A DNA stretch of 64,000 nucleotides from a virus. Its lineage: Duplodnaviria; Heunggongvirae; Uroviricota; Caudoviricetes. The stretch is taken from the IMG/VR virus record IMGVR_UViG_2529292828_000009; one strand, written 5' to 3'. Both the position numbers and the translations under genes were made by a program. The notes beneath the pieces are model-generated. The model was not told where the DNA came from, ran no database searches, and saw only the letters and a list, made by a program, of their open reading frames with translations. This document shows, piece by piece, positions 1-64,000 of this stretch (positions within the stretch are counted from its first letter, which is position 1; the number at the start of each line of letters is the position of its first letter).

Positions 1-34
1 TAGCGGGCGCACAGGTCATTTACCGTCGCGTAAT

Positions 35-445
35 TCATGCATCTGCCTCAGCCAGCGCCGCTTTGATTTGCGCACTGCTCACCGATTCCCCCAGCGCCGC
101 ACTGACGGCTTTCACTTTGGGTTCTCCCCCTGCGGTAAAGTGCTCCGGGTTTGCCTTATCCAGACCGGCAATGGTCGCACGGATACGGGCGTTCAGATCG
201 CCCACACCCAGAACGTCCAGCCACCCAGCCTCAGCGAGCGTTTCTGCTGACGATGCAGATACCACAGACAGCACGCTGTCGGCACGAATGATCGCCAGTT
301 GTTCTTCGGTGACTTCCACGGTGTTTTCGCCACGAATAAAGGCGATTCCGGCGCGGCGGTAGACCGGACGAAGGCATTTAATAATCGCCGTGCAAATGAT
401 GCGAGAAGTGTCCAGCCGTTGTGAATTAAACGAAGTGCCTGACAT
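35..445 (-). CDS. Mu-like head-region protein following the major head gene (gp35-like), 136 aa
   Basis: Position immediately downstream of T in Mu gene order; no motif recognised. Confidence 0.4.
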   Translation of the reverse strand: MSGTSFNSQRLDTSRIICTAIIKCLRPVYRRAGIAFIRGENTVEVTEEQLAIIRADSVLSVVSASSAETLAEAGWLDVLGVGDLNARIRATIAGLDKANPEHFTAGGEPKVKAVSAALGESVSSAQIKAALAEADA

Positions 446-511
446 AACACATGCTCCTCCTTTTCCTTTAAATCAGGTTAAAAGGCGGTCTGAACCGCCT
501 TTTAATGACGG

Positions 512-1429
512 TTACAGGTAGTCAGCGACAACCAGTTGCAGCTTGCCCTTCATCTCGTTGGAGACGGTGGTATTGCCATCCGCGAACAGCTCACGGTTAA
601 GCAGTTGCTCTGCGGCTTTTTCCAGCCCGACCGGTACAACGATATGCGTCGGCTTCAGGCCCAGCTTCTTACCGCCATCACCTTCAAAAGATCGCATCAG
701 TTGCCAGCCCTTCCAGAGGTTATCCAGCGTCAGATCGCCTTTTACCGCGACAGCCATCTGCCAGAAGCCGTAACCGGCAGCACGGCGGGCGCTGGCACCA
801 AACAGGAACTCGTTATCCATAAAAACGTGGTCGTCATCGATACGGGTACGTGCGACCAGTTCCGGTTTGCGGCGCTCCTGGAAAATCAGCGGTTTGACTG
901 CGCGGGAGCAGTCCAGCAGATAGAACGGCAGACCGCTGAAGCTGTCCTGCTCAACGATGTTGGAGGTATTAACCGCGCTGCCCGTGCCGTCCACATTCGG
1001 ATATACCGGATGCTCCTTGTCGAAGAAGTTCTGACCGTCATAGCACGGCTGGGTAAAGCCATCTTTCAGAAGTTTAAAAATCAGCTCATCCGGCTGAACT
1101 GCCGCAGAACGGCCCATCTCCTGAAAAATCGGCGCATAAATACCCAGATTGTCATCCTCGAAGTCATCACGGGAAATACCCACGGTGCCTTCAAACGTTT
1201 TATTGGCGATGGAGTAGCCATGCGCTTCCATTTGCTGAATGGTTCGCTTACCCACCCATTCTTTCAGGGTCGGGAATTTACCCAGCCAGCCATAGGTATT
1301 ACTGCGGGTGGAAGAGTTCACCACCATTGCAATTTTGCTGTACTGCGACGGGGCGTCTTCAAGACCGCCCTGAAAATCCTTACGCCAGGAGGTCATCAGG
1401 GCTTTAATGGATGCCGGGGGGACAATCAT
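512..1429 (-). CDS. T: Mu major head subunit T
   Basis: 305 aa; position after I; 4-nt ATGA overlap with upstream gene. Confidence 0.8.
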   Translation of the reverse strand: MIVPPASIKALMTSWRKDFQGGLEDAPSQYSKIAMVVNSSTRSNTYGWLGKFPTLKEWVGKRTIQQMEAHGYSIANKTFEGTVGISRDDFEDDNLGIYAPIFQEMGRSAAVQPDELIFKLLKDGFTQPCYDGQNFFDKEHPVYPNVDGTGSAVNTSNIVEQDSFSGLPFYLLDCSRAVKPLIFQERRKPELVARTRIDDDHVFMDNEFLFGASARRAAGYGFWQMAVAVKGDLTLDNLWKGWQLMRSFEGDGGKKLGLKPTHIVVPVGLEKAAEQLLNRELFADGNTTVSNEMKGKLQLVVADYL

Positions 1430-2511
1430 TTTTCTTGTTCCTGTTTCATTTTCAGATACTCAGCCTCTGTAATGCCGAGCGCCTTCACTGCTGCCTGTTC
1501 ATCAGCAGACAGCACCGCCACCGCCGTTTTTTCCTGCGACGGGATTTTCGCTGTGGTGGTCTGCATGGCAGATAACGCAGCGATAGGCTGTTTTTTCTCA
1601 AGCTGTGCCGACAGTGCCGCCACGCCAATCTGACCGCCAAGCTGTTCCAGATAGGTACGTTCGCTTTTGAAAATGCGGCCTTCCTGTTCCGCCTTGTCCA
1701 GAACGGCGCTCAGGCTGGCTGTGGCGCTTTGTGCAGTCGCCTGTGCCAGTTCATCACGCAGGGCGTTGTAGCTTTCCACCGGGACGTATTTCGTCAGGTC
1801 AACGGCGGCTTTCTGTGCCTTTTCCAGTTCGGCAGACAACGCCGCCACTTTTCCGGCATCTGTTTCGAGCGCATCAAGCGCACTCAGGGCCGCGCTGGCC
1901 TGTTCATCGGTGATGTCTGCATTTTCGGGGACCGTCACCCCAAGACGCGCAAGCAGCTTGCGCAGCGTTTCATTCATGGGTTTGTTCTCCTGTTGAAGGA
2001 TGTCGGGAAGGTCTGCCGCCAGTGCGGTCAGCTTTTTCATGCCGGTGGCACCGGGGTCATTGGTCAGCGCAGCAAGGCGGATTTGCAGCACCGCACCGGT
2101 GGCGGTGTCATACGGAAAAACCGCAGAGAGATAACCAAATTCGCCGTCATCGATGCGCTGCTGTGCCGCCGCCGTCCAGCGTGGGTGGATAAATAATCCT
2201 TCACCTTCACGCCACTGCATTTCATCGGCGTTAAACCAGCCAGCCGCGACGAGTTGTTCCGGGGGTAATCCTTTGTCCTTACGTAGCTGGTTATGCTCGT
2301 AATCAATCAGCACGTCCTGGTTGAGCGCGCGAACGCCTTCAACCAGACGCCCGGCAATCTCACCGTCGATGAACCACCCCTGACCACCTGTCACATCAAA
2401 CGGACGACCATCACGGGCGCTGAAATGACCGGCAGGCAATAGCTGGCACCAGCCGTCATCGTCAATGGACAGCGCACTCAGTGCGGCAATGCCAATCGCG
2501 TGTTTTTTCAT
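1426..2511 (-). CDS. I: Mu I protein (head protease / scaffold)
   Basis: 361 aa; Ala/Glu-rich coiled C-terminal half typical of scaffold; position between G and T. Confidence 0.75.
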   Translation of the reverse strand: MKKHAIGIAALSALSIDDDGWCQLLPAGHFSARDGRPFDVTGGQGWFIDGEIAGRLVEGVRALNQDVLIDYEHNQLRKDKGLPPEQLVAAGWFNADEMQWREGEGLFIHPRWTAAAQQRIDDGEFGYLSAVFPYDTATGAVLQIRLAALTNDPGATGMKKLTALAADLPDILQQENKPMNETLRKLLARLGVTVPENADITDEQASAALSALDALETDAGKVAALSAELEKAQKAAVDLTKYVPVESYNALRDELAQATAQSATASLSAVLDKAEQEGRIFKSERTYLEQLGGQIGVAALSAQLEKKQPIAALSAMQTTTAKIPSQEKTAVAVLSADEQAAVKALGITEAEYLKMKQEQEK

Positions 2512-2707
2512 GTCCTGCTGCTCATCATGGTTTGTGAGCAGTCAGTTTGCGGGAGGTGCGGGAAAATCTGGGGTTATGCTATTTGAGTACTGGAGAAAGA
2601 AAGTGGAAGGAAGATAAAACGGGATTCATACACCGTTAAATACCGGTTTAAAAATCCCGTGGCGCGTTTTAAAAAATCTGTGCGGCTGATTTTATGTCTG
2701 ATTCCGT

Positions 2708-3178
2708 TTATTTCCTCAGAGCGGCGCTGACGCGTTTTCTGATGGCATCAAAAATTTCCTGTTCCCCGGTCTTATCCAGCCCCATATAAGGACGCGCAGG
2801 AACGCCTGCCGGGCGGGGTGCCATATCGGGTGTACCGCCCCACTGATGAATGGCAGCATAAATTTTTGGCGAACCAATCAGGGCATAATCCTGTCCATAA
2901 TCAGTGGTAATGCTGCGTGCCAGATCGCCATGCAGGGTAAGGATACTGCCCGGAACAAAACCATGATCCTGACGCCATGCCTGCCACGAATCGCTCCACG
3001 CTTCCCAGCCTTTCCCTGTATCCGGGTCTGCCTGCCGTTCAAATGCCTGTTCCGTGGATGACAGCAGCGCCGCAGCCATCACACGGGGAATGACGCGGTC
3101 ACGTGTGACGGTTCCCAGTTCATCCAGCGCAAGCTGAATACGTCGCACATCCACGGCAACGTTCATATCAAGACTCAC
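2708..3178 (-). CDS. G: Mu G protein (virion morphogenesis)
   Basis: 156 aa; position between F and I. Confidence 0.7.
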   Translation of the reverse strand: MSLDMNVAVDVRRIQLALDELGTVTRDRVIPRVMAAALLSSTEQAFERQADPDTGKGWEAWSDSWQAWRQDHGFVPGSILTLHGDLARSITTDYGQDYALIGSPKIYAAIHQWGGTPDMAPRPAGVPARPYMGLDKTGEQEIFDAIRKRVSAALRK

Positions 3179-4530
3179 TTATTCACCTCCACATGCCCCT
3201 CCAGTATGTCAATCATCCCGTCAGCAATCGCGGCTTCAAGCGACTGTGCAGATACGCGGCTGATACTGACCAGCACATCCGCCCGGTCATTCTGTTTGCT
3301 GACAGCCTGCGATGTTCTGACCACAACTTTTGCCGTGCCGTCGCGGGTTGCCACAACATACAGCAACTGGTGGTTCTCCCTGTCCCACAATACCGCCTGT
3401 GGTTTTGCCATCAGCGACGGCAGACGCTGTAAATCCTCCGGTTTCAGGGCGGCATCAGCAGTGGTCGCCAGACTTTTCCCGTTCATCACAAGCAGACGGG
3501 CTGGCATATTCCCGGTGCGCTGATATACGGCCTCCGCCACGGATCCCGTCATAAAACCCAGCGCACGGACCTCATGTCCGGCCCGGCGTGATTTCGCCAG
3601 ACGTTTAAGCCAGAGGGAAAAAGCAAGCTGACGCTCCCGGCTGTTATTCAGCGTCTGAACAACCTGCTCACGCAGCTGCGCGTCACGAACTTCCACCAGT
3701 TTTCGAATCAGTGCCTGATCCGTACCAAATGCCGCCGAACCGGGGTTATATGACCAGCCCACATCTGGCGTCATTTTTACCCGACCGTTGTCAAACGTGG
3801 TTGACGATGTGCGGAAAATCTCTCCGGTGCTTTCATCCGTACCGGCATCCACTTCGCGGGTATTCATGAATGACGCACCATAACTGATCTGTAGCCCCAG
3901 TTCTTTCATGCGGGCCGCAGACACCGCCCGGACGCGACAGCGGCAGTTCCAGCCATTGGGCGGGGAATGCGTCTGCCAGAAAATGTCATCATACCGGAAA
4001 ACCATATTGTGCAGCCGCGCATGTTCCGGGCGTGTTCTGCCATCCATAACGGCAACGTACTGCCAGTACGGGTACAAATCGGCGGTATTCATCATCTGCG
4101 CATAACGTCCTGCCCCATACGCCGTACGGGTATTGACGTTATAAATGGTTGCCAGACGACGCGGACTGCCCAGCTCGATTACCTTTGCGTTTCCGTCTGC
4201 ATCCACGATGATTTGTTTTCCCCACCATCCGAGTTTTTGCAGCCGGGGGGCCAGTGTGCGGGTAAATTCCTCACGGGTGATGCCTTCACTGACAGCCCGC
4301 TCCACTTCCTCACGGATTGTGGTCAGGACATCCATCCGGGTGGCTTTGGCAACGGTAAAGGCGCGGGCGTGCGCGTCTGCCAGTTGTTCGTACCAGTTCC
4401 AGGTGATGTTGTAGCCTTTGGCGCGGAAATACGCGACAGCCTCCTTTGGCGGGAGGCGTGCGGCATACGCCAGATCAATGGTCTGCTGCGGCATCCAGAC
4501 GCCCCCATATATCGGCAACAAAAATGGCAC
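3175..4530 (-). CDS. F: Mu F protein (head morphogenesis, F-like), start uncertain
   Basis: 451 aa ORF after portal gene; ORF start overlaps portal 3-prime end, true start may be the Met at ~4494. Confidence 0.7.
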   Translation of the reverse strand: MPFLLPIYGGVWMPQQTIDLAYAARLPPKEAVAYFRAKGYNITWNWYEQLADAHARAFTVAKATRMDVLTTIREEVERAVSEGITREEFTRTLAPRLQKLGWWGKQIIVDADGNAKVIELGSPRRLATIYNVNTRTAYGAGRYAQMMNTADLYPYWQYVAVMDGRTRPEHARLHNMVFRYDDIFWQTHSPPNGWNCRCRVRAVSAARMKELGLQISYGASFMNTREVDAGTDESTGEIFRTSSTTFDNGRVKMTPDVGWSYNPGSAAFGTDQALIRKLVEVRDAQLREQVVQTLNNSRERQLAFSLWLKRLAKSRRAGHEVRALGFMTGSVAEAVYQRTGNMPARLLVMNGKSLATTADAALKPEDLQRLPSLMAKPQAVLWDRENHQLLYVVATRDGTAKVVVRTSQAVSKQNDRADVLVSISRVSAQSLEAAIADGMIDILEGHVEVNK

Positions 4531-6013
4531 GGGTCAGCATGTCGATAAGTTCTGCATCATCCATCTGCGGATATAATGAAGCGGCTTTGTTCATGGCGGC
4601 TTCCGGGCCATCTTTCAGCACAGAAAAAATGACGGGTTTCAGCAGGGGATCAACCGAACGCTGCCAGTCTTCCGGTGAAACGCCCATCCGGTCGATATCA
4701 TCCTCCTGCGGGATATCATCAGCGGATAATGCGGCTTCTTTCTGCGGACCGTTATCCATGACGACCGGTTGAGCAGTAAACACGGCTTCATCACCGACCG
4801 GCTGTGGAATATGGAGTTTTTCCTGTATCCATGAGACCGGAATACGCATTCCCGCCGCCAGTTTCGGAATGGCGTCAGACAGTGCCGTAATATCACCCGC
4901 TTCACTGGTATCAAATACAATGCCCGGCAGGCGGTTAATATCAATGGTGCTGCCACTGTTCAGTGCCAGCAGGGGATAAATCAGATCACGGTTAATACTG
5001 CGGGCAAGCTGGCCCACATCCGCGTTACGGATTTCCCGGCGAACCTCATCATGCACTTCACCCAGCGACCGCGCGCCTTTATCGCCAGCCTCTGTGGTCA
5101 GGGTGCCGCCCAGAATAGCTTTTGAAATCGCTTTTTCTGCCCAGCCAATCATCGCCATAAAAGGGTCTGACTGACCATCTGCGGCGCTCTGAAAATCCAG
5201 CGTCATCCCCATCGGAATAATGCCACCGGCACGTCGCCCGATATCCATCACGGCCTGCATCAGCGTGGCTTTCTCGCGGTTCGTTGAGCCGGTCGGATAT
5301 TTACCGACGCGCATGGGGAGTCCGTAAATTTCCAGGAACTCTGCAAAATCACGCACGGAATAGTTTTTAAAAATAAAAGGCCAGATAAGCGTGCGCACAA
5401 GACCATTGGTGCCGACATACCCGGTGCGGGATTTGGCCCGGTGCATAAACCAGCCGAACGGTTGCAGCTCCAGCCCGTGATAAGACGCATCACGCAGGCG
5501 TAATTCGTTCAGATTGTCGGGGTTCGCGCAGAACAGCGCCGGATCGCGATGATGCAGCGCCACCGGCACGCGCATTTTCCCAAGCCACCCCCATTCAATC
5601 TCCTGCATGGAATAGCCCTTGAGAATGGCATCACCGGCATCAAACAGGGCATCTTCAAACCACGCCGCATCATGCAGATATTCATTCAGTATGTCAGCGT
5701 CTTTTTTCTCCTGTGTGCTGGCATCACGTGCCGGAGCGATGCGCCATTCCAGCGCCTGAATGGCAAGGCGGCGTTTGCTCAGTTCGGAAAAAAGGTGGGT
5801 GTCCTTTTCTTCCATATCAAAGGCCAGGTCAGCCTGTGCTGTCAGATCACCGCGTTCGGCATCACGCAGCATCTGCGCGGCCCGGTTCGGCGTCACACCA
5901 CTGGAAGGATGCTCCTGCGTACGCTTCATGACCATTGCCAGCTCATCGCTGCGGGTCTGCATTTCATCGTCAAAATCAAACGGCTGCCCGGAAATATCCA
6001 GAATACGGCCCAT
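4475..6013 (-). CDS. H: Mu portal protein H (gp29)
   Basis: 512 aa; directly downstream of terminase large subunit. Confidence 0.8.
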   Translation of the reverse strand: MGRILDISGQPFDFDDEMQTRSDELAMVMKRTQEHPSSGVTPNRAAQMLRDAERGDLTAQADLAFDMEEKDTHLFSELSKRRLAIQALEWRIAPARDASTQEKKDADILNEYLHDAAWFEDALFDAGDAILKGYSMQEIEWGWLGKMRVPVALHHRDPALFCANPDNLNELRLRDASYHGLELQPFGWFMHRAKSRTGYVGTNGLVRTLIWPFIFKNYSVRDFAEFLEIYGLPMRVGKYPTGSTNREKATLMQAVMDIGRRAGGIIPMGMTLDFQSAADGQSDPFMAMIGWAEKAISKAILGGTLTTEAGDKGARSLGEVHDEVRREIRNADVGQLARSINRDLIYPLLALNSGSTIDINRLPGIVFDTSEAGDITALSDAIPKLAAGMRIPVSWIQEKLHIPQPVGDEAVFTAQPVVMDNGPQKEAALSADDIPQEDDIDRMGVSPEDWQRSVDPLLKPVIFSVLKDGPEAAMNKAASLYPQMDDAELIDMLTRAIFVADIWGRLDAAADH

Positions 6014-7668
6014 TACCAGCCCCCTCGTTCAAACTGGTGATAATCATCAAAATCATCGTTATCAACACCATCACCACGGTGGCGTGGTGGCAGCGCCTGT
6101 ATGCTGTCCTCGTCGATAACAAAACCATTCATATAAGACGCCCTGACAGCCATACAGAGCGCCACGGCAAAGTCGCCATGTCGTCGGCCTTTACCGCCTT
6201 CGTCTTTTGTGCGCCCCTTATCAATCTGCGGAATACCTTTGTCCACCTTGATGTGGAGCAGGTCATCAAGTGTGGTCTGGTGCCGGGCAATCGTGATGTT
6301 CTGCGCTTCAAACTCGCCTTTCAGTTTGGGCATCCACTCCTGATACCAGGATGCGGTCAGATTCACACAGTCGATCATCTCCGGGCCATAAATCAGACGG
6401 GCGGCTTCTGCCAGATAACCGCCGTTACCGGTGGCATCAAATGCAGCGCCGGTAAAACGGGGCAAACGGGACAGAATGAATAAAAGGATTTGTCGCTGCT
6501 GGTCATAGGTCACATTACGCAGCTCCACGCGGAAACATTCGCGTTTGCGTAAGTCAGGCGTGATGGCAAGCGGCACAAACACCGTCAGGTCGCCACGGCG
6601 TGCAAAGTCTTCGCCCAGTACGTGTTTATTGAGCGGCGACAGCGCATCGAGCAACGGGAGCAGCTCCTGTTCACACCAGTCCTGAACGATGCCGTGGCGC
6701 ATTTGTGGTGTCAGCGATTCAAAATCGTCCGGGGCTTCAAAACGCAGAATCGGGATATCCCGCGCTGGCGTCATGGCGGCTTCAATCAACACGCGTGACA
6801 GATAAGCGCCCCCGGATTTTTTGGGAATGCAGCCGTATTCCTCGTCGGCACTCTCTTTATTCGGCGCATTCCGGTACAGGCCATCACGCCAGGCTTTTTC
6901 CGCTTCCGGCGACCACGGCTGATTCGTGACGTAACAGATACGTCGGTATAACCCGTCAGCGATGGCATCATCCAGCGTGATGCGGTGAACGCTGTAATCC
7001 TTGCGCCCCTCGCGCGCATCCTGAATGTACTGATTAAACAGATTATCGACGCCGTTATGTGTCGATATGATGCGCACGCTGGCACCCCACATGTTTAGTG
7101 CAAAGGCCGCTTTCAGCAGTTCGTCCAGGGCTTCATGGAATGCCGCCTCATCAATCACCACGTCCCCCTGCAATCCACGCAGGTTAGACGGGCGGCTTGA
7201 CAGAGCCTGTATCTTAAATCCGCTGTTCGGAAAGCGGATCATGTAGGTGAGGATTTCTTCTTTTTTGTCGCTGTCCCAGAAGGTCTGCTCCCAGACGTCA
7301 GCCTTTGCCAGTTGGTTAAAGGCACGGGCAAACAGGGCACAGGCGGCGATGTATTCCAGCGCCATTTCCTGACGGGAACCCACATAAAAGACGTTGCGAC
7401 CACCGCGACGCTTCGGCTTTGCGGCCGTCATGACATTGCGGCCCGCTTCAGCCCATGTCAGACCGGTACGACGGGATTTTTCAGCGATGCAAATCTGGCT
7501 TTCATCCTCAAACCAGCGCCGCTGATAGCCCAGAAAAACCGGTTCATTGCGGGGCTGTGCTTCCCCGATATCGGTCACGATATTCACGCCGAGCAGTCCG
7601 GCTTCCTCACGCAGGTTGATTTTGCGGGGGGCATGAAGGGCTTTAAGGTTGTTTTCTCTGGTGTTCAT
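6013..7668 (-). CDS. E: Mu terminase large subunit E (gp28)
   Basis: Contains VIDEAAFHE Walker-B-like terminase ATPase motif; likely start MNTRENN at 7668 (track ORF extends to 7755). Confidence 0.8.
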   Translation of the reverse strand: MNTRENNLKALHAPRKINLREEAGLLGVNIVTDIGEAQPRNEPVFLGYQRRWFEDESQICIAEKSRRTGLTWAEAGRNVMTAAKPKRRGGRNVFYVGSRQEMALEYIAACALFARAFNQLAKADVWEQTFWDSDKKEEILTYMIRFPNSGFKIQALSSRPSNLRGLQGDVVIDEAAFHEALDELLKAAFALNMWGASVRIISTHNGVDNLFNQYIQDAREGRKDYSVHRITLDDAIADGLYRRICYVTNQPWSPEAEKAWRDGLYRNAPNKESADEEYGCIPKKSGGAYLSRVLIEAAMTPARDIPILRFEAPDDFESLTPQMRHGIVQDWCEQELLPLLDALSPLNKHVLGEDFARRGDLTVFVPLAITPDLRKRECFRVELRNVTYDQQRQILLFILSRLPRFTGAAFDATGNGGYLAEAARLIYGPEMIDCVNLTASWYQEWMPKLKGEFEAQNITIARHQTTLDDLLHIKVDKGIPQIDKGRTKDEGGKGRRHGDFAVALCMAVRASYMNGFVIDEDSIQALPPRHRGDGVDNDDFDDYHQFERGGW

Positions 7669-7675
7669 AACCCTC

Positions 7676-8266
7676 TCATGCCTTACCCAGCAGTACATCA
7701 CGGATACGCTGCTCCAGCTCTTCGCTGATGCCATCCTGCCCGCGCAGTTCTTCACTCACGGCGTTTGCCGCTTCTTCTGCGAATGCCTGGCGGATTTCTT
7801 TCTCGCGCCGGTGGCTGGACATTGCCGTGGATTCCAGACGCTGTGCCGCCAGCATGGCATTTTTCAGCAGGTCAATATCCACGTCAGATTCCGGGGTTTC
7901 GATTTGCCGCATCATGGCCTTAAAAAGCTGGCTGCGGGCCATTTCCAGAATCAGCTTTGTGGTTTCTCCCATTGGCTTGTCGCCAAGTTCTGCGGTCAGT
8001 GCTGACGTCATTTCACGCATCTGTCGCAGGTTATGGCCTACCTGCTCGACGTTCGTCGCGTAACGGTTCAGACCGGAACGGGAGAGTTTCATCTCATCCG
8101 GCAGGCCAGCGTCTTCAATCAGTACGTTAATTTCTTCCAGAATGCGGGCCTGTGGGATCGCTTTATCACGCAGCATTTCATGCAGCGTTTTACGTACGTT
8201 TTCCGGCAGTAAATCCACTTTTGAAGCCCGGCCCCGTGTTTTCCTGTCCATCACGCCTCCTGTCAT
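7676..8266 (-). CDS. Mu gp27-like protein (putative small terminase / DNA-binding)
   Basis: 196 aa, basic N-terminus; position immediately upstream of terminase large subunit. Confidence 0.55.
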   Translation of the reverse strand: MTGGVMDRKTRGRASKVDLLPENVRKTLHEMLRDKAIPQARILEEINVLIEDAGLPDEMKLSRSGLNRYATNVEQVGHNLRQMREMTSALTAELGDKPMGETTKLILEMARSQLFKAMMRQIETPESDVDIDLLKNAMLAAQRLESTAMSSHRREKEIRQAFAEEAANAVSEELRGQDGISEELEQRIRDVLLGKA

Positions 8267-8553
8267 GCACGGGGACGAGGACGCTTGACACCGGCAACGC
8301 GGGCACGACCTTCTGCCACATCCTGACCTCGGGAGGTCAGCGTTACGACATAAAAGCCGCGCAGGTTTTCCACGGTGACCAGTTGCTGCTCTGCCAGCCA
8401 GTCAATCTGGCCGCGAACCACATCGCGGGAAACGTTGTGTCCGTATGCATCCAGACAGTCCTGAAGGATGGATTCGTTTGCTTCGTTATTGCAGTCCATC
8501 AGGGAACGCAGGATGACCAGACGACGGTCTTCGGTCAGAATATCGTTAATCAT
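8263..8553 (-). CDS. Mu-like hypothetical protein (gp26-like)
   Basis: 96 aa ORF, 4-nt overlap with flanking genes. Confidence 0.45.
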   Translation of the reverse strand: MINDILTEDRRLVILRSLMDCNNEANESILQDCLDAYGHNVSRDVVRGQIDWLAEQQLVTVENLRGFYVVTLTSRGQDVAEGRARVAGVKRPRPRA

Positions 8554-8867
8554 GAATTACTCCGGTTTACTGCGTTTTCAAGCAGCAGCTCCAGTTGATG
8601 GGAAAATGACTGCACCCGCTGGGACAGCACCCGGATATCGCCGGACAGCTCTGCAATTCGCAGGCGCATTTCGTGTACATCTTCTGTGCCAGGGATGCTG
8701 GCGTAGCGGGTTTCCATTTCGGTCATCCGGTTTTCAAGACGCTCCACACGCTCAGTGCTGGCAAAACTACGACGCATTGCCCAGACGGCCCCACCGGCCA
8801 CAACAGGCAACAGGTAAGGCCATAACGCTAAAACTGAAATCAAATCCATTATTCTGCTCCACGGCAC
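8550..8867 (-). CDS. Mu-like small membrane protein
   Basis: N-terminal hydrophobic helix (ISVLALWPYLLPVVAGGAVWA) then coiled region. Confidence 0.45.
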   Translation of the reverse strand: MPWSRIMDLISVLALWPYLLPVVAGGAVWAMRRSFASTERVERLENRMTEMETRYASIPGTEDVHEMRLRIAELSGDIRVLSQRVQSFSHQLELLLENAVNRSNS

Positions 8868-9043
8868 CAGTGGCAGTAGTTCGCCATCGGCTGCTGTCTC
8901 AGCACATCAGGCCGCAGCTCACGACCGCAACCGGCACACAATACAGGCGGGTCATACGCCGCCGGGCGGGGAATATCACGGGTATCCCCCTGCCAGAGTT
9001 CAGCGAGCAGCAGCGCCACCGCCCGGTTCTGGTCTTCGTTCAT
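8849..9043 (-). CDS. Zinc-finger protein, TraR/DksA-like
   Basis: CAGCG...21 aa...CHWC four-cysteine motif in 64 aa. Confidence 0.5.
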   Translation of the reverse strand: MNEDQNRAVALLLAELWQGDTRDIPRPAAYDPPVLCAGCGRELRPDVLRQQPMANYCHWCRGAE

Positions 9044-9341
9044 AAATTTCTTTCCTTCGGGTCTCCTGTTCCCGGACTGATGCCTTGTCGCGGTTGCACT
9101 GCCCGAGCGCCATCAACAGGTCAGCATTCCAGAGAAGGGATGCTCCCCACGTCAGGGGCTGTGGCATGGGCGGAACGGGCGTTGCTTCCGTCAGTTCTGC
9201 ATCAGTTTCGGGCAGGATCACCACCGATGGCACGGGTGCGTTTTTCGAGTTCCCGCAACCTGTCAGCAGCAACGGCAGGCACAGGACGAGTGCTGCAATT
9301 GTCACCGGTAATGGCGGGTGTAATTTTTTGTTTTGCATCAT
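9000..9341 (-). CDS. o-spanin-like outer-membrane lipoprotein (Rz1-like), embedded in the i-spanin gene
   Basis: MMQNKK...LLLTGC lipobox, Pro-rich mature part; start nested inside 9202-9588 in another frame. Confidence 0.5.
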   Translation of the reverse strand: MMQNKKLHPPLPVTIAALVLCLPLLLTGCGNSKNAPVPSVVILPETDAELTEATPVPPMPQPLTWGASLLWNADLLMALGQCNRDKASVREQETRRKEIYERRPEPGGGAAAR

Positions 9342-9588
9342 GATGTTCTGTCTCATCTGCCAGCCGCGCGGCACGATTTGCGGCACGGATAGCGGAAAAT
9401 ACCTGCATCGTCTGTTCCTGACCGTGTAACAACCATTCAGCCGTGTTGCGGGCCTGTTGCTCCGTCTGTAATTCACGGCGCAGCGTCTGGTTATCGTGGC
9501 GGGTGCTGTCCAGCCTGTGCCACAACACCCCGGACAGAACGGCGGCAAACACGGCTGCCAGCAGTAAACTTTTACTGGCGAAGGTCAT
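9202..9588 (-). CDS. i-spanin-like protein (Rz-like)
   Basis: N-terminal TM helix followed by charged coiled-coil; directly downstream of endolysin. Confidence 0.5.
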   Translation of the reverse strand: MTFASKSLLLAAVFAAVLSGVLWHRLDSTRHDNQTLRRELQTEQQARNTAEWLLHGQEQTMQVFSAIRAANRAARLADETEHHDAKQKITPAITGDNCSTRPVPAVAADRLRELEKRTRAIGGDPARN

Positions 9589-10090
9589 CCGCCCCCCTGA
9601 TATTCCAGATAGCCATTTCCACTTCGCGACGGTTCATCAGTCCTTTCCATTTATGGCCTGCGGCAAACACCCAGCGGGCCATCTGGTCACGCGCTCCGGC
9701 GTAATCACCGGCATTGAGTTTTTTCAGCAGCGTTGATTTACTGAATGCGGTAACACCGGTGTTGAAAATAAACGTTGCCAGCGCCGTTTTCTGATATGGC
9801 GTCAGCGGCACCCTGACAAGACGATCGATTGCCGCATAAACCGGTTTTAAATCACTGTCGAGGAGAGCCATACACTCCGCATGGCTGTAACGGCGCATTT
9901 CGATATCCGGCCCGGTATGCCCCACACAGACCGAAAGCACACCGCCAATATCGCGGTAAGGCATATAAGCGATATTTTCCAGGTGGATCAGAGACTGACG
10001 GGTCATTTCCTGATAACCACCCACACCGCCACCGGCAATCGTTACAGCCAGCAGTGTGGCTTTCAGTTTTTTTGGTATCCCCGCCATCAT
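9572..10090 (-). CDS. lys: Mu endolysin (lysozyme)
   Basis: 172 aa, T4-lysozyme-like fold signature with N-terminal signal-anchor. Confidence 0.8.
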   Translation of the reverse strand: MMAGIPKKLKATLLAVTIAGGGVGGYQEMTRQSLIHLENIAYMPYRDIGGVLSVCVGHTGPDIEMRRYSHAECMALLDSDLKPVYAAIDRLVRVPLTPYQKTALATFIFNTGVTAFSKSTLLKKLNAGDYAGARDQMARWVFAAGHKWKGLMNRREVEMAIWNIRGADDLRQ

Positions 10091-10181
10091 GCTTCCCTGA
10101 AAAAATGCTCTGATGGCAGTCTAAAAAATCAGGTGGCAGGTGCGGGATTATGGTGACAGGAAATAACCGGCAGGATGCCGG

Positions 10182-10604
10182 TTATTTTGGGCTTTCAGGT
10201 GAGAACAGATCAGGCTGATGACGTCGTGTATGCAGCTTTCTCTGGCGGGCAATAATCTGGTAGATCTGCGGCTGGGACAGGCGGGACTGGCGACGCAGTT
10301 CTTCCATGTTACGACCATTAAACTGGCAGTAAAGCAAATCGTCGCGTAACGCGGTCAGGATCGTATCGCCGCAGGGGATGTAAAACTGCCGTCCACCCAG
10401 AAAACAGGACAGGGCAACGGCCTGTTTACGGGCAAGTTCACGGGGATTGCTGACGTTCTGGCGTTTCAGTTCGTTTTCCAGAACATCAATCAGATCAACC
10501 ACCGAACGGGGCCAGCGTGATTCCAGTTCCGGGGCCGGGATGTTATCAATATGTCCGATTAACTGGCGAATTGCCGGATCGTGTTCAAATAAATCATGCT
10601 GCAT
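10182..10604 (-). CDS. C: Mu late transcription activator C (Mor/C family)
   Basis: 140 aa, homologous in pattern to the Mor ORF at 11583-11972 (C-terminal HTH, shared LxxLxxELxR and FNGRN motifs). Confidence 0.75.
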   Translation of the reverse strand: MQHDLFEHDPAIRQLIGHIDNIPAPELESRWPRSVVDLIDVLENELKRQNVSNPRELARKQAVALSCFLGGRQFYIPCGDTILTALRDDLLYCQFNGRNMEELRRQSRLSQPQIYQIIARQRKLHTRRHQPDLFSPESPK

Positions 10605-10939
10605 ATTTTCCCCCGGTTAACAGACAGAAAGATACACCACGGCACTGATGGTTATCAGAACCACAAGGGCAATCACTTTTATCGCACTCATCAGCGTGGA
10701 CGGCCCGAAACATTCATCACTGAATTTTCTGTACATGGTATTTTTCTCTGTAACGCCGGCAATGGTGGATAATTTCTGGCATATCAACGGACTGCCAGCC
10801 TTTCATGTAATAACTTCCGTGGGTGCCATCGTGCCCTGTGTAATCCATTGGCTTTGGTGGTGGGCCTCCGGCCTCCCGATGTAATACCTCCTGTCGTAAA
10901 CGTTCACGCCTGCCGAACTGAAAGGACGCATCCCACCCT

Positions 10940-11500
10940 TTACCCATGCAGAACCTCCCGACAGGCGCTGGCGAGCAGATCCAGACGGTTAAACCAGCCA
11001 TTCAGATATTTCCCCTGCGAGGCACTGGATTTGATAATCCCTGCGTAATAGCGGGAACGACGCAGGAAGCACTGCAACAGCAGCCAGTCAGTATCGGCAC
11101 GCAGAACGGCTGCGCGTGTGTTTTTACCGACGATGCCATCATCATCAACACCTGCTGCCGCCTGGAGGATCTGAATCGCGCGTTTAACCCCGTGCTGAAC
11201 GGCAGCATCAAAAACGAATAAGGAAACGCCATCAGGCCATTCGTTACACTTTGCCGCCAGCCAGTAATCACGCCAGTAGATCTGCGCCGCCTGCTCGCGG
11301 GTTAAATCCTTAATGCGGGTATCAGGTTTTCCGTCACCGTTAACATCGGTTTTGCCATCAATAACGCCGTCGCGACGGTCAGAAATACCGTATTTCGTTT
11401 CGCCGCCACGGTCGGCAGGATCATTAACATAGCCACCTTCAACATCAGGGCGTATAACGAAATTCAGCGAATGAAGGAATGCAGGGGAAAACTCAGGCAT
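10940..11500 (-). CDS. Peptidoglycan hydrolase-like protein (GH108-type N-terminus)
   Basis: EGGYVNDPADRGGETKYGI motif near N-terminus. Confidence 0.55.
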   Translation of the reverse strand: MPEFSPAFLHSLNFVIRPDVEGGYVNDPADRGGETKYGISDRRDGVIDGKTDVNGDGKPDTRIKDLTREQAAQIYWRDYWLAAKCNEWPDGVSLFVFDAAVQHGVKRAIQILQAAAGVDDDGIVGKNTRAAVLRADTDWLLLQCFLRRSRYYAGIIKSSASQGKYLNGWFNRLDLLASACREVLHG

Positions 11501-11582
11501 GTTGCCCTCCTGTCATGAACGTTTTATCGTCACAACAGAATATTGAGGGCGTAAAAAAAGCCGGATTAACCGGCTTTACTGT

Positions 11583-11972
11583 TTAAAACAAAGGGGGGGA
11601 ATACTGACGATACTTTATACGCCGCATTCGTCGGATGGCTTTATAGACTGTGTTAAATGTCACACCATGACGGATTGCCAGTTCGTGAACATTGCGACCG
11701 TTGAAATCATTCCAGATACGCAAATCCCGAATAAGCGAATCCAGAACCTGACCGCGTGGAATGTAGACCTGACCGCCGCCCAGATGCTTACAGATAGCCA
11801 CAACAATCTCCAGTGAATGGGCCGGGTCAACACCTAACCGGGACAATTCCCCGCGCAGTAAATCGTTCAGCTCCGCCAGCAGTGCCGGAAAGCGTGACGT
11901 ATCCTCTGCGGGATTGTCAAGATGTGCCAGGATGGTGTCATCCTGCAAATCACCAAATAAATCTTCCGTCAT
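11583..11972 (-). CDS. mor: Mu middle-operon activator Mor
   Basis: 129 aa; Mor/C family; position upstream of C. Confidence 0.8.
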   Translation of the reverse strand: MTEDLFGDLQDDTILAHLDNPAEDTSRFPALLAELNDLLRGELSRLGVDPAHSLEIVVAICKHLGGGQVYIPRGQVLDSLIRDLRIWNDFNGRNVHELAIRHGVTFNTVYKAIRRMRRIKYRQYSPPLF

Positions 11973-12520
11973 TGTGCCATCCTCCGTGTCTTTCTGGCAC
12001 GGGCATAAGCCGCCGTCATGGCATCATAGCCGCGCAGTTCACGCCCGGACGGACTGACTGGCAACGGAAGCCCGTGACGGGAAAAGGCTTCACGAATACA
12101 GCGGATATGCCACTGCTTGAGAGTTTCGAGAACAATCAACAGGGTGTCGCCATGACACCACGCCAGCGTGGAAACACCCTGTCCGCCATTACGTTTCGCC
12201 GTCAGGCGCTGAACATATTTATCCAGCGCCACATCACCGCCATCGGTAATAAAACCGTCTTCTGCCATCTGCTGCCAGACTTTGTATACCTTCTCGCGGG
12301 GCGTGACATGCCCCTTAAAGCGGCGACGTGGATGTTTATTCAGCTTCTTAAAGCCGCGTTCTTTCATGGCATCGAGCACCTGTTCCAGTTGCGTAACCGT
12401 CAGCTCGCGGCAACTGATTTTGCCCGTTTTCTGCATCAGAAAAGCGCGGTAAGTGTCGTCGTCGAGTTGTAGCTCCCGACGGGCGACATGGATTAATTTA
12501 ATCAGGGATGTGCGATTCAT
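11969..12520 (-). CDS. gemA: Mu GemA-like protein (gp16)
   Basis: 183 aa, 4-nt overlap with mor; position. Confidence 0.6.
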   Translation of the reverse strand: MNRTSLIKLIHVARRELQLDDDTYRAFLMQKTGKISCRELTVTQLEQVLDAMKERGFKKLNKHPRRRFKGHVTPREKVYKVWQQMAEDGFITDGGDVALDKYVQRLTAKRNGGQGVSTLAWCHGDTLLIVLETLKQWHIRCIREAFSRHGLPLPVSPSGRELRGYDAMTAAYARARKTRRMAQ

Positions 12521-12571
12521 GATCGTACCTCCGGAAAGAGGCGGTGCTGCAACACCGCCTGAATTTACACA

Positions 12572-13093
12572 TCAATCAGAGAGGATTTCAGTCATGCGGC
12601 CCTGTGCGGGAGTCATCCCTGTCATGACGTAAATCACATCACCAACACGGAACCACCGGAGCGGGCCGAATATTGTTGCGCTGAAATCCAGTCCCAGTGC
12701 GGGTAAGAGAGCGTCAGTACGGGCATAAGTGACCGGAATATTCCCCTGCCATATTTTCGCCAGCTCTTTTGACTGCTCCCGCAGATGTGCAGGAATGCGC
12801 GATGTTCTTGGCCTGCAACTGTTACCTGATGCGGAGCGTTGTACAGTCCACAACTCCGGCGAGAAAGGTCGCTCATTCCCCGGAAAATTCACGCCATGAA
12901 AATGACGCCCACCAATACCTGTGCTGAATACTGACCGGCAACCACAACCCAGAACCTTATCAAGATGGCGGGCTTCTTCGCGTAGTTTCAGGCAGTCCGC
13001 CATAAACTGGTCCCATGCCAGCAGTGCTGCGGGATTTGACGTTTTAAAAAACATCACGCCACCTCCTGCACCGCTGCGGGAGCCGGAGAACAA
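12572..13093 (-). CDS. Mu early-region hypothetical protein
   Basis: ORF in semi-essential early region; true start probably internal. Confidence 0.35.
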   Translation of the reverse strand: MFSGSRSGAGGGVMFFKTSNPAALLAWDQFMADCLKLREEARHLDKVLGCGCRSVFSTGIGGRHFHGVNFPGNERPFSPELWTVQRSASGNSCRPRTSRIPAHLREQSKELAKIWQGNIPVTYARTDALLPALGLDFSATIFGPLRWFRVGDVIYVMTGMTPAQGRMTEILSD

Positions 13094-13584
13094 TCAAGAA
13101 TGAGATAACGCAGTACATGGTCGGTGATATTCCAGGCGCTGGAACTGCAAATAAAACGCCCCAGCCGGATATCGATATAAGCCATCACAAAACGGGGCAT
13201 TCCCTGTTCGCACATTCTGTTATCCACCTCAGCAACAATGTGAACTGACTCACAGGTCAGCACGCCCGTCGCAAACTCTTTTGCCAGCGCGGGGATGGTA
13301 TTACCTTCCACCCAGGGTAATGAGCGACGCCAGTTGCACCACACCGCATCATCAACAGCAGGCTGCTCAGTTGCGTTTCGTCTTACAGGCGGCGTCGGAC
13401 GCGGGCGCGGAACGTCATAAAATCCGTTGCATTCGGTGAGCACTCCGGCATCAACCGCATCACGCAGGAAATACACCATTGACGAGGGCAGCATATTCAT
13501 TTTTTCAGCCAGAACTCCGCAGGTCAGGCGTCCGTAAGCCCGTAATAATGTGCTGACACCATTCAGAATTTTTGCATCAACCAT
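13054..13584 (-). CDS. Mu early-region hypothetical protein
   Basis: 176 aa ORF between gam and gemA. Confidence 0.35.
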   Translation of the reverse strand: MVDAKILNGVSTLLRAYGRLTCGVLAEKMNMLPSSMVYFLRDAVDAGVLTECNGFYDVPRPRPTPPVRRNATEQPAVDDAVWCNWRRSLPWVEGNTIPALAKEFATGVLTCESVHIVAEVDNRMCEQGMPRFVMAYIDIRLGRFICSSSAWNITDHVLRYLILDCSPAPAAVQEVA

Positions 13585-13682
13585 GTTTTATTCCTCAGTA
13601 ATCTGTTTCAGGCGCGAGCAATCCCCTGACGTATCGCGCCATAATTAAAAGAATGTGAATTAATTAAATATTAATGGTGGTA

Positions 13683-14207
13683 TTAAATACCGGCTTCCTG
13701 TTCAAATGGAATAATAGAAAAATCCTCAATGCCTGATTTAACTGTAATTCCGGCAACGCCTGCGACCGCTTTCGGTTCCAGTAAAATCGCTTCCTTGTTG
13801 ATTTCCTGCTTCGTGCGAATAAAGCGTTGCAGGCCAAGACGCTCCAGCGTTTCCATCACTGCATCCATACCACGAATACTTACTGATGGTGGACGGACCC
13901 GCCACGATACATCACCGGTGACAAGATTCGCCGTCTTCACTTTGCCGCCGTTCGTCAGTTCGTCGCGGTTCGCTTCACACCATCCCTGAACGCCTTTTGA
14001 AAGGGTTTCAATATCGGTTTTAATCGGTGTAATCCGGGCCGCAAATTTCTCCGTAATTTCCGCGATGGCATCATTCATTTCCGTTTCCAGACGTGATGCT
14101 TCGCGCTGTAAATCCCCGATGCGTTTAATATCGGTAATCACCGCATCGCGGTTTTGTGGCACATAAGCCGCTGCGGCACTTTTGATGCGTTTTGCTGGTT
14201 TAGCCAT
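13683..14207 (-). CDS. gam: Mu Gam host-nuclease inhibitor (DNA-end binding)
   Basis: 174 aa, N-terminal MAKPAKRIK...; length and position match Mu Gam. Confidence 0.8.
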   Translation of the reverse strand: MAKPAKRIKSAAAAYVPQNRDAVITDIKRIGDLQREASRLETEMNDAIAEITEKFAARITPIKTDIETLSKGVQGWCEANRDELTNGGKVKTANLVTGDVSWRVRPPSVSIRGMDAVMETLERLGLQRFIRTKQEINKEAILLEPKAVAGVAGITVKSGIEDFSIIPFEQEAGI

Positions 14208-14226
14208 AAATTAAAGCTCCTGTTAA

Positions 14227-14526
14227 TTAATATCCGCTGTATACAATGCTGGATACAGCACGATTGCTTAATTCCATCTTTCGGGCAATGACATGAATAT
14301 CCAGCCCTTCTTTATAAAGTTCACGACACAAATATTTGTCGTGTTCACTGATTCGGTATACACACAATGATATTCCGTGCCTTCTGGCATGTGCCCGGAG
14401 GGCGGTTGTGGCGACTTTCAGTTTTTCCGCCATTTCTTCAATGGTCATTTTCCCGACGTTGGCTTCGATAAATTCCCGGTCTTCGCGTGACCAGCGCTTA
14501 CGATTACACTTCATGTCAGTCACCAT
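14227..14526 (-). CDS. Mu early-region hypothetical protein
   Basis: 99 aa ORF. Confidence 0.35.
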   Translation of the reverse strand: MVTDMKCNRKRWSREDREFIEANVGKMTIEEMAEKLKVATTALRAHARRHGISLCVYRISEHDKYLCRELYKEGLDIHVIARKMELSNRAVSSIVYSGY

Positions 14527-14970
14527 TCAGTACAGCAGAGGCTCGCGCAGGGATGCCGGAATATGCCGCAGCGATAACTGAACCGCTTTCAGGGCAAGCG
14601 AGGAATAACAGCAGCGCGCCCAGCCTTTTGCCATTAACCGGTAATCGCGCCAGATACGCTGCCACATTTCACGAGATTTCGGGTCTGATGCGCAGATGTA
14701 TTCCCGGTCCATGACGTACTCCCATAAATCCACGTTGAACGCACCGCCAAATGCAATGGCGCGGGATATGCTTTCGCCGCAATAACGCGCACAGATGCTG
14801 TAATGGTCGAAAGTAATCAGGTAAGTCTTTTCACCACAATCATCAACTTTCCGGGCGCAAATAAACTCGCGTAATTCACCACCGTTGTTATTGCGTTCCT
14901 GAATTCGGATTAATGCCTGAATTTCATTTCGGATTTTGACATTCATTGTCAGCGTTCCTTTTAGTGACAT
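14527..14970 (-). CDS. Mu early-region hypothetical protein
   Basis: 147 aa ORF, Cys-rich. Confidence 0.35.
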   Translation of the reverse strand: MSLKGTLTMNVKIRNEIQALIRIQERNNNGGELREFICARKVDDCGEKTYLITFDHYSICARYCGESISRAIAFGGAFNVDLWEYVMDREYICASDPKSREMWQRIWRDYRLMAKGWARCCYSSLALKAVQLSLRHIPASLREPLLY

Positions 14971-15224
14971 GTTTTTTCAACAGCCATTTCAGTGACACTG
15001 CCACCTGTGATGACACCATCGTTTTTCAAAATCTCAATGGCTTCATGAGCTGACTCATTAATTATTTTCTGGCTTTTGTTAAGCACCAATAACGCCACCA
15101 GACCTGCAAGTGTAGCCTCATCCCCTTCCATTTCCACACTACCACCTACCGCAATACTGGTGCGCAAATGCCGTCCTTTAGTTCCAGATACTGTATTTTT
15201 AATTTCAATAATTACCTTTGCCAT
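14961..15224 (-). CDS. Mu early-region hypothetical protein
   Basis: 87 aa ORF. Confidence 0.35.
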   Translation of the reverse strand: MAKVIIEIKNTVSGTKGRHLRTSIAVGGSVEMEGDEATLAGLVALLVLNKSQKIINESAHEAIEILKNDGVITGGSVTEMAVEKTCH

Positions 15225-15235
15225 TTTGTTTCTCC

Positions 15236-15490
15236 TTATTGATTCTGAATAACTGCGCTGGCTTTTACCTTTGCGCCTTTTACCTGCTTAAAGAAAACCA
15301 CGCTGCACCACGGACAACATGCAAAGGAGTCCCATACTTCATTTTCTGGTGAGCATTGCGTCATAATTTGCTCTTTGCATTTGGGGCAATTAAATGCAGT
15401 CAGAGGCACATTGTTATTCTGTACCCGTTTAACCCATTCAATATATTTTTCAGCTTTAGTACACATCGTTATCTCCAGATAATCTGGCAA
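15236..15490 (-). CDS. Mu early-region Cys-rich small protein (zinc-ribbon-like)
   Basis: CPKC ... CCPWC motifs. Confidence 0.4.
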
Positions 15491-15696
15491 CCATTAAGAC
15501 GGGCCGTCCATACAGAACGGGCCACCCCGGACTTATGCTCCATAATTCTGACCGCGCTTTTTACCAGTTCCACCGGTGGGTAAGTGATTTCAAGAATCGG
15601 ACGCGCCACGCCGAGATATGATTCATTTACATGACTCCCGCGCGCCTGTAACCAGTTCTGCGCATCCGTTGCCATTTTTATATTTCGGGCCATCAT
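15469..15696 (-). CDS. kil: Kil-like small protein (first gene after B)
   Basis: 75 aa, position immediately downstream of B as for Mu kil. Confidence 0.4.
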
Positions 15697-15711
15697 AATT
15701 TCTTCTCCTTC

Positions 15712-16650
15712 TTAATTACGCAGCAGCGTTGAAATATCAACGTCCAGGTCTAATTCACGGAAAGCCTGACGCAGATAATCTTCGTTAACACGCTCACCTT
15801 TACCGTGAGCCGTCATGGCGGCAAGGCGAAGTGAATGATTCAGAATGCGAAGCGCACCTGGTTTCTGCGCAATCTGCTGTAATAACTCCAGTTCTTTTTC
15901 GCCGTTAATCTGCCAGGCATCCGCAATAGCTTTTACATCGGCTTTTTTGGTTTTATTAATTGCAGTACGCTTTGCAATACGGGAAAACAGACGGGCAAAT
16001 TCAACCGTTCTGTTACCCCCCGTCATATTTGAATAAACCCGGTGATTTCCCATCAGTACAAGGCCAATACGGGTTGATTCCTGTAACAGGCGGAGTTCTT
16101 CCAGAACTTCGGCACCAAGATGATCAGCTTCGTCGATGATAACCAGCCCCTGTGTACCTTCAAGGCGACGTCGCAGGGCGCGGGAGAGCGGCCCTTTACG
16201 GCGTGGTGCGTCATTCATTCCCAGCTCAAACGCCAGTTCAGTAAGACATTCCAAAACGCTAGCACAGGATGGCGTAATGGTGATCATCCAGACATTGTTA
16301 TTGGTGCGGCGATATTCACGGGCCGCTTCGGTTTTGCCCACACCAGGATTGCCACATACAACAGCAATACTTTCAGTCAGGCTGGCAAAACGCATACTTG
16401 TCCAGATTTGTTTTACCGTCTGCGTTTCCACAAAGCGGGGCGGTTCAGGTAGTTCTGCAACTGCATGATATTTTTCCAGCCAGCGTTGCAGCATTTGTGA
16501 AACACGCTCGTTATCCCCGTTGTACTTATCATTGATAAAACTACTGATAGTTCCGGTAGAAAGTCCGCTCTCAAGAGCAATTTGTTTAAAGGTGGTTTCT
16601 TCATTTTCTACAAGCGTGCGCAGTCCTGCGCGAATATCGGAAATATTCAT
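15712..16650 (-). CDS. B: Mu transposition ATPase MuB
   Basis: 312 aa; Walker A CGNPGVGKTEAA; N-terminal HTH. Confidence 0.9.
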   Translation of the reverse strand: MNISDIRAGLRTLVENEETTFKQIALESGLSTGTISSFINDKYNGDNERVSQMLQRWLEKYHAVAELPEPPRFVETQTVKQIWTSMRFASLTESIAVVCGNPGVGKTEAAREYRRTNNNVWMITITPSCASVLECLTELAFELGMNDAPRRKGPLSRALRRRLEGTQGLVIIDEADHLGAEVLEELRLLQESTRIGLVLMGNHRVYSNMTGGNRTVEFARLFSRIAKRTAINKTKKADVKAIADAWQINGEKELELLQQIAQKPGALRILNHSLRLAAMTAHGKGERVNEDYLRQAFRELDLDVDISTLLRN

Positions 16651-16688
16651 CTGAATAACCTCGTAATTAAATTTTGTTAAAACGTTAA

Positions 16689-18680
16689 TTAAATGACTTT
16701 TTTACGTCTGTTCTGTTCCAGAATATCCAGTGAATGATTCAGATATTCATCACGATCAGTTTCATATTCATCATCGGCTTCCTGGTATTTCACCTGCACC
16801 GTGTTACCGGAAGGCCGGAAAATACCAACAACCCTTGATTCTGGTGCTGCTGGTTCGGCTATCTGCGGCAGCAGTTCAGCAACTTCCAGCGCGTCCATTT
16901 GTTTCTGCGCCTTAATGGCTGCTTTAGTTGCAGATTTCAGTTGTTTCTGGCGGCGGCGATATTCACGGCCTGCCGCTGCATCATTAAATGCAACAGGTGC
17001 CAGACATTCCGCTTCACAGATAAACCGACCGTCCAGGGTGTAACAATAAACCGTGCTGTGTAGCTGCTGCGGATCAAACCTGACCACAACTTTTTTCACG
17101 CCGGCATTCATTAATGCCATGTTGTAATAAACGTTTTTTGCGCCTTTAAGGGAGCCGCCAACTTTAAGCGTAAACTCGCCTTTGCGTGAAACGTTCACCG
17201 CCTCGGCAGGCAGTAACAGCATCCGTTTTTGTTCTTCGGTTGGCTTACGCACAATCGTTCTGGCGTATTCACGCTCGAAAACATCATCAAACGAGAGTTT
17301 GCCCCCGCACATTTCTGTTTCACGGCCTGTTCTGGCATTGAACATCGCCACACCTTCGGCAAGGGTTTTCAGAAACAGCTCTGCATCAACAGCGCGGTCG
17401 CCATAGTTATCAGGTTTTGCCTGCGGATTTGGCCCCGTATATGCGCCAGCCAGTGCCGGATGCTTATCAACGTATTCCTCAAGCCCACCAACACCGAAAG
17501 CACGTTCAACAGGTTTTGCCTGGCCCCAGCCTTTACCAGCAACAACGCTTGTCCAGTGCATTTTCGCACCCATCAGTAAAAACAATCCCTTTGGATCGTC
17601 TTCTTTCACCTTAAAGCGGTAGCGATTGGGCGCGCCTCCCGTCAGCCATTTATTCGCAGCACCACGGGTGTTATCAATGGTGATGTGAAAATCCTCCGGG
17701 ATACCGTAGCGAGTCACAACATCCATGAACGAGAGGCGAATTGAATCAATGTTCTCGCTCACATCGCAGCGCCAGCCCAGAATTTTTCGGGTTTTCACAT
17801 CCTGCCAGAACCATGTTTTCGGGCGGATCACATCACCGTTAAACCAGCGTACAAAGACGTTATGCAGATAACCGTCGCCGTTGATCCACTGCATGGCGTC
17901 CAGGTGTTCCACAGTTCGCTGCTGTGCCGGTATCAGATGCATCAGTGCATGTTCACCTTCACGACAGGCAACAACCATTGCCTCGTCCAGTTGCTGAATC
18001 CGGCGAAAGGCCGTGGCACGGGAGGGAATACTCCAGCCATGCTCGCGGGCTGCCAGTTCCAGACGCTCATAACATTTGCGGAAGGCGGGTTTTTCCGGTC
18101 GCAGATAATCTGCGATCAGAAACTGCCAGGCATCCTCGTCAAATTCACTTTTGTGAACGTTGCGACGGGATGCACCACGTCCATCAACAAGCGCAGCCGC
18201 CCAGTCAGGCTTCGCAAACTTCTGTACCTGGTAATACTTGTCCCGCAAAGTGGATGCGCTGACCTGGTAATGCCCTGCAACGGTCGCAAAAGCCGTTTTT
18301 GTTGAAATCCCCTGGTTCAGCATTTCGTCTGCAGCCTGAACCGCAGGCAACCATTTTTCAGCAAGTCTGCGCTGGGAATCGCTGGCGTTATCCCATTTGC
18401 TCCACAGTGCCTCACGATCATAATCATGGGCTTCCAGCGTGGGGCGGGCGATTTCAAAATACCCCAGGCTTGTTTCAATCTCTCCTTGTCTCAGCAATAA
18501 CGCCGCTTTCGCTTCAACAGGTAAAGAGTTCGCATTGTATTCAATTGCTTTACCACCTTTGACACCTGCTCTAGTGCGGTTTTGCCATCCTTGCTTTTTA
18601 GCAACATAAATCACCCCAGCCGATGTTTTCGGCAAACCAGGAAGATTCGCACACTCTTTCGGTGATACCCAAAGTTCCAT
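16689..18680 (-). CDS. A: Mu transposase MuA (DDE)
   Basis: 663 aa from [15 protein letters not shown]...; recognised as MuA. Confidence 0.9.
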
Positions 18681-18681
18681 G

Positions 18682-18909
18682 TTATTCACCTGCTTGATAT
18701 CGGCTAGGCCAGATTACTTCCGGTTTAGTTTCTAAGGCGTTAGCAATAATCTGCTCACCCTTTGGCCAGTGTCGTTCTAGCGCATTAGCTAATGTAGTTG
18801 GCGCATAACCAAACTGCCGGGAAAGAGCTGATAAAGAGAGCTTTCTTTTCTTAAGTCCCGCAATCACATCCGCACGATGCCAATCACGGGCCTTTTCGTT
18901 GGAACACAT
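18682..18909 (-). CDS. ner: Mu Ner (negative regulator of early transcription)
   Basis: 75 aa [25 protein letters not shown]..., recognised as Mu Ner. Confidence 0.9.
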
Positions 18910-19078
18910 TTAAAAACCCTCCTAAGTTTTGTAATCTATAAAGTTAGCAATTTAACTAAGTGTAAAAACTTAGCTAGCTTGCTAAAAAGATAATTACTGA
19001 AAAGCTTTTTGTAAAGCTGCTTTTTGGTAAATTCCTTTGATTACTGATTAATGCATTGATAAATAAGGGGTTTAAATT
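18910..19078. promoter_or_regulatory. Mu operator region with divergent Pe / Pc promoters (O1-O3)
   Basis: AT-rich divergent intergenic region between ner (minus) and c (plus). Confidence 0.6.
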
Positions 19079-19669
19079 TTGAAAAGTAACTTTATAGAAA
19101 AGGGTGATACTGAAAAGTCAATTTGGTGTTCGCCGCAAGAAATTATGGCTGCTGATGGTATGCCTGGATCTGTTGCTGGTGTTCACTATCGAGCAAATGT
19201 TCAAGGCTGGACGAAGCGGAAAAAGGAAGGTGTCAAGGGGGGGAAAGCTGTTGAATACGATGTGATGTCGATGCCCACCAAAGAACGAGAGCAAGTTATT
19301 GCGCACTTGGGGTTATCCACCCCGGATACTGGTGCTCAAGCCAATGAGAAACAGGATTCTTCGGAACTGATAAACAAATTAACCACAACCTTAATCAATA
19401 TGATTGAAGAGCTGGAACCAGATGAAGCACGCAAGGCACTGAAACTTTTAAGTAAAGGGGGGTTGTTGGCGTTAATGCCTCTTGTATTTAATGAACAGAA
19501 ACTTTACAGCTTTATAGGATTTTCACAGCAAAGTATTCAGACGTTGATGATGCTAGATGCATTACCTGAAGAAAAACGCAAAGAGATTTTGTCAAAGTAT
19601 GGGATTCATGAACAGGAAAGTGTTGTAGTACCTTCACAGGAACCACAGGAGGTAAAAAAAGCCGTATAA
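19079..19669 (+). CDS. c: Mu repressor c
   Basis: 196 aa MKSNFIEKGDTEKSIWCSPQEIMAADGMPGS..., recognised as Mu Repc. Confidence 0.9.
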   Translation: MKSNFIEKGDTEKSIWCSPQEIMAADGMPGSVAGVHYRANVQGWTKRKKEGVKGGKAVEYDVMSMPTKEREQVIAHLGLSTPDTGAQANEKQDSSELINKLTTTLINMIEELEPDEARKALKLLSKGGLLALMPLVFNEQKLYSFIGFSQQSIQTLMMLDALPEEKRKEILSKYGIHEQESVVVPSQEPQEVKKAV

Positions 19670-20004
19670 CAACCATGAACCAGCTAAAACATACTTCACC
19701 TCACATAATCACACATGTAACATACCTAAACGGCATAAGCTGATTTGTGATATGAGTCATTTGGTGACAGCTTGGTTGTTATCGGTTTTGAACGTTTTTT
19801 GAAGCTGTTATTGAAATGATTTGCAGTGTTTTTGTTTTTCGTATTTTCAATGAAACAAAAGCAATTTTTTACTATCTTTCGCGTTTCATTGATTAACGAC
19901 TAAAATTTGCGCTACAGGCTTGCAAGCCCCACCAAATCTAATCCCATCAGATCCCGAATAATCCAATGTCCTCCCGGTTTTTTTCGTACTTCAAGTGAAT
20001 CAAT

Positions 20005-20118
20005 ACAGCCGTTATCTCTGACATAGCCGCGGATAGTAATCGTGCTATCCGCAGCCAAAGCGTGACTCACCGCCAGCCACAAAAAAGCGCACAGAAGATA
20101 AAAAGGTTTGTTTCTCAT
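20005..20118 (-). pseudogene. fimF: fimF 5-prime fragment (first ~38 codons) truncated by the Mu insertion
   Basis: ORF 19912-20121 translates MRNKPFYLLCAFLWLAVSHALAADSTITIRGYVRDNGC (FimF N-terminus) then runs into the Mu end. Confidence 0.85.
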
Positions 20119-20127
20119 CACGCCCCC

Positions 20128-22764
20128 TTAACGACATTCAGCTGATAGCTGGGTTAATAACTGCTGCTGACTCTCTGGTGGCAGTTGATAATTGGCGACA
20201 CAGTGAGCATTTTCCTCTTCTCCCCATTTCACCTGAACTTTTCCCGCTAAAGGCATTCCGCTGAGGTAAACCTGACCATTATCCGCAACAATGCCGCTAC
20301 TCTGGCTACTCTCTGATGTCACCATCGCCCCAAACGGCAGCGGCTTATTATTGTGGGTTAGCGTCATGAGCAGTTTTATCCCAACGCGCGCTTTAAACTC
20401 TGCTCGCACGATCGCCCCACGAGTGGGAACAACGTTAGCGACCGCGTTATCTAAATCGACGTTATCAGCCAGGGTATTGGTATCCAGCGCCACTCTATTT
20501 TCCCGATATTCAGTGGCATAAGGCAGCACGGCATAACCACGCCAGTCGGTACGCACCCCCGTCTGGTTTTCGACTTTTGCATCTTTTGCGCCAGGCGCTT
20601 TAACAAGCACCACTGTTTCGTTTAACGGCTGCCCCAGCGTTACGCCATTGGCATGAGCCAATACCCCACCGCTGACTCCGTAATAGAGCTGCTTAATATC
20701 ATCGCTATGGCTGTAACCGATATTGGCATTGCCGTAACCACCGCGATAATTCAGCGTGGCGTAGCCTGTACTTCCGCTATTACCATCACCTCCCCCGGCA
20801 TAGCCGGTTTGCACGCTATAGCTGAGGTTGTTGTCTTCCAGCAACGTACCGTATACACCAGCCAGATTGGTCATCCGACCGTTGAGATCGTGTGACATGC
20901 TGTAGCTGGCACTGGCATGTCGCCACTGAGATTTACTGTCAGAACGCAGCCAGTGGCTGAAAGGAATATTGACGTTAAGCGCTAACATCTGATCCCGTCC
21001 TTTTTGCCAGGCGTTTTTCGTCAGGCTATAGCTGAGCGTCCAGTTGATATCTTCGAATGCAGTATTTAAACCAGCCTGGAATTGCTCATCGACATTACTC
21101 GTTCCCCAATAAGTTTGATGGCTACCACTCAAATACAGTGTTGATGTGCGCCCGAGTTGCTGAGTAACGGTGAGCTGTAATTTCCCGCGTTTGTTATAAG
21201 CGAGGTTGTAATAGTCGGTGAATTTCGGCTTAACCTGAATAACTCCGTCCTGTGTTTCGATGTTGTAGCCATTCATTCGACTGTATGTTGTATCAGCGAA
21301 ATTAAAATATCCGCTGGTCGAATAACGGTAACCCACTAACTGAATATTCGTGCCTGACTCATTGAGCGATTTGTTATAGAGAAAACGCACCGATTGTCCG
21401 TCATGCTGACTGTCATCGGGAAGTGTGGAATTAGCCTGCGTCATATCCACAGACAGAGCGCCCAATGCCCCCATGTTTTTCCCGATACCGAAATTAAAAG
21501 CACGATAACGATCCGCCAGTTGCGTTCCACCATATATTGTCCAGCCAGCCGGAAGGCCGTGGAGTAATGTACTCTGGAAAAAGCGGGGTTTTTCCTGCTG
21601 CGCATTTCCACTACGGTATTCTCCTGCCGTAATGGAATAACGAGTATGCCCTTCACGTTGCAAAAGCGGGACTGACGAATAGGGTACGGTAAAAATCTGC
21701 GTGCTGCCGTCAGCCTCTTTGATCGTTACCTGCAAGTCACCACTATTACCTGCGGCATAGATATCGTTGATGGTAAAAGGCCCCGGTGGCACCGTACTAT
21801 TATAAATGTCATACCCATTTTGTTTAATAGTGACCTGTGCAGTACCACGAGCAATACCGTGGATCACCGGGGCAAATCCTCTTTGGCTATCGGGTAACAT
21901 ATTGTCATCTGAGGCCAATTGTGCGCCGCGAAAGTTAATACCATCGAAAATATCGCCCTGAGTATAACCATCACCCAGCGTCAGCCGGGAACGTAACGGT
22001 ATTATGTCTCGCTCAAGCCAGGTATTGATATGCTGCCATTTATTTTTGCTACCTGATGATCTGTCGCTACTGTTATAACTCCAGCTGGTATTGTCGCGTA
22101 AACGCCACGCACCAATATTTAACCCACTCTGTAGGTTTAAATATGCATAATGGTTGTTACCCCCAATCCGATTCTGTACACTATTTCCGCTGAAATTATA
22201 ATTGAGCAATCCGGCATTAATACCGGGATCCCATAACTCAGGAGGAATATAACCACGCGCGCGATTACTCATAAATGCCTGAGGGATCGTCAGGTTGAGT
22301 CGCTGCTGACCAACATCTAAATGCGCAGTAGCGTCATGGATCATGGAGGTTAATGGCACGCAGGCATCATCCGCCAGCAGATTCATACCGGAGACAGAAG
22401 CCGTATTCAGCCCCATACTGGCAAGTTGCGCGCGTGTCAGGCAGGGAACAATCCCTTGTTCGCTGTCGCCCGTATTAAATGTGACATCACGCGTTGCCAT
22501 ATAACCATTATTCAAATAGATATCGACACGATACGTCCCTGGCGGTAATTCTTGCCCATTTTCAAAACGCGATAAATCAGCCACAGCCTGGGGATCATCC
22601 GCTAAAAAGCGCGGATTAAAATAGAGTTCGGCAGATGACAAAGGTGTCTGTGCGGCAAAAGCACAGGCGACAAAGAGCCGGACAAAAAAACCAGCCAAAC
22701 GATGCTTACGAATATGCAAGCATTGTGTGTTTCGCTGGTAAAGTCTTAAATTCAGATATGACAT
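20128..22764 (-). CDS. fimD: Type 1 fimbrial usher FimD
   Basis: 878 aa, recognised FimD. Confidence 0.95.
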   Translation of the reverse strand: MSYLNLRLYQRNTQCLHIRKHRLAGFFVRLFVACAFAAQTPLSSAELYFNPRFLADDPQAVADLSRFENGQELPPGTYRVDIYLNNGYMATRDVTFNTGDSEQGIVPCLTRAQLASMGLNTASVSGMNLLADDACVPLTSMIHDATAHLDVGQQRLNLTIPQAFMSNRARGYIPPELWDPGINAGLLNYNFSGNSVQNRIGGNNHYAYLNLQSGLNIGAWRLRDNTSWSYNSSDRSSGSKNKWQHINTWLERDIIPLRSRLTLGDGYTQGDIFDGINFRGAQLASDDNMLPDSQRGFAPVIHGIARGTAQVTIKQNGYDIYNSTVPPGPFTINDIYAAGNSGDLQVTIKEADGSTQIFTVPYSSVPLLQREGHTRYSITAGEYRSGNAQQEKPRFFQSTLLHGLPAGWTIYGGTQLADRYRAFNFGIGKNMGALGALSVDMTQANSTLPDDSQHDGQSVRFLYNKSLNESGTNIQLVGYRYSTSGYFNFADTTYSRMNGYNIETQDGVIQVKPKFTDYYNLAYNKRGKLQLTVTQQLGRTSTLYLSGSHQTYWGTSNVDEQFQAGLNTAFEDINWTLSYSLTKNAWQKGRDQMLALNVNIPFSHWLRSDSKSQWRHASASYSMSHDLNGRMTNLAGVYGTLLEDNNLSYSVQTGYAGGGDGNSGSTGYATLNYRGGYGNANIGYSHSDDIKQLYYGVSGGVLAHANGVTLGQPLNETVVLVKAPGAKDAKVENQTGVRTDWRGYAVLPYATEYRENRVALDTNTLADNVDLDNAVANVVPTRGAIVRAEFKARVGIKLLMTLTHNNKPLPFGAMVTSESSQSSGIVADNGQVYLSGMPLAGKVQVKWGEEENAHCVANYQLPPESQQQLLTQLSAECR

Positions 22765-22830
22765 TATTCCTCCGGTTTAAAATCACCCGGCAGTCAATTC
22801 TTTTTATTCAGGCGAAAAATTCCCCCTGCG

Positions 22831-23556
22831 TTATTCCATTACGCCCGTCATTTTGGGGGTAAGTGCGCCATAATCATTTATTGTTCGGTAAGTAATATTG
22901 CTTCCCGCATCAGAAGGCAATTTAACCGTGCTTTCGCCCATTGGAGGCACCAAGGCATTTTCAAGAACCCGGGCTCCGGCATTCAACTCTGTTACCGTCA
23001 GGTAATAGGGTGTCGGGTTAATCAGCGTCAGAGAATTCGCGCTACGACGAAATCTTAATTTTTCTGCGGCCTGATCGGGTGGCAACGCTAATTTAGCCGG
23101 ACGATAGTACAGTTTAATGCGGCTGATAATTGCGAGCTGTAGCGTATTCTCAGTCAATTTTGATTTATCCATTGACGGAATCGCTTTAACGTTCATCCAG
23201 AATAAACTTTCCCGGTCCTGTGGCAATTGGTTATTTGTTGCATCAAGAATACGCAAGGTATTCTCTTTTTTTCCCTTCATCGCAAACAGAGGAGGCGTCA
23301 CGATAAAACGACCATCCTTTACACCATCGGCATTTTCCACCCATGATTGAATTAAATAGGTACTATTTTCATCATTATTTGTCACGGCAAGTTGCACTTG
23401 TTTTTGCCCTGCCGGATAAATTACGCGAGTCGCACCTAAGGCCACTCCCGCTTCAGCGCGTCCGGCAACCATCATTGCCATGAACATCAGGATACCTGCC
23501 AGCAAGCAGAATGTTATTTCCTGCGATTTCCTTACATTGACGTTTTTATTACTCAC
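22831..23556 (-). CDS. fimC: Type 1 fimbrial periplasmic chaperone FimC
   Basis: 241 aa, recognised FimC. Confidence 0.95.
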   Translation of the reverse strand: MSNKNVNVRKSQEITFCLLAGILMFMAMMVAGRAEAGVALGATRVIYPAGQKQVQLAVTNNDENSTYLIQSWVENADGVKDGRFIVTPPLFAMKGKKENTLRILDATNNQLPQDRESLFWMNVKAIPSMDKSKLTENTLQLAIISRIKLYYRPAKLALPPDQAAEKLRFRRSANSLTLINPTPYYLTVTELNAGARVLENALVPPMGESTVKLPSDAGSNITYRTINDYGALTPKMTGVME

Positions 23557-23592
23557 TGTCCTGTTCCTGTTATCACATTATCTGCTGAACAA

Positions 23593-24132
23593 TTACTGAT
23601 AGGTTAAAGAGAACCAGGCCTGGGCATTGGCGATGCCGCCAGTAACCCGACGCCCGGTAGCACGATATTTGGCGATGAAATGTAGCGAAGTAGAGCCTGA
23701 GTAAAGCCGTTTCCAGTTTGCTGGAGGACGATTAATCGGTACGAGGTTTCCTTCATCATCAAACAACGCTACGCCAATATTGGTGGCTATCCCTGGCCCC
23801 TCTCCCACGGAAAGCACATCCGGATTTTTACCATCCGCGACACCGTGAAACGCCACACCCACACGTTCACTCACCACCGTGCTACATTCCCGTAAATGAA
23901 TAACAAAAGGCACCGGTGCGCTATCTTCCCCTACCGCATGAAACCGGTTACTGCTGATTTGCCCCATATTGACCGTCATTTGTTTATCACCGGCTTCAAT
24001 CCGGCAAGTTTCCGCAATAATGACGCCCTGAAATTGCATATTTCCGCCGGGCAGCGTGGTATTCCATTTATTTCCGGCCAGAGCAAACATTGGCAGCAAC
24101 GACGCTAATAGAAATAATCTCTTCCTTTTCAT
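23593..24132 (-). CDS. fimI: Fimbrin-like protein FimI
   Basis: Start taken at [13 protein letters not shown] (179 aa); the track ORF is extended upstream. Confidence 0.9.
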
Positions 24133-24196
24133 CGTTATTTTTATCGCACAAGGGTGGGCATCCCTGCCCGTAATGACGTCCCTGAACCTGGGTAGG

Positions 24197-24745
24197 TTAT
24201 TGATACTGAACCTTGAAGGTCGCATCCGCATTAGCAGCACCCGGGGTTGCGGCACCGGTTGCAAAATAACGCGCCTGGAACGGAATGGTGTTGGTTCCGT
24301 TATTCAGGGTTGTTTCTGAACTAAATGTCGCACCGTCCAGCGCCAGCGCAGCACCCGTTCTGTCCAGGATCTGCACACCAACGTTTGTTGCGCTACCCGC
24401 AGCTGAACTCTGCAGAGCCAGAACGTTGGTATGACCCGCATCAATCGCCGTACCTAAAAAGGCAACAGCGGCTTTAGATGCAACATTGGTATCGCAATCA
24501 TTCAGCTGAATGTTAAAACCGACAGCAGAACTGGTCGCTCCTTCCTGTGCCAGCGATGCGGTACGAACCTGTCCTAACTGAACGGTTTGATCAACAGAGC
24601 CTGCATCAACTGCGCAAGCGGCGTTAACAACTTCCCCTTTAAAGTGAACGGTCCCACCATTTACCGTCGTGGCAGCGGCCAGAGCCGCTGTAGAACTGAG
24701 GGACAGAGCCGACAGAACAACGATTGCCAGAGTTTTAATTTTCAT
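24197..24745 (-). CDS. fimA: Type 1 fimbrial major subunit FimA
   Basis: 182 aa, recognised FimA. Confidence 0.95.
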
Positions 24746-24864
24746 GCTGCTTTCCTTTCAAAAAACTATTTCTAAATCGACATGGGCAGTCGTTCTGTAC
24801 ACTTTGTTTTGTCAACGAGTTTGACTGCCAACACTGCACAGTTTTCCCCCAAAAGATGAAACAT

Positions 24865-25178
24865 TTGGGGCCATTTTGACTCATAGAGGAAAGCATCGCG
24901 GACAAACTTTTTCAGTTTATTTGTTGGCTTAATATTCTATTGTTATCTTTATTTATAGATGTTTATATTGCATGAGGTGGTTTTTGGAGAGAAGAATGAG
25001 GAAGATGCGTCGAGCCACAGAAACGTTAGCTTTACATATAGCGGAGGTGATGTGAAATTAATTTATAAGAGAAATAATTTACATATCAAACATTTAGATG
25101 CTTTTTGTCGTTTTTTAATATTTTTATGCTTGAGAAAAAATACGTAACTTATTTATGATATGGACAGTTTGGCCCCAA
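24865..25178. mobile_element. fimS invertible phase-variation switch (314 bp) bounded by 9-bp inverted repeats
   Basis: TTGGGGCCA at 24865-24873 and its complement TGGCCCCAA at 25170-25178. Confidence 0.9.
25130..25159 (+). promoter_or_regulatory. Sigma70-like promoter inside fimS (TTGAGA-18 bp-TATGAT), pointing toward fimE and away from fimA
   Basis: Hexamers read directly at 25130-25135 and 25154-25159 on the plus strand. Confidence 0.55.
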
Positions 25179-25225
25179 TTGTCTTGTATTTATTTGTTTT
25201 TTAACTTTATTATCAATAAGTTAAA

Positions 25226-25822
25226 TCAAACCTCTTCTCTTTTTAATTTTTCGTTTATGAGATTATTTCTTTCCCATAATCCGGCAAAACGAGCAGCATT
25301 ACTGGCGGTATAACGCACAGTATGGCGAATATTTCGATGCCCGAGATAATCCTGAATTAAACGAGTATCTGCACCACGCTCCGCCAGTTCATAACCGCAA
25401 GCATGCCTTAACATATGAGGATGAGTCTGCGTTACGGTTCCAGCTTCAATACCGGCATCGCGAATAATGCGATAGGCCTGCTGGCGAGAAAGCCGACTCC
25501 CGCGGCGAGAAATAAATATAGCGTCAGTCCGGTCAGCGCCTTTCCAGTTAGCACGTTCCTGGGTCCATCGTTCCACGGCTTCACGCTCATCAAAACGTAA
25601 CGGGTGAACGGTAGAAAATCCGTTCTTCAGTCGGCGAATATTTATTCTACCTTCATTAAGGTCAAGGTCCTGATAATGCAGATCAAGCAGTTCACTAATA
25701 CGCATCCCATGCCGATATGCCAACAGAATAAGACAATAATCTCTGGCTCCCGTTGCCCCGTAACAAACCGCCTGCATCATGGCCTGAACTTCTTTACCGG
25801 TAAGATAACGACGTTTACTCAC
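25226..25822 (-). CDS. fimE: fim switch tyrosine recombinase FimE
   Basis: 198 aa, recognised FimE. Confidence 0.95.
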   Translation of the reverse strand: MSKRRYLTGKEVQAMMQAVCYGATGARDYCLILLAYRHGMRISELLDLHYQDLDLNEGRINIRRLKNGFSTVHPLRFDEREAVERWTQERANWKGADRTDAIFISRRGSRLSRQQAYRIIRDAGIEAGTVTQTHPHMLRHACGYELAERGADTRLIQDYLGHRNIRHTVRYTASNAARFAGLWERNNLINEKLKREEV

Positions 25823-26299
25823 AATAGTAGTACTCCTAACTGAGATATATTTGAATGAATACCTATAGGAAACCTCAATCGGTCAAAATTAGCCCAATAG
25901 ATAAAAAGATAACCACACACGGAGTGATGTGGCTATCAGTCAATTACATTAAATATCATACAAAAATAAAATATCACTGATGTGACAACATCTATTTTCA
26001 TTGATTTGATTCAATATAACAATAGATTGCAGTGGATTAACTTCCAGTTGCTTAAAAAATAAAGAAAAAAGTGCGGAAACAGGAGAATTTAAGTGATGTG
26101 TAAATTTATGAATGATTTTGTTTATTTATTTTGAAGAACATAAACCATTGTATTTTGTATGGATATGGTTAACTTAATGTTTATTATGAAAATTAATAAT
26201 CACACTTACAATAACATCAATTAATAAATGGTTAATCATTTTTGATATATCGTAAGAATAATGTAGTTTTTAACACCATCCCTGGTATCTCAACTATCT

Positions 26300-26902
26300 C
26301 TATAAAACAGCGTGACGCTGTCGTCCTCTGGCTCTATCCCAGATGCCGTAAAAACGCCCTGCATTGCTGGCGGTATACCAGACAGTATGACGAATATTGC
26401 GATGCCCAAGATAATCCTGGATAAGTCGCGTATCTATTCCCATATTCGCCAAAGCAAAACCACACGAATGGCGTAACATGTGCGGATGAATCTCCAGTGA
26501 CAACCCGGCATTACCACCGGAAGTCGAGATAATATGGTAAAACTGTTGCCGAGAAAGCGGATTTCCCTTACGAGATAAAAATACCCACTCGCTCTCAGCA
26601 TGCGGGTACGAAGTACGGATACTCAACCAGTTTTTTAAAGCCTGAACTTCTTTGTTCAATAGCGGATGCGTTGTTGAAAAGCCTTTTTTTAATCGATGGA
26701 TATATATACACTTTGCCTTAAGATCAATATCCGAAATCCTCAATCGACAAATTTCACTCGCCCGGAAACCATGAATAAAACAAAGCAAAGTCAGACAATA
26801 ATTACGTGCTGCATGAGGCCCGGTATTTGCTGCTTTAAGGAGTGATTCGATTTCACTATGGGTCAGGAAGTTCCTTTTTTTGTTATCAGCCTTATTCTTC
26901 AT
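26300..26902 (-). CDS. fimB: fim switch tyrosine recombinase FimB
   Basis: Start at MKNKADNKKRNFLTHSE (200 aa). Confidence 0.95.
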   Translation of the reverse strand: MKNKADNKKRNFLTHSEIESLLKAANTGPHAARNYCLTLLCFIHGFRASEICRLRISDIDLKAKCIYIHRLKKGFSTTHPLLNKEVQALKNWLSIRTSYPHAESEWVFLSRKGNPLSRQQFYHIISTSGGNAGLSLEIHPHMLRHSCGFALANMGIDTRLIQDYLGHRNIRHTVWYTASNAGRFYGIWDRARGRQRHAVL

Positions 26903-28357
26903 CGTTTTTCCCTTATAATTACAGACGCGCACTAGCTGTGCTGGGTTAGCAATAATCCAACATTTTTATCCTGATTATGTTTATAAAAGCGAACGTTTGC
27001 TTAATAACTAACGTAAGTGGACCAGTTCTTCTGAGTGAACTTAAATGGAGTAGCAACAGTTAATTATAATAACGTTGCCATACAAACGCCATGCTCTTGC
27101 ATGCTATGTACCTTTATATATTTATCAATCGGATACGAATCTAATAATAACCCTCATCATTAATGCAACTAATCTTATCTATATATCATGTGATATGTTC
27201 TGTAACAAGTAAAATCAACATAAAAAATTCAGCAAAATTTAATATTCGTTCAACTAGCCGTCTCACATATGACATTATTAGTCAACTCCATTTGCCACAA
27301 AATGGCTATTTCATGGAGCGCAGTAATTTCTTAGTGGCTATTATCATGCTAATTCTTAGGTCCCTAGCGATTATTCCTGGCTGATTCGTCAGCTTACGCC
27401 ATGAGATTGTTACATTCCTTTTTATCCTGGAGATATGGGGAACGCAGGAGATGATTTTTTCATCTACATTCGTTGGTAAATATAGCTTTGGTCACTACGA
27501 CTTAAACCTTCCTCAATCACAGCCATTCGCCGGGCGATACGGCAAACAAACTAAGTGAAACATCATCCTGAAAACACCAACATCAACAAGCCTCTCCAGA
27601 TCGACTTCAGAAGTGACCAGTTACAAGCCACAAACCAGGAAACATATTTCATGATGAGAATTATGCTCAGCCTGATGGCGGGTAAACACTGATTTTCACC
27701 ACGCTCACTGAGTTAGCTTGCAAATCTTTCCTTGTTTATACTTTAAATAAATTACTTATAAAACAGATAATTAAACAACAATCTTTGGTTTGTGAAGGCC
27801 TCCGCAAGTGTTCGTCTGGCTTCACATGGCATCTTCTTCTTAGAAAAATATCGACATATTTTGTGACACGAATTGCAAATCTGGTTTTGTTGTATGGATT
27901 GCGTGATTTTTGATCTGGTATAACAGGTATAAAGGTGCGCCAAGATAGTCAATGAGACAGGGCATCTCGCAATCTATGGCAAACATCACTTCAGTTCTTT
28001 CTCATCGGGTGATGAAAACGCACTTCAGTCTGAAAGGAATATGAAAATGAGATCAACAGACATTCTATTTTATGACTCTGGGTAAAATGGATTGAGTAAG
28101 TGATATAGCTTACGAACATTCAAATCAATTAAACATCAGAAGAGATTTTATACTCAGGTATTTAATCTGGATCTCTGTTTATTTAAATAATGTGAAAAGA
28201 GATTTTTCACAGGAGACCTTATACAAAAAAATATAAAATACAGCTACCGGTTGCCAAAGACACTATAAGCCTGGCAAAAAAATATTACACAACATAAATG
28301 CTAATTGTTTATGCGGGCTTTGTATTGCTTTCTGTATCCTACAAATGAGTGAAATTT
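26903..28357. promoter_or_regulatory. Long AT-rich divergent fimB / nanC regulatory intergenic region
   Basis: ~1.45 kb non-coding region between divergent fimB and nanC; known to carry NanR/NagC/IHF sites in K-12 (not individually mapped here). Confidence 0.6.
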
Positions 28358-29074
28358 ATGAAAAAGGCTAAAATACTTTCTGGCGTATTATTACTGTGCT
28401 TTTCGTCACCATTAATTTCTCAGGCTGCAACACTGGACGTACGTGGTGGATATCGTAGTGGAAGCCACGCCTATGAGACTCGACTCAAAGTCAGTGAGGG
28501 ATGGCAAAATGGATGGTGGGCAAGCATGGAAAGTAATACCTGGAATACCATTCATGATAATAAAAAGGAAAATGCCGCACTCAATGATGTTCAGGTTGAA
28601 GTTAATTACGCAATTAAACTTGATGATCAATGGACGGTGCGCCCGGGAATGTTAACGCATTTTAGCAGCAACGGCACACGCTACGGACCCTACGTAAAAC
28701 TGTCCTGGGACGCGACAAAAGATCTTAATTTTGGCATTCGCTATCGTTACGACTGGAAAGCTTACCGACAACAAGACTTATCCGGTGATATGTCTCGTGA
28801 TAACGTTCATCGTTGGGATGGATATGTCACTTACCATATTAATAGTGATTTCACCTTCGCATGGCAAACGACGCTATACAGCAAACAGAACGATTATCGC
28901 TATGCAAACCATAAGAAATGGGCGACGGAAAATGCATTTGTTCTACAATACCATATGACGCCCGATATTACGCCATACATAGAATATGACTACCTTGACC
29001 GTCAGGGTGTTTACAACGGCAGAGATAATTTATCGGAAAACAGTTATCGCATTGGTGTGTCATTTAAACTGTAG
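28358..29074 (+). CDS. nanC: N-acetylneuraminic acid outer-membrane channel NanC (KdgM family)
   Basis: Start at MKKAKILSGVLLL; 238 aa. Confidence 0.9.
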   Translation: MKKAKILSGVLLLCFSSPLISQAATLDVRGGYRSGSHAYETRLKVSEGWQNGWWASMESNTWNTIHDNKKENAALNDVQVEVNYAIKLDDQWTVRPGMLTHFSSNGTRYGPYVKLSWDATKDLNFGIRYRYDWKAYRQQDLSGDMSRDNVHRWDGYVTYHINSDFTFAWQTTLYSKQNDYRYANHKKWATENAFVLQYHMTPDITPYIEYDYLDRQGVYNGRDNLSENSYRIGVSFKL

Positions 29075-29093
29075 TAGACAGGAGACAGTCACA

Positions 29094-30200
29094 ATGAATA
29101 AAACAATAACGGCGCTTGCTATCATGATGGCTTCATTTGCCGCAAACGCGTCTGTATTACCGGAAACTCCTGTGCCATTTAAAAGTGGTACCGGAGCAAT
29201 TGATAACGACACTGTCTACATTGGTTTAGGTAGCGCAGGTACGGCATGGTACAAGCTGGATACACAGGCCAAAGATAAAAAATGGACAGCGTTAGCTGCA
29301 TTCCCTGGTGGACCAAGAGATCAAGCAACCTCGGCATTTATTGATGGCAATCTGTATGTGTTTGGCGGCATTGGCAAAAATAGCAAGGGCTTGACTCAGG
29401 TATTTAATGACGTACACAAATACAACCCCAAAACCAATAGTTGGGTTAAATTGATGTCGCATGCACCGATGGGCATGGCGGGTCATGTGACTTTTGTACA
29501 CAACGGCAAGGCTTATGTTACTGGCGGTGTTAACCAGAATATCTTCAATGGCTATTTTGAAGATCTCAACGAGGCTGGAAAAGATTCAGCAACTATAGAC
29601 AAGATCAATGCCCATTATTTTGACAAAAAAGCAGAAGATTATTTCTTCAATAAGTTTCTGTTGTCTTTTGATCCCTCAACACAGCAATGGAGTTACGCTG
29701 GCGAATCTCCCTGGTACGGAACGGCTGGTGCGGCGCTTGTGAATAAAGGTGATAAAACCTGGCTTATTAATGGCGAAGCCAAACCAGGATTGCGAACGGA
29801 TGCCGTATTTGAACTTGATTTCACCGGTAATAATTTAAAATGGAATAAGCTTGCTCCCGTCTCATCACCAGATGGCGTCGCTGGCGGTTTTGCGGGGATA
29901 AGCAATGATTCTCTTATATTTGCCGGAGGGGCCGGATTCAAAGGTTCACGAGAAAATTACCAGAACGGTAAGAACTATGCGCATGAAGGCCTAAAAAAAT
30001 CATATAGCACTGATATTCATCTTTGGCATAACGGGAAATGGGATAAATCGGGTGAATTATCGCAAGGTCGGGCCTACGGAGTATCATTGCCCTGGAATAA
30101 TAGTCTATTGATTATTGGCGGTGAAACTGCAGGCGGCAAAGCGGTGACGGATTCAGTTTTGATCTCTGTGAAGGATAATAAAGTCACAGTACAAAATTAA
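29094..30200 (+). CDS. nanM: N-acetylneuraminate mutarotase NanM (Kelch-repeat)
   Basis: Start at MNKTITALAIMMASFAANA; 368 aa. Confidence 0.9.
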   Translation: MNKTITALAIMMASFAANASVLPETPVPFKSGTGAIDNDTVYIGLGSAGTAWYKLDTQAKDKKWTALAAFPGGPRDQATSAFIDGNLYVFGGIGKNSKGLTQVFNDVHKYNPKTNSWVKLMSHAPMGMAGHVTFVHNGKAYVTGGVNQNIFNGYFEDLNEAGKDSATIDKINAHYFDKKAEDYFFNKFLLSFDPSTQQWSYAGESPWYGTAGAALVNKGDKTWLINGEAKPGLRTDAVFELDFTGNNLKWNKLAPVSSPDGVAGGFAGISNDSLIFAGGAGFKGSRENYQNGKNYAHEGLKKSYSTDIHLWHNGKWDKSGELSQGRAYGVSLPWNNSLLIIGGETAGGKAVTDSVLISVKDNKVTVQN

Positions 30201-30264
30201 CGCTTCAGGGCCCCGGTAAAGGGGCCTTGCTATCAATTTGTCATTTCAATTACGCGAAATTTAT

Positions 30265-31245
30265 ATGAACGCAATAATATCGCCCGATTATTACTATGTT
30301 CTTACCGTTGCTGGTCAGTCTAATGCCATGGCGTATGGCGAAGGACTGCCATTACCGGACAGGGAAGATGCGCCTCATCCCAGAATTAAACAATTAGCGA
30401 GATTTGCGCATACGCATCCCGGAGGCCCGTCATGTCACTTTAACGACATTATTCCACTGACTCACTGCCCACACGATGTTCAGGATATGCAGGGTTATCA
30501 CCATCCTCTGGCAACGAATCATCAAACACAGTACGGCACCGTTGGCCAGGCACTGCATATTGCACGGAAATTACTACCCTTTATTCCTGATAATGCAGGG
30601 GTTCTCATCGTTCCATGTTGCCGTGGCGGATCGGCTTTTACCGCGGGCAGCGAAGGGACATATTCAGAACGGCACGGAGCCAGCCATGATGCTTGTCGTT
30701 GGGGAACGGATACTCCGCTGTACCAGGATTTAGTCAGCAGAACGCGAGCCGCACTGGCAAAAAATCCGCAGAACAAATTCCTCGGCGTATGCTGGATGCA
30801 AGGCGAATTTGACTTAATGACCAGTGACTACGCGTCACACCCTCAACACTTTAATCATATGGTTGAAGCCTTTCGTAGGGATCTAAAACAATACCATTCT
30901 CAGCTTAATAATATTACTGACGCGCCGTGGTTTTGCGGCGATACCACCTGGTACTGGAAAGAAAATTTCCCGCATTCGTATGAAGCTATTTATGGCAATT
31001 ATCAAAATAATGTTTTAGCCAATATTATTTTCGTCGACTTCCAGCAACAAGGTGAAAGAGGACTGACGAACGCGCCTGATGAAGACCCGGACGATTTAAG
31101 CACGGGATATTACGGTTCAGCGTACCGGTCACCGGAGAACTGGACGACGGCACTGCGAAGCAGTCATTTCAGCACGGCAGCCCGTCGGGGGGTTATTTCT
31201 GACAGGTTTGTAGAAGCAATTTTGCAGTTTTGGCGTGAAAAGTGA
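30265..31245 (+). CDS. nanS: 9-O-acetyl-N-acetylneuraminate esterase NanS
   Basis: Start at MNAIISPDYYYVLTVAGQSNA; 326 aa. Confidence 0.9.
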   Translation: MNAIISPDYYYVLTVAGQSNAMAYGEGLPLPDREDAPHPRIKQLARFAHTHPGGPSCHFNDIIPLTHCPHDVQDMQGYHHPLATNHQTQYGTVGQALHIARKLLPFIPDNAGVLIVPCCRGGSAFTAGSEGTYSERHGASHDACRWGTDTPLYQDLVSRTRAALAKNPQNKFLGVCWMQGEFDLMTSDYASHPQHFNHMVEAFRRDLKQYHSQLNNITDAPWFCGDTTWYWKENFPHSYEAIYGNYQNNVLANIIFVDFQQQGERGLTNAPDEDPDDLSTGYYGSAYRSPENWTTALRSSHFSTAARRGVISDRFVEAILQFWREK

Positions 31246-31252
31246 GCGTTCA

Positions 31253-31903
31253 TTAATTTGATTTATTCGCATCCATCAACGCTTTTAACTCCTCCGGCGT
31301 AAAAGGTGGTTTGCGTCGGTGCAACATCGCATGGCAATTAGGACACACAGGAAGCAAATCATTAACTGGATCCAGCAGGTAATCCTCTTTAACGGCTGAA
31401 AGCGGCACCAGGTGATGCATATGGATAAAGCCCTCAGCGATATCGCCATAGATCTTCACCAGATCAACGCCGCATACGTTGCACTGGCATCCGTGATATT
31501 CGACTGCTTTCTCGCGAGCTTTTTTATCGCGTTCATAGCGGTTTACCGTCACCTTTATCGCCGCACCTTCAACGTAGGTCCCCTGCGACGGCAACTCATC
31601 CGGGAACAGAACATCGGCTATGGGAGCCGCAGCGGCTTTATCCTGATGAATATGAAATCCCTGATCTATAAGTAGTTTGACGCATTTAGATTTTATTCCG
31701 CCGGTGAAATCCGCAGGGGTAAATTGCGTCCCCGTCATCAATGTCGCTGCGATGCCAGCAATCGCCTTCGAGGGGTAACGTCGGCCATGATATTCAATTT
31801 CATACAACCGTGCAGGCTGGAACTGATGAGTTTCTCCCGCATCCCATAAATGAATAGCTTCGATGATATACCGCCGCGGAAGATGATCGGGGAGTTTATT
31901 CAT
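31253..31903 (-). CDS. HNH endonuclease with an unassigned ~110-aa N-terminal domain
   Basis: C-terminal CQCNVCG...HMHHLVPL...CPNCHAMLH HNH zinc-finger nuclease motif. Confidence 0.65.
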   Translation of the reverse strand: MNKLPDHLPRRYIIEAIHLWDAGETHQFQPARLYEIEYHGRRYPSKAIAGIAATLMTGTQFTPADFTGGIKSKCVKLLIDQGFHIHQDKAAAAPIADVLFPDELPSQGTYVEGAAIKVTVNRYERDKKAREKAVEYHGCQCNVCGVDLVKIYGDIAEGFIHMHHLVPLSAVKEDYLLDPVNDLLPVCPNCHAMLHRRKPPFTPEELKALMDANKSN

Positions 31904-32668
31904 AGAGAATGTCCTTATACGTTCTCAGAACAAGCAGCAAAAAAACAAATGAGATCAAAGTAATATATCTTCACTTGCAGGCTTGAACAGCAGAAAATTT
32001 GCGAGCATGATCGCAATTATTTCACTGCCAGGGATATCAATGGCTTCCAGTAAATCGCTACAGCAGGCAATTGCCAATATAAAAATCTGGCATAAGGGTG
32101 AACAGCGCGCACCGCATAAACCATTGTTATTGCTATACGTATTAGCGGGATACCTGAATGGACATCCACGCCTTTTCGATTATTGTAGTGGAACAGTCTA
32201 CGAGGATGCAGTTCGAAGTGAGTAAGTAAAGGTTGCTGGAAACGATCAATGCCGCCATACAATGATATTTGAGGATCAACAATGAGTAATAAAAACTACG
32301 AAAGTCACCGCAAAGCGATTGTTAGTAAAGGTATACCACCCGCTCTATTAAATAGGCTCACCAATTCGGATGTTCAGGTGATCAATACCTTCTTAACACG
32401 AGTGAGCAAACTGGAACTATCTCAACAAGAGAAAGACTGGATCATAAAAATCATCTCTATGGTTTAGAGAATTTCAGCCTTGTAGCCTTTCAAGGGTTTT
32501 GTGTGGGTACAAACATTATCGAATCGGGATATAGCCGCAGCTGTAGCTGTATCCACATCAGTAAGTTGATGTAGGTTGACTTAGGTTGAGCGAAAAATAG
32601 CGAAAAGCCTTGTGTGGCGCGGATTTCAGTCATAAAAAAACGTCCGTTGACGTCTATTGATGTTCCGA

Positions 32669-32704
32669 TGGTGCGAAGGTGCGAAGGTGCGAAGGCCGGA
32701 CTCG
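32669..32704. repeat. Degenerate copy of the leuX 3-prime end (distal att of the P4-like island), with triplicated TGCGAAGG
   Basis: GGTGCGAAGG TGCGAAGG TGCGAAGGCCGGACTCG matches tRNA-end sequence GAAGGCCGGACTCG. Confidence 0.6.
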
Positions 32705-33055
32705 CATATTCATTTAAATTGTTGTAAAAAATGGATTTTATTAATAATTAATTCAATTATGCCCCCTTTTGTGCCCCCTCCATTCGCTGTTCACATTTTG
32801 ATTTTTGTTGATTATTTATCCAAAAATTATCGAAGAAATAGTCAATCCAGTTAGGTTCCGTTAAACGGATCCAAACCGGGACTTGACTCAACAAAAAATA
32901 CTTTTTTTTCGCAAAACCATGCACACTATTCACTCTGCAACTTTTAATTTATATATCAATTGGTTATGTATTAACAGTTAGGTGAAGAGTGAACTGCTAT
33001 CTCTACATTCGTACGTTTCCAATAAGAAACCCGGCATCAGCCGGGTTAGTTGTAA

Positions 33056-35440
33056 TTATTTGATTGTTAGCTCATCACACTTGGGAAGCCAGTCTGCATT
33101 ACTTTCCTCTTTTAAAGTGAGGTTAGTCTGCATTCCCTGATTAGTTCGCCGCTTCTCATAATTTAGCCCGTATTCCTTCAGCATAACTGGTAGCCCTTTG
33201 CCAAACATTGTCAGGCTAAGGGTATTTTTAAAGCCATTAGCCTCCATGTATACGAGATAGGCATGGTAAAGGTACGTACGTGGCTGGCGCGGGACAATAT
33301 TGGCGTTCCCCATAAACATGCCGTTGGTGTCAGGTAATGCCTCAAGGTAGCCACAAAAATCAAATGCTGGATCAGCATCACGCTTGATGGTGAGAGCCTC
33401 ATCAGAATTCTGCTGCGACTGAAGCAATGTTCTGGCGCTCATCGGATCGCTGAAACGCTGCATGAGCTGACGAACAATCACAGCCAGTTCTCGTGCAATT
33501 TTATCTTTCAACTGCGGATCGCGTTCTTCCGGTGCTATCTGCTCAGGAAAATGCAGAATAACTCTCCTGCGGGACACACCACCACTGCGATCAGTGAAGC
33601 GCATAGGATTATTATTTACGGCCAAGATAACCGCCGGAATATGTGTTGAATAAGCATTCTGATATTTGGGGTCCACAGATACTGCATCGCCACCAGTTAT
33701 AGCCTTAAGCCCGGCGCCGTCGCCGCTCCACTTCTCCTGATCAGGCAGGCGAATAAGAGAAAAACCTATCAGAGCCGCACGTTCTCGCGGGGACTCCAGC
33801 GTTTCAATGGTCGCAGAGGTGGCGTTATCCTCTCCAGCAAGCATGGTCGCAATTTCAGCCAGAATACTTTTGCCACTTCCACCAGGGCCAGTCACTTCCA
33901 GAAAGAGCTGCCAGTCATAACGGTTCGCCAGCACCATAAATAACGCTGCAAGAATAATGTCGCGTTTTGCTGGCTTGTGTCCGGCGGCCCGGTCCAACCA
34001 ACGCCAGAATGCCGGGGCATGAGTTTCAAGCGTTTCCCCCTTTACCGGTGGCGTGAAATCGACTTCACACAGGGTACGCAGCCAGTTCTCTTTACAGTGC
34101 GGACTAAAAAGCCCTGTTCGCGTATCGAGAACGCCATTACGAAAACCAATCAGATGACGTGACGGATTTTGCTGCTGCGGAACAATTAACTTTAATGTTT
34201 CCACCAGTGAGGCAATTTTTCCTGAGGAAAACGGTGCCCCGAGGCGCTGGAAAAGGGCTGCGACATCTCGGGCAAAATCTGACTGAGAAATAACTTTCCA
34301 CGCTCCAGACTCGTAGCGGGATAAAAGCTGCCCGTTCGGATCAACCGCCAGTGCATCCCTGTAATGCTCCCGAACCCTCTGAGCTTTTTCGCTGACACTC
34401 ATCGCTGTGAATTCTGCTTCACTCATTGTGTCGAAAGGACTGGCGTTATGTGGCTTCAAAGCCTCAAGAATTGCCTTCCGGGTGGATTCCTCTCCGTATT
34501 GGGTAAGCGCATCATTCCAGTCACCAAAAACCGGTGGCAGCACAATGTCACACTGACTCGCTTTTGCAGCAGTTTCAGCCCTGTTCTGGCCTGAACCATT
34601 CAGATCGCGGTCCGCTGCAATAATTAACTGATATCCAGGATACTTATTATGGGCAACGCTGCTCAGAGAAAGAAAGTTGACCGACGAAAATGCCACCATG
34701 ACGGCTTCTCCTGTCAAATAATGAATGGTAAGCGCCGTGGCGTAACCTTCCGTAATCCAAATCCTTCTTACAGAACTCCCGCCCCCTTCTATCAGATGAT
34801 AGGCCTCCTTAACCTGACCTCCTTTAAGAAAACACTTGCTACCATTGCTACTGATAAGCTGAATATTCACCAGCTCCCCGTCAGCGTTATAGAGTGGGAC
34901 GATCAAATCACCGGGGCGGAACATCACACCACCGGCCTTATGAGCTGAAGTCAGCTCATGGCAAATATGCTCCGGGAAACCTTTATGTGTAAGATAAGTG
35001 TTTCCGGCAGATTCACGCGAGGCTTGCAGCAGTCGCGCGGCAAGTGCTGCCGCTGCATCTTTCCCGCTATCGGTATCGGCGGTTAACGTCCTGACCTCGG
35101 AATTAACTATAGACAGATCATGTGTCAGTCCATGTATCCTGTCAGCTGCTTCACTGATATCCACATTCAGTGCCCTGGTGACAAGCGCTAAACCATCCCC
35201 GGCTCCGCACTGATTGCAGAACCATGTTCCGCGTCCTTCCTGATCGTCGAAGCGAAAACGATCTTTACCGCCACAGACCGGGCAAGGCTGATGGCGATTT
35301 TTCAATATATTCACGCCCAGCGCTGGCAGAATCTGAGCCCAGTGACCGCGGGCAGCCTTCACGGCCTGACTGACTTTCATTCCTGACATGACGCAGTTCT
35401 CCCTCAGTGTAAAACCGGCTTTTTGATGTGACGGACGCAT
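33056..35440 (-). CDS. P4 alpha-like primase / helicase
   Basis: N-terminal zinc-binding CPVCGG...CNQCG, central Toprim-like region, C-terminal Walker A GPGGSGKS; true start probably at MSGMKVSQ. Confidence 0.8.
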
Positions 35441-35727
35441 AACTCATCCATTACGGCTATTCCGAGCTGGGAGAGTGCGGGACAGGACATTAGAGGGCCG
35501 TATTCCATCAGGTCTGAAAGCAGGGCGCAGGCGATTTCCATGCCTTTTGTTTGCCCGTGCTGTCGCAGATAAAATCCTTCAAGCTCACGGGCAATAGCGG
35601 TTTCAATTTCATCCAGAGTGAGCTGCAGATGGCGGTTTTGCTGATAGCAGGCACTCAACCAGGCGCAGGCTACCGCGCGGCGATACAACGCTACCCGAAG
35701 TGAAAGGGAAAGAGTGCGTGATTTCAT
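35404..35727 (-). CDS. P4-like hypothetical protein upstream of primase
   Basis: 107 aa ORF, position. Confidence 0.3.
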
Positions 35728-35987
35728 TGCACCACCTCCATGTTCATGAGGTCATCCTGGCAACGCTGTACCACGCCATCAAGCTGCTCTGTCATCAGAT
35801 AAATCAGGGAAACCAGTTGTTCACATTGAGCACTGGCAGGTTTTTCGTAGCAATCCTGAAGAACAGCCATTCCAGTGACAAACTCTCCCACGTTACGAAG
35901 ATGCTTCAGGCGGAGAATATCGTCATAAGAGATTGCGGCGTGATTCATTAGATCACCTCCCGGACAGGCAGGCGAGCAGCAAGACAA
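35724..35987 (-). CDS. P4-like hypothetical protein
   Basis: 87 aa ORF, position. Confidence 0.3.
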
Positions 35988-36139
35988 AGCACATACTCAT
36001 GGACCAGTGAAAGACGTGCATGATGCTCATTGCTGGCGATGATACGCAGCATACTGATACGTGGTTTACGTTCTGCACGACGAACGGCGGCAAAAACAAA
36101 TATAAATTGAGGATGTGACGGGGCGAGGATCGTAGCCAT

Positions 36140-36410
36140 AAGGGCAACCTCCAATAAGTAGCGGTAAATGCCACCACCGGAGTTCCTACGCTCATGGGTG
36201 GTGACCCGAACGGGGGTAGGAATACCGGCCTTATTGGAAACCGGCCAGCCCGAAGGCTGCCCCGCCCGGACCACCATTATCTGAAAGGGGCTAAGGTATA
36301 AGCACCGCAGCCCGAAAAATGGGTGTGCCTGAGCAACGACGTAAAAAAAGACGCACGGCGCGTCTGGTGTCGCCAATAAGTAACTCGGGTTCCTACGCCC
36401 GGCAGCCGAT
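36140..36410 (-). ncRNA. Candidate structured RNA / P4-type RNA immunity region (direct repeats flanking a complementary element)
   Basis: CCAATAAGTA...GTTCCTACGC at 36151-36191 and again at 36373-36400; complementary GGCCTTATTGG at 36227-36237; GC-rich, no convincing ORF. Confidence 0.35.
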
Positions 36411-36492
36411 TTTGCGGCAGCGGGAAAACTATACCTGGAAAAGATATCAGGACGCAAGCCAGAAAAAAGGAGATGAGACTGCAAAGCAAGTT

Positions 36493-36753
36493 TCACGCAT
36501 GGCCTCCTTGCTCGCGGGCAGCAATTCGCGCCGCCATCCATGCACTGACCTCCGACTGTACCCAGGCCACATTTTTTCCACCCAGGGATATCTGCTGCGG
36601 GAAGGCATCGCGGCTGATAAGGTCGTAGATGGTTGAACGGGATAGCCCGCAAAGGTGCATCACTTCAGGTAATCGTATGAAGCGCTCCTGCTGAGCCGGA
36701 ACCGGGAGCACCGGAGCAGCTGGTGCCGGGGTGGAAACGGAAATACTATTCAT
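36493..36753 (-). CDS. AlpA-family phage transcriptional regulator / excisionase-like
   Basis: [25 protein letters not shown]. Confidence 0.75.
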
Positions 36754-37299
36754 CTGGCTACCTCTCTAATATGTTTACAACAGTCCGGGCAATTCCATGC
36801 GGATTCAGGTAGCTCCTTATTATGTTTATATAAGCGGCTCGCGCATGCTTTATTTATTTTGTGTGAAATGTTGATTTCTCAAAAAATAAAACAGCTAAAA
36901 ACCGTATGAAACGAACAAAAACAAACAATTCCTTTATGGAATATAATAAGGAGCATCAATAATAAAAAAGTCTATTACACTAGGCAGGATCACAGCTCAA
37001 ATCTGAACCAGCCCATATCATTCAGGGCTTTACATCATAAGCACTAAGACAACACCTGATTAATAAAAGAGCCAAAAACGGCCAAAAATAAACAGCTCAC
37101 CATATGTATCAATAAATCCGATGATTAAAGAAATTAAATTACCATCTTACTTCCGCATGTATCCGAATGTGTTTAATGAACATCAGACAAATTCATTTTT
37201 ATGAATATTTTCCTGAAATGCAACTGAGTGCAGGGAGGTTGAATGTTCAATTATTAAACAGATATAAGACATCTTTTATTCTTTACATAGAATATGTAT

Positions 37300-37503
37300 T
37301 GAATACTGGTGAATATTGGTGAGGAGAAAAGATCCAGTAATAAACTGAAATAAATATCGCGACTTATATGAAAAAGAAATATATGTTTAATTTTATCTCT
37401 GTGAACAGTCATGAACAGTAGATGATCACTTTAATTAAAACACTACACCACTTAACCACATGTATTTACTATATTTTTATTGAAGTGAACAGTAGTGAAT
37501 AGT
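37300..37503. repeat. Clusters of tandem 9-10 bp repeats (GTGAACAGT / GTGAATAYTGG) upstream of the sid-like operon
   Basis: gtgaacagt at 37401-37409, atgaacagt 37411-37419, gtgaacagt 37485-37493, gtgaatagt 37495-37503; gaatactggt gaatattggt at 37301-37320. Confidence 0.5.
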
Positions 37504-37625
37504 ATGTATTAAAGGAAGCGTGTAGATCAGACATGACACCTTTCTCTGGCTAGCCAGAACAAGGTCATTGTTCAGTCACTGACACAATCCTCCTCGGTAG
37601 TGCGCTTGTATGGACCCCGGCACAA

Positions 37626-38411
37626 TTGACACAACAACAAAACACTACCGGAGCAGCCATGACAACTGTTAACCAGATCTCTGATGCAAACATTACCCCC
37701 ACCCTCCCGCCGAAAATTCGCGAAGCGGTGGAAAAAGTTAAGGCAGCAAAAGCTGTCTGGCAGGAAGAACGGCGAAAACAAACCGAAGCTGCTGCAATGA
37801 CTGAAACTATCCGTAAACGTCAGGAAGATACAAAAACGGAGACGCAGGCGCTTAATGATGAATGGCGAAACCTGTTTCGTGAGAATCAGGGGAATATGAC
37901 GCCACGAATGAAAAAACTGCGGGCAGAAATCGCCCTCGGACGCGAAACACTAGATGAGTTCGAAGATTTGCTGGCTGCTCAGGCTGCAGAAAATGAATTC
38001 CTGCCATGGAAAACTGCGGATGCTGCAAACCGCTACATCAGCGAACATAATCACCTGATTGAAACTCATGCAGTGTGGCTCTGGAATGAGTTTATGAAGG
38101 AACACGGCCAGAAACTTATTCAGATCCTTGGACTGCTGAAAATGACTCTGGGCCGAAGCGCATCTTCTGTTATCGGTGTAGTTCATACCGTAAACGACCC
38201 CGAAAGTGTGCTGAAGCAATTTATCAGCGAGCAACTCACCACTCCGGCACTGTTCTGTAACGTATCTTCAACGGATGATATTGCCCTGCCGGGGATCAGC
38301 ATTTATGCGGACGATAAAGCCATACAGGATGCCAGACAATCACCCAGCCCTGCAGCACGTTCCCGGATGCTTAAACAGCGTGACATGGCTAAAGGGGGCG
38401 AGAAGGAATGA
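37626..38411 (+). CDS. P4 Sid-like protein (putative external scaffold / capsid size determination)
   Basis: 261 aa coiled-coil-rich protein first in the psu-containing operon; assignment by position. Confidence 0.4.
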   Translation: MTQQQNTTGAAMTTVNQISDANITPTLPPKIREAVEKVKAAKAVWQEERRKQTEAAAMTETIRKRQEDTKTETQALNDEWRNLFRENQGNMTPRMKKLRAEIALGRETLDEFEDLLAAQAAENEFLPWKTADAANRYISEHNHLIETHAVWLWNEFMKEHGQKLIQILGLLKMTLGRSASSVIGVVHTVNDPESVLKQFISEQLTTPALFCNVSSTDDIALPGISIYADDKAIQDARQSPSPAARSRMLKQRDMAKGGEKE

Positions 38412-38962
38412 ATACCGGAACCATTACTCAGGAAGCTCTCAACGATTACCGCGCGGCAATAAAAAGCTGGCTGACACTACGTAATGTGCAAAGTACCAGC
38501 CAGCTTCGTCTGGCTGCTTTGCTGGATACTGAAGAAAAACCCGCAGCATATGCCAGCCAACTTGAGGATCTTCGTGAGCGTCTTGCACTCCTCGAATGGC
38601 AGATTAACTGTGCCGCCCGGGATGGTCTTTATGCTCACCAGATTGTGCTGGAAAGCTGTGTTACAAGCGCAACTGAAAACTTCATGAGCGAGCATGGTGA
38701 TGCACTCACTGACGCTCTGGCTCCTTTTCTTTGTGCACCATACGGGCTTGAGGCGGCAATGAAAATATTACGAACCGCTGTAGCCCGACAAACGGAAGTC
38801 CGTACTCCGGTAATTTCAGCAGCATATAAGAGCATTATCGACGAAACCGGATTAACGGTGGATGCATCAATGCGCGCTGATGCTTCAGCCAGTTTCACCC
38901 CGGCACAACATAAAGTTTTCCTGGCCCGCCTTAACCGACTTAATGAAAAAGGAGTGTGCTGA
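38408..38962 (+). CDS. P4 Psu-like protein (polarity suppression / capsid decoration)
   Basis: 184 aa; HGDALTDALAP and SFTPAQ motifs resemble P4 Psu as I recall it. Confidence 0.55.
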   Translation: MNTGTITQEALNDYRAAIKSWLTLRNVQSTSQLRLAALLDTEEKPAAYASQLEDLRERLALLEWQINCAARDGLYAHQIVLESCVTSATENFMSEHGDALTDALAPFLCAPYGLEAAMKILRTAVARQTEVRTPVISAAYKSIIDETGLTVDASMRADASASFTPAQHKVFLARLNRLNEKGVC

Positions 38963-38963
38963 T

Positions 38964-39236
38964 ATGGCCCTGAAGTGTCCTGAATGTGGCGCGGTCGCTC
39001 ACGCCAGAACCAGCGCCTATGAAGCTCCGTCGGTTAAACGCTCATGGTATCAGTGCCAGAATCTGGAATGTTCCTGCACATTTACCGCACTGGAAAGCGT
39101 GGATACGATAATTATGAAGCCTCGGTGCAATGAACAGGAATCAGACAAAGCAAAAATACCGGAAAAACAACAGCAAACTCTCAATCGCTATGGCTCCGCG
39201 TCAAAGCTGTCAAACCGTCAGCAAATTCCTGTCTGA
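38964..39236 (+). CDS. Ogr/Delta-family zinc-finger late transcription activator
   Basis: MALKCPECG...YQCQNLECSCTF; start at 38964 with AAAAAGGAG upstream. Confidence 0.75.
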   Translation: MALKCPECGAVAHARTSAYEAPSVKRSWYQCQNLECSCTFTALESVDTIIMKPRCNEQESDKAKIPEKQQQTLNRYGSASKLSNRQQIPV

Positions 39237-39842
39237 TTAGCAAAATACGACCACGAAGTCCCGGTCCAGTACCGGGATTTTTTACGCCTTTTCCCTGGCT
39301 GGCCTGAGAGCGTATGAGTGCATATCTATGGCGCATGAAAACGCATGAGTCTCATGCGCCATTTTTGACGCGAAAGCCCTTGTGTGGTGGCTTCTGAGAC
39401 GATTTACGGGGTGCATGAAAACCAGTCTGTTAAGCGAAGCTGGCAGGCGGGCGGGGCTGCTCGCGCTAAGGGAGAAAATAGCAAACTCAGCCGCGCAGGC
39501 GGTGACAATGATTGACGAGATACTGGCTGGCAGTTGCTGAAATCTCCGCAATGATTCAAGAACTGCAGTGTATCGATGCAGCACACGTAAACTGAGCGGC
39601 GCTACGGGTAATATTTATAGATTTGTCATCCTTAGTGAGCATGGTTCTCACTCTTGTAACCTCTACCTGTACAAGATATCGTAAGACCTCAGATCAAACA
39701 TGCACGTGTATTAAAGGTGGGCAAGCGTGGCGGGAAGATAATTGTGCGCACTGTAGTCAAAGATAGGGATTGTGATTACTTTTTCTTCCAGCCGTGGTGT
39801 AGTAAATTATTGGGAACAAACTCTTAATGACATCAATGGATA

Positions 39843-41141
39843 ATGATTATGACTACAAATCCGGACGGATACATCTCATTTTTAAAACCCGGTAGTAACG
39901 ACTGGAAAGCATTAGATAGTAAATCGTTTATTTATTGGCGAGACTACATAACGAATGAAAGTTTAGAAGAGTCAGGAGATTCTATTTCTCCAGCACAATC
40001 TCTTACTGATGGTGAAAAGAAGGAGTTGAAAGACAATCAGGCATATATAAACGAACTATTACTAAAATCATTACAATTCCCAAATCTTGCATTCTTCGCT
40101 GGGAGTGGTACTTCGCTTGGGGACGTTGGAGGACCAAGCATGTGGGATCTCTGGAAGTGTGCAATGTGGAGTGAATCTTCTATAAACGAGGATGGTCAAT
40201 TAAAACCTGATGCTCAAATTGTTTGTGATAAAGTAAAATATAAAGAGCGAGAGTATCCTAACATAGAACACTTTCTTTCTAATTGTGAAGCATATTTAGC
40301 ATTTCATGATGATGAAGAAGTGTTGAATTTTTTAAATAAAGTTAAAACAATTATTTTAGACAAATGTCGCTCATTTATTGATGATGGCAACTGTGATCTT
40401 TCAGCTTACATCAATTTATTACAAAAAATGGGGAGGAGGAGAGTCAGAGATCCTAGACTAAAAGTTTTCACAACTAACTATGATTTAGCCTTTGAAACAG
40501 CTGCTTCTGAATTAGGAATGATGGTAGTTGATGGTCTTTCATATACAGGAGTTCGCAGATTCGATGGTAAATATTTTAACTACGATGTTGTTAAAAGAGA
40601 TGAAAACGAGCATGAGTTTGTAGAGGGCGTATTCCAGTTATTTAAACTCCACGGTTCTGTAAGTTGGATAAGAAAGGATGGGCAAATATATGAATCCAGC
40701 CAACCAACAGCAACAAACGCATGTCTAATATATCCAGCGAAAGGTAAATATCAGCAAGCCTTTATTCAACCTCACTTAGAATTACTTTCAAGATTGTTAG
40801 ATTTCTTGAGAAAAAGAAATAACTGTTTAGTTATATCTGGATTTGGTTTCAATGATGACCATCTTTCTGAACCAATTTACTCAGCAATAAAATCCAATCC
40901 AAGCATGAGGTTGATTATAGTAGATTTCAAATGTGCAACTCATATTCGGAATAAAGGGGGGGACGGTTCTAGTAAATATTGGGATTTACTAAAACAACTC
41001 TCACTATCAGGTTATGACATTCACTTCATAAATGCATCTTTCAGTGATTTTGTTAAATTAGTTCCCAATCTTAAAGCATTAACCCCAGCAGAACAGTTGG
41101 CTAAGGTAATAAAACAAGTAGGAGTTAACAATCAATTATGA
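39843..41141 (+). CDS. SIR2-family (sirtuin-like NADase) protein, partner of HerA
   Basis: FFAGSGTS Rossmann loop, VFTTNYD, KLHGS motifs; 432 aa. Confidence 0.7.
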   Translation: MIMTTNPDGYISFLKPGSNDWKALDSKSFIYWRDYITNESLEESGDSISPAQSLTDGEKKELKDNQAYINELLLKSLQFPNLAFFAGSGTSLGDVGGPSMWDLWKCAMWSESSINEDGQLKPDAQIVCDKVKYKEREYPNIEHFLSNCEAYLAFHDDEEVLNFLNKVKTIILDKCRSFIDDGNCDLSAYINLLQKMGRRRVRDPRLKVFTTNYDLAFETAASELGMMVVDGLSYTGVRRFDGKYFNYDVVKRDENEHEFVEGVFQLFKLHGSVSWIRKDGQIYESSQPTATNACLIYPAKGKYQQAFIQPHLELLSRLLDFLRKRNNCLVISGFGFNDDHLSEPIYSAIKSNPSMRLIIVDFKCATHIRNKGGDGSSKYWDLLKQLSLSGYDIHFINASFSDFVKLVPNLKALTPAEQLAKVIKQVGVNNQL

Positions 41142-42859
41142 TTAATACAACACTACAGCTTGGTATTTTGAGGGGCGACCTTAAGGTTGGAGTAGTCTCA
41201 TCAATTTTTGCTCAAACAGTTAGAGCAAATTTAATCTATGCAGGGGAACTCAGCGGAACATATATAGAAGGTTGTAGATATGGAAAAGGAGAAGTTGGTG
41301 AAATATTATTAATAGAAGGACAACAATCTATTGTTCTTGGCCGTTTAATAGAGGTTAAATTACCAGAGCGAGATAGAGGTGAAATATCTGTCGGGTCTCA
41401 AGGAAACTTCAAAGTTGATGCTATCGGCATTATACAACTTCTTGGAACTATTGATCCTTCAAATTTTAGAATTGATTCAGGAATCAAATCATATCCTCGA
41501 TTAGGAGATCGAGTTTATTCTGCTCCCTTAGATTTTATTTCTTTAATACCAGAATTAATTAATAAAGGAATTAAAGATAACGAGGAAGAAAGAATAGGTA
41601 TTGTATTAGGCATTATATCTGGAGGGGCAACAAGTATAGTAACTGTTGAACCTGATAAACTCTTCGGTCGTCATTGTGCTATCTTAGGAGCTACAGGCGG
41701 TGGAAAAAGTTGGACAACTTCCAAGTTAATTGAAGAGTGTTCGAATTACGAAAACTCTAAAACTATAATAATTGATGCAACCAGTGAGTATAGATCGTTT
41801 AAATCTGATTATTGTTTACATTACCATTTAGGTGCCCCAATAAATAAAAACATAAATTCTTTAGAATTTAGAATTCCACCTACCGACTTTGTTGAGTCAG
41901 ACTTTATTGCCATGTTCGATCCTTCTGGAAAAGTACAGGGTCCTAAGCTAAAAGAAGCGATAAAAAGCCTTAGATTAGTAGCTTTAGAACCTAGAATAGC
42001 AACCGATGGTATTTTAAAAAAAATCAATCAACCTAAAACAGATTATCGACGCGCAATGAATACTGGAGACAACTCTAAACTTGTTGATAATCCATCACAA
42101 CCATTTGATATAACAAAACTTATAAAACAGATTGTACAAGAATGTTGTTACGATAATGGAGATAATACTTGGGGAAACGCTGCAACTCAAGACTTAAGCT
42201 ATTGCTCATCTTTGTTAACCAGAATTCAAGCAGTAACGTATGCCAACTCGTTAAGGTCTGTTTTTAATAGTAACGAGGATATATCCACACTAGGTGAAAT
42301 ATTAGAAACTTTTTTACAATCTGATAAACGAGTCCTAAGGTTATGCCTAAGTGATGTTAGCTATGAGTTTTATGCTAGAGAAATTTTAGCCAATGTAATC
42401 GGCAGAAAACTTTTAACTTTAGCTAGGCTTGAAAAATTCAGAACAAGACCGCTGTTAGTTATTGTTGATGAAGCCCATAACTTCCTTGGCAAACGGGTTG
42501 GTTCTGAAGATCATGCAATTAAACTTGACGCTTTTGAGATGATTGCAAAAGAAGGCAGGAAATATGGCCTTAATATATGCTTAACAACTCAAAGACCCAG
42601 AGATATCACTGAAGGTGTGCTTAGTCAAATTGGAACCTTATTGGTTCATCGCTTAACAAACGACCGAGATCGAGAAGTCGTTGAGCGTGCATGCGGTGAA
42701 ATTGATAAATCTGCAGCATCTTTTCTACCAAGTCTCAAACAAGGTGAAGTTGCTCTTGTAGGGGTTGACTTCCCTATTCCTATGACCATCCAGATAGATA
42801 AGCCAATATATCCACCAGAATCTGATTCTCCAGGCTATTGCAATATATGGAAAAAATAA
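41138..42859 (+). CDS. HerA-like FtsK/HerA-family ATPase
   Basis: Walker A AILGATGGGKSWT, Walker B LLVIVDEAHNF, TTQRP; 4-nt ATGA overlap with SIR2 gene. Confidence 0.8.
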   Translation: MINTTLQLGILRGDLKVGVVSSIFAQTVRANLIYAGELSGTYIEGCRYGKGEVGEILLIEGQQSIVLGRLIEVKLPERDRGEISVGSQGNFKVDAIGIIQLLGTIDPSNFRIDSGIKSYPRLGDRVYSAPLDFISLIPELINKGIKDNEEERIGIVLGIISGGATSIVTVEPDKLFGRHCAILGATGGGKSWTTSKLIEECSNYENSKTIIIDATSEYRSFKSDYCLHYHLGAPINKNINSLEFRIPPTDFVESDFIAMFDPSGKVQGPKLKEAIKSLRLVALEPRIATDGILKKINQPKTDYRRAMNTGDNSKLVDNPSQPFDITKLIKQIVQECCYDNGDNTWGNAATQDLSYCSSLLTRIQAVTYANSLRSVFNSNEDISTLGEILETFLQSDKRVLRLCLSDVSYEFYAREILANVIGRKLLTLARLEKFRTRPLLVIVDEAHNFLGKRVGSEDHAIKLDAFEMIAKEGRKYGLNICLTTQRPRDITEGVLSQIGTLLVHRLTNDRDREVVERACGEIDKSAASFLPSLKQGEVALVGVDFPIPMTIQIDKPIYPPESDSPGYCNIWKK

Positions 42860-42897
42860 TTAGTAGGGTCTTTGACCCTACTTTAAAATTTTTAAAG

Positions 42898-44169
42898 CTA
42901 GATAGTTTTTTTTGCAAAGTCGTAGGGGGTTATATATTCCTGAGTGTTAGCATCAAGATAATCGGCCCACCACTGAACCATTAAACGACGCTCATCCAAA
43001 TGCTCTGAAGTATGAATATAAGCAGCCCTAACGCTATTACGCTCAGAGTGGCTTAGCTGACGTTCTATCGCGTCATCACTCCACAACCCTGATTCGCCCA
43101 AAGCACCGCGCGCCATAGTTCTGAATCCATGCCCGCAAACTTCGGTTTTTGTGTCATACCCCATTGTGCGCAAAGCACTGTTAACCGTGTTTTCACTCAT
43201 AACTTTAGTTGCGTCATGATCTCCCGGAAACAGTAGCTCTTTATCACCACTAATCTGCTTAAGCTGCTCTAACAAAATCATCGCCTGCCGACTAAGCGGA
43301 ACGATATGCTCCTCTTTCATCTTCATCCCACGGTACGAGTAACGGACACCTTTAATTTCTTCTCGTTTTGCCGGTATACGCCAAAGAGATTTATCGAAGT
43401 CGAATTCATCCCAGCGAGCGAAACGCAACTCACTGGAACGCACAAAAGTTAGTAAGGAAAGCTCGACTGCAATCCGTGTCATTAAACGGCCACGATATGC
43501 AGCAAGACGTGCAAGAAACTCAGGGAAACGGTTAGAGGGTAAAGCTGGATAGTGTCGTGCTTTGGTTGTCGATAAAGCACCAGCCATATCACTGGCTGGG
43601 TTTGAGTCGATATAATCGTTCTGTACGGCATAACGCATAATAGCTGTAACACGCTGCTGAAGACGCTGCGCGACGTCATGCTTACCACTGGCATCAACTT
43701 TTTTAATCGGGGCTAACAGGTGGCTTGTTTTAAGCTGGCGGATATCGGACGATCCGATATGAGGGAAGATATAAAGCTCAAGATAGCGAAGAACGCGCGC
43801 TCTATGGTCTTCACTCCAGCGCTTGTTACTGGCATGCCATTCACGAGCGATCGTTTCGAAAGTATATGCCCCCGATTTCTCGGCCTGAGCCGCTTTCTGC
43901 TCGGCTTTTGGATCAATACCCTGCACTAATAATCTTTTAGCTTCATCACGTTTTGCCCTTGCCTGGGCAAGTGTCACAGTAGGCCAAACGCCAAAAGCGA
44001 GGCGATCCTCTTTTTTGTCTGAAGGGCGTCTGTATTTCATACGCCAGTATTTAGATCCCTTGGCCGAAACCTCAAGATACAAACCGCCACCATCGGCCAT
44101 TTTGTAGGTTTTGTCTTTTGGCTTTGCGGTCTCGACCAGTCTGGCGTTGAGCTTCATTTGGGGGCACAT
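42898..44169 (-). CDS. P4-family tyrosine integrase of the satellite island
   Basis: Homologous to the integrase at 62135-63385 (shared AVMRYAVQN, FVRSSELRFARW, VCGHGFR, RAAYIH); probable start MKLNARL at 44157. Confidence 0.85.
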   Translation of the reverse strand: MCPQMKLNARLVETAKPKDKTYKMADGGGLYLEVSAKGSKYWRMKYRRPSDKKEDRLAFGVWPTVTLAQARAKRDEAKRLLVQGIDPKAEQKAAQAEKSGAYTFETIAREWHASNKRWSEDHRARVLRYLELYIFPHIGSSDIRQLKTSHLLAPIKKVDASGKHDVAQRLQQRVTAIMRYAVQNDYIDSNPASDMAGALSTTKARHYPALPSNRFPEFLARLAAYRGRLMTRIAVELSLLTFVRSSELRFARWDEFDFDKSLWRIPAKREEIKGVRYSYRGMKMKEEHIVPLSRQAMILLEQLKQISGDKELLFPGDHDATKVMSENTVNSALRTMGYDTKTEVCGHGFRTMARGALGESGLWSDDAIERQLSHSERNSVRAAYIHTSEHLDERRLMVQWWADYLDANTQEYITPYDFAKKTI

Positions 44170-44320
44170 TTCTAATCGAAGTCAAGATGCCCCTAATTAT
44201 GCCCCCAATGGCATCCGGATTTCAACGGACAATCTCGGACGACTCCGGACATAAGAATCACTGTACTCATTGAATTATAAGGAACAATTGGACTTTCTCG
44301 GATGATCTTGGAAGTGCTAA

Positions 44321-44344
44321 TGGTGCCGAAGGCCGGACTCGAAC
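44321..44344. repeat. 24-bp direct repeat of the leuX 3-prime end (att junction between the two islands)
   Basis: TGGTGCCGAAGGCCGGACTCGAAC identical to 63575-63598. Confidence 0.85.
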
Positions 44345-44691
44345 ATCGCAACTATCCTTATGATCTTTAGTAATTAAAGCAATCTACATTGTCGATGATA
44401 CCATCATTGATACCATCAGACCCGATTGATGATAATCGAACAGTAATAAAATATGACTAAACAATTTATGCTTCAACATAAGATTGAATGCTTTGATCTA
44501 CCATTTTAATGCAGTGGAAAAATTTTTAACACAATACTTAAGAAAAATAATTTCATATAAAAACTACATTTCATTTCATATAGTTAACACACCAAAAACA
44601 ACTGTATATAAACCCAGTAAAAAATGGTAGAATCACTATTGTGTTCAATTGTTGAACATTTATAATACATTTGTCGGATAGGGGGGTGTTT

Positions 44692-45279
44692 ATGCAAAGG
44701 AACACATACAACAAAGTAGGTCTATACATCCTATCTTTAGCTATGCTTTTTGTTTTTATTATTATCCTGACTGCCAAAATCCCCTTTTGCTTCACTTCGG
44801 ATTGTAGCTTCATAGGTTTGAAGAGACTTGTATTAACAAATATTGTTCCTATTGTTTGCTTTGTATTTTTTCTATTTAGTATTTATTTTTATAATAGATT
44901 AAAAAACATAACAAAATACAATGGACAAGATAGCGTTAAAATAACATCATGTCAAAGCGAAAGCTATGAAAGTTTAACATTCTTAGCAACATACATTGTA
45001 CCTTTTATGGGGTTTAGTTTTGAAGACATGCAAAAGAATATAGCATATCTTTTGCTTGTAGTAGTAATAGGCATTATTTTTATTAAAACAGACAAGTATT
45101 ATGCGAATCCAACTTTAGCTCTGTTTGGCTTTAAACTATACAGGGTAAATATACTACACCCAGGAAGTGGAGAAACAAAAAATCTGATAGCTATTTCAAA
45201 TGATGTATTAAAAGTGGACGATAATGTTTATTATAGTTTCTTTGATGAATTTGTTTTTATAGCAAGGAAAAAAATATGA
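44692..45279 (+). CDS. Four-TM membrane protein, KwaA-like (Kiwa defence system component A)
   Basis: Four hydrophobic helices; ATG at 44692 after a G-rich RBS; 4-nt overlap with the downstream gene; call is by architecture only. Confidence 0.45.
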   Translation: MQRNTYNKVGLYILSLAMLFVFIIILTAKIPFCFTSDCSFIGLKRLVLTNIVPIVCFVFFLFSIYFYNRLKNITKYNGQDSVKITSCQSESYESLTFLATYIVPFMGFSFEDMQKNIAYLLLVVVIGIIFIKTDKYYANPTLALFGFKLYRVNILHPGSGETKNLIAISNDVLKVDDNVYYSFFDEFVFIARKKI

Positions 45280-46223
45280 CTACTCAGCAGTTAAAAGAAA
45301 AAATTTCAAAAATAATTGATAACTTTAGCGGAATCAGGGTTGTATTTACTACTACTGCTAATGAACTAAAGCTTTCCAGAATTGAAGGGAGTGCATTAAA
45401 TAGCATAGCTGAAGGGTTTATTGACAAAATCAAAGAAGACATTATAAATAATGAAGATCTCACCTCACCATTGCTGTCCAATTTTGATGATAGAAAAAAT
45501 GCCTTGTTTAAATTTGATTACGAACAATATCCTGAAGAATTTAACAAAATCACTCAGGCCATCGCTATCCCTCCTAACTCACAAGATTATTATAACCCTT
45601 TAAATAAATTCACAGATGTGAAAGGAATTATAATTTTAATAAGTGGAGATAACAAATGCCTGGCTCTTTATAAAAACAAAACTAACCTTGCAGTATTGAG
45701 AAATAGCAGAAAAATGTTTAATTTAGTCCCTGACCCTGATGGATACTTGAAACAACTCCCTAATGAGATATTACGGTTAGATTTCAATTATGATCTATTA
45801 TCAATTGGTGAGGATTTTTACATTAAAAATCACAAGACTCTTGAAACTCAAATGAAATTTCATCAAGTGATTGAAGCCCAGGCAGTTATTGCTTTAAATT
45901 CTTTACGGGATTCACTACTAATTGAAGACATATCAGGTTTAGAAAAGAGTTCGAGAGAAATTTCATTCGCTAGAAAGTTGGCAAAAATCTCCAAACATTC
46001 TCCTGTTTTGGGGAAAATAGATACTAAAACAATTATCGATTATGTATCCCAACATAAATATTTATCTGCAATACTTCAGATTAATGAAGCAGGAAATAAG
46101 TTATTAATTAAAACCAAGACATCACAGAAGCATTTCATTAAACTCATGAGCGATGATTATTTACAATCAGATCTAACTAAAATAATATACATGAGCATAG
46201 CAAAAGACAGATTAGATGAATAG
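45276..46223 (+). CDS. KwaB-like soluble protein (DUF4868-like, Kiwa component B)
   Basis: 315 aa, coupled to the upstream 4-TM protein; call by size and architecture. Confidence 0.45.
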   Translation: MTTQQLKEKISKIIDNFSGIRVVFTTTANELKLSRIEGSALNSIAEGFIDKIKEDIINNEDLTSPLLSNFDDRKNALFKFDYEQYPEEFNKITQAIAIPPNSQDYYNPLNKFTDVKGIIILISGDNKCLALYKNKTNLAVLRNSRKMFNLVPDPDGYLKQLPNEILRLDFNYDLLSIGEDFYIKNHKTLETQMKFHQVIEAQAVIALNSLRDSLLIEDISGLEKSSREISFARKLAKISKHSPVLGKIDTKTIIDYVSQHKYLSAILQINEAGNKLLIKTKTSQKHFIKLMSDDYLQSDLTKIIYMSIAKDRLDE

Positions 46224-46237
46224 AATTTTAAGTAGAA

Positions 46238-46278
46238 GTGACAAATATTATAAACCATTCTTGAAATATATTTGTCAC
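46238..46278. terminator. Bidirectional hairpin between convergent genes
   Basis: 11-bp perfect inverted repeat GTGACAAATAT (46238-46248) / ATATTTGTCAC (46268-46278). Confidence 0.5.
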
Positions 46279-46287
46279 TATTACTAA

Positions 46288-46959
46288 TCATTCGCGTGCT
46301 TGATTATTTATGCTGGATGTTCTAATTGTTGCCGAATGCCAATACCCACCACTATATGTTCTTGCTATAGTAATAAATCCAGTACAGGTAATTACTGTCA
46401 TTAAAATCAGGAAAATATAATAGAAATTAAGCGGAGCTTTCAAATCAAAAGGAGGTAACGAATACACCAGCAACCCTATCCATACAATAGTTATAAATAA
46501 ACTAATAATTTGGTTTATCTTAGATACTGATATTGGAGATGGACCAGTAAGTAAATGAACCGAAAACTCTTTTATTCCTTTCGGTTTTGCACGAGATAAC
46601 ACCACTTTATATAGTGGACCATTAATATTATCTTCTAACATATCGACATGTTTTTCCCAGTTTCCCTGCCAATATTTACTACCACGGTTAACACAGAGCC
46701 AACCGAATGAAAATACAATTCCCAGTGAACACAGTAATACGGATAAATCTGTCTTAGCTGTAGAAGAGGAAGTCTGTATAGCAACAAAACCAGCTAAAGT
46801 TGCCGCTATAAAAGTCCAGAAATAAGTTGCTCTTTTCCAGTAATGGTCTATCTCATATTTCCGTATATCTAAAGCCTGTAGCAGAGCATTCTTATTACAG
46901 TCTCTATCATTAAGAAAACGGCTACGATATTCCTCATCTGAAAATGGAGTAATTGGCAT
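46288..46959 (-). CDS. Orphan multi-TM membrane protein with a SLATT-like N-terminal arrangement
   Basis: Charged helix, then TM pair (YFWTFIAATLAGFVAI ... LSVLLCSLGIVFSFGWLCV), then two further C-terminal TM helices; no match recognised. Confidence 0.5.
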   Translation of the reverse strand: MPITPFSDEEYRSRFLNDRDCNKNALLQALDIRKYEIDHYWKRATYFWTFIAATLAGFVAIQTSSSTAKTDLSVLLCSLGIVFSFGWLCVNRGSKYWQGNWEKHVDMLEDNINGPLYKVVLSRAKPKGIKEFSVHLLTGPSPISVSKINQIISLFITIVWIGLLVYSLPPFDLKAPLNFYYIFLILMTVITCTGFITIARTYSGGYWHSATIRTSSINNQARE

Positions 46960-46985
46960 ATTGATTTACCTCTATTTATAATAGT

Positions 46986-47013
46986 AAAAGAGGGGTCCCC
47001 CCCCCTCTTTTTT
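46986..47013 (-). terminator. Rho-independent terminator at the 3-prime end of the RM gene
   Basis: AAAAGAGGGG (46986-46995) / CCCCTCTTTT (47002-47011) stem with flanking T-run. Confidence 0.55.
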
Positions 47014-50000
47014 AGTTATTTTTAAACAAAACCTTTACTATTCCATCTATATCCCTTAGGAAACTCTCGAAAGAGGATCTATTAGCCTTAGCTTCATGAG
47101 CCTTTTTTGAAAGTTCAGACAGCTCACGATGCTTTTTATTACCTTCATCATAAAGAGGAACATTAATTGGAGGTCTGATTTTAAAAGTTCTGCTATCACT
47201 GGACTTCAGAATGTACTCCCCAGTGATTGATGAGTTAAAAATAGCACAAATGTAATGTGCCTCATCCAGGGTAATAAATTTACCATCTTGCCTCTGAGAT
47301 ATACTCACAGCATGGTTCTGAAATAAAGGTCTCTTTTTGTCACCCCATGGAGTATCCATTTGACTCACAACTGCTGCTGCCCATTTAGTGTTATCACGAA
47401 AACAAACAAAATGATCACCATAAGTATATTCACCTACACGAGCCAATGCGTAAAATGCAGTAATATTGCTTTTACCTATGATTTTGTCATTGTATCGAGT
47501 CTGCGACTCTAATAACTGTTTATTATTAATGAAATAGTCAGCCAACATAGGGCTTTCTTTAACAAGCTCATCTACAGGTATCGGTTTACGACTCAATTCT
47601 CTATATGGAAAGGGTACGAAGAACTCAACATCTTTTACCCCAAAAGGTTCAATATTTGTTCCTTTAATCAGGGGGTATATATGCTTGGTTTCAGCAAAAA
47701 TCATTTGTTTTGCCACTTTATACTTAGACTTGCCACCCTGATAATTTTCAAAAATTGCAGTGTTGTTAGCTTTTTTTGTCTTAAATTTCCATAAGAATAA
47801 TTCTTGAGGGAAAAATTCAATCCCTTCCCTGCCATGATATTCGCAATATCCACTGATATTTCTGTAATCATTGAGTTTTTCGGAATCTGAAGCATATGTA
47901 AAGGCTGTATTGCTTACACTAACAGTGCCAGCGATCTCTTTACGGATAGAGAACTCATGCGAAATAGCATTAAAATGCGTATGCTGTGAGTAGCTATCAA
48001 GGCTTCTTCCGGTTTTATTTTTCGTCAAAAATGTTAAAGGTATCCCTTTTAAATAATCGACATTTTTTGACGAGAATAAATAAGTCGCAAACTTGATTGT
48101 AACAGGCTTGAATGGATGCCCGGATTCACTCCAGTCGTATACCTCTTGGAGATATAGTTTTTGGTTATCCCCAAAGTTAAACTCTCGAAATCCTTCATAT
48201 GTTTGCTGGAAAAGGATATTTTGAGGCATAAGGAATGCCAATATGCCATCTTTCTCTAACCAGTTTTCAGCAGATACATTAGAAATTAATGCACAAATGT
48301 TAAGGTTTATACCACCAGTAAGCCTATCACCAGAAAATAGGCTCCTACTTAAGCATAAGCCTTTAATTCGTTCTCGATATCCTGCAGGTAAATTTTTCCA
48401 GTCAATCCATGGTGGATTACCAACAACCATATTAAATTTGCCTAAGTTTGCAGTGGTCAAAAAATTAGTGACTATTCTAGCCCAAATTCCATTCCAGTCT
48501 CTTTCTTCTAGTTCGACAAACTTATCTGATAAAGTTTTTAATTTTTCATAAATGCTAGGAGAACTACTAATATCCCCACTTACTTCGATTAATTTTGCAA
48601 AAACACTATCACGATCTCGAAGTTTAATATATCGTTCAATATCAACAATTGCTTTTGAGAACTTATGAGAATCACTCAAAGCTTGAGTAGGCATCTCGAT
48701 ATAAATCGAGCCTTGCAAAGTATTTATTTCGTATCGCAAACAGTCAATGCCATCAATTATGACCTTTTCTGGAACATACGATGCGTCACCAAGATAAATT
48801 GGAATTTCAACTTCGCTACCTTCATCAAGCAAATGTGATATATTGATGAAATAGTTGATTCTTGCAGTTAAAGCTGCAAGAGGATTTAAATCAATACCTT
48901 TGACAGATGTTATGACATCTTTTAATTTAGCTTTGCTATCAGTATGAGTACGACTCAGAACTTTACCTATTAATGTAATTATAAAGGTTCCGCTACCACA
49001 ACATGGATCAATTGCAGTCCAGTTGTTCTTATTTACAACATGCTCTTCAGCAGAGGATATCAAATGCTCTGCAAGCCATTCAGGAGTGTAAAATTCTCCA
49101 AGAGAATGTCTTACTTTATCAGGAATAATGTTCATGTATAGATCTTTGAAAAGATCGTATACTTTTTCACCCTCTTTGAAAAGGTTTCCTTCCTCATATT
49201 CACTTAGTAATGAAAATATATTTTTAATACTAATGAATATATCATCTCCCCATTGTTCCTTAGTACAATACCAAGAGAAAAAGTCACCTTCCAGCAGGTT
49301 CAAAATCCCATACTTCCTGAAAATAGCACCTTCTTCTAATGTGTATAAATAGTTTCTCATTGATTCAGAGTTACTATTGATCATATCTGAAAAATTATAA
49401 TCATTTTCAAATACAAGTCCAGATAATGTTTTATAAGCTATTATTTTTACAATAATCGCATATGCAGTCTGGAGAGCATAAAGAACTTTATATTCATCAT
49501 CGTTAGTAAGTAACCTATGACCAGCAATATCTTCAAGTGATAACTTTCGTTCTAAAATTGCTGTTTGCTGAGATTTATCATCATGTGCAAGTCTAAATAG
49601 CTCCTTCCATTCGTTGAAGAGCATTTGAGAGCGGCCCGTCATGTTATTTTCAAGAGCCGAAAGAAGATTACCTATTAATTGAGTTGTTAAAGATGGAGAT
49701 CCATAGCAAAAATCATCAACGATGTTTTTTGGATGCAATGCCTTCTTATTCAAAAGAACTAAAAGCCCGCAAATTTTTTTAATTGCATTCTTATCAAGCG
49801 GTTGCAACTTTGATGTTAAAATGCCATCAGTATCACGAATAAGGTAATTAATACCGTCTGTTAGCACTCCAACATAGCGTTGATTCCCTTCTAACTTTAA
49901 AGAATCAAGGTAAGCCTGGATTTGAAGCACAGCCTTATTAATATCATTATCTTTTTTTAATTTCTCTCTATGCTTAAACTCTATTACTAAAGATCCAATA

Positions 50001-50290
50001 CGACTATCGATACGCCCCTTACTGTTGCTTCTGCCGGTCGTGTTGTATTTAATACCATCAATAAAAATTTCTTTTTCGGGACGGTAATCAATACCAATGA
50101 AATCTTTAATGAAAGGAATAAAAGCAAGGTCGAAACCAGAAACAACTTCTGCTTCATTTTTGGCTAAATATGAGGACTCATTAATTTTTTTAGATATAAT
50201 ATCAGCAGCTAAAAGAAAATCTGAGTCAGTAACAATCTTTTCTTGAGCTTTGAACTTAATTTTTTTTTGAATTTCTTCTAACACAGCCAT
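47012..50290 (-). CDS. Type IIG restriction-modification enzyme, MmeI-like (PD-ExK nuclease + N6-adenine methyltransferase + target recognition)
   Basis: N-terminal IDSRIGSLVIEFK (D...ExK), SAM motif DPCCGSGTF, catalytic VGNPPW; 1092 aa in one polypeptide. Confidence 0.65.
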   Translation of the reverse strand: MAVLEEIQKKIKFKAQEKIVTDSDFLLAADIISKKINESSYLAKNEAEVVSGFDLAFIPFIKDFIGIDYRPEKEIFIDGIKYNTTGRSNSKGRIDSRIGSLVIEFKHREKLKKDNDINKAVLQIQAYLDSLKLEGNQRYVGVLTDGINYLIRDTDGILTSKLQPLDKNAIKKICGLLVLLNKKALHPKNIVDDFCYGSPSLTTQLIGNLLSALENNMTGRSQMLFNEWKELFRLAHDDKSQQTAILERKLSLEDIAGHRLLTNDDEYKVLYALQTAYAIIVKIIAYKTLSGLVFENDYNFSDMINSNSESMRNYLYTLEEGAIFRKYGILNLLEGDFFSWYCTKEQWGDDIFISIKNIFSLLSEYEEGNLFKEGEKVYDLFKDLYMNIIPDKVRHSLGEFYTPEWLAEHLISSAEEHVVNKNNWTAIDPCCGSGTFIITLIGKVLSRTHTDSKAKLKDVITSVKGIDLNPLAALTARINYFINISHLLDEGSEVEIPIYLGDASYVPEKVIIDGIDCLRYEINTLQGSIYIEMPTQALSDSHKFSKAIVDIERYIKLRDRDSVFAKLIEVSGDISSSPSIYEKLKTLSDKFVELEERDWNGIWARIVTNFLTTANLGKFNMVVGNPPWIDWKNLPAGYRERIKGLCLSRSLFSGDRLTGGINLNICALISNVSAENWLEKDGILAFLMPQNILFQQTYEGFREFNFGDNQKLYLQEVYDWSESGHPFKPVTIKFATYLFSSKNVDYLKGIPLTFLTKNKTGRSLDSYSQHTHFNAISHEFSIRKEIAGTVSVSNTAFTYASDSEKLNDYRNISGYCEYHGREGIEFFPQELFLWKFKTKKANNTAIFENYQGGKSKYKVAKQMIFAETKHIYPLIKGTNIEPFGVKDVEFFVPFPYRELSRKPIPVDELVKESPMLADYFINNKQLLESQTRYNDKIIGKSNITAFYALARVGEYTYGDHFVCFRDNTKWAAAVVSQMDTPWGDKKRPLFQNHAVSISQRQDGKFITLDEAHYICAIFNSSITGEYILKSSDSRTFKIRPPINVPLYDEGNKKHRELSELSKKAHEAKANRSSFESFLRDIDGIVKVLFKNN

Positions 50291-50835
50291 CGTTACATCT
50301 CTATGTTACATAGCAAATTTCTTATAATTTTACCACATTTCAATAAATATTTCATCATGTTTGTTTGGTATTATCCATACACTTGAGAAAAGTTAATTTC
50401 ACAATTAAGCAAGGGCTAACTCTCCGAAGCTCCGCTTCTTATAGTTCCCCTTGATTTTCTTTCTTTCAGTCAGAAAATACAGACATTTCATCATGAAAAT
50501 TGATAATTTATTTTTAGTATTAAAGTATTATCTCACCTTATCGCCGAACCGATTTGAGATTTAGTGCAACTATAAGTATAGTTCCCCTGACAAATAGCTT
50601 TCTTATTTAAGTAACGGTTAAACGATAGGGCCTCACTACTGGTGCCAATCATGCCATACTCTCAAATGCTACCCCTGCAGACAGGGCTCTACTACCGTAA
50701 AGCTGGCATAAAGTATTATAGTTACCTCTCTTAAAAGGAATTTCTAACTCATGTACCAGATCTACATGAGTTCTACATCCCCCTGATGAACTTAGCAGTG
50801 ATAGCTAACCGATACTGAAGTGTACTGCTGAGTGA

Positions 50836-50887
50836 TTTGACAAATAGAAAATATTAAGCTATAACAGTTGTATCCTACAGGATACAA
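50836..50887 (+). promoter_or_regulatory. Sigma70-like promoter (TTGACA-17 bp-TATAAC) followed by a perfect palindromic operator
   Basis: TTGACA 50836-50841, TATAAC 50859-50864, palindrome GTTGTATCCTACAGGATACAAC 50866-50887. Confidence 0.55.
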
Positions 50888-50899
50888 CATGAGAGCATT

Positions 50900-51157
50900 A
50901 TGCCAGAAATAGATAGGCAGGGAGGTTTGGCTTTCTACATGTACTTTTTCGATACGGGAAAACATCATGTTCCTCATGTACATGTAAAATTTGGCGAATA
51001 TGAATTGGTTTTAAGTATAGCGGATGCCCAAGAACTCGCAGGATACTTACCCGATAAATGGAGAAATAAAGCAAGAAAACATGTATTAACAAATAAACAG
51101 AAACTTAAGAAAATGTGGGTTCTCGCCGTGAATGGAAAACAGCCAGGAACTATCTGA
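50900..51157 (+). CDS. DUF4160-family protein
   Basis: MPEIDRQGGLAFYMYFFDTGKHHVPHVHV N-terminal signature. Confidence 0.6.
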   Translation: MPEIDRQGGLAFYMYFFDTGKHHVPHVHVKFGEYELVLSIADAQELAGYLPDKWRNKARKHVLTNKQKLKKMWVLAVNGKQPGTI

Positions 51158-51170
51158 AGAGGAGAGATTT

Positions 51171-51671
51171 ATGAGCAGAATTATAGACTTAGATATTATT
51201 GATGATTTTACTTTGCAGTTAACCTATGAAAGTGGTTTGTCTGGAAAATTTAACTTCTTTAAATATCGTGATTGCGAAGTTTTTAATAATCCTAAAAAAT
51301 TCCAGAAATTTGCTTTGCTACCTACTGGTGATCTCGAATGGTTAGGGGGCGAACGAGTTACTTCCTTAGAACTGTTAGATAAACTTGTTAATATAAGCTC
51401 TACTGAAAAGAGTAATATTTCAGGCACCACCGACATACTCATGATGGCGTTTCAAGATGCTGTTCGTGAAAATAGACCACAGATTATTCAGGCAGCTTTG
51501 CGAGCTATGCTTGATAAGCATGGTGTAGCAAATGTTGCAAATATGACAAATGGAAGTAGAACAAGTATTTATAAGTCCCTAAGCGAAAATACTAATGTAT
51601 CTATGTCTACTGTTATTAACCTTGCTCATAGTGTTATGGAAATTGAGAAAAAAGAAAAAGAAATATATTAA
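51171..51671 (+). CDS. DUF2442-like domain fused to a C-terminal HTH (antidote-like) domain
   Basis: MSRIIDLDIIDDFTLQLTYESG start after an AGGAGAG RBS; C-terminal LRAMLDKHGVANVANMTNGSRTSIYKSL HTH. Confidence 0.5.
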   Translation: MSRIIDLDIIDDFTLQLTYESGLSGKFNFFKYRDCEVFNNPKKFQKFALLPTGDLEWLGGERVTSLELLDKLVNISSTEKSNISGTTDILMMAFQDAVRENRPQIIQAALRAMLDKHGVANVANMTNGSRTSIYKSLSENTNVSMSTVINLAHSVMEIEKKEKEIY

Positions 51672-52013
51672 TCCCCCATTTTAAGAACGAGGATTGTACA
51701 CCCACCTGATTCAATAGCATTCTCTTAATTCGTTTATATGCCCTTGTCCTCATGATAGAATTGAGTACAGAATAGCTTCTCCAAAAAGGAAAATAATGCG
51801 GATAATTATAGCATTTTTAATTTATTCCCTGCGAGTTAAATACCTTTACTATTATAAGATAAAAACCCAAGCATTAGCATAACTTCATTTCATACATCAC
51901 ATCCCCTCACATTTTCTTCATTACATGTTGACATGAAATAAATTTACTTATAATTATATAATATCAATAAGTAATATAGGGCATTTTAACACACACATAT
52001 AAAAGGAGTTTAT

Positions 52014-52418
52014 ATGGAAGATATAAAAAACAAAGAAGACATTTCACCATCTACAGAAGTCAGGCTCTTCACCCCCACCATGAAAAAAACTTCTAAAGTG
52101 CATCCCAACGAGCGGAGATTACACTGTGTCAGTGTCCGATTAAATAAAAAAGAGTTAGAGAAGATTGAAGAACTCAGGGGTCGTTACCGTAGGGGAGAAT
52201 GGCTGCGTATGGTGTCGTTAAGCAAACTTCCTCCATTGATCCCAGAGATAAACAAGGATGTCTGGATCATGTTGGGGGAAATATCGCAGAAACTTAATCG
52301 TCTGATAGTACATCTGGATTCTAAAACCAGTGACAGCCCTCTGACTAAGACAGAAGCTTATGCAGTCAAAAAACAACTTCATGAGCTTCGTTTAAGCCTG
52401 ATAACTTCTCGTCCATAA
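52014..52418 (+). CDS. MobC-like relaxosome accessory protein
   Basis: 134 aa basic protein immediately upstream of the relaxase; RRLHCVSVRLNKKELEKIEELR. Confidence 0.5.
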   Translation: MEDIKNKEDISPSTEVRLFTPTMKKTSKVHPNERRLHCVSVRLNKKELEKIEELRGRYRRGEWLRMVSLSKLPPLIPEINKDVWIMLGEISQKLNRLIVHLDSKTSDSPLTKTEAYAVKKQLHELRLSLITSRP

Positions 52419-52430
52419 AAATTTCTAATT

Positions 52431-53621
<1,191 letters not shown>

Positions 53622-53845
53622 ACAGCTAGTTGTAAACACCTTTCGTAACCTAACTCAATTGCTTAGTAATAAATTTGTGTTTAGTCAAGAAAATATTGAT
53701 CGTTATTACAGATCGATAATCTAGTTATGATAGACAATAACTATCAAGTAACAATCATCGATCGGTACAAGCAATTTTACTAAAGCGAGTCGGTCATCGA
53801 GAATCTCTGTAAACGCACCATTTAATCTGCAACCCTGGGGTTGAT

Positions 53846-54118
53846 ATGAAAGACGAAACAATAAAGTGCCCGTTCTGCTTTACACAAAGTCCTCATGGTG
53901 TGCGGATTTGCAAAGGGTGTCATGCAAAGGTTGCTTACGGTGAAAGCCCGCTCAGTGTGGCATTCCTGTTTCAATTCGTGGCATTTGGTCTCGCGTGGTT
54001 AGCATTTTCGTGGACCGACAGCACTCTTGTATCAGTCATTACGTTTTTCGTAAGCATCATTATTCTTATCTATAAAATCAAAAGAATGTATGCAGACAGA
54101 GTTGTTTTTATACGGTGA
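53846..54118 (+). CDS. Small membrane protein: N-terminal zinc ribbon + two TM helices
   Basis: CPFC...CKGC followed by two hydrophobic helices. Confidence 0.45.
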   Translation: MKDETIKCPFCFTQSPHGVRICKGCHAKVAYGESPLSVAFLFQFVAFGLAWLAFSWTDSTLVSVITFFVSIIILIYKIKRMYADRVVFIR

Positions 54119-54159
54119 AATTAATTTCACACAATCGCAAACATAAAATGAGAAAGTAA

Positions 54160-54546
54160 ATGAACCGATTTATAACGTCCTCTTTTTTTATTATTGTCTT
54201 CCTGCTTTCTGGCTGTTCAACATCAGGGAACCAGAACCTTAAAAACGAAACACCACAAAGCCTCCAGTCAAAGATCATTAAAAACAAAACAACTAAGACG
54301 GAATTACTCTCTAAGTTAGGTGAGCCTGATACAAGAACCACACTCGATGACGGAAATGAGCAGTGGAAATATTTCATGACTAACAATCAGTTCAGTGCAA
54401 CGACTTTCATTCCAGTTGTGGGGCTGTTTACTGGCGGTTCCCAAACTCAGTCTAAAACTCTTGAAATCGACTTCAAGGGAGAGACTGTAAGTAAATGGAC
54501 TTTTTCCTCTGACAATAACAACACCAAAACTGGAATTCTTAATTAA
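54160..54546 (+). CDS. Predicted lipoprotein
   Basis: Signal peptide with lipobox LLSGC. Confidence 0.5.
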   Translation: MNRFITSSFFIIVFLLSGCSTSGNQNLKNETPQSLQSKIIKNKTTKTELLSKLGEPDTRTTLDDGNEQWKYFMTNNQFSATTFIPVVGLFTGGSQTQSKTLEIDFKGETVSKWTFSSDNNNTKTGILN

Positions 54547-54553
54547 TTGTTTT

Positions 54554-54880
54554 TTGGATAAGAAAATGAAAATATACTCAATTATCACAGTTATCATTAC
54601 CACCTTCCTTCTAACCGCATGTAACAATGAACCATCGCAAGACGATATATACAATGTTTTCAAAAGTGTTGTAGATAGAACAAATACAAGTATGAAAGCT
54701 CTTGATTCAAGAGTTACAGAAAAAGATCTTTTAAGAATCGATTACGTGAAGAAAGTTAGTTGCACAGAAGAAGCAAACAATGTTTATAACTGCATTGTCG
54801 ATGCCTCTATTAGTAATATGAAACAAACAAAACCAGTAAAACTAATCAAATCTGATGGTGTCTGGAAAGAAGTTCAGTAG
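54554..54880 (+). CDS. Predicted lipoprotein
   Basis: Signal peptide with lipobox LLTAC. Confidence 0.5.
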   Translation: MDKKMKIYSIITVIITTFLLTACNNEPSQDDIYNVFKSVVDRTNTSMKALDSRVTEKDLLRIDYVKKVSCTEEANNVYNCIVDASISNMKQTKPVKLIKSDGVWKEVQ

Positions 54881-54930
54881 TAGCCTATATCAAGAAGTCT
54901 TTTAGCCCCTGCACAGGGGCTTTTTATTGC

Positions 54931-55365
54931 CTATAACCTGACGGTTCTTACGCGAACGTCATAGGTTAACTCTTTCTCAATTACTTTCATTTCATATTGT
55001 GCTTTGACAGTAGCAGAGATTTCTTCTGCTTTTTCTTGATTATTATCGATGTAATTAACAAGCGAGTTTAGCTCCCTGATAACAGCATCCTTATTGTTTA
55101 ATCTTTGTAGTAGATTGCTTGTAAGACTTTTGTATACCGAGCTAAACATAGTCATTATGTTATCAATATTACGATTGGATTTGGAATAAATCCTTTCAGG
55201 GTAGAAATACTTCAAATGGTATCCCACAAAAATTAAGTAAAGCTGGTATGAGAAACTTTTATCACCTGGCTGGTATCGTTTTGAGATATATTTATCGACG
55301 ATAATGATAAGTTGCTCTTCCAGAGTAAACTCTGGATAGATAATGTTTTTGTCCATAAAATGCAT
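54931..55365 (-). CDS. Hypothetical protein
   Basis: 144 aa ORF, AT-rich codon usage, no motif recognised. Confidence 0.35.
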   Translation of the reverse strand: MHFMDKNIIYPEFTLEEQLIIIVDKYISKRYQPGDKSFSYQLYLIFVGYHLKYFYPERIYSKSNRNIDNIMTMFSSVYKSLTSNLLQRLNNKDAVIRELNSLVNYIDNNQEKAEEISATVKAQYEMKVIEKELTYDVRVRTVRL

Positions 55366-55452
55366 CCTTGCATTAGTTAAATAGTCTTCCTGACCATATA
55401 TTTATATTTATCGCATTTATTAAACTTGTCAATAGGTGTAACCTATCAAATA

Positions 55453-55839
55453 TTATTTTTTATTAAATGGCCTATTCAACTGTTCCATAGTAAGACCGTG
55501 TCTATAAGCATTATACTGCCAATAGCTAAATTGCTCTTTGTATCTATTGTTCTGTTTTTTCAACATTTCGTTTTCGGCTTTAAGGTTTATTATTTGTTGT
55601 GCCGCAATAGTTAAGTTAGCTGGTTTCTTTAGACCAGATTTTTTCAAATTGGACAAACTTTTCTTTATTCTATATGCTTCAACAACTTCATCATGAGCAC
55701 TTAAAGATTGCCTTGTGATAGTTCTGTTTAGATTCTTATACACTGATTCACATAAATCACTCCATGTGATTTTACCGTCCCAAGTCAGTATAATGTGTTT
55801 AATTGCTTTTATTTCACTCCTGTTCAAATGTTTTGCCAT
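55453..55839 (-). CDS. Small basic protein downstream of the recombinase array (TnpC-like by size and position)
   Basis: 128 aa, 14 bp after the 624-aa recombinase gene. Confidence 0.4.
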   Translation of the reverse strand: MAKHLNRSEIKAIKHIILTWDGKITWSDLCESVYKNLNRTITRQSLSAHDEVVEAYRIKKSLSNLKKSGLKKPANLTIAAQQIINLKAENEMLKKQNNRYKEQFSYWQYNAYRHGLTMEQLNRPFNKK

Positions 55840-55853
55840 AAGTATCTCCTGTT

Positions 55854-57728
55854 TTAATTATTCAAAAGCTTATTAATTCTTTCCAAATTTTTTTCATGGT
55901 GTTGCAACCATTTGTCTGCACCATAATCACCATTTTCATAAGCGATCTGAGTTATTCTCTTTAATTGCATTACTTTCTCTCGGACAGATTGCAGTCTAAT
56001 TCTATCTACTGAGTTAATGTCCGGTGTTTCATTATCACATTCAATAAGATGATTAATTTTTGCACAAGGCTTGATTAAATAGTTATGTACACAGTAACCA
56101 AATTCAGTTAAGTGTATTGCACCTTGATTAAGGTTATCAAAATCAATTGTCAGTTCATTTGTGGGTATTGACTCCCTTTGACAGTAATTACTCCTATTCA
56201 ATTTAATAGCTTTGATTTTATCTAACATATCTTCTTCCGACACATGGTTATAAACTCTGTTCTGATTCGCATTGATACGACCAGACCATTTAGCTATATC
56301 CAGTTCAGACATTTCACCATAATGGGCTATTGTGTTTAAAAGGTGCCGTGGCTGGTGTGAGCGAATAAGTAGTGGTTTACCTTCATCATCATAATATCCA
56401 TATCGGGAAAATATATTTTTATAATTCATCTCATAGCTTTTTTTTCTTTGTATGTCACTGAAAAAGAAACTTTTAGTAGGCTTATAAAATGTGAAAATTG
56501 AAGTCATTCTTGATAAAGAAAATTGATCAGTATTGAGCAAGCATAAAGCATTACTAAATTTTATGGATTTTTCTTTATCATACCATGGAAAGTCTCTGCT
56601 AAAATTAGAACTAATAATTTCCCACAAATCACTCAATGAATAGTTGTAATCATTGTGGTTTAAGAAGCTTTTCCCACCATCCAAACTCGTTCTTTTAATT
56701 TTTAAAACACATGATTTATGATCAAATAAATGATATCCCAGTGCATGGCAAACTTGTACAACGGTCAATTTAGCTTTTTCATCAACTGTTGGGCAAAGCT
56801 CATGTCGGTAAAATTTATCCGGGTACTTTTCGCACCAGTGAGCAAGTGCTCTTGCATTTTGTGATAAGGAAAGTAATCTTCTAATCGCTTTCTTTGCAAC
56901 TGGTATCATAACCCGTGGAATCCATTTGATATTAGGGCCATACCCTTTTACCGAATAAAATCTCAAACCATATCTTTCGATACCCTTGCCATCTATTTGT
57001 GTAATCTCACAATCAGCAGGTAAGGCTAAAATTTCAGAAATTCTGCTCGGACAACAAAGTAGAAGTGCAAATACTGAACTGGTGAACTTATCCCTTGGAC
57101 TCAGTAACTCATCATTTTGAGAAAAAATATCAGCAATAGCGAGCAATGCTTCTTCATCTGGTAACTTATCGCTTCGGTGATAATCCTCAATCTCAGGAAG
57201 ATAATTGTTTTTGACTTTCTGTTTTACATGGTTTTTCCATGAGATATATCCTGACTTCACAAGATTATGTTCACACAGAAACTTTGATATTTTTTCAAGC
57301 TGTATTCCACATTTAGCCAAAACGTTACCTTCAAAATATTTACTCCCGATCTGCATTGCCTCATCGAAAACAACGGCTGTAACATTATAAATGAGACCAG
57401 TGTTCTGAACCTGCAAAAGGGCCTGTTCGAGACATCGCAAGGCCATCATAATAACCCCATAATTTTTCAATGGTTTCAATGTGTGTTGATATCTGATATA
57501 TGCTTTCGCAAAATTGATATAATCTTCGTGCATTGCATCAATGGAATCAAAGATTTTATTTCCAATCCCTATTTTTCTAAATGTGACATATCCTTTCCAG
57601 GCATACTGCTCCCAATCCTGAGTTTGGGTTAGTCCGGACAGTTGATAGCGACAAAATTTTATGAACTCATTATAATTTTCTTCTACAAGAATATGTTTTT
57701 TTGATTTGAACAAAATAATATTATTCAT
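55854..57728 (-). CDS. Tyrosine recombinase-like protein, third of three (624 aa)
   Basis: C-terminal SHQPRHLLNT ... NQNRVYNHV pattern; ATGA overlap with upstream gene. Confidence 0.5.
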   Translation of the reverse strand: MNNIILFKSKKHILVEENYNEFIKFCRYQLSGLTQTQDWEQYAWKGYVTFRKIGIGNKIFDSIDAMHEDYINFAKAYIRYQHTLKPLKNYGVIMMALRCLEQALLQVQNTGLIYNVTAVVFDEAMQIGSKYFEGNVLAKCGIQLEKISKFLCEHNLVKSGYISWKNHVKQKVKNNYLPEIEDYHRSDKLPDEEALLAIADIFSQNDELLSPRDKFTSSVFALLLCCPSRISEILALPADCEITQIDGKGIERYGLRFYSVKGYGPNIKWIPRVMIPVAKKAIRRLLSLSQNARALAHWCEKYPDKFYRHELCPTVDEKAKLTVVQVCHALGYHLFDHKSCVLKIKRTSLDGGKSFLNHNDYNYSLSDLWEIISSNFSRDFPWYDKEKSIKFSNALCLLNTDQFSLSRMTSIFTFYKPTKSFFFSDIQRKKSYEMNYKNIFSRYGYYDDEGKPLLIRSHQPRHLLNTIAHYGEMSELDIAKWSGRINANQNRVYNHVSEEDMLDKIKAIKLNRSNYCQRESIPTNELTIDFDNLNQGAIHLTEFGYCVHNYLIKPCAKINHLIECDNETPDINSVDRIRLQSVREKVMQLKRITQIAYENGDYGADKWLQHHEKNLERINKLLNN

Positions 57729-59029
57729 AGTTGATTCACCTCACTGCGATCAATCGGAATAAAAAACATACATTGATTGCAAGGAAATCCTGAATTCTGA
57801 CTCTGGCATCTACTTGAAGAAAAAAATTTGAAATGACTACTCTTTTTCGATTTGATTCCGTTCATAAAAATATCAGCGACAAATGACAATTGTTCTGAAA
57901 CAGCGGAATCAATCCTTTCAACACTGTCAGCATGATTTTTAATATAAATCCCCGCACTTGAAGTAGATGAATGATCCAATAATTCAGCTATAGTATTAAC
58001 ATTATGCCCATTCTTAGCCAGCATAGTTGCTATTGTATAACGAAGCCTACGAGGAGTAATATTTAGTATCGAACCGGTACGGTTGGATATTACATTCCCA
58101 TTATTAACAATACTTTTCAATGCTACATTAGCAATTGTAGGCTTCGCATATAATTTATTATATTCCAGAAGAATTGAACCTGTTATGGATAAATCTGAGA
58201 GTTTTTCCTCATTTAAGAAAATAGGAACTTCTCGTTTAGAATAATCATCAAGAGTTTTTCCAAGAGCTTGTTCAACAAGTTTCACTGATTGATTAGCTTG
58301 CAATTGAACAATTGATGCAACCTCTGATATTATTGCAAGTTCTCGATATCGTAGTTCTTTACCCCGTTGTTTTACTCGTGGCACTGAAATTACATATTCT
58401 ACTTTGCCATTATCTAAGTTCTTTTGAAGAAGGTCTTTATATTTCAACATAACTAACTGCTGAGGTCTTCTACCTGTAAGACTGATCAATAGTGATATTG
58501 CATAATGTGGCAGTGACAGTTCACCTTTTCTATATGCATGATTCATAGCCTTAATCAAAGAAGTATGTTCTTCTTTATTTAATGGTCCCTCTGTTGGATC
58601 ATCTTGAAGCACAGACTGACCAGATTTTTTTATTTTTAGGTCCAAATGCTTTAACAGTTCTACCGCACTTTCATCTATTCCCGGATATCCTAACTCAAAC
58701 CATTTAATCAAAAATGGTCGTAAAACGCGAAATGATGCTGGGGCTTTTGATAATTTCTTATTTTGATATTCAATTAGAACCTTATCATCAATATGAGTAG
58801 GAGATAGTTTACGGATAAGACTCTCCATATTTCTAACAATATTTTTCACATACAAATAGCTGTTGCTATTAAAATAATATTGTACTGTATATACAAACCC
58901 ACAAACCAAATTTTCGTTCATAGCATATATTAAGTTTGTAAGATTGATTCCGTTATTTTCAATCGAACTGACGACTTTATGTTCATGCAAAGACATTTTA
59001 TCAGATTTATTTTTAATTAAATTATTCAT
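57725..59029 (-). CDS. Tyrosine recombinase, second of three
   Basis: LTGRRPQQL ... RRLRYTIATMLAKNGHNVNTIAELLDHSSTSSAGIYIKN; start MNNLIKNK overlapping upstream stop by 8 nt. Confidence 0.6.
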   Translation of the reverse strand: MNNLIKNKSDKMSLHEHKVVSSIENNGINLTNLIYAMNENLVCGFVYTVQYYFNSNSYLYVKNIVRNMESLIRKLSPTHIDDKVLIEYQNKKLSKAPASFRVLRPFLIKWFELGYPGIDESAVELLKHLDLKIKKSGQSVLQDDPTEGPLNKEEHTSLIKAMNHAYRKGELSLPHYAISLLISLTGRRPQQLVMLKYKDLLQKNLDNGKVEYVISVPRVKQRGKELRYRELAIISEVASIVQLQANQSVKLVEQALGKTLDDYSKREVPIFLNEEKLSDLSITGSILLEYNKLYAKPTIANVALKSIVNNGNVISNRTGSILNITPRRLRYTIATMLAKNGHNVNTIAELLDHSSTSSAGIYIKNHADSVERIDSAVSEQLSFVADIFMNGIKSKKSSHFKFFSSSRCQSQNSGFPCNQCMFFIPIDRSEVNQL

Positions 59030-60224
59030 CAAATTCTCCTTTGAATAGTTGCTCTTGTTGTTCAAGTGCAGTTTTTTTCGATAGCTCATAAATATGCCTG
59101 CGATTATAAATCATTGAAGTTTCTGAACCCGGTCGCCATCCCATGAGATAAGAACGGATTTGTTGCTCTTTTTCATCGGATATGTCCTGATTCTTGTCTA
59201 TTGCTTTCGAAAACTCATAATTCCATGTATGTCTGAGTTTGTGACCTGTCAATCCCCCTAGAAGTGAGGAGGATTGACGAACAACACTCACCACTTTGTG
59301 ATATGAAGAAAATGAAATAGGTTGCCCTTGAGTTTTTCCTTCCTTATAAGTAATAAACAGGAAATCATGTTTGTTAGAATTTTTTATGTTTCTTCGATCA
59401 TTCAGAATATAATCTGAAATTTCAAACATGAGCTTTTTATCAGCAATTAATTTCCTCTCACAAGTTTTAACTAAAGGCTGATACACTCGCGGATCTGTTT
59501 TATCATTTGCTCTTCTTCTTATTGCAATTGTCGATTCTGCAAAATCTATATCACCAATTCGCAGATTCAAAAGTTCACCTGCTCTCAGGCCAAAGCAGTG
59601 TAATAGCAGGAATATTAGATTGTTTCTTTTTTGCACTTTTTCTGAAAAAGGATTTAATTTGCTACCCGGTGCAAGAATGCTAAACAAAGAATCCAATTGT
59701 TCATTATTTAAACTTTTTTCTATATCCATATTATATTTATCATTATTTCTCGGTTTCTTTCGTTTTATGTTGTTAATGAAATCTAAAATATATTTGAGAG
59801 TATCCTTCTGTCCTGTATGAGAAAGATGTATTTTGCACAGCCATTCCAGATAGTTAGCTATGGTTGTTATCCGAAAGTACTTAGTTGGTTTTTTGACATT
59901 TGAACTTCTAAAATTATCATTCTCGCCATCTCGAAAATTGAATGAAGTGAATTCGATCAAATCTTCAATTTCATGAGGAGCCAGAAATATCCTTTTCTGA
60001 ATTCTTTCATCAATATTGATCTCTTTCCTCATAAAGAATCGATATAACAATGAAATGCTACCGGCAATAACCTTCATTGTTGATATAGACTCTGACCGAT
60101 TCCTGACCTGTGTTGTTATATACAAGTTAGGATAATACAATGGTTCACCAGTATTTTTATTTACGATATGACAATATCTCTCACCATTTTCGAACATAAA
60201 AGAATCCACACAAATACTACGCAT
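59022..60224 (-). CDS. Tyrosine recombinase, first of three
   Basis: GLRAGELLNLRIGDID ... GHKLRHTWNYEFS ... MIY catalytic-domain pattern. Confidence 0.6.
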   Translation of the reverse strand: MRSICVDSFMFENGERYCHIVNKNTGEPLYYPNLYITTQVRNRSESISTMKVIAGSISLLYRFFMRKEINIDERIQKRIFLAPHEIEDLIEFTSFNFRDGENDNFRSSNVKKPTKYFRITTIANYLEWLCKIHLSHTGQKDTLKYILDFINNIKRKKPRNNDKYNMDIEKSLNNEQLDSLFSILAPGSKLNPFSEKVQKRNNLIFLLLHCFGLRAGELLNLRIGDIDFAESTIAIRRRANDKTDPRVYQPLVKTCERKLIADKKLMFEISDYILNDRRNIKNSNKHDFLFITYKEGKTQGQPISFSSYHKVVSVVRQSSSLLGGLTGHKLRHTWNYEFSKAIDKNQDISDEKEQQIRSYLMGWRPGSETSMIYNRRHIYELSKKTALEQQEQLFKGEFDE

Positions 60225-60519
60225 ATTTTCCTCCTAAACTTTACAAAAAGTATAATTCCAATATATTAATAATAAGCATTTCGTAGATTTACAAATTTAT
60301 TTGAATTGATTAAGCCATTTAGTTAAATTAAAACAGTGAGATAGATGTTTATTCCTGTCAAATTATCATCTGGTAGATCTAGTTATTATTATGTACACCT
60401 AATACCTCGAAAACTATCTCACTGCCTTGCTAATAAACGATCATAAAAATAATGTAAGTTATTCTGTAAAGTTTTAAGCAAAAATATACAGCCAAACTTT
60501 ACATTTTCATAAATATTTA

Positions 60520-60819
60520 TTAATCCAACAGATATAGAATTATCCGCTTCGCCAAGAGTTTCATTTCATCAGGGCATTTAATTAGCGAGAACCAGGTCTC
60601 GTAAACATATATCTGTTTGGAAGCATTAAGCTCAGAGATCGAGTCTAAAGGTTCTCTCAAATTTCCTACAAGGTACTGACTGAGCCAGTAAATTATTTCT
60701 TTATTAAACTCGTTATTGGGTAAGTCATAAATCACTTCTTGGTCAAAGATCTTGTAAAACCGATCTCCGCATAAATTGCACATATGGTTATCCTCACTCA
60801 CAAATTCTTCGATATTCAT
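60520..60819 (-). CDS. Hypothetical protein
   Basis: 99 aa ORF downstream of the AlpA-like gene. Confidence 0.35.
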   Translation of the reverse strand: MNIEEFVSEDNHMCNLCGDRFYKIFDQEVIYDLPNNEFNKEIIYWLSQYLVGNLREPLDSISELNASKQIYVYETWFSLIKCPDEMKLLAKRIILYLLD

Positions 60820-60840
60820 AAAAATCTCTCCCAGGTTTAA

Positions 60841-61047
60841 TTAAGCAACATTAATTCTGCTTGATTCGATAACTGATTGAATCCACTCGTCAACTTCACT
60901 CTCGACAAAAGCAACGGCACGAACACCGATCTTAACGGGGGCCGGAAACCGACCTTCACTGATCAGACGATAAATCCAGGCCTTGCCGAAACCAGTTCGT
61001 TTCAAGACTTCTGGTAAACGAATTAAGCTTTGATTAGTTGTACTCAT
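60841..61047 (-). CDS. AlpA-family regulator / excisionase-like
   Basis: LIRLPEVLKRTGFGKAWIYRLISEGRFPAPVKIG HTH. Confidence 0.7.
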   Translation of the reverse strand: MSTTNQSLIRLPEVLKRTGFGKAWIYRLISEGRFPAPVKIGVRAVAFVESEVDEWIQSVIESSRINVA

Positions 61048-61213
61048 TTGGCTGTCTCCTCCGCTTCCGTTACGAAGATATTAGCCACACAGATTCGTAT
61101 CTATGAAGGGAATGCTGATAACTGAAAAGTTAGATGAGGGAAGAATGAAAGGAAATTCCGGGGAAGAAAAATATTTACGCCCTCCCCTTGACAATTAACA
61201 TGATGATTTACAA

Positions 61214-62044
61214 CTAGAAAGATCCGAGTTCCGAAATCGGTATGTTGCGGAGATGGCTGTTTTTGCTGATAAAATATTCCAGACTACGGGTTGTTTCGCC
61301 ATTCAATGACTTCTCTGCAACAGGCCTGTCTGTATCTTTAATGTGATCTTCTCCTCTGATCTCATTTGTAAAGTCGGGATACAAGACACGAGACAAGACC
61401 ATATTTGAGATTTTTACTTTTTTAAACTTTGCCCAAATCAATAAATCCATCATTGGGATAATATTGTAATCGACAAGTTTTCTTATTTTTGCAAGTCCAA
61501 TTTTTTCTGTTTTCACTGGCTCAATTTCATATTCTTTTCTAAGATCTGGTAGCATCGTTTGTAAGGCTGTTATAATTTCTTCATCGCTGGACATTCCTAA
61601 ATCAAATGAAACATACATCTTGCTGCTATTTTGGTTAAGAAAAAAGTCCCTCATAGTTTTTGTAATTGGCTTCTTTTTCAACTCTTTTTTGAAATCGCCA
61701 TTTTCTTCAAAAAAATCCATGCTAAACATTATTAACTTGTTCTCTAATTTTTTTATATCACCAAAGCTAACCTGCGCAACATGTCTTTGGCCCTTGCCAA
61801 AATGACCATGATTATTATCTTGTATGCTTAAAATAGGATTACCTTCAAGGATAGACCTTAAATTTTGATTATCATCTTCCCAACCAAAATTTACACTGTC
61901 GAAAATCGCTTCTCTAAAGGCAAGCTCTGTATGCAGTTCTTTGATTGTAAGTGATTTTAACTGCTCATAGTTTTCGAGACTAAACCAGCTTTTTAATTCT
62001 TCATAAGGGCTTACTACTTTCATTAATCCCTCCACTGTATTCAA
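61214..62044 (-). CDS. Hypothetical protein adjacent to the integrase
   Basis: 276 aa ORF, no motif recognised. Confidence 0.4.
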   Translation of the reverse strand: MNTVEGLMKVVSPYEELKSWFSLENYEQLKSLTIKELHTELAFREAIFDSVNFGWEDDNQNLRSILEGNPILSIQDNNHGHFGKGQRHVAQVSFGDIKKLENKLIMFSMDFFEENGDFKKELKKKPITKTMRDFFLNQNSSKMYVSFDLGMSSDEEIITALQTMLPDLRKEYEIEPVKTEKIGLAKIRKLVDYNIIPMMDLLIWAKFKKVKISNMVLSRVLYPDFTNEIRGEDHIKDTDRPVAEKSLNGETTRSLEYFISKNSHLRNIPISELGSF

Positions 62045-62134
62045 AGCTTGAATGAGTTAACACTGCTTATTTGAATTAATTCTCCCTTAACAAGGTTGAT
62101 AAGGGAGAACGATTAATTAACTACTTATTCATAG

Positions 62135-63385
62135 TTAAGTCTTTTTAAAATCAAATGGTGAAACTTGTCGTATTCTAAGGAGGTCAAGGTAATCGGCCCA
62201 CCACTGCAACATAAGCTTTCTCTCATCAAGGTGCTGTGCTTTATGTATGTAGGCAGCACGAACTGAGTTCCGCTCCTGATGGCTCATTTGCCGTTCAACA
62301 GCATCTTTCGACCACAAGCCGGATTCAATCAAGGCACTACAAGCCATAGCCCTGAATCCATGTCCACAGACCTCCACGGTTGTGTCATAGCCCATAGCTC
62401 GCAAAGCTTTATTAACTGTGTTCTCGCTCATAGGTTTGCGGAAATTATGATCGCCAATAAATACGAGTTCATGGTCACCACTGATCTCTTTGATTTTCGT
62501 CAGCACAGCCAATGCCTGACAACTCAAAGGAACAAGATGTGGAGTTCGCATTTTCGAACCACGGTGCGAATGTTTGACCCCTGGCAATGGTTCGCGTTCT
62601 CCAGGGATAGTCCACATCGCATTTTCAAAGTCGATCTCCGACCATCTTGCGAATCTGAGTTCACTGGAACGAATGAAAATGAGCAATGTAAGCTTTACGG
62701 CTAACTTAGTGAGTTTTCTACCCTTGAAGCTATCTATTCGTTCTAAAAGTTCTGAGAATCGTTCGAATGGCAAAGCTGGCCTGTGGACTCTTTTAGCTAC
62801 CGCAATAGCTCCTGCCATCTCTTGAGCAGGGTTGTAATCTATCAGCCCGTTCTGGACAGCATATCGCATCACTGCCGTTGTTCTTTGCTGTAGGCGGGAA
62901 GCAACTTCCAGTCGCCCAGAAGCTTCAACAGCCTTGATAGGGGCAAGAAGATCTCTGGTATTAAGCTCGGATATTTTTCTTTTACCAATAGCAGTAAAGA
63001 GACCATCTTCCATGCTTTTTAGAACTCTCTCGCTATGGGAATCTGACCATTTCCTTTTACAAGCCTTATGCCAGTCCCTGGCAACAGATTCAAAAGTAAG
63101 AGCTTCGCTCTGCTCGATCTTGTCTGCCTTTTTCTTCTCGGAAGGGTCGATACCATCAGATACCAACTTTTTAGCCTCATCTCGTTTCCTGCGAGCTTCA
63201 CCAAGAGAGACCATTGGATAAACACCCAATGCTAAAACTTTCTGTTTGCCATCGAAACGGTATTGGAGTCGCCAGTATTTTGAACCATTGGGGTTGATCA
63301 GCAGGTGCATACCCTGCCCATCTGTGAGTTTGAAAGGTTTGTCGGAGGGCTTGGTAGTCCTAACTTTGATATCGGTGAGAGCCAT
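62135..63385 (-). CDS. P4-family tyrosine integrase adjacent to leuX
   Basis: 416 aa; homologous to the integrase at 42898-44169; lies directly 3-prime of tRNA-Leu. Confidence 0.9.
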   Translation of the reverse strand: MALTDIKVRTTKPSDKPFKLTDGQGMHLLINPNGSKYWRLQYRFDGKQKVLALGVYPMVSLGEARRKRDEAKKLVSDGIDPSEKKKADKIEQSEALTFESVARDWHKACKRKWSDSHSERVLKSMEDGLFTAIGKRKISELNTRDLLAPIKAVEASGRLEVASRLQQRTTAVMRYAVQNGLIDYNPAQEMAGAIAVAKRVHRPALPFERFSELLERIDSFKGRKLTKLAVKLTLLIFIRSSELRFARWSEIDFENAMWTIPGEREPLPGVKHSHRGSKMRTPHLVPLSCQALAVLTKIKEISGDHELVFIGDHNFRKPMSENTVNKALRAMGYDTTVEVCGHGFRAMACSALIESGLWSKDAVERQMSHQERNSVRAAYIHKAQHLDERKLMLQWWADYLDLLRIRQVSPFDFKKT

Positions 63386-63574
63386 CAGTTGATACCTCCA
63401 GTGTTGGTACCAAAATCAATCGAACCGGGAATACCATCAGTTATACCATCATCGGTTGGTATATGTTCAAGGAACTGAGTAGACGTGAACAGACTAAGCC
63501 AAGTTAGAAACCTGCTTAACTTACTGTTTTTATGGACTAAAGTAGACGTTAGTAGACTTAAAAAAAGCTTTGTA

Positions 63575-63659
63575 TGGTGCCGAAGGCCGGACTCGAACCG
63601 GCACGTATTTCTACGGTTGATTTTGAATCAACTGCGTCTACCGATTTCGCCACTTCGGC
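63575..63659 (-). tRNA. leuX: tRNA-Leu (leuX-type)
   Basis: Reverse complement reads GCCGAAGTGGCGAAATCGGTAGACGCAGTTGATTCAAAATCAACCGTAGAAATACGTGCCGGTTCGAGTCCGGCCTTCGGCACCA. Confidence 0.9.
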
Positions 63660-63854
63660 ACTGAAGAGGTATGCGGAAAACGTTGTGGATTATACCTGTC
63701 GCACGCCACCATGCAAGCGCCAGCTTGCTCGCACCTCGCTAAGTGCTGAAATTTTCAGCATTGCATACCGCGATGTGTAACCTTTGTCACACTCCAGGCA
63801 CCCCGCCCTGCCATGCTCTACACTTCCCAGACAACACCAGAGAAGGACCAAAAA

Positions 63855-64000
63855 ATGTCGATGATAAAAAGCTATGCCGCAAAAGAAGCGGGCGGCGAAC
63901 TGGAAGTTTATGAGTACGATCCCGGTGAGCTGAAGCCACAAGATGTTGAAGTACAGGTGGATTACTGCGGGATTTGTCATTCCGATCTGTCGATGATCGA
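63855..64000 (+). CDS. ahr: Zn-dependent aldehyde reductase Ahr/YjgB, 5-prime part only (runs off window)
   Basis: [48 protein letters not shown]. Confidence 0.8.

Follow-up and report, generated by a model that had tools for sequence, protein, structure and literature searches.

Organization of the fim locus in the window

The analysed window is a stretch of 64,000 nucleotides from a viral record (IMGVR_UViG_2529292828_000009) and matches bases 11465-75464 of contig AQDV01000058.1 from E. coli 2780750 (GCA_000355555.2) letter for letter. It contains phage Mu DNA that abuts fimF of the type 1 fimbrial operon (Table 1). Apart from the Mu break, the order fimB-fimE-fimS-fimA-fimI-fimC-fimD-fimF-fimG-fimH is kept and the sequence is 100% identical to E. 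coli D6. The initial annotation held that fimA, fimI, fimC and fimD stay attached to the phase switch, and fimB through fimD are indeed contiguous in the window. Within fimS, a promoter-like TTGAGA-N18-TATGAT points toward fimE; by our own reading, the assembled element appears to be phase OFF, like that of MG1655.

Table 1. Features of the Mu-fim region, in window coordinates.
Feature	Position	Strand	Description
Mu prophage, left 20 kb	1-20007	-	Mu nt 1 to ~20566, c end through gp35; continues past window base 1
MuB ATPase	15712-16650	-	312 aa, 100% identical to Mu; Pfam Phage-MuB_C
MuA transposase	16689-18680	-	663 aa, full length, 98.9% identical to Mu; Pfam HTH_Tnp_Mu_1/2, DDE_2, Mu-transpos_C
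ner	18682-18909	-	100% identical to Mu Ner
Mu repressor c	19079-19669	+	196 aa, R47/G9/D10; 98.5% identical to Mu c
Mu attL	19836-20007	-	MuA-binding sites L1 (19981-20002) and L3 (19836-19857), by consensus, Mu nt 6-27 and 151-172
Chimeric 68-aa ORF	19912-20118	-	FimF 1-37 plus 31 residues read from attL; annotated EMW44899.1
Target-site duplication, left copy	20008-20012	-	ACGGC (minus), gccgt (plus)
fimF 5' remnant	20008-20118	-	codons 1-37, signal peptide and N-terminal donor strand; identical to D6 fimF
fimD (usher)	20128-22764	-	intact 878-aa ORF, 100% identical to D6; directly upstream of broken fimF
fimC	22831-23556	-	gene call and D6 annotation
fimI	23593-24132	-	gene call and D6 annotation
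fimA	24197-24745	-	gene call and D6 annotation
fimS	24865-25178		314-bp invertible promoter element, 9-bp inverted repeats (TTGGGGCCA); MG1655 orientation
fimE (recombinase)	25226-25822	-	
fimB (recombinase)	26300-26902	-	

The left Mu junction interrupts fimF

The canonical Mu terminus, 5'-TGTATTGATTCAC, is reached at base 20007, and its terminal 5'-TG corresponds to window positions 20007-20006. The Mu left end that had been recognized in the reverse complement of 19979-20007 is confirmed: the reverse complement of window 19668-20007 differs from Mu nt 1-340 by a single mismatch. On the other side of the junction, bases 20008-20140 match the intact D6 fimF/fimD at every position.

The minus-strand ORF at 19912-20121 has its ATG at 20118 and encodes 68 amino acids. 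It had been described as translating the first 38 residues of FimF. The peptide does read this way, but fimF DNA covers only codons 1-37; codon 38 (TGT, Cys) consists of the first three bases of Mu, and the product still reads FimF 1-38 because the Mu start, TGTA, equals the next four fimF bases. This chimeric ORF is a by-product of the insertion. It matched no Pfam family, and in the protein collection it was placed only in GCA_000355555.2 and in the Logan assembly SRR446747, as a cluster of one.

The reciprocal junction and the target-site duplication

The initial annotation predicted that the rest of fimF, together with fimG and fimH, lies past the other end of the prophage, behind a Mu right end and a 5-bp target duplication. 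All of these were found on contig AQDV01000001.1 of the same assembly. This contig carries, in order, gin-com-mom, the Mu right end ...CGCCGCTTCA, ACGGC, the rest of fimF, fimG, fimH, gntP and uxuA, so that the tip and adhesin genes are displaced by a Mu of ~37 kb, as had been proposed. The junction itself reads ...GTGCGCCGCTTCA, then ACGGC, then TGTAGTGTGGCC, followed by the 3' part of fimF. The right copy of ACGGC occupies positions 2600-2604 of the retrieved stretch of this contig (L016). With ACGGC present at both Mu ends, the pentamer constitutes a 5-bp target-site duplication; it fits the Mu consensus N-Y-S-R-N (PMC2602771).

Removal of Mu and one ACGGC in silico yields a fimF identical to that of D6: the stub joined to positions 2605-3024 of L016 gives the 531-nt D6 gene exactly. 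The flanks are 100% identical to D6 for 4,339 bp past the right junction and for 24 kb upstream, and fimG (167 aa) and fimH (300 aa) on AQDV01000001.1 are likewise 100% identical. A break at the exact phage terminus and a reciprocal junction with the same 5-bp duplication in the same assembly rule out a chance origin of the junction.

The right-junction contig was reached through a 137-aa FimF fragment (MAAESTNF...) in the protein collection. A homology search with the ORF expected at the right junction gave FimF cluster representatives of full length only, and a 145-aa version of this ORF with a GTG start was absent from the protein collection. The pattern GTGCGCCGCTTCA-N5-TGTAGTGTGGCCGCTGAATC had no match in a one-genome-per-species contig collection that does not include this strain; it later proved correct on AQDV01000001.1. 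The same 137-aa fragment is also called in unrelated assemblies, where it is mostly a contig-end fragment.

The prophage is a natural variant of Mu

Alignment of window 1-20007 with the reference Mu genome (AF083977, nt 1-20566), which had been suggested as a check, gave 97.7% identity over 96% of the length. All reference proteins from c to gp35 were recovered at full length. In the 30 kb of Mu obtained, every protein between lys and gp47 is likewise full length, and the late region is colinear. The repressor differs from the reference record by N9G, N10D and Q47R; Q47 of that record we take to be the laboratory cts62 allele. The operator region between c and ner shows 4 differences in 171 nt relative to Mu, and in the gyrase-site region 176 of 180 positions agree. 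At attR, the last 78 nt are identical to Mu and three consensus MuA sites are present. The right-hand contig encodes gin (99% identical to Mu), com (100%) and mom (99.6%).

AQDV01000058.1 extends 11,464 bp further into Mu beyond window base 1 and is unbroken from fim to ~31.5 kb inside the prophage, which argues for a single Mu copy. The sequence read stops short of the last 1,498 bp of this contig and of the interior of the G segment, which falls in the assembly gap between the contigs; of this segment, the C-terminal part of S' was seen. The intact genes, the conserved ends, enhancer/operator and gyrase site, and the R47 repressor suggest a natural wild Mu variant that is apparently competent and whose insertion is recent and strain-specific. 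An active or recently active Mu, as the initial annotation proposed, would be consistent with the intact genes and ends and with the strain specificity. The fimF-Mu junction is absent from all 5,426 complete E. coli genomes of the collection, and our searches of the literature on fimF and phage Mu, and on strain 2780750, returned no description of a Mu insertion in fimF.

Relationship to other Mu-like phages

Features that the window phage has in common with Escherichia phage Mu (Muvirus mu; AF083977 / NC_000929) are the termini with their MuA-binding sites, a c-ner-A-B module for immunity and transposition whose proteins are 98.5-100% identical, the colinear head and tail gene order, gin-com-mom at the right end, the 5-bp N-Y-S-R-N target duplication and the inactivation of a gene by insertion. 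Features typical of Muvirus are found throughout: 5'-TG...CA-3' termini with MuA sites at both ends, the DDE transposase MuA with the target-capture protein MuB, and c divergent from ner with operators and enhancer between them. It differs from Mu in that gp13, gp14 and gp54 are absent, gp12 has 160 rather than 176 aa, a 186-aa GH108 + PG_binding_3 protein takes the place of gp19, and gp6, gp7, gp18, gp38 and L have diverged to 77-90% identity. The ICTV species criterion is at least 95% identity over the whole genome; identity multiplied by coverage against Muvirus mu is ~94%, a value that derives from the left 20 kb only (97.7% over 96%).

The Yersinia phages vB_YpM_5 and vB_YpM_6 align at 98.9% identity over 83% of the window Mu DNA and carry a 100% identical GH108 gene. 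These alignments start at query position 3233, leaving the leftmost 3.2 kb, with c, ner and the greater part of A, unmatched at this stringency. Both are records of Mu-like phages with Y. pestis EV76-CN as host. Two further Mu-type transposable phages, D108 and Shigella phage SfMu, show 96.6-97.1% identity from A onward; the aligned part begins at query position ~1510 and leaves the c/ner immunity region unmatched, which indicates that immunity of the window phage is of the Mu type and not that of D108.

Alternative explanations for the junction

The best explanation, to which we assign a probability of about 0.93, is that a complete-looking wild-type Mu lies in fimF, splitting the fim operon and cutting the tip genes off from the fimA promoter. 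An assembly chimera of unrelated contigs, which the initial annotation named as a finding that would overturn it, might be suspected in a short-read draft that distributes the prophage across two or more contigs. However, the break coincides exactly with the Mu terminus, the reciprocal junction carries the same pentamer, and excision restores fimF to the base. A different assembler, in the Logan assembly of SRR446747, produced the same chimeric ORF and neighbouring gene order (contig SRR446747_154), and this idea is effectively refuted. The source could also be a laboratory Mu derivative (Mu cts62, mini-Mu or Mud) or contamination from a strain carrying one, given that laboratory Mu is present in engineered strains of the collection such as S17-1, MFDpir, KO11FL and BW2952. 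This is highly improbable, as the identity to laboratory Mu is only 97.7%, gp13, gp14 and gp54 are lacking, and gp19 has given way to a GH108 gene. The repressor carries R47 in contrast to Q47 of the sequenced cts62 phage, animal isolates have a 100% identical host flank, and many wild assemblies contain the same variant.

As Mu transposition is replicative, the insertion might be present in only part of the culture, having been copied from another, primary Mu site. On either side, the contigs nevertheless pass from unique host DNA into Mu with no break, which would be unexpected for two or more Mu copies with different flanks at comparable depth, and the Mu gp35 gene occurs on one contig only of this assembly; we consider a mixed culture improbable. 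An old insertion, with the prophage now a fixed defective remnant, is unlikely, though somewhat easier to entertain: the G segment was not recovered, the non-essential gp13, gp14 and gp54 are missing, and sequence alone cannot show activity. Against this, every essential gene recovered is free of frameshifts and truncations, with the ends, enhancer and gyrase site likewise conserved. Insertion-free relatives have flanks with zero divergence from those seen here, the insertion is unique to one strain, and the GH108-containing stretch without gp13, gp14 and gp54 matches vB_YpM_5/6 at 98.9% over 83% of 20 kb.

Predicted consequences for type 1 fimbriae

Direct evidence establishes both junctions and the target duplication, and shows that the recovered Mu genes and the ends are intact and that the event is specific to this strain. 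This arrangement is best explained by MuA-catalysed transposition into fimF of E. coli 2780750, at codon 36/37, with duplication of the target ACGGC. To the left of Mu remain fimB, fimE, fimS, fimA, fimI, fimC and fimD with a 37-codon fimF stub, and the remaining 139 fimF codons with intact fimG and fimH lie ~37 kb away, past the Mu right end and unlinked from the fimA promoter. The prophage would be expected to remain able to transpose and form phage. Reversal would require precise excision, an event that Mu undergoes very rarely.

Functional FimF would presumably not be made. Expression of fimG and fimH is probably absent or very low, given the strong polarity of Mu insertions and the repression of Mu late genes in a lysogen. 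The usher is activated by FimC-FimH (PMC11459180); with no FimC-FimH, FimD would go without activation. With an unactivated usher and silent fimG and fimH, type 1 fimbriae should be scarce or missing and mannose-sensitive adhesion absent. A defect in fimbriation and mannose binding is accordingly predicted from known fim biology and Mu polarity. Lesions in fimF or fimG alone were reportedly found by Russell and Orndorff in 1992 to change pilus number and length and not to abolish binding, so the predicted adhesion defect hinges on polarity on fimH. A simple scan located no promoter-like site between mom and fimH; an unmapped internal promoter could permit some fimG and fimH expression. With the assembled fimS apparently phase OFF, the sequenced culture would be mostly non-fimbriate regardless of the insertion.

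Mu has the same orientation as fim transcription, and a simple scan for intrinsic terminators from the fimF stub to ner gave none. In phase-ON cells, transcription started at the fimA promoter could therefore cross attL. From this geometry alone, it is conceivable that read-through, antisense over c and sense into ner-A-B, couples Mu derepression to fim phase, or that the 68-aa peptide caps FimG; we regard either as improbable. In the former case, phase-ON cells would preferentially induce Mu and be lost. In the latter, the chimeric peptide, with its FimF signal peptide and donor strand, might be exported and cap any FimG made. Rho-dependent termination past the stop codon of the chimeric ORF is more likely than read-through.

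Significance of the insertion

Type 1 fimbrial operons hit by mobile elements or mutation are known from natural E. coli, and published lesions include the fimS deletion of O157:H7 and IS insertions. The present case differs from these in its agent, a 37-kb transposable phage, and in being strain-specific with a clean 5-bp duplication. Mu's original "mutator" phenotype, described by Taylor in 1963, is said to have been insertional gene inactivation. The insertion in fimF is real and cleanly documented, yet it is textbook Mu behaviour, an already known kind of event, and it leaves knowledge of Mu and of fimbriae unchanged. It does offer a clean natural case of Mu as a mutator outside the laboratory, and an isolate expected to lack functional type 1 fimbriae bears on colonisation, adhesion phenotype and FimH typing.

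Because the G segment interrupts draft assemblies of Mu lysogens, the halves of a Mu-split gene come to lie on separate contigs, and such genes are easily misannotated as two hypothetical or partial proteins. Mu prophages with the same repressor occupy at least 8 different host sites in other assemblies; wild Mu lineages thus circulate in E. coli, inserting at many chromosomal sites.

The fimF-Mu junctions

Both ends of a Mu prophage were located within fimF of a single assembly. On the minus strand, within window positions 19600-20400, the left junction reads ...GGCTATGTCAGAGATAACGGC|TGTATTGATTCACTTGAAGTACGAAAAAAACCGGGAGG..., with the Mu left end to the right of the bar. The attL sequence carries one mismatch over the first 340 nt when compared to reference Mu (AF083977) and has MuA-binding consensus sites at Mu nt 6-27 and 151-172. 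The reverse complement of window 1-20007 aligns to Mu nt 1-20566 with 97.7% identity and 96% coverage. On the host side, window 20008-20140 matches E. coli D6, a strain with intact fimF, at every base across the beginning of fimF and the end of fimD. The 24 kb of 20008-44000 shows 100% identity to D6, and also to several further isolates from animals and humans. The initial annotation had described an ORF at 19912-20121 that translates the first 38 residues of FimF before entering Mu. This ORF is present (GTG start, or 68 aa from the ATG at 20118), but just its codons 1-37 derive from fimF, and codon 38 (TGT) comes from the first three bases of Mu. The TGTA that begins Mu (window 20004-20007) happens to match the four fimF bases next after the insertion point (2605-2608 of L016, the first 13 kb of contig AQDV01000001.1). 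The chimeric product therefore retains Cys38 and the FimF 1-38 sequence, and an alignment to intact fimF runs 4 nt past the true junction.

The chimeric 68-aa protein is recorded in exactly two assemblies: as EMW44899.1 on contig AQDV01000058.1 (75,464 bp) of E. coli 2780750 (NCBI GCA_000355555.2), and on contig 154 of the Logan SRR446747 assembly. Bases 11465-75464 of AQDV01000058.1 match the window byte for byte; this contig extends 11.5 kb further into Mu, through the tail genes, and is calculated to end ~20 nt beyond the left boundary of the invertible G segment (reference nt 31966), its last 1.5 kb being calculated, not read.

The right end was sought by means of the ORF predicted from a Mu-right-end/fimF junction. 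A homology search with this ORF returned full-length FimF cluster representatives only, and by exact look-up the 145-aa version (GTG start in the Mu right end) was absent from the protein collection. The 137-aa version (MAAESTNF...) was present, and its contigs include AQDV01000001.1 (322,609 bp), from the same assembly as AQDV01000058.1. There the predicted Mu right end, 3' part of fimF and 5-bp duplication were all found, as the initial annotation had anticipated. Both Mu ends are flanked by ACGGC. When Mu and one ACGGC are removed in silico, a fimF of 531 nt with the D6 sequence is restored, and the 4,339 bp running from the duplication as far as uxuA show zero mismatches to D6. The pentamer conforms to 5'-N-Y-S-R-N-3', the consensus published for Mu targets (PMC2602771). 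A chimeric assembly of the left junction is ruled out by the reciprocal right-end junction with the same ACGGC. MuA-type transposition into fimF is demonstrated.

Features of the window and of L016 (the first 13 kb of AQDV01000001.1)
Feature	Position	Strand	Remarks
GH108 gene	10940-11500	-	186 aa; Glyco_hydro_108 and PG_binding_3; between mor and gp18
B	15712-16650	-	Mu
A	16689-18680	-	Mu
ner	18682-18909	-	Mu
Repressor c	19079-19669	+	Mu
Chimeric 68-aa ORF	19912-20118	-	FimF signal peptide and N-terminal donor strand (ADSTITIRGYVRDNG), 31 residues from Mu attL
fimS	24865-25178
P4-like satellite prophage	33056-44169
SIR2	39849-41141		P4-like satellite
HerA	41138-42859		P4-like satellite
P4-like integrase	42898-44169		P4-like satellite
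Kiwa KwaA/KwaB	44671-46223		leuX island
8xMP membrane protein	46288-46959		leuX island
Type IIG restriction-methylase (restriction-modification enzyme)	47012-50290		leuX island
MobA-type relaxase	52431-53621		leuX island
ORF adjacent to the next two	55854-57728		leuX island
Two adjacent Phage_integrase-domain ORFs	57725-60224		leuX island
DUF6387			leuX island
Arm-type integrase	62135-63385		leuX island
tRNA-Leu(CAA) (leuX)	63575-63659
S', C-terminal part	L016 start		before gin
gin	L016 974-1567
com	L016		between gin and mom
mom	L016, to 2484
Mu right end	L016, to 2599		...GTTTTTCGTGCGCCGCTTCA
ACGGC pentamer	L016 2600-2604
fimF from codon 38 on	L016		directly after ACGGC; TGTAGTGTGGCCGCTGAATC...
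fimG	L016 3037-3540		167 aa
fimH	L016 3560-4462		300 aa
gntP, uxuA	L016		after fimH

Age and copy number of the insertion

The fimF-Mu junction occurs in 0 of 5,426 complete RefSeq E. coli genomes, the chimeric ORF forms a cluster of one, and in the flanks there is zero divergence from relatives not carrying the insertion. Absence of the junction elsewhere, together with undiverged flanks, indicates an event confined to this strain and, in evolutionary terms, recent. AQDV01000058.1 runs unbroken from unique host DNA into 31.5 kb of Mu, AQDV01000001.1 likewise runs unbroken from host DNA to Mu from the right side, and gp35 is on just one contig of the 2780750 assembly. This is the pattern that a single Mu copy would give; copies with different flanks would be expected to break the assembly at the Mu ends.

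AQDV01000001.1 begins inside the G segment, close to the S'/U' boundary; the interior of the segment falls in the gap between this contig and AQDV01000058.1. Four draft assemblies with this Mu variant (loci L005, L006, L007 and L008) have contig ends 1470-1598 bp past the loci, at nearly the same place; by calculation, this is the G segment's left inverted repeat. Such ends are consistent with short-read assembly breaking down through G inversion or at the 34-bp inverted repeat.

Gene content and origin of the prophage

The other early, lysis and head genes also lie in window 1-20007. Across the DNA recovered (nt 1 to ~30 kb, and the region of gin, com and mom), all reference Mu proteins are full length with no frameshift. 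Identity to reference Mu is 98.5% for c, 100% for Ner and B, 98.9% for A and mostly 93-100% for head and tail proteins. The window's Mu lacks gp13, gp14 and gp54, and its gp12 has 160 aa compared to 176. The membrane protein gp19 of reference Mu is replaced at its position by the GH108 gene, which encodes a muramidase-like protein extra to the normal SAR endolysin. These variable regions are probably non-essential. A gene 100% identical to the GH108 gene is found in Yersinia phages vB_YpM_5 and vB_YpM_6 (phage-collection records, host Y. pestis EV76-CN), which align with 83% of the Mu DNA in the window, at 98.9% identity; a Klebsiella phage encodes a protein 72% identical.

Judged by sequence comparison, the Mu cis-acting sites are conserved: attR is identical to Mu over its last 78 nt, the operator/enhancer region differs at 4 of 171 nt, and the central strong gyrase site region matches the reference at 176 of 180 positions. 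The repressor differs from the reference record by N9G, N10D and Q47R. We take Q47 to be the cts62 thermo-inducible laboratory allele and R47 the wild-type residue, in which case the reference genome has the mutant residue and the window's prophage the wild-type one. R47 and the 2.3% divergence argue for a natural phage rather than laboratory Mu. An identical repressor is encoded by Mu prophages in many other assemblies. Ten such prophages (L027-L036, from assemblies and metagenomes, with left ends at locus position 3929) occupy eight different chromosomal positions, always with the same terminus; host neighbours are dapF, an alpha-amylase gene, sodB, ETF (fix-like) genes, katG, a gene near ydiH, trmA and araA/araD. 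Prophages with the same repressor at eight positions show that this Mu lineage is mobile in natural E. coli. The pentamer flanking the L034 prophage is also ACGGC.

Mu was named for its near-random insertion, which inactivates the target gene. The defining features of Mu are present here: its termini, a 5-bp duplication that fits the consensus, the A and B genes, immunity of the Mu type, late genes in colinear order, and gin-com-mom. Both the element, phage Mu, and this type of event are already fully known. In the literature searched, neither a Mu insertion in fimF nor the strain 2780750 prophage was found described, and this fimF allele appears undescribed there.

Predicted effect on type 1 fimbriae

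The left-to-right orientation of Mu is the direction of fim transcription. The functional FimF adaptor would be lost, the stub retaining the signal peptide and donor strand only; in the pilus, this donor strand completes the FimG fold. Some 37 kb of phage, with late genes silent in a lysogen, would lie between fimG-fimH and the promoter of fimA in fimS, and strong polarity is classic for Mu insertions. By simple scan, no sigma-70-like promoter was found from mom to fimH, and several terminator-like hairpins were found in the Mu right end. It is the FimC-FimH complex that makes first contact with the FimD usher and activates it (PMC11459180). Loss of FimH expression should therefore, from established knowledge, result in few or no pili and loss of mannose-sensitive adhesion. 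Russell and Orndorff reportedly observed in 1992 that fimF or fimG lesions alone change pilus number and length and do not abolish binding, and the predicted adhesion defect therefore depends on polarity on fimH.

The assembled fimS has the MG1655 reference orientation, with a promoter-like TTGAGA-N18-TATGAT facing fimE, which we read as phase OFF. No terminator-like site was found from the fimF stub to ner, so phase-ON transcription from the fimA promoter could cross attL. It is highly improbable that such read-through, antisense via c and sense into ner-A-B, ties derepression of Mu to the phase variation of fim; the likelier outcome is Rho-dependent termination past the stop codon of the chimeric ORF.

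The same 137-aa 'FimF' product is also called in unrelated assemblies in which fimF is unsplit by Mu (L015, L017 and short contigs). In L015 (GCA_000249275.2), ~120 bp separate fimD from the call. Such calls would reflect either a different choice of start codon or some other lesion in fimF.

Neighbouring elements

The P4-like satellite region is 100% identical to D6 and encodes an alpha primase-helicase, Icd-like, sid, psu, ogr/delta and an integrase, with a SIR2 and HerA defence pair at the hotspot between psu/delta and int. In D6, leuX adjoins the P4-like integrase; in the window a ~19 kb extra island (~44300-63660), with several tyrosine recombinases among its genes, lies between them. This island is covered at ≥80% in 0 complete RefSeq E. 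coli genomes, the best reaching 69% at 91% identity. Of its three adjacent ORFs at 55854-60224, the one at 55854-57728 had no Pfam match; in related islands, three tyrosine recombinases are annotated.

Follow-up and report, generated by a model that had tools for sequence, protein, structure and literature searches.

The fimS phase switch of an Escherichia coli fim cluster, assembled in phase OFF next to a fimF gene interrupted by a Mu-like prophage

The fim cluster and its genomic setting

The window, that is the whole stretch of 64,000 nucleotides analysed here, contains a fim gene cluster read on the minus strand, in which a 314-bp element at 24865-25178, identified by direct reading of the sequence, separates fimE from fimA. 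The features of the locus are collected in Table 1. fimA codes for the major fimbrial subunit and is the first gene of the operon controlled by the element; its product differs at one residue from K-12 FimA when the two translations are compared by eye. On the other side of the element are located the genes of two tyrosine recombinases: FimE, which drives the ON-to-OFF inversion, and FimB, which acts in both directions. Both genes are intact, and their products (198 and 200 amino acids, respectively) are identical to the K-12 proteins; in fimB, all 200 codons are read through.

Downstream of fimD, the operon is interrupted. fimF starts at position 20118 on the minus strand and reads MRNKPFYLLCAFLWLAVSHALAADSTITIRGYVRDNGC, then turns into TGTATTGATTCACTTGAAGTACG, and the Mu left end, TGTATTGATTCACTTGAAG, follows directly after approximately codon 38. 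Window positions 1-20007 display 97.7% identity to positions 1-20566 of phage Mu, the match ending exactly at Mu position 1. The prophage has the same orientation as the fim operon and continues past the left edge of the window, so that the rest of fimF, together with fimG and fimH, lies outside it. The fimF disruption reported in the preliminary description is thus real, and consists of the insertion of a Mu-like prophage. Mu-like prophages of E. coli W and of other strains, inserted elsewhere in the genome, share about 98.8% identity with the portion present in the window; the fimF::Mu junction itself was found in no complete E. coli genome of the collection, in which the best coverage of the region 15500-20300 was 94% and came from Mu-like prophages located elsewhere.

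On the fimB side, colinearity with strain WAT (99.9% identity) stops at position 32477, and the sequence beyond is a variable island (32477-63659) that ends at the tRNA-Leu gene leuX. The fim cluster has been described as part of the leuX island (PMC4374849), and the layout of the window fits this description. The island includes a P4-satellite-like module on the minus strand (33056-36421), with a 794-amino acid primase/D5-helicase protein at 33056-35440 and Rfam matches for the C4 antisense RNA (36194-36281) and isrK (36344-36421). On the plus strand, at 39843-42859, two overlapping adjacent ORFs code for a SIR2_2-domain protein (432 amino acids) and a HerA-like DUF87 ATPase (573 amino acids); judged from these domains, they look like a SIR2-HerA anti-phage defence pair. 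The region 47012-60224 contains several mobile-element genes; it comprises three consecutive minus-strand ORFs (55854-60224), two of which code for tyrosine recombinases, while the third (624 amino acids) has no Pfam match.

Table 1. Features of the fim locus and of the neighbouring prophage and island, in window coordinates
Feature	Position	Strand	Basis or remark
Left ~20 kb (~20.5 kb) of Mu-like prophage in fimF	1-20007	-	Mu homology; junction 20004-20007
B-like ATPase	15712-16650	-	Mu-like prophage
Transposase A-like ORF	16689-18689	-	Mu-like prophage
Repressor-like ORF	19079-19669	+	Mu-like prophage
fimD	20128-22764	-	ORF list
fimC	22831-23556	-	ORF list
ORF containing fimI	23593-24264	-	ORF list
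fimA	24197-24745	-	ORF, homology
IRR, fimA-proximal 9-bp inverted repeat, recombination site	24865-24873	+	Sequence, repeat search
BstUI site CGCG, unique, orientation assay; by IRR when OFF	24897-24900	.	Sequence
Fis site overlapping LRP-2, promoter-distal end of fimS (predicted)	24907-24942	.	Flanks of the PMC9993118 mutagenic oligonucleotide, matched by eye
Candidate IHF-2, inside fimS	25084-25096	+	Consensus match; presumptive assignment
PfimA-like sigma-70 promoter TTGAGA-18-TATGAT	25130-25159	+	Points toward fimE, away from fimA
SnaBI site TACGTA, unique in the element, published orientation assay	25141-25146	.	Sequence
IRL, fimE-proximal 9-bp inverted repeat	25170-25178	-	Sequence, repeat search
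Candidate IHF-1, just outside IRL	25211-25223	+	Consensus match; presumptive assignment
fimE, intact	25226-25822	-	Annotated fimE in matching genomes
fimB, intact	26300-26902	-	K-12 start codon; ORF list 26300-26932
Second P4-type integrase, next to the SIR2/HerA-like pair	42898-44169	-	
Eco57I-like N6-methyltransferase/restriction fusion, 1092 aa	47012-50290	-	
MobA/VirD2 relaxase	52431-53621	+	
P4-type integrase beside leuX	62135-63385	-	
tRNA-Leu(CAA) leuX, island end	63575-63659	-	

Identity of the element and its predicted sites

The 9-bp sequence of the fimS repeats, their role in recombination and the 314-bp definition of the element are given in PMC9820224. In the window, the fimA-proximal repeat (IRR) reads TTGGGGCCA, and the same word is found on the minus strand at the fimE-proximal repeat (IRL), where the plus strand reads TGGCCCCAA; the intact element and its two boundaries had been reported before, and all these coordinates agree with the sequence. 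Exactly two copies of the 9-mer are present in the 64-kb window, one on each strand, and an inverted-repeat finder extended the pair to imperfect arms of 22 nt. Two or more copies also occurred in 16 of 100 shuffled sequences, so the repeat pair alone is not beyond chance. Similarly, three promoter-like sites were observed against 2.3 +/- 1.5 expected from shuffles, which is no enrichment in this AT-rich region. Since neither the repeats nor the promoter motif is remarkable singly, fimS is called real on the basis of homology: 4727 E. coli records have a match to the region 24600-25450, that of strain WAT at 100% identity, and in these records the segment is always flanked by annotated fimE and fimA.

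On every sequence-level criterion tested, the segment belongs to the fimS family, having a length of 314 bp, perfect 9-bp repeats, a location between fimE and fimA, and intact FimB and FimE. Compared with fimS of K-12 and uropathogenic strains, which is served by the same two recombinases, it has the same length, repeats, position and assay restriction sites, and lies in the same orientation as in the MG1655 and UTI89 references, with identical FimB and FimE. In this common orientation, 311 of the 314 bases are identical to K-12 fimS, the remaining three being substitutions; the flanks differ by 1 bp in an A-run and by one further substitution. Comparison at this level detects no functional difference from the K-12 element. 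The switch itself holds nothing new, fimS being a long-studied textbook invertible promoter; the invertible element of E. coli was reportedly described by Abraham et al. in 1985.

A promoter scan of the region 24700-25300 returned as its top match the motif formed by TTGAGA (25130-25135), an 18-nt spacer and TATGAT (25154-25159), which agrees with the consensus at 10 of 12 positions; the other two matches reach 9 of 12. The motif adjoins the fimE-proximal repeat, at the opposite end of the element from the promoter-distal Fis site. By its position and its consensus, it is probably the fimA promoter reported by Olsen & Klemm 1994; transcription would start at approximately 25165-25167, just inside IRL. 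The preliminary description had already placed a strong sigma-70-like motif here, on the plus strand, close to fimE and directed away from fimA, and this stands, as fimA and fimE are both located on the minus strand. A weaker motif inside fimS, TTGATA-18-TAAATT, runs on the minus strand from 25089 to 25060, toward fimA in the OFF orientation, and matches the consensus at 9 of 12 positions. It is probably a chance occurrence in DNA of 32% GC; at the same time, it is the sole candidate source of a residual, low-level transcription toward fimA in the OFF state.

The accessory sites may also be located by comparison with the published system, in which IHF-1 adjoins IRL and IHF-2 lies inside fimS (PMC9993118). 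One IHF consensus match, WATCAANNNNTTR, falls within the element and is the candidate IHF-2, while another, just outside IRL, is the candidate IHF-1. The predicted Fis site, which overlaps LRP-2, agrees over 24907-24942 with the wild-type sequence implied by the mutagenic oligonucleotide of PMC9993118; the mutagenised core, TTTGTTGGC, corresponds to 24920-24928, at a distance of 47-55 bp from IRR. The region 24846-24980 is delimited by the probe primers BSREVBIO (24846-24866) and BSFORBIO (24961-24980), and the published probe contains LRP-1 and LRP-2 (PMC9993118). The legend of Fig. 1 in the same paper places the BstUI site between LRP-2 and IRR. At the sequence level, the predicted sites reproduce the known layout, with IHF-1 outside IRL, IHF-2 inside the element, and the Lrp and Fis sites at the promoter-distal end.

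Orientation of the assembled element

The phase call was built on restriction assays that had been calibrated against phenotype, and is therefore independent of the identity of the promoter. BstUI digestion of the OL4/OL20 amplicon is reported to give fragments of 539 and 187 bp in phase OFF and of 433 and 293 bp in phase ON (PMC9993118). The same assay performed in silico yielded 188 and 539 bp for the window, and 434 and 293 bp for the ON control, strain 382634_2f (L003), in which fimS runs opposite to that of the window. For the Inv-1/Inv-2 amplicon digested with SnaBI, the published sizes are 440 and 161 bp in phase OFF and 403 and 198 bp in phase ON (PMC4374849). This digest had been proposed as a check in the preliminary description, which had correctly located the TACGTA site at 25141-25146, where it is single within fimS; performed in silico, it gave 442 and 161 bp for the window, which are the sizes of phase OFF, and 198 and 405 bp both for the control and for the window with fimS flipped.

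Comparison with reference genomes, also suggested earlier, leads to the same call. The fimS of the UTI89 reference genome is stated to be OFF (PMC6458436), and the window is colinear with UTI89 over the whole fimE-fimA interval, as it is with the MG1655 reference and with O157:H7, while it is the inverse of strain 382634_2f. In the ON assembly of that strain, the TTGAGA/TATGAT motif adjoins the fimA-proximal repeat and is aimed at fimA. The position of the Fis site provides a fourth calibration: in PMC9993118, this site belongs to the promoter-distal end, at a distance of 50 bp to the repeat, and is drawn at the right (IRR) end of the element in phase OFF. In the window, it likewise lies close to the fimA-proximal repeat. 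The two digests, the colinearity with UTI89 and the Fis-site position all support phase OFF for the assembled molecule, and the orientation assigned in the preliminary description is upheld.

The opposite reading, that the element is really ON and that the fimA promoter is a minus-strand motif such as TTGATA-18-TAAATT, has a vanishingly small probability. It draws on the presence, in the promoter scan, of a 9/12 motif directed at fimA; against it, both calibrated digests yield the OFF sizes, and an ON state through an alternative promoter is refuted by these assays. The window is also colinear with O157:H7, whose fimS is fixed OFF. In addition, it is colinear with the UTI89 reference, stated to be OFF (PMC6458436), and its Fis-site geometry is that of the phase-OFF drawing (PMC9993118). 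The segment is, almost certainly, the standard phase switch fimS of E. coli, present in this assembly in its OFF orientation.

How much this orientation says about the strain is a separate matter. An assembly is a population consensus, in which a minority ON fraction is invisible. Sequenced DNA can hold both orientations of fimS (PMC6458436), and the culture could have been a mixture of ON and OFF cells from which the assembler took one path, in which case the assembled orientation would be arbitrary and would not indicate the phase of the strain. This explanation, which would alter the weight of the orientation and not which orientation is present, has a small probability: an intact FimE makes switching from ON to OFF prevail, so that most cells of a culture are OFF (PMC9993118), and the fact that 94% of the complete assemblies are alike fits a consensus that reflects a true OFF majority. 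Indeed, the orientation of the window was found in 4460 of the 4726 fim-bearing complete E. coli genomes (94.4%), a genome being counted as colinear when the match covered at least 80% of the 851-bp query, while 251 genomes (5.3%) were colinear with the query flipped in silico, and hence ON. The element therefore occurs in both orientations among complete E. coli genomes. With the flipped-fimS 851-bp query, at least 11 complete genomes matched at 100% identity, so that the exact allele of the window exists in phase ON elsewhere.

Phase OFF, probably reversible, and inactivated fimF

In phase OFF, the fimA promoter, located beside IRL, would fire toward fimE, leaving fimA, fimI, fimC, fimD and the genes that follow promoterless and untranscribed. 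FimE, whose ON-to-OFF activity is dominant, and FimB, active in both directions, could re-invert fimS by site-specific recombination within the 9-bp repeats; inversion would require IHF, with Lrp and Fis shaping its bias (PMC9993118). The fimE transcript that reads into fimS would be shortened and destabilised, in phase OFF, by a Rho-dependent terminator inside the element. The disconnection of the promoter in phase OFF, the action of the Rho-dependent terminator on fimE only in this phase, and the bias of FimE toward OFF are described in PMC2647292 and PMC9993118. For the exact transcription start, the occupancy of the predicted sites by proteins, the terminator, and the switching in this strain, we follow the literature or infer from it.

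Some lineages have a permanently silent switch, and a mutation that locks fimS in phase OFF, such as the 16-bp deletion of O157:H7 or a fimB nonsense mutation of the S. flexneri type, would be a permanent second lesion at this locus. In S. flexneri, fimB contains a nonsense mutation at codon 162 (PMC4374849), while the O157:H7 deletion is visible in our alignment as a 16-bp gap in fimS of strain PNUSAE147325 (alignment columns 119-134). What speaks for such a lock is that fimF is already disabled by the Mu-like prophage, so that more decay at this locus would be unsurprising. The O157:H7 element also has the same OFF orientation and the same flanks as the window; however, the 16 bp missing there are present in the window, and its fimS is not, by sequence comparison, the locked variant of O157:H7 type. 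Furthermore, the full 314 bp and perfect repeats are present, only three substitutions separate the element from K-12 fimS, FimB and FimE show 100% identity to their functional K-12 counterparts, fimB being intact unlike that of S. flexneri, and at least 11 other complete genomes contain the same 851 bp with fimS ON. A lock by the O157:H7 deletion or by a recombinase mutation was thus rejected on the basis of the full switch and of the K-12-identical recombinases, and a locked element of any such type has a very slight probability.

The fim clusters of Shigella have lost their function through insertion sequences and point mutations, and in all of them fimS is OFF (PMC4374849). The window resembles these clusters in having an OFF switch, an insertion in a structural fim gene and a leuX-linked location; it differs from them in that the insert is a Mu-like prophage of the ~37-kb class in fimF, with no insertion sequence, and in that fimB is intact. 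A causal link between the OFF state and the prophage may also be considered, in which this lineage would be kept OFF more strictly than the wild type: ON cells would make FimA, FimC and FimD without the adaptor and the adhesin, and would transcribe into the left end of the prophage, possibly at a fitness cost. The chance of such a link is slim, and OFF as the plain default accounts fully for the data.

The OFF orientation is here very probably the default and reversible majority phase, and neither a heritable defect nor a second lesion; reversibility is predicted from the intact state of fimB, fimE and the switch. In cells that produce FimB and FimE together, the preference of the latter for ON-to-OFF inversion prevails, and most of the population is OFF (PMC9993118). 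The preliminary description had considered the locus doubly silenced: the part concerning fimF stands, while to count the OFF phase as a silencing event was an overstatement, this phase being reversible and shared by 94% of the genomes. The OFF orientation says little about the strain, and the finding carries little weight beyond correct annotation, as an OFF fimS is the norm in assemblies. The lesson for annotation is that no gene inactivation should be scored on account of an OFF fimS.

The prophage in fimF, unlike the OFF fimS, merits such a score. By severing fimF, fimG and fimH from the promoter, it is the true inactivating event at this locus; the strain would be devoid of adhesive type 1 fimbriae even with the switch ON, and the insertion predicts that no functional mannose-binding type 1 fimbriae are formed.

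Follow-up and report, generated by a model that had tools for sequence, protein, structure and literature searches.

What kind of enzyme is encoded between nanS and the outermost attachment repeat of the leuX islands in E. coli, and what could its N-terminal domain be recognising? The window, by which the whole analysed stretch of 64,000 nucleotides is meant, is a segment of an E. coli chromosome spanning the fim/nan region as far as tRNA-Leu(CAA) leuX at 63575-63659, and its positions 30800-33100 show 100% identity with several complete genomes. The gene order is nanC, nanM and nanS (30238-31245), followed by the locus of a 216-aa protein which, after its two domains, is called head-HNH here. 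The att core of the leuX 3' end, GAAGGCCGGACTCG, occurs three times, at 32691-32704 on the plus strand, at 44328-44341 and, within leuX itself, at 63582-63595, with 0 matches expected by chance; three tandem copies of GGTGCGAA (32670-32693) precede the outermost core. The three cores thus outline a tandem array of a P4-like satellite and a second island. The outermost core forms the boundary of the satellite (approximately 32.7-44.3 kb), which carries a primase (33056-35440), Sid/Psu genes, an integrase (42898-44169) and, in its hotspot, a SIR2+HerA pair. The second island reaches as far as leuX. The region 31253-32467 lies outside both. The first-pass annotation had placed an HNH nuclease gene and two short ORFs (31983-32225 and 32282-32467) between nanS and the att repeat; both short ORFs were found at these positions, and the coordinates of nanS and of the outermost core put all three where they had been placed.

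Domain organisation of the 216-aa protein

The head-HNH gene is complete, with 216 codons and a stop (31253-31903, minus strand). It starts with ATG, has an AAGGA Shine-Dalgarno sequence 9 nt upstream, and is labelled 'HNH endonuclease' in RefSeq (WP_001037963.1). The C-terminal HNH zinc finger that had been noticed in this ORF was confirmed by structural and profile matches, and all the motif residues are there. The domain is a McrA-type ββα-Me HNH nuclease (aa 122-216; 31256-31540, minus strand) which opens with the pre-helix VNRYERD..AR and follows the pattern CxxC...HH...CPNCH..H, with C141, C144, C187 and C190 as zinc ligands and H163-H164...N189...H195 as the catalytic motif. In an alignment of 89 homologues C141, C144, C187, C190, H163, H164, N189, H191 and H195 are invariant or nearly so, and every one of them is present in the window protein. 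The C-terminal half matched EcoKMcrA (6GHC, E 1.4e-3) and TagI (6GHS) in PDB, several HNH families in PHROG (best E 1.7e-8) and the PADLOC models of 'Type IV methyl-directed restriction enzyme'. It should be noted here that the Pfam HNH model gives 20.6 bits on aa 141-197 of the window protein, slightly below its gathering cut-off of 21.4 bits, which homologues of 58-70% identity pass with 30-31 bits. Judged by its motif residues and matches the HNH assignment is solid, despite the marginal Pfam score of the window allele.

A flexible linker (aa 93-121; 31541-31627, minus strand) parts the HNH domain from the N-terminal domain. It is disordered in the predicted structure, with pLDDT <50 at 93-100 and 115-121, which gives a two-domain model, and it carries the conserved motifs FPDE (F100-E103) and E112-G113. 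The N-terminal domain (aa 1-92; 31628-31903, minus strand) was modelled by AF2 with a pLDDT of 85, and its predicted elements are H10-22, E34-38, E41-44, H45-57, H73-80 and E84-87. Earlier it had been described as a domain without assignment. That it is a real domain was borne out, but it can now be assigned to the 'head' domain of ScoMcrA (ScoMcrA_N, PF26345). A phmmer search aligned aa 24-87 with residues 29-93 of ScoMcrA (PDB 5ZMM, E 1e-4), a 26-sequence head profile matched residues 4-92 of 5ZMM (E 1.1e-7) and nothing else in PDB, and the precomputed Pfam labels give PF26345 ScoMcrA_N. Fold comparison found no significant neighbour besides ScoMcrA, and no match to the head fold was obtained in BFVD. 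The N-terminal domain corresponds to none of NEco, SBD, Mrr_N, EVE and SRA. With homology to the head, the Cys4 zinc site and the full HH...N...H motif all present, the window protein is, as judged from its sequence, a member of the ScoMcrA_N + HNH family (PF26345 + PF01844). The head has conserved basic residues (R10, R41, R42, K46, K73, K76) and conserved aromatic or histidine residues (H26, F28, Y34, Y43, F66, F83), a composition that would be compatible with nucleic-acid binding.

Full-length relatives of the protein are numerous; 2,581 were found (E up to 1e-3), mostly of 205-235 aa, and they come from Enterobacterales, Shewanella and a large number of metagenomes. The head profile alone collected 2,966 clusters at 50% identity, with proteins ranging from 96 to 1,567 aa. 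The partner domains in 89 longer head proteins were HNH (38), HNH_2 (22), EVE (13), McrB-type AAA_5 (7) and NOV_C nuclease (7), and more rarely nSTAND3 (6), DUF3427 (4), SAD_SRA (2), MrcB_N (2), AspBHI_N and Mrr_N, in architectures such as head-EVE-HNH and head-EVE-McrB GTPase. Such partners are typical of modification-dependent (Type IV) restriction, and the head appears to occur almost only in Type IV-like architectures. The linker and HNH cassette (from about aa 95-100; FPDE...EG..V.VNRYERD..AR) is in turn found C-terminal to many other, unrelated domains, among them Mrr_N and DUF3427, with an identity of 45-60%. A contig profile search returned mostly these other fusions of the cassette, the head domain being present at 5 of 80 loci. 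The window protein is therefore one combination in a system which shuffles sensors and a common HNH cutter.

The closest characterised protein in domain content differs from it in several respects. ScoMcrA (Streptomyces coelicolor Sco4631; PDB 5ZMM) is a Type IV PT- and 5mC/5hmC-dependent endonuclease with a head and an HNH domain like the window protein. However, it has 561 aa and carries an additional SBD and SRA between the two, whereas the window protein has neither, and the recognition of PT and 5mC/5hmC has been assigned to the SBD and SRA and not to the head (PMC6224610, 2018; PMC7461809). The ScoMcrA head also lacks H26 and P44, which are nearly invariant in the family. When an HMM made from four enterobacterial EcoWI-like proteins was run on the best 150 representatives of the head domain, it detected an SBD in none of them, and the head-SBD fusion of ScoMcrA is therefore not typical. 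EcoKMcrA (E. coli K-12 e14; PDB 6GHC) resembles the window protein in its HNH domain, but its NEco N-terminal (h)m5C-binding domain is not found there. The EcoWI/SprMcrA-type SBD-HNH enzymes (NF045808) share the same sensor-linker-HNH logic and have no methyltransferase; their sensor is SBD (PF26340) and their nuclease belongs to the HNH_2 subfamily, whereas the window protein has head and HNH. An SBD, with its HKP..LLL and YP motifs, was recognised in an adjacent 48-codon fragment and in intact neighbours elsewhere, but not in the 216-aa protein, which scores 14.3 bits against NF045808 (cut-off 180) and this in the linker region only. Reader specificities (5mC/5hmC, 6mA) have been demonstrated for TagI (SRA-HNH), VcaM4I (EVE-HNH), SruGXI/HhiV4I (wH-HNH, PUA-wH-HNH) and other MDREs from architecture screens, but for no head.

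History of the locus in E. coli

The head-HNH gene is separated by a divergent intergenic spacer of 136 bp (31904-32039), which contains its ribosome-binding site and an 18-bp palindrome (TTGCGAGCATGATCGCAA, 31999-32016), from a second restriction gene that is broken in the window. In the ORF 31983-32225 the SBD-HNH part begins at an internal ATG at 32040 and homology ends abruptly at 32183. These first 48 codons (MASSKSLQQAIANIKIWHKGEQRAPHKPLLLL..., 32040-32183, plus strand) match positions 2-45 of NF045808, named "phosphorothioated DNA-binding restriction endonuclease" (E 1.7e-16), and are a pseudogene in RefSeq. Judged by this homology, the ORF is a remnant of an EcoWI-type phosphorothioate-dependent SBD-HNH gene. 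At the equivalent position other E. coli genomes, strain A16 (NZ_CP028758) being an example, have an intact SBD-HNH protein of 290 aa (439 bits, cut-off 180), whose SBD matches ScoMcrA residues 97-232. By family this intact neighbour is of the EcoWI type, which does not imply identity to EcoWI itself. For EcoWI, restriction of GpsAAC/GpsTTC-modified DNA has been demonstrated by experiment (PMC7461809).

The distribution of the two genes was followed in 5,426 complete E. coli genomes, a gene being counted as present when at least 80% of its length was matched. It was found that 1,707 of these have the SBD-HNH gene and 1,239 the head-HNH gene, while both occur near-full-length, as a divergent pair, in 326. 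Some trace of the locus is left in about 4,870 genomes, and approximately 1,450 have kept the last 106 nt of head-HNH alone. The decay has reached different states: in the window head-HNH is intact and SBD-HNH is cut at codon 48, and elsewhere a 571-bp microhomology deletion takes head-HNH codons 1-181 and leaves SBD-HNH and McrBC intact. Head-HNH sits at one fixed place in the E. coli chromosome, the median number of places per genome being 1.

In E. coli head-HNH stands divergent from the NF045808 SBD-HNH enzyme, with McrBC adjoining. In Klebsiella aerogenes the order is Type I R-M, Mrr_N-HNH, SBD-HNH and divergent head-HNH, and in Enterobacter Mrr_N-HNH comes next after an EcoWI-like gene. 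A further SBD-HNH gene, on an E. coli ICE, has a head-HNH paralogue of 58% identity at a distance of 4 kb; a Shewanella head-HNH adjoins GmrSD_N and a STAND NTPase, another enterobacterial one adjoins Kiwa and Type I R-M, and a further one a helicase-PLD nuclease. Head-HNH genes thus sit in defence islands, with the exception of one homologue in a neutral, non-defence neighbourhood, and no dedicated methyltransferase was found beside head-HNH in the window or in 7 other contexts. Taken from gene order and gene remains, head-HNH and SBD-HNH would be an old divergent Type IV cassette beside nanS, which decays differently by E. coli lineage. The locus is an example of the repeated gain, inactivation and deletion of Type IV restriction genes within one species.

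The same locus accounts for the origin of a small protein in K-12. E. coli K-12 is without window positions 31249-31874 altogether. The first 16 nt of head-HNH, ATGAATAAACTCCCCG, are also the start of ythB (b4802) in K-12, and the same RBS region precedes both; ythB then runs into sequence 3' of the stop codon of head-HNH, the two parts being joined within a short microhomology. As the shared start and RBS, the post-stop sequence and the microhomology junction indicate, YthB is the scar of a 626-bp deletion of the head-HNH gene. YthB has been detected by tagging and immunoblot, following initiation-complex ribosome profiling (bioRxiv 10.1101/511675). YthB is translated in K-12, which shows the start site to be in use, and the expression signals of head-HNH are probably active. 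The promoter scan gave no sigma-70 consensus promoter on the head-HNH strand.

The window allele has the consensus residue at 63/63 columns which are at least 90% conserved, these columns being defined from 87 homologues outside the E. coli allele cluster of the window. Pairwise dN/dS between alleles is 0.12-0.16. By these measures the 216-aa gene is intact and under purifying selection. Other alleles deviate at conserved columns. One that is very common in E. coli (WP_001037966.1 type) is altered at a zinc ligand (C187Y), R122S occurs in another, and three such changes are found in the cluster representative. Exact C187 and exact Y187 alleles were each found on at least 1,000 contigs. Roughly estimated, 6 of 14 full-length copies that were sampled agree in identity and bit score with L004, the one sequenced Y187 allele; the separation of C187 from Y187 by identity bands in complete genomes is confounded by nearby SNPs. 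Frameshifted and 5'-truncated head-HNH variants were also found. The frequent inactivation by C187Y, frameshifts, 5' truncations, the 571-bp deletion and the loss in K-12 shows that head-HNH is dispensable and often lost.

Proposed function and the alternatives

The first-pass annotation compared the protein with modification-dependent nucleases, and this comparison was upheld: a sensor-like N-terminal domain is joined to a McrA-type HNH domain, and the nuclease is fused to a separate sensor-like domain without a cognate methyltransferase, as in Type IV enzymes. We consider it somewhat better than an even chance that head-HNH is a stand-alone Type IV-like restriction nuclease, directed against DNA with a feature that is absent from the host chromosome. 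The dependence on modification is something that we infer, since the head does not belong to the known readers of modified bases and has no significant fold neighbour besides ScoMcrA. In such an enzyme the head could be acting as a DNA-targeting module through its conserved basic and aromatic surface (R41, R42, Y43, K46, K73, K76, H26, F28, Y34), and would bind foreign DNA with a feature missing from the Dam/Dcm-methylated chromosome of E. coli. Binding would keep the tethered HNH domain close, so that it could nick or cut at a small distance, probably acting as a dimer like McrA, TagI, EcoWI and ScoMcrA, and incoming phage, plasmid or ICE DNA would be restricted. Candidate targets would be a phosphorothioate context besides the GpsAAC/GpsTTC of EcoWI, hydroxymethylated or glycosylated cytosine, 7-deazaguanine and non-Dam/Dcm methylation; Dam or Dcm methylation should be impossible as a target in the normal E. 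coli host.

A bolder proposal, which we put forward only tentatively and judge rather unlikely, is that the ScoMcrA-type head is a previously unrecognised modification reader outside SRA, EVE, DUF3427, wH, SBD and NEco, whose target may be a second phosphorothioate context, 7-deazaguanine or a glycosylated base. If it is true, head-HNH proteins would represent a new Type IV specificity class in its minimal natural form, and the addition of the head to many multi-reader restriction proteins as well as its siting beside EcoWI-type genes would be explained. The head has a solved structure (in ScoMcrA), a Pfam entry and a place in thousands of restriction-type proteins; a literature search for head-HNH proteins or PF26345 found no publication. 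Hardly any natural setting is simpler than the 216-aa protein, where the head is the sole non-catalytic domain. With an E. coli allele that has all the conserved residues, natural null alleles (C187Y, deletions) as controls and EcoWI for comparison, recognition by the head is directly testable, and the answer could give a new modification-specific reagent enzyme.

Most multi-domain relatives combine the head with an established reader (EVE, SRA, DUF3427), so the head could be an accessory module for regulation, oligomerisation or non-specific clamping of DNA and not the specificity determinant. One rival reading is an active nuclease that does not depend on modification, its head serving to bind DNA in general, to sense structure or to regulate; such a protein would be a nickase, non-specific or structure-specific, or else an effector of the abortive-infection or toxin-like kind that is triggered by an infection signal. 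We regard this as unlikely. A constitutive, unregulated non-specific nuclease would be toxic to the host, and the recurrent partners of head-HNH are bona fide Type IV enzymes (SBD-HNH, Mrr_N-HNH, McrBC). Beside the gene, in the window as well as in 7 other contexts, there is no antitoxin, cyclase or NTPase partner. The single fixed locus in E. coli, together with the absence of any full-length homologue from 50,697 phage records, excludes a phage or intron homing HNH endonuclease, and BFVD is also without the head fold.

Quite improbable, in our view, is that head-HNH in the window is a functionless relic, that is, an intact-looking ORF in a decaying island which is unexpressed or has no present target. 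The locus is indeed eroding across E. coli, as is evident from the 1,239 genomes with head-HNH, the 326 with both genes, the approximately 1,450 with the last 106 nt only and the loss in K-12; the zinc-ligand allele C187Y is on at least 1,000 contigs, the SBD-HNH neighbour is already a stump in the window, and the scan showed no sigma-70 consensus promoter on the head-HNH strand. Against a relic speak the dN/dS of 0.12-0.16 between alleles and the 63 conserved positions of the window allele, all in place where other alleles are altered; the start region of head-HNH is translated in K-12, and the family is large and conserved across phyla. The lowest probability is given to a two-polypeptide version of ScoMcrA, in which head-HNH acts only with SBD-HNH and has been orphaned in the window by the truncation of its partner. 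Head and SBD are fused in ScoMcrA, the divergent pair is conserved in E. coli (326 genomes) and K. aerogenes, and the two genes lie within 4 kb on the E. coli ICE. Yet about 900 E. coli genomes have near-full-length head-HNH without such an SBD-HNH and about 1,380 have the reverse, SBD-HNH is not nearby in 4 of 7 contexts, and SBD is absent from 150/150 of the closest head-domain representatives. In addition, Pfam places the two nuclease domains in separate subfamilies, HNH and HNH_2, and EcoWI needs no partner for full activity in vitro and in vivo (PMC7461809).

The small open reading frames

It had been suggested earlier that all three ORFs may be remnants. This describes 31983-32225 well, as it is the SBD-HNH fragment, but it does not fit the 216-aa gene, which is intact by its dN/dS of 0.12-0.16 and its 63/63 columns, nor the 61-aa ORF, which is conserved and intact. 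The latter (WP_000066585.1; 32282-32467, plus strand) matches phrog_25874 over its full length (E 3.7e-47), has a GAGGA ribosome-binding site and is followed by a terminator-like hairpin at 32478-32495. From these features it is a conserved, intact small gene and no obvious fragment. The stretch 32184-32703 is common to the window and an unrelated island end in L004. On the other side of the locus, a 29-codon ORF (31164-31253, minus strand) lies antisense to the 3' end of nanS. Its ATG overlaps the stop codon of head-HNH (TAATG), and it corresponds to the last 25-27 residues of YthB from K-12.

YthB and the alleles of the head-HNH gene

YthB (b4802, MNKLPAHLSRQNCKIAS...), a validated small protein of E. 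coli K-12 encoded at 8598-8696 of the K-12 locus (NC_000913.3), is the scar left by a deletion in the head-HNH gene, which carries a ScoMcrA-type head domain and a McrA-type HNH domain. Comparison of K-12 with the window revealed that the ATG and first 5 codons of YthB are those of the head-HNH gene, and that in K-12 the 5' end of this gene is joined to sequence lying 3' of its stop by a microhomology-mediated deletion of 626 bp. The segments matching YthB are found at 31164-31253 and 31875-31903, both on the minus strand. Downstream of the head-HNH stop the window contains an ORF of 29 codons, the ATG of which overlaps the stop (TAATG).

In a very common E. coli allele of the head-HNH gene, the WP_001037966.1 type, which occurs on at least 1,000 contigs, C187Y changes one of the cysteine zinc ligands, all four of which are invariant (codon 187, window 31343-31345; allele locus L004, 4001-4651). 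Of 14 full-length copies in a spread sample, 6 matched this type in identity and bit score. Further alleles carry R122S, frameshifts or 5' truncations. The allele in the window is clean at all 63 columns that are at least 90% conserved among head-HNH homologues.

The neighboring nanS (window 30265-31245) is an intact ORF in the window. RefSeq records that match the window at 100% identity across the compared part (30800-33100) differ in how they annotate it: some give a truncated pseudogene, others an intact gene of 326 aa (entries compared, L001 5688-6032 versus L002 466-1446).

The divergent spacer and the segment up to the att core

The spacer between the head-HNH gene and the divergent EcoWI-type gene, SBD-HNH, contains an 18-bp palindrome, TTGCGAGCATGATCGCAA (31999-32016), which was detected on both strands as a hairpin resembling a terminator and could be an operator. 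In strain MIN12 (L003) the palindrome is imperfect, with one mismatch. Beyond the SBD-HNH stump, a 520-bp segment (32184-32703) takes the place of the remaining gene and includes an intact 61-aa ORF (32282-32467, phrog_25874). The same segment, up to the att core, is present in L004, where the adjoining island is a different one (DUF932/IS2/Hha); it is absent beside the intact SBD-HNH genes of L003 and L005. At 32670-32704 three tandem copies of GGTGCGAA lead straight into the outermost att core (GAAGGCCGGACTCG), and these repeats look like slippage or duplication of the att-site part from the tRNA acceptor stem.

Adjoining islands and related arrays

The P4-like satellite (33056-44169) encodes a primase-helicase, an Icd-like protein, DUF5375, Sid/Psu and an integrase (42898-44169). 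The interval from the Sid/Psu genes to that for the integrase holds a SIR2-like gene (39843-41141) and a gene for a HerA-like ATPase (41138-42859). C4 antisense RNA (36194-36281) and isrK (36344-36421) both lie on its minus strand. More defence genes were observed in a second island (44671-50290): a KwaB gene (45276-46223), preceded by an ORF (44671-45279) that is likely KwaA and gave no Pfam hit, and a 1,092-aa Eco57I-like Type IIG restriction-modification protein (47012-50290, minus strand).

In Klebsiella aerogenes and Enterobacter, differing sensor-HNH genes stand in side-by-side arrays. The K. aerogenes array (L093, 1-6636) comprises a Type I R-M system, Mrr_N-HNH, SBD-HNH and a divergent head-HNH gene, and in Enterobacter sp. 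MGH 24 (L024, 8743-10387) SBD-HNH is directly followed by Mrr_N-HNH. The HNH cassette is common to the Mrr_N-HNH and head-HNH proteins (~54% identity).

Follow-up and report, generated by a model that had tools for sequence, protein, structure and literature searches.

Results

The window, by which we mean the whole 64,000-nucleotide stretch of DNA analyzed here, contains one tRNA gene called by ARAGORN, leuX (tRNA-Leu(CAA); positions 63575-63659, minus strand), and the 24 bases from its T-loop to its CCA end (63575-63598) form an att core. The initial annotation had reported that this leuX 3′ end recurs exactly at 44321-44344 and in degenerate form at 32669-32704; a repeat search confirmed both copies, and the coordinates and sequences given there were all correct on rechecking. 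The 24-mer TGGTGCCGAAGGCCGGACTCGAAC has two exact matches in the window (44321-44344 and 63575-63598), a count that stays at two with three mismatches allowed and for which the shuffle expectation is 0.00. Nor is it scattered at many unrelated positions: among fetched loci totaling about 1.8 Mb, every occurrence of the core is at a leuX-associated att site. The middle att (site B; 44321-44344, plus strand) is an intact 24-base leuX 3′ end that separates two islands, island 1 on its left and island 2 between it and leuX. The outer copy (site A; 32669-32704, plus strand; TGGTGCGAAGGTGCGAAGGTGCGAAGGCCGGACTCG) is the distal att of island 1 and is decayed: it is the leuX end minus one C, its 8-base unit is expanded to 3.8 copies (Tandem Repeats Finder), and 14 of its bases (GAAGGCCGGACTCG) are the same as in the core. 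Site A is also a boundary elsewhere, of island 1 in E. coli strain D6, of an island 2 relative in E. coli strain 602354 (where the 8-base unit is present four times), and of a P4-like element in E. coli strain ET210. The same one-base deletion is common to older displaced leuX-end copies across several genera.

Island 1 (32705-44320; 11.6 kb) is a P4-like phage satellite by its Pfam matches and its colinearity with P4 (int/att, crr, alpha, ORF106, cI-epsilon, and ORF88). It encodes a P4 alpha-type primase-helicase (33056-35440, minus strand; Pfam Zn_Ribbon_Prim, Toprim_3, D5_N, DUF5906, and Pox_D5), the gene for which is 72% identical in DNA to P4 alpha, and a small DNA-binding protein of the AlpA/Vis family (36493-36753, minus strand; Pfam Phage_AlpA, E = 4e-20), colinear with P4 ORF88, that is a candidate excision directionality factor. 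A block of capsid-size and late-control genes (37626-39236, plus strand) consists of a sid-like gene (37626-38411), psu (38408-38962; Pfam Psu), and delta (38862-39236; Pfam Ogr_Delta), as named by RefSeq in D6. SIR2 (39843-41141, plus strand; PADLOC SIR2, E = 7e-82) and HerA (41138-42859, plus strand; PADLOC HerA, E = 2e-166) are predicted to be an anti-phage pair in the satellite's variable hotspot, the known cargo of which in P4 includes SIR2+HerA (PMC9122126). The integrase, Int1 (42898-44169, minus strand), is a P4 Int ortholog that contains the motifs RSSELR, GHGFR, and AAYIH, and its region is 88.5% identical in DNA to P4 int/attP.

Island 2 (44345-63574; 19.2 kb, 35% GC) is an integrative mobilizable element with variable defense cargo: its ends and the backbone at 52431-63574 are common to many E. 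coli islands, among which the cargo differs. Here the left part holds the Kiwa genes kwaA (44671-45279, plus strand; PADLOC KwaA, E = 9e-77) and kwaB (45276-46223, plus strand; PADLOC KwaB, E = 2e-115), an 8xMP/RipA-family membrane protein (46288-46959, minus strand; Pfam 8xMP), and a type IIG restriction-modification enzyme (47012-50290, minus strand; Pfam Eco57I and N6_Mtase; PADLOC REase_MTase_IIG, E = 2e-156). The backbone begins with a MobA/VirD2-type relaxase bearing a (Pro-Ala)12 repeat (52431-53621, plus strand; Pfam Relaxase, E = 5e-23); no conjugative apparatus was found among the island 2 open reading frames. To its right, Pfam and NCBIfam matches define a four-gene recombinase operon of ginABCD-like layout (55453-60224, minus strand), made up of two tyrosine recombinases (59022-60224 and 57725-59089), a 624-aa protein with no recognized domain (55854-57728), and a 128-aa protein (55453-55839). 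Comparison of relatives indicates that this operon is optional and swappable, since the genes bordering it (99 aa and 144 aa) are kept in relatives that lack it or that carry a 26-39% identical version. There follow, on the minus strand, an AlpA-family small DNA-binding protein (60841-61047; Pfam Phage_AlpA, E = 6e-20; NCBIfam "excise" domain, E = 1e-4, under that model's cut-off), again a candidate excision directionality factor; a DUF6387 protein that marks the backbone of this element family (61214-62044; Pfam DUF6387, E = 5e-78); and the P4-family integrase Int2 (62135-63385). Int2 is 73% identical to the leuX integrase of strain ES7 and 100% identical to a Citrobacter integrase, with 87-100% identity across Citrobacter, Erwinia, Rosenbergiella, Xenorhabdus, Pantoea, and others. 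The backbone pairs with different integrases, one for leuX here and one for ssrA in strain H6, and we found no literature name for its combination of DUF6387, AlpA, optional gin-like operon, and relaxase.

Both integrases had been taken to be homologous members of the P4 family, which their common three-domain Pfam architecture (Arm-DNA-bind_3, Phage_int_M, and Phage_integrase) and their 58% identity over the full length bear out; the arm domain is the most diverged, with 50% identity versus 63% in the catalytic domain. The initial annotation had also assigned one ATACCATCA pair to each integrase as plausible arm-type sites. These pairs (44398-44418 and 63431-63451) have a 12-base spacing; the ATACCATCA 9-mer occurs seven times in the window against 0.56 expected, and in an unbiased scan ATACCATCA was the only 7-mer family with two separate 12-base-spaced pairs, an outcome seen in none of 200 shuffles. 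The pair at 44398-44418 (plus strand) cannot be credited to island 1: despite its closeness to Int1, it is separated from that gene by the att core and hence lies within island 2, where it is the distal-arm pair, 54-74 bases from the core. Single-copy relatives in 602354 and Citrobacter have it at their distal end, and D6, with island 1 only, lacks it. The integrase-proximal pair of island 2 (63431-63451, plus strand), at 124-144 bases from the core, can be aligned with the arm repeats of P4, and across 76 distinct arms of relatives most of its motif positions are conserved in 90% or more. Island 1 has pairs of its own. That of its distal arm, TTATGCCCCCTT / TTGTGCCCCCTC (32757-32780, plus strand; 53-71 bases from the core), is 96% identical to P4 positions 4149-4172, which the record of P4 labels "attP arm sequence repeat", and that of its integrase-proximal arm, AAGATGCCCCTA / ATTATGCCCCCA (44184-44207, plus strand; 116-134 bases from the core), has a period of 12 (Tandem Repeats Finder) and aligns with annotated P4 arm repeats, placing the island 1 motif ATGCCCC(C), in ATGCCCCC pairs, on both arms at P4-annotated positions. 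All of the arms are alignable, and the motif switches by integrase clade (ATACCATC, ATACCCGC, or ATGCCCCC). With P4-annotated pairs on the island 1 arms and ATACCATCA on the island 2 arms, the arm-type reading is therefore strengthened, while the allocation of one ATACCATCA pair to each integrase was wrong. Judged from these repeats, the two islands share core specificity and probably differ in arm specificity, and on account of this difference each could excise independently. For other islands, cross-reacting P4-family integrases have been documented (PMC4891358), so the arm specificity of Int1 and Int2 may not be strict.

To the left of site A lies a relic flank (31253-32668), chromosomal in many E. 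coli, that comprises an HNH endonuclease gene (31253-31903, minus strand), gene fragments, and a decayed integrase-proximal att arm without an integrase (32482-32668), which is ~94% identical to the arm between the integrase and leuX in strain ES7. An empty leuX site is found in one of 5,426 complete E. coli genomes, and there the relic flank adjoins leuX; the relic flank together with the outer att copy is present in 787 of the 5,426. The impression that the leuX-proximal island is AT-rich was borne out, with 35.3% GC in island 2, 44.4% in island 1, and 49% in the rest of the window leftward.

Comparison with other leuX loci revealed that each segment occurs alone, with boundaries exactly at the repeats, so the two are not always inherited as one unit without an internal att. 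Island 1 is the sole element at leuX in 20 or more complete genomes besides D6; in D6 and others the identity is 100.0% over 24000-44344 (20,345 bases), and the match stops at 44344 and gives way to the leuX body. In strain 602354, a relative of island 2 stands alone, its distal end with the ATACCATCA pair abutting the decayed outer copy, and Citrobacter carries a single-copy relative with the same distal pair. Independent tandems exist as well, one in strain ET210 that joins different variants, a P4-like and a mobilizable element, and another in Photorhabdus L071. A search of 5,426 complete E. coli genomes found no exact copy of the junction between islands 1 and 2; GCA_000355555.2 and an assembly made separately from read set SRR446747 agree exactly over this middle junction (48 bases).

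Discussion

Collectively, these data suggest, with a probability that we put at roughly 85%, that two independent integrative elements accreted in tandem at leuX through successive integrase-mediated recombination. The single-island genomes and the independent tandems support the serial site-specific integration at one tRNA proposed in the initial annotation. In this model, the leuX end is part of each element's attP (21 bases of it in island 1 and 24 in island 2), so that integration rebuilds a working tRNA and displaces the earlier copy outward. Island 1 was most likely resident first, and island 2 would then have entered the rebuilt leuX, so that the decayed outer copy came to be followed by island 1, the intact middle copy, island 2, and leuX. 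Each island has a separate recombination kit. Its P4-family integrase has an N-terminal arm-binding domain, its small protein is of the AlpA/Vis type, and each arm bears a pair of putative binding repeats with 12-base spacing and conserved distances to the core (ATGCCCCC in island 1 and ATACCATCA in island 2). The decayed outer att may reduce or abolish excision of island 1, and the D6 state could also derive from the tandem via loss of island 2.

The three att sites fit either order of arrival equally well, as the predicted junctions are the same if island 2 came to leuX first and island 1 later entered island 2's displaced distal att; site A would then retain the chromosomal outer half and site B would gain its intact TGGTGCC end from the island 1 attP. 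We regard this reverse order as unlikely. The T-arm's 5′ half is missing on the other side of the distal copy, so the tRNA gene is the better target. In addition, the background is 100% identical over 20 kb to that of many genomes with island 1 at leuX and without island 2, and the P4-like element is distal in both ET210 and the window.

Arrival of both segments as one unit, either with the entire array excising and integrating or through homologous recombination with the flanking chromosome following transduction or conjugation, is very improbable by either route. Composite islands formed by accretion can move whole (PMC4891358), and the att copies at the two ends of this array point the same way; however, a donor with this junction is absent from the 5,426 complete genomes, an identical type IIG gene is found in one strain record and one read set only, and a composite attP would join arms with different repeat motifs. 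Moreover, the fim/nan flank and island 1 are 100% identical to strains without island 2, whereas the best E. coli match to island 2 has 91% identity over 69% of its length and Int2 is identical to a Citrobacter integrase, and the two islands therefore have different histories. Chance repeats or a misjoining of two leuX alleles across the 24-mer can be dismissed, for although both islands have the same outer flanks in other strains and a mixed culture could in principle mislead an assembler, the same 48-base junction was assembled independently from SRR446747, a mixed sample would yield an assembly-graph bubble and no tandem, tandems of these two element families occur in nature, and the 24-mer is not expected by chance.

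Tandem accretion at tRNA genes is known from the ICESt1/CIME elements (Pavlovic et al. 2004) and the Klebsiella asn tDNA islands (PMC4891358). There, as at this leuX, a second element enters the att or tRNA end regenerated by the resident one, the islands stand in series parted by direct repeats of the tRNA 3′ end, and each has its own integrase, not necessarily a close relative (58% identity here versus 74% in Klebsiella). In contrast to those arrays, this one combines two classes of partner, a phage satellite and a mobilizable element with a relaxase, and both carry anti-phage cargo in place of virulence genes; movement of the array as a unit is putative.

With P4 and the P4-like satellites of E. 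coli, which have a defense hotspot between psu and int (PMC9122126), island 1 shares int, the attP core, and arm repeats on both sides, together with alpha, ORF106/DUF5375, Ash/Icd, AlpA, and sid-, psu-, and delta-like genes; its SIR2+HerA lie in the hotspot adjoining int and, like P4, it is integrated at leuX. Unlike P4, it has the order sid-psu-delta (sid-delta-psu in P4), late genes too diverged for DNA alignment, and a decayed distal att. No P2/P4-type cos site was recognizable in island 1 at three or fewer mismatches, so its competence as a satellite is putative. Island 2 resembles the defense-carrying integrative mobilizable elements of E. coli hotspots (PMC10121019; reviewed in PMC5704250) in its integrase, att sites, and relaxase, and in having defense cargo that varies between conserved ends. 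Likened by description, its gin-like operon has the layout of the GInts of the Tn6571 family (ginABCD; PMC5385486, PMC10214605), with two catalytic-type tyrosine recombinases, a large protein without a recognizable recombinase motif, a small protein, and overlapping frames; unlike GInts, it sits within another element and carries no cargo of its own.

The array is a clean but ordinary case of a known process, tandem accretion, in which the two islands are unrelated elements that both carry anti-phage genes. A parallel at the same target is PAI II536 of uropathogenic E. coli, which likewise has a P4-family integrase, is flanked by direct leuX-end repeats (18 bp), and is able to excise, but is a single island of ~100 kb with virulence genes. 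Deletion of PAI II536 has been reported to damage leuX, a parallel to the effect that the decayed outer copy would have in the window.

A repeated leuX 3′ end and two related integrases

The sole tRNA gene in the window, a tRNA-Leu(CAA) gene at 63575-63659 on the minus strand, is leuX, because it is located upstream of ahr. The final 24 bases of this gene, TGGTGCCGAAGGCCGGACTCGAAC on the plus strand, are present as exact copies at 63575-63598 and 44321-44344 (site B), and no further match was found in the window even at 3 mismatches (shuffle expectation 0.00). A decayed copy at 32669-32704 (site A) reads TGGTGCGAAGGTGCGAAGGTGCGAAGGCCGGACTCG; relative to the core it has lost one C and holds an 8-base unit repeated 3.8 times, and its final 14 bases are an exact match to the core. 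All three leuX-end copies lie on the plus strand, and they bound two elements, island 1 (32705-44320) and the leuX-proximal island 2 (44345-63574). Each island has its own integrase by its tRNA-proximal attachment site: Int1 (42898-44169, minus strand) lies 151 bases from site B and Int2 (62135-63385, minus strand) 189 bases from leuX. Both proteins show the order of arm-binding, central, and catalytic domains typical of P4-type integrases, and they are 58% identical. The initial annotation had described an exact and a degenerate repeat of the leuX end and two homologous P4-family integrases, one just inside the leuX end and one just inside its exact copy; the repeat search returned the same coordinates, and domain order and identity bear out the homology. 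The impression, gained by eye, that the leuX-proximal island is AT-rich was also accurate, with a G+C content of 35.3% in this segment, 44.4% in the distal segment (island 1), and 49% in the remaining window to the left.

The two islands in other genomes

Positions 24000-44344 of the window align in one piece, at 100.0% identity, with Escherichia coli D6 and several other genomes, and the match ends at 44344, the end of the 24-mer. In D6 the leuX body follows directly after the equivalent position and island 1 stands alone, a state found in at least 20 complete genomes. E. coli 602354 contains a relative of island 2 as its only element (91% identity over 69%, with the same ends); its far end reads GGTGCGAAGGCCGGACTCGAAC followed directly by ATCGCAAC, so that the same decayed outer copy, here comprising four of the 8-base units, abuts the island 2 distal arm. 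A Citrobacter locus (L009) likewise carries the island 2 family alone. When an artificial empty-site query was used, an empty leuX site was found in a single genome of the 5,426 complete E. coli genomes searched, the left flank being joined straight to an intact leuX. Within approximately 1.8 Mb of fetched comparison loci, the core occurs solely at leuX-linked attachment sites. Thus, the repeat is not scattered, the two segments are not always inherited as one unit, and the comparison with other E. coli leuX loci, in which single-island genomes share the boundaries seen here, supports the earlier proposal of serial integration at one tRNA.

The exact junction between islands 1 and 2 is absent from all 5,426 complete E. 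coli genomes, and its only carriers are the source assembly and one read set. The window is identical over 37012-60290 to contig AQDV01000058.1 of GCA_000355555.2. Because an identical 48-base junction is held both by GCA_000355555.2 and by a separate assembly of read set SRR446747, the middle junction is not an artefact. E. coli ET210 provides an independent tandem, in which the P4-like satellite and the island 2 family member both differ from those of the window, and a Photorhabdus locus also has a tandem at leuX.

Paired repeats on the attachment-site arms

In island 2, ATACCATCA pairs lie at 44398-44418 and 63431-63451, one on each arm. The pair at 44398-44418 is placed inside island 2 because it is absent from D6, which has island 1 only, and present at the distal ends of the single-copy island 2 relatives of 602354 and Citrobacter. 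The initial annotation had given both pairs their correct coordinates and viewed them as plausible arm-type sites, an idea that comparison with P4 supports; its assumption that both are integrase-proximal, one per island, does not stand, since both belong to island 2. Island 1 has pairs of its own, TTATGCCCCCTT/TTGTGCCCCCTC at 32757-32780 and AAGATGCCCCTA/ATTATGCCCCCA at 44184-44207, in which the motif ATGCCCC(C) is paired on both arms, and these correspond to the “attP arm sequence repeat” features that flank the 20-base “attP core” in the GenBank record of P4. The distal pair lies 53-71 bases from the core in island 1 and 54-74 bases from it in island 2, and the integrase-proximal pair 116-134 and 124-144 bases, respectively.

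In an alignment of five integrase-proximal arms the pairs fall in homologous columns and the motif shifts with the integrase clade: it is ATACCATC for Int2, ATACCCGC for the leuX integrase of E. coli ES7 (73% identity to Int2), and ATGCCCCC for Int1 and P4 (58% identity to Int2). Int1 and Int2 both possess the PF13356 arm-binding domain, which is their most diverged part (50% identity vs. 63% in the catalytic domain). Apart from the ATACCATCA pairing, no 7-mer pair with 12-base spacing recurs in the window, none of 200 shuffles gave one, and the motif is largely conserved across 76 distinct arms of relatives. Footprinting of the arms of Int2 relatives gave a weak contrast because the entire arm is fairly conserved. 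Collectively, the assignment of the repeat pairs as predicted arm-type sites, with each element bearing its own motif on both arms, is well supported at the level of sequence. Relatives also conserve another motif, AGTAGAC(G), which appears three times at 63478-63557 in the arm of island 2 next to Int2 and may be a site for another recombination protein.

Island 1, a P4-like satellite

Island 1 is a P4-like phage satellite. Colinearity with P4 extends through int/attP, the crr region, alpha, ORF106, the cI-epsilon region, and ORF88, and its int/attP segment shares 88.5% DNA identity with that of P4 over 1.4 kb. Pfam matches include the alpha primase-helicase, DUF5375, Ash, AlpA, Delta, and two Psu-fold proteins (sid-like and psu), such that the satellite markers alpha, sid, psu, delta, AlpA, and Ash/epsilon are all represented, in agreement with the RefSeq names in D6. 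A SIR2-HerA pair, recognized by PADLOC (E = 7e-82 and 2e-166), is located between delta and int; SIR2-HerA is known cargo of the P4 hotspot (PMC9122126). No P2/P4 cos site, the packaging site shared with P2-like helper phages, was found in island 1, whether the 19-base P4 cohesive end was sought with up to 3 mismatches allowed or the P4 cos junction was used as a BLAST query; a G+C-rich stretch at 39434-39470 occupies the position expected for cos.

Island 2, a candidate mobilizable element

Island 2 fits an integrative mobilizable element, because a relaxase is accompanied by no visible conjugation machinery: among its scanned ORFs, no type IV secretion or coupling-protein domain was found. 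From leuX, the order is Int2, a DUF6387 protein, an AlpA-family protein, a 99-aa protein, and a four-gene recombinase operon, followed by several small ORFs, a MobA/VirD2 relaxase (Relaxase PF03432), and a cargo block that contains a type IIG restriction-modification enzyme, an 8xMP/RipA membrane protein, and Kiwa (kwaAB). Anti-phage cargo is found in both islands. Int2 is 87-100% identical across approximately 10 genera, an indirect indication that the island may be mobilized by a helper element. The island 2 backbone consists of the DUF6387, AlpA, and 99-aa genes, the optional recombinase operon, the relaxase, and variable cargo. A second location of this backbone is the tmRNA gene, at the ssrA locus of E. 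coli H6 (L007) and in NCTC9041 (L008), with a different integrase placed at the opposite end of the element. Within the relaxase gene, a perfect (CCTGCT)x11.8 repeat at 53262-53332 encodes (Pro-Ala)12; the relaxase genes of relatives vary in length, and the repeat number may vary. The cargo region also contains a possible toxin-antitoxin pair at 50900-51671, of which one gene encodes an 85-aa DUF4160 protein and the other a 179-aa protein that weakly matches an addiction-module antidote family.

The recombinase operon (55453-60224) comprises, all on the minus strand, two tyrosine recombinases (59022-60224 and 57725-59089), a 624-aa protein with no recognized domain (55854-57728), and a 128-aa protein (55453-55839). 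Pfam, NCBIfam, PADLOC, and PDB gave no sequence match for the 624-aa protein, which does not detectably resemble the neighboring second recombinase. The operon layout is as described for ginABCD of the GInt elements. However, the operon of a GInt is placed at the 5′ end of an element that has its own cargo, an AT-rich 3′ end, and flanking short repeats, and the operon of island 2 differs from this arrangement. Its neighbors are backbone genes, which are kept in NCTC9041, where the operon is missing, and in an Erwinia locus (L013) that has a 26-39% identical version of it; judged from these comparisons, the operon behaves as a swappable module. Because its neighbors are backbone and it has no cargo of its own, we regard it as a GInt-like optional module and not as a GInt. 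A nested GInt that carries the island 2 cargo was rejected, as both neighbors are backbone genes in relatives without the operon, and membership of the Gamma-mobile-trio was rejected on a GmtY model score of 36 bits against a cut-off of 340.

The outer flank and a recurrent one-base deletion

Since the empty-site genome also has the 1.4 kb to the left of 32669, this stretch is chromosomal in E. coli. It is not pristine chromosome, a reading we rejected, because its last 190 bases are what decay has left of an integrase-proximal arm from a different family of leuX elements, seen beside an integrase in ES7; the left flank is thus a relic of an older integration. This flank (31253-32668) also contains an HNH endonuclease gene and a fragment of a phosphorothioate-dependent restriction endonuclease gene; the repeat pair of the decayed arm is split by a 6-base insertion, and no integrase is left. 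Flank and decayed copy occur together in 787 of the 5,426 genomes and bound different islands in D6, 602354, and ET210. In ES7 itself, the leuX island (L004) has a thymidylate synthase and an alpha-glutamyl/putrescinyl thymine pyrophosphorylase gene by the integrase (positions 2318-4239 of the locus). Genes of this type are usually tied to phage DNA hypermodification.

Outside apparently recent junctions, every displaced leuX end lacks one and the same base (CCTTCGGCACCA to CCTTCGCACCA) but is otherwise unchanged. The deletion, which can be written CTTCGGCACCA to CTTCGCACCA, falls in the acceptor-stem part of the leuX end. It was found in at least four flank contexts and in seven genera, represented by E. 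coli (site A), Citrobacter, Mangrovibacter, Brenneria, Photorhabdus, Atlantibacter, and Pseudescherichia; the deleted copies are 32669-32704 of the window and, in the comparison loci, L009:18718, L028:5735, L032:14168, L071:9796, L086:4758, L087:9785, and L039:9796. The three intact displaced copies are the apparently recent middle sites of the window, ET210, and L041. The Pseudenterobacter locus L039 has the deleted form in full tRNA context, where ARAGORN calls no tRNA, and it looks like what would remain if an element had excised by recombination of leuX with a deleted outer copy. Fusion of the outer copy to the tRNA body is seen in none of the 787 E. coli genomes.

The recurrence of the deletion may reflect selection, a mutational hot spot, or inheritance from a small number of element lineages. 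We consider it unlikely that the array is retained since a working leuX needs at least one island, the outermost copy then being other than random debris. Because the crossover would have to lie upstream of the deleted base, leuX would be left defective at its end once the last island had excised. If this retention model were true, new integrations could repair a broken leuX, and the model would explain the near-absence of empty leuX sites in E. coli.

Other features of the window

Positions 1-20007 comprise the repressor-end half of a Mu prophage, with recognizable repressor, MuA, MuB, Gam, portal, and MuF genes; all 23 of 23 bases of the Mu left end were matched at 19985-20007 on the minus strand. 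Mu is inserted in fimF after codon 37 (the fimF 5′ end lies at 20008-20118), and fimF is uninterrupted there in D6. Mu interrupts a gene that is intact in D6, and so it probably disrupts fimF, fimG, and fimH expression in this strain. The fimS invertible promoter element, marked by 9-base inverted repeats (TTGGGGCCA) at 24865-24873 and 25170-25178, lies between fimA and fimE.

Discussion

The repeats, the integrases, and the single-island genomes suggest how the array could have formed. Each attP would carry the T-loop-to-CCA stretch of the leuX end, within which the integrase would exchange strands, rebuilding leuX from element DNA; upon integration the former leuX end would be shifted to the far side of the element, and a second element with the same core could then enter the rebuilt leuX. 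Judged from the identity common to the tRNA, the P4 attP, and the decayed outer copy, the crossover was probably limited to GAGTCCGGCCTTCG. As to the order of arrival, the attachment-site sequences by themselves were rejected as a guide, since identical junctions are predicted by both orders. We infer that island 1 was resident first, because a 100%-identical island 1 and its fim/nan flank are shared with many genomes that lack island 2, and that island 2 came second, because its history differs, with a best E. coli match of 91% and an integrase identical to a Citrobacter one. Either island would be expected to excise separately, because neither shares its integrase, its AlpA-type protein, or the arm motif on its two flanking attachment sites with the other, and a composite circle would carry mismatched arms. 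Cross-talk between P4-family integrases has been documented for other islands (PMC4891358).

The locus is a new instance of an already known process. leuX is a classic integration hotspot, and tandem accretion at tRNA genes is well described (Pavlovic et al. 2004, as cited in PMC4891358). P4-like satellites with SIR2-HerA or Kiwa in the hotspot have already been catalogued (PMC9122126), as have mobilizable islands that carry defense genes (PMC10121019). No current view is changed, and only the recurrent one-base deletion could lead to something new. The fixed distances between repeat pairs and core, together with a motif that tracks the integrase clade, offer a reference for annotating the attachment sites of P4-family integrases, and the array is a natural substrate for asking whether stacked islands excise individually. 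Island 2 in addition points to an unnamed, widespread mobilizable backbone in Enterobacterales. Here, a satellite and a mobilizable island with related integrases, a common core target, and different arm repeats provide a clear, well-bounded case of anti-phage gene sets accumulating at one tRNA hotspot.

Follow-up and report, generated by a model that had tools for sequence, protein, structure and literature searches.

The C4/CI RNAs of P4 and P1 are processed by RNase P at the 5' end and by trimming at the 3' end, which leaves a stable, immunity-conferring RNA of ~77-80 nt. Overexpression of Kil is toxic, and the account of Forti et al. 1995 reportedly agrees both with a layout in which P4 kil lies within eta and with the blocking of termination by translation. 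In P4, Kil is the end of a longer open reading frame, eta, which holds the constitutive promoter, seqA and CI, and the translation of eta prevents termination (PMC10111431). The elements known as IsrK and C4 are, in P4-like prophages, seqA and the CI RNA (PMC3632133; PMC4825925).

The locus described here lies around positions 36,140 to 36,410 of the window, by which we mean the whole stretch of DNA that was analysed, 64,000 nucleotides in length. It is very probably the immunity (lysogeny-maintenance) switch of a P4-like satellite prophage, most likely working as the switch of P4 does: the same Rfam results are obtained with the P4 record, in the same order, where the CI RNA model RF01695 scores 74.9 bits. 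The features on which this reading is built are collected in Table 1.

Table 1. Features of the satellite and of its immunity region, in order of position in the window
Feature	Position	Strand	Details and basis
P4-like satellite prophage	32690..44344		~11.65 kb; bounded by tRNA-Leu 3'-end repeats
alpha primase-helicase gene	33056-35389	-	annotation and family match
DUF5375 gene	35404-35727	-	annotation and family match
Small ORF downstream of kil	35724-35948	-	no family
eta homologue, 182 aa	35948..36496	-	GTG 36496, Shine-Dalgarno AGGAGG 36508..36503; ends as kil
kil / Icd-like gene, 63 aa, nested in eta	35948..36139	-	ATG 36139..36137; NF033153
C-rich, G-poor stretch at the kil start, candidate Rho-loading region	36061..36160	-	C/G ratio
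seqC, box 1 complement	36148..36158	-	RNA CUUAUUGG at 36158..36151; overlaps kil Shine-Dalgarno GGAGG 36152..36148
seqC, box 2 complement	36183..36189	-	RNA GUAGGAA; inverted repeat and family pairing
CI (C4-family) antisense RNA	36194..36281	-	Rfam RF01695
seqB box 2	36216..36222	-	RNA UUCCUAC; single-stranded CI linker
seqB box 1	36230..36237	-	RNA CCAAUAAG; loop of CI hairpin 2
Intrinsic terminator directly after seqA	36343..36365	-	AGACGC-GCCGU-GCGUCU and U7; terminator scan; 3' part of IsrK model
IsrK-type leader RNA: two hairpins, seqA, intrinsic terminator	36344..36421	-	Rfam RF01394
seqA, box 1 complement	36373..36380	-	RNA CUUAUUGG; single-stranded between hairpin 2 and terminator
seqA, box 2 complement	36390..36396	-	RNA GUAGGAA; loop of leader hairpin 2
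PLE-like constitutive promoter, inside eta	36428..36457	-	-35 TTGCGT 36457..36452, 18-nt spacer, -10 TATAGT 36433..36428
AlpA/Vis-like regulator gene, 86 aa	36493..36753	-	Pfam PF05930 Phage_AlpA, 71.8 bits

Genomic setting of the satellite

By annotation and Pfam matches the satellite contains int, SIR2-HerA, delta, psu, sid, alpA, eta/kil and alpha. Its core genes (int, psu, delta, sid, alpA and alpha) stand in P4 order in an element of P4 size with att repeats at a tRNA gene, which identifies it as a P4-like satellite. The 3' end of tRNA-Leu(caa), at 63574-63598, is repeated at 44320-44344 and, as a shorter copy, at 32690-32704, and it is because of these two repeats that the element is given the span in Table 1. 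A second island, of 19 kb, adjoins the tRNA gene, and the satellite lies in tandem behind that island.

The 4 kb around the immunity region are 100% identical to the chromosomes of many E. coli strains, and 116 complete-genome records match them at 99% identity or more. In E. coli strain D6, where the locus is identical, the annotated genes are an integrase, SIR2 and ATPase genes, ogr/delta, psu and a sid-like capsid gene, followed in the list by an AlpA-type regulator, an 'Icd-like' CDS, a small ORF, DUF5375 and a primase-helicase; the RefSeq record of this strain labels the immunity stretch only as an 'Icd-like protein' CDS, and its annotation there contains no RNA gene. The AlpA/Vis-like gene is annotated as an HTH/AlpA regulator in the identical E. 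coli genomes and occupies the position of P4 ORF88. Some E. coli genomes hold up to three related elements.

Promoter, leader RNA and CI RNA

Transcription of the leader is predicted to start near 36421, and the IsrK model begins 7 nt past the -10 hexamer. A generic sigma-70 consensus scan reported no promoter at this place because the -35 is weak; the assignment to PLE is kept because the -10, TATAGT, is identical to and aligned with a hexamer annotated as a consensus -10 in the P4 record. The leader itself matches RF01394 (IsrK) over the whole model (positions 1-77 of 77) at 36421..36344, with 72.1 bits against a gathering threshold of 50, and its hairpins are paired in 97-100% of alignment cells among 73 relatives, with compensatory changes. 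The folding energy of the leader is not better than that of shuffled sequences (z -0.05). A second model, RF03163 (c4-a1b1), gives 43.8 bits at 36434..36382, below its gathering threshold of 46.7, as does P4 with 44.1 bits; P1-type sequences underlie this model, and the element is also covered by the IsrK model, which overlaps it.

The intrinsic terminator that follows seqA is conserved throughout the 73 relatives, and one of its pairs covaries between GC and CG; we take the terminator to correspond in position to the first leader terminator of P4; the P4 leader terminators are reportedly detailed by Briani et al. 2000 and Forti et al. 1995. An antiterminator pairing between a GGCG after seqA and a CGCC in the terminator was considered and dropped, the columns being invariant, so that a covariation signal is not possible there.

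Downstream of the terminator, RF01695 (C4) is matched in full (model positions 1-87 of 87) at 36281..36194, with 83.4 bits against a gathering threshold of 45. The CI RNA consists of a 17-bp closing stem, hairpins 1 and 2 and a single-stranded linker, and the boxes are in the loop of hairpin 2 (box 1) and in the linker (box 2). Its minimum free energy is -47.2 kcal/mol (z -3.25), and both the minimum free energy structure and the centroid structure are those of the family consensus. The closing stem is paired at 100% in the 73 sequences, and four of its pairs have changed on both sides. The two small hairpins of CI do not vary among the 73, in part because the search pattern fixed them, and hence are uninformative.

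Repeats and covariation across relatives

The locus is laid out as a set of repeats and complements. The direct repeat CCAATAAGTA lies at 36151-36160 and 36373-36382, and the direct repeat GTTCCTACGC at 36182-36191 and 36389-36398. Inverted repeats connect 36150-36158 with 36230-36238 (9 nt, 100%), 36177-36189 with 36216-36228 (13 nt, 85%) and 36211-36222 with 36390-36401 (12 nt, 92%). The motif CCAATAAG occurs six times in the 64-kb window, where ~2.7 occurrences are expected, and three of the six are inside this 230-nt stretch. This layout of repeats and complements is not due to chance because the three-way complementarity recurs, with other sequences, in P4 and in 73 diverged relatives.

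P4-like loci were collected from IMG/VR by a search with the alpha protein combined with a C4-core pattern, a procedure that biases the sample toward close relatives. From these, 144 unique regions were extracted and aligned with MAFFT, and 73 that differ pairwise at more than 8 positions were aligned for covariation. A scan of genome contigs with the loose pattern GCAAAATCNGCNNCCGGG gave about 6 related loci out of 120, the rest being mostly chance matches.

Among the 73 relatives, the pairing of seqA with seqB is kept in 99.4% of cells, and 13 of its 15 pairs have changed on both sides (296 cells), against 38-51% of cells paired in slid controls; for seqB with seqC the figures are 98.4%, 12 of 15 pairs and 36-47%. 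The same holds for each box taken singly. The seqA-box 2 and seqC-box 2 helices, of seven pairs each, are 100% paired with six pairs changed on both sides in either helix; of the eight-pair helices, seqA-box 1 is 98.8% paired with seven pairs changed on both sides, and seqC-box 1 is 97.1% paired with six. Several pairs are seen as three or four pair types. The internal helices (leader, terminator and CI closing stem) are paired in 99.5% of cells, and 10 of their pairs have changed on both sides. In a check independent of the alignment, 133 of 141 loci had box 1 paired perfectly (8/8) with both of its targets. In one locus the CI RNA does not match its own targets, and this locus may be either a truly derepressed element or a chimera of assembly. 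Shuffle controls ignore the relatedness of the sequences; the slid controls, and the occurrence of several pair types, are independent of phylogeny.

Much of this had been anticipated by a sequence-only reading of the window. It had placed the region between the AlpA-like gene, here located at 36493-36753, and the primase-proximal small ORFs, which is where it lies, and had reported two direct repeats at positions that hold the CCAATAAGTA and GTTCCTACGC pairs. The element that it saw between them is there as well (GGCCTTATTGG at 36227-36237), but it was described as complementary to the first part of the repeat only, and both halves of the repeat have their complement. The suggestion that the immunity is of P4 type, with a seqB RNA that pairs with flanking seqA and seqC, is borne out by the full-length Rfam matches, by the same two matches in P4 and by the family-wide covariation. 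As for the checks that it proposed, the covariance-model search brought both RF01695 and RF01394 above gathering, and the comparison with P4 and related satellites for compensatory changes found the pairings to covary in the 73 relatives; on folding of the minus strand, the CI RNA takes the structure of its family, and the energy of the leader is no better than that of shuffled sequences.

The eta/kil open reading frame

Eta spans the promoter, seqA, CI and seqC and then runs into kil; its product is called 'Icd-like' by PGAP (strain D6). The GTG start overlaps the alpA stop as GTGA, the AGGAGG lies six bases upstream, and PGAP chose the same start. A 234-aa ORF that begins at TTG 36652 is the eta frame extended upstream; this TTG was rejected as a start in view of the strong Shine-Dalgarno sequence of GTG 36496 and its overlap with the alpA stop. 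An 80-aa ORF in another frame (35953-36195) has no family match and was treated as spurious.

Two family profiles match the frame. PF10554 (Phage_ASH) covers aa 74-183 of the 234-aa ORF with 113 bits, and these residues correspond to 36433..36104, exactly the stretch of the leader, CI and seqC; NF033153 (phage_ICD_like) covers aa 183-230 with 67 bits. Kil shares 71% identity with its P4 counterpart and 43-49% with the Icd-region proteins of N15, phiKO2 and PY54; at E <= 1e-3 the comparison recovered no close match to the P1 Icd protein. The GGAG before the kil ATG is conserved across the family.

From kil back to beyond the IsrK motif, the frame of eta is open in 130 of the 135 unique relatives, and the other two frames are open in 3 and 1. 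The distances from the leader motif to the kil ATG (273, 276, 279, 282, 300, 312 and 321) are all multiples of three, and the few distances that are not mostly coincide with broken frames. Kil has a pN/pS of 0.32, and its third codon position is the most variable; every segment of eta upstream of kil has a pN/pS of 0.9-1.5 and no third-position excess. Constraint on the amino acids is confined to the kil part of eta. The simplest reading is that upstream eta is selected for being translatable and not for a particular polypeptide, which fits with antitermination by translation.

It is on this frame that the sequence-only reading needs to be corrected. It had called the stretch non-coding, and a conserved ORF (eta/kil) runs across it; the ORF that it dismissed as spurious is the homologue of P4 eta, and its last 63 codons are a Kil/Icd-like gene. 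A real conserved protein at this place had been named as the finding that would speak against RNA immunity. These are not true alternatives: P4 has its RNA elements within eta, whose translation is part of the switch, and the conserved eta ORF does not refute the RNA model because upstream of kil the frame is open without amino-acid constraint. The eta ORF and the RNA elements are thus parts of one switch. The case also carries a caution, namely that a conserved ORF, and even a Pfam family, can overlie RNA genes without selection on the amino acids.

Alleles and specificity

The recognition boxes of the window, CCAAUAAG and UUCCUAC, differ from those of P4, CCUGUGAA and UUCUCAC, and matching differences are found in seqA and seqC. 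In duplex predictions the CI RNA of the window pairs with its own two targets at -30.5 and -31.0 kcal/mol and with the P4 targets at -19.9 and -22.1 kcal/mol, and P4 CI pairs with the window targets at -23.6 to -24.2 kcal/mol; the energy of these non-cognate duplexes comes largely from shared GC-rich stems. The element is probably heteroimmune to P4. The immunity is predicted to act on the element itself and its own allele class, and not on P4, because both boxes and both targets differ from those of P4.

The 73 relatives contain 18 alleles of box 1 and 7 of box 2 in 38 combinations, with seqA and seqC always matched, and the box pair of the window is present in five of the 73 sequences. There is about an even chance that P4-like immunity is a two-box combinatorial code, that the N-terminal two-thirds of eta are kept open purely for translation and that PF10554 is essentially a conceptual translation of two RNA genes. 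If such a code is real, it implies repeated recombination or co-conversion of the three sites and many mutually heteroimmune classes. The box alleles matter for predicting which satellites coexist with or exclude each other in one cell. A large survey of P4-like satellites, in which RNA is nowhere mentioned, used PF10554 as its 'epsilon' profile (PMC8628076), and in the literature examined we found no systematic description of a two-box allele code or of an eta that is open but unconstrained. Modest additions, as extensions of known biology, may lie in the allele table for the whole family and in an eta that is 'open but unconstrained'.

Proposed mode of action and alternatives

The sequence anatomy, the Rfam memberships, the covariation and the conservation of the ORF are read directly from the DNA and its relatives; the functional steps are modelled on P4 and P1. 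In the lysogen, the PLE-like promoter inside eta would give rise to an untranslated minus-strand leader with seqA, the terminator, the CI precursor and seqC. By analogy with P4 and P1, the precursor would be processed to a stable CI RNA of ~80 nt. This RNA would present box 1, CCAAUAAG, in the loop of a hairpin and box 2, UUCCUAC, in an unpaired linker, and could pair with the bipartite sites on nascent leaders. CI at seqA would favour termination at the adjoining intrinsic terminator, and CI at seqC would cover the Shine-Dalgarno sequence of kil, which is expected to be the first gene translated from PLE transcripts. With kil untranslated, C-rich RNA would lie exposed and Rho could halt transcription before the replication genes, including alpha. 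The stretch in question has a C/G ratio of 1.7-1.9, a modest bias and the highest in the 800 nt scanned, and covers the first ~80 nt of kil; as timm does in P4, it may provide the site of Rho loading for an immunity-dependent terminator. The genes that the switch would keep off are those at 33056..35948 (the small ORF, DUF5375 and alpha).

Upon induction, or upon a signal from the helper, an upstream late promoter would transcribe alpA, the AlpA/Vis-like gene being the first gene of the late-promoter transcript. Ribosomes would couple at GTGA into eta and translate through seqA, CI and seqC, so that no termination would occur; this transcript would be insensitive to immunity because the translation of eta prevents termination.

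One could ask whether the IsrK-like leader is itself the main regulator, either as a trans-activator, as in Gifsy-1, or as a decoy that titrates CI. A full-length IsrK match and a strong terminator lead one to expect a discrete RNA of ~75 nt; in Gifsy-1 the homologous RNA opens up the longer readthrough mRNA, which activates translation of a small ORF downstream and of the genes coupled to that ORF, and a stable C4-like species lies downstream of its IsrK (PMC4825925); and in S. Typhi the IsrK-like elements of P4-like prophages are required, for reasons that are unclear (PMC3632133). Nevertheless, the covarying seqB-seqC pairing over the kil Shine-Dalgarno sequence is the pattern of a repressing antisense RNA, P4 genetics assign immunity to CI (PMC3632133; PMC4825925; PMC10111431), and no antirepressor or antiterminator gene is found downstream here, which leaves the leader unlikely as the main regulator; a role of the leader in trans may coexist with CI-mediated immunity. 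The same gene order bears on the idea of an immI-like module of P1/N15 type that controls an antirepressor against the helper's repressor and not the element's own replication. The C4 RNA family and an Icd-like first gene are indeed common to P1, N15, phiKO2 and PY54, but kil is followed here by a small ORF, DUF5375 and alpha, in P4 order, with no Ant/Bro-type gene, and the element is a P4-like satellite and not a plasmid prophage, all of which makes such a module very improbable.

That the region is simply protein-coding (Ash/Eta), with incidental RNA matches and repeats that reflect protein constraint, would account for the 113 bits of PF10554, the PGAP CDS and an open frame whose length changes are nearly all multiples of three. 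Against this, the amino acids upstream of kil are unconstrained (pN/pS 0.9-1.5, no third-position excess), the RF01695 and RF01394 covariance models score far above threshold, and three sites change in concert with 98-99% of cells paired, which protein constraint cannot yield; we give a purely coding explanation hardly any credence. Many P4-like prophages are cryptic, and the satellite lies behind a second island and not directly at the tRNA gene, both of which could suit a remnant whose immunity region is conserved but non-functional. The core genes, both att repeats and the P4 size are intact, however, as are the pairings, the terminator, the Shine-Dalgarno sequence and the eta frame, and identical or near-identical copies are present in more than 100 complete E. 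coli genomes, so that a dead remnant is quite improbable, slightly more so than a leader acting as the main regulator. The P4-type switch, with CI as its repressor, remains by far the most probable account of the locus.

Comparison with known systems

Among the described systems, Gifsy-1 IsrK-STnc1160-orf45-anrP of Salmonella and the anti-immunity loci of N15, phiKO2 and PY54 share with the window an IsrK-type leader with a terminator, a C4-like RNA and a small Icd-like ORF; a further likeness is a small ORF that is conserved in its nucleotide rather than its amino-acid sequence. In Gifsy-1, in contrast, the short leader RNA is reported to activate downstream translation in trans, leading to an antirepressor and an antiterminator (PMC4825925), and there is no such cargo here. 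Repression of the P4 type fits the window better than activation of the Gifsy-1 type. The immI locus of P1 and P7 (C4, a1/b1, a2/b2, icd, ant) has in common with it RF01695 and the predicted logic: a two-box RNA that is processed from a leader and has targets both upstream and downstream, a downstream target placed over the Icd-like gene's ribosome binding site, and heteroimmunity by way of changes in the boxes. The difference lies in what is controlled, an antirepressor by immI and replication genes by the module of the window; where immI has ant downstream of icd, the small ORF, DUF5375 and alpha are found instead.

P4 itself shares with the window, in the same order and on the same strand, an AlpA/Vis-like gene, an eta start over the stop of that gene, the TATAGT -10, an IsrK-type leader with seqA and a terminator, a C4-family CI RNA, seqC over the kil Shine-Dalgarno sequence, Kil (71%), DUF5375 and alpha, and the two elements are also alike in size and in attachment at leuX. 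They differ in both recognition boxes, with matching changes in seqA and seqC. The spacer from terminator to CI is 45 nt shorter in the window, with the eta frame kept, and eta starts there at a single GTG, whereas P4 eta starts at three ATGs. One small ORF takes the place of P4 epsilon and ORF151, and SIR2-HerA that of gop/beta/cII. The gain at this locus is mainly one of annotation, in that an 'Icd-like' CDS becomes a lysogeny switch with its promoter, its pair of structured RNAs, the two target sites and the toxic gene nested in it. The locus is an ordinary member of the P4 immunity family, of a kind that the literature on P4-like prophages already treats and that existing Rfam models recognise, and its allele pair is its particular feature.

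Immunity types and their distribution

The recognition sequences of the CI RNA, box 1 and box 2, which pair with seqA and seqC, occur among 73 diverged P4-like immunity loci from IMG/VR as 18 and 7 alleles, respectively, and these give 38 combinations (the allele of the window lies at 36216-36237). The two boxes thus assort almost independently, and every combination in the alignment comes with a matched seqA and seqC. This near-independent assortment suggests that the immunity types of P4-like satellites recombine frequently. One IMG/VR relative, locus L291 (positions 1659-1952), carries a CI box 1 of the window's type, CCAAUAAG, while its seqA and seqC are complementary to CCUUGAAG and so mismatch their own box 1, only 6 of 8 positions being able to pair. 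Going by these pairings, the locus may be a natural recombinant that lacks self-immunity, or else an assembly chimera.

In the part of the query that runs from CI to the leader, identity is 69% to dozens of lambdoid phages that convert to Stx production, among them the Stx2a-converting phage records LC645413 and LC7278xx, and 76-80% to phiKO2 and its relatives, which are linear plasmid prophages. Relatives of Kil are found at 41-50% in N15, phiKO2 and PY54. Judged by these similarities, the CI/leader RNA module is common to elements well beyond satellites.

Reading frames over the RNA genes

What the Pfam family PF10554 (Phage_ASH) matches, at 36104-36433 on the minus strand, is the IsrK-type leader together with CI and seqC, read as a conceptual translation, and across this stretch the amino-acid sequence is unconstrained. 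The same profile is the "epsilon" marker of a large survey of P4-like satellites (PMC8628076); the epsilon of P4 is a different gene from the one that PF10554 matches. An 80-aa frame over seqC and kil has no match in Pfam or NCBIfam and as a gene is probably spurious.

Defence genes and neighbouring elements

Features of the satellite and its surroundings
Feature	Position	Strand	Remarks
HNH endonuclease gene	31253-31903	-	just beyond the satellite's attR
ATG ORF, 80 aa	35953-36195	-	other frame; overlaps seqC and kil
SIR2 (432 aa) and HerA-type ATPase (573 aa) pair	39843-42859	+	PADLOC
Second island, ~19 kb	44345-63574		between satellite and tRNA-Leu(caa)
Kiwa KwaB-like gene	45276-46223		second island
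Type IIG restriction-methylase	47012-50290		second island
MobA/VirD2-type relaxase	52431-53621		second island
Three consecutive overlapping ORFs (400, 454 and 624 aa)	55854-60224	-	
Integrase	62135-63385		second island's own

The SIR2 and HerA-type genes (273 and 553 bits in PADLOC) are placed between delta and the integrase of the satellite, an interval known as the defence hotspot of P4-like satellites. Beyond attR, the D6 annotation, from an E. coli strain with an identical locus, also lists a fragmentary gene for phosphorothioate-dependent restriction; no PADLOC match was found for the HNH frame.

On both sides the second island is bounded by the same repeat, 25 nt that match the 3' end of the tRNA, and the island also encodes DUF6387. 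The first two of the three overlapping frames are tyrosine recombinases, and the third is without a Pfam or PADLOC match.

Comparison with known systems

Compared with P4, the satellite carries the SIR2 and HerA-type pair in place of gop, beta and cII. It differs from its counterpart in D6 in its setting, since in that strain the satellite integrase directly adjoins the tRNA gene, whereas here the second island lies in between. The layout of the three overlapping frames resembles that of a "recombinase in trio" element.
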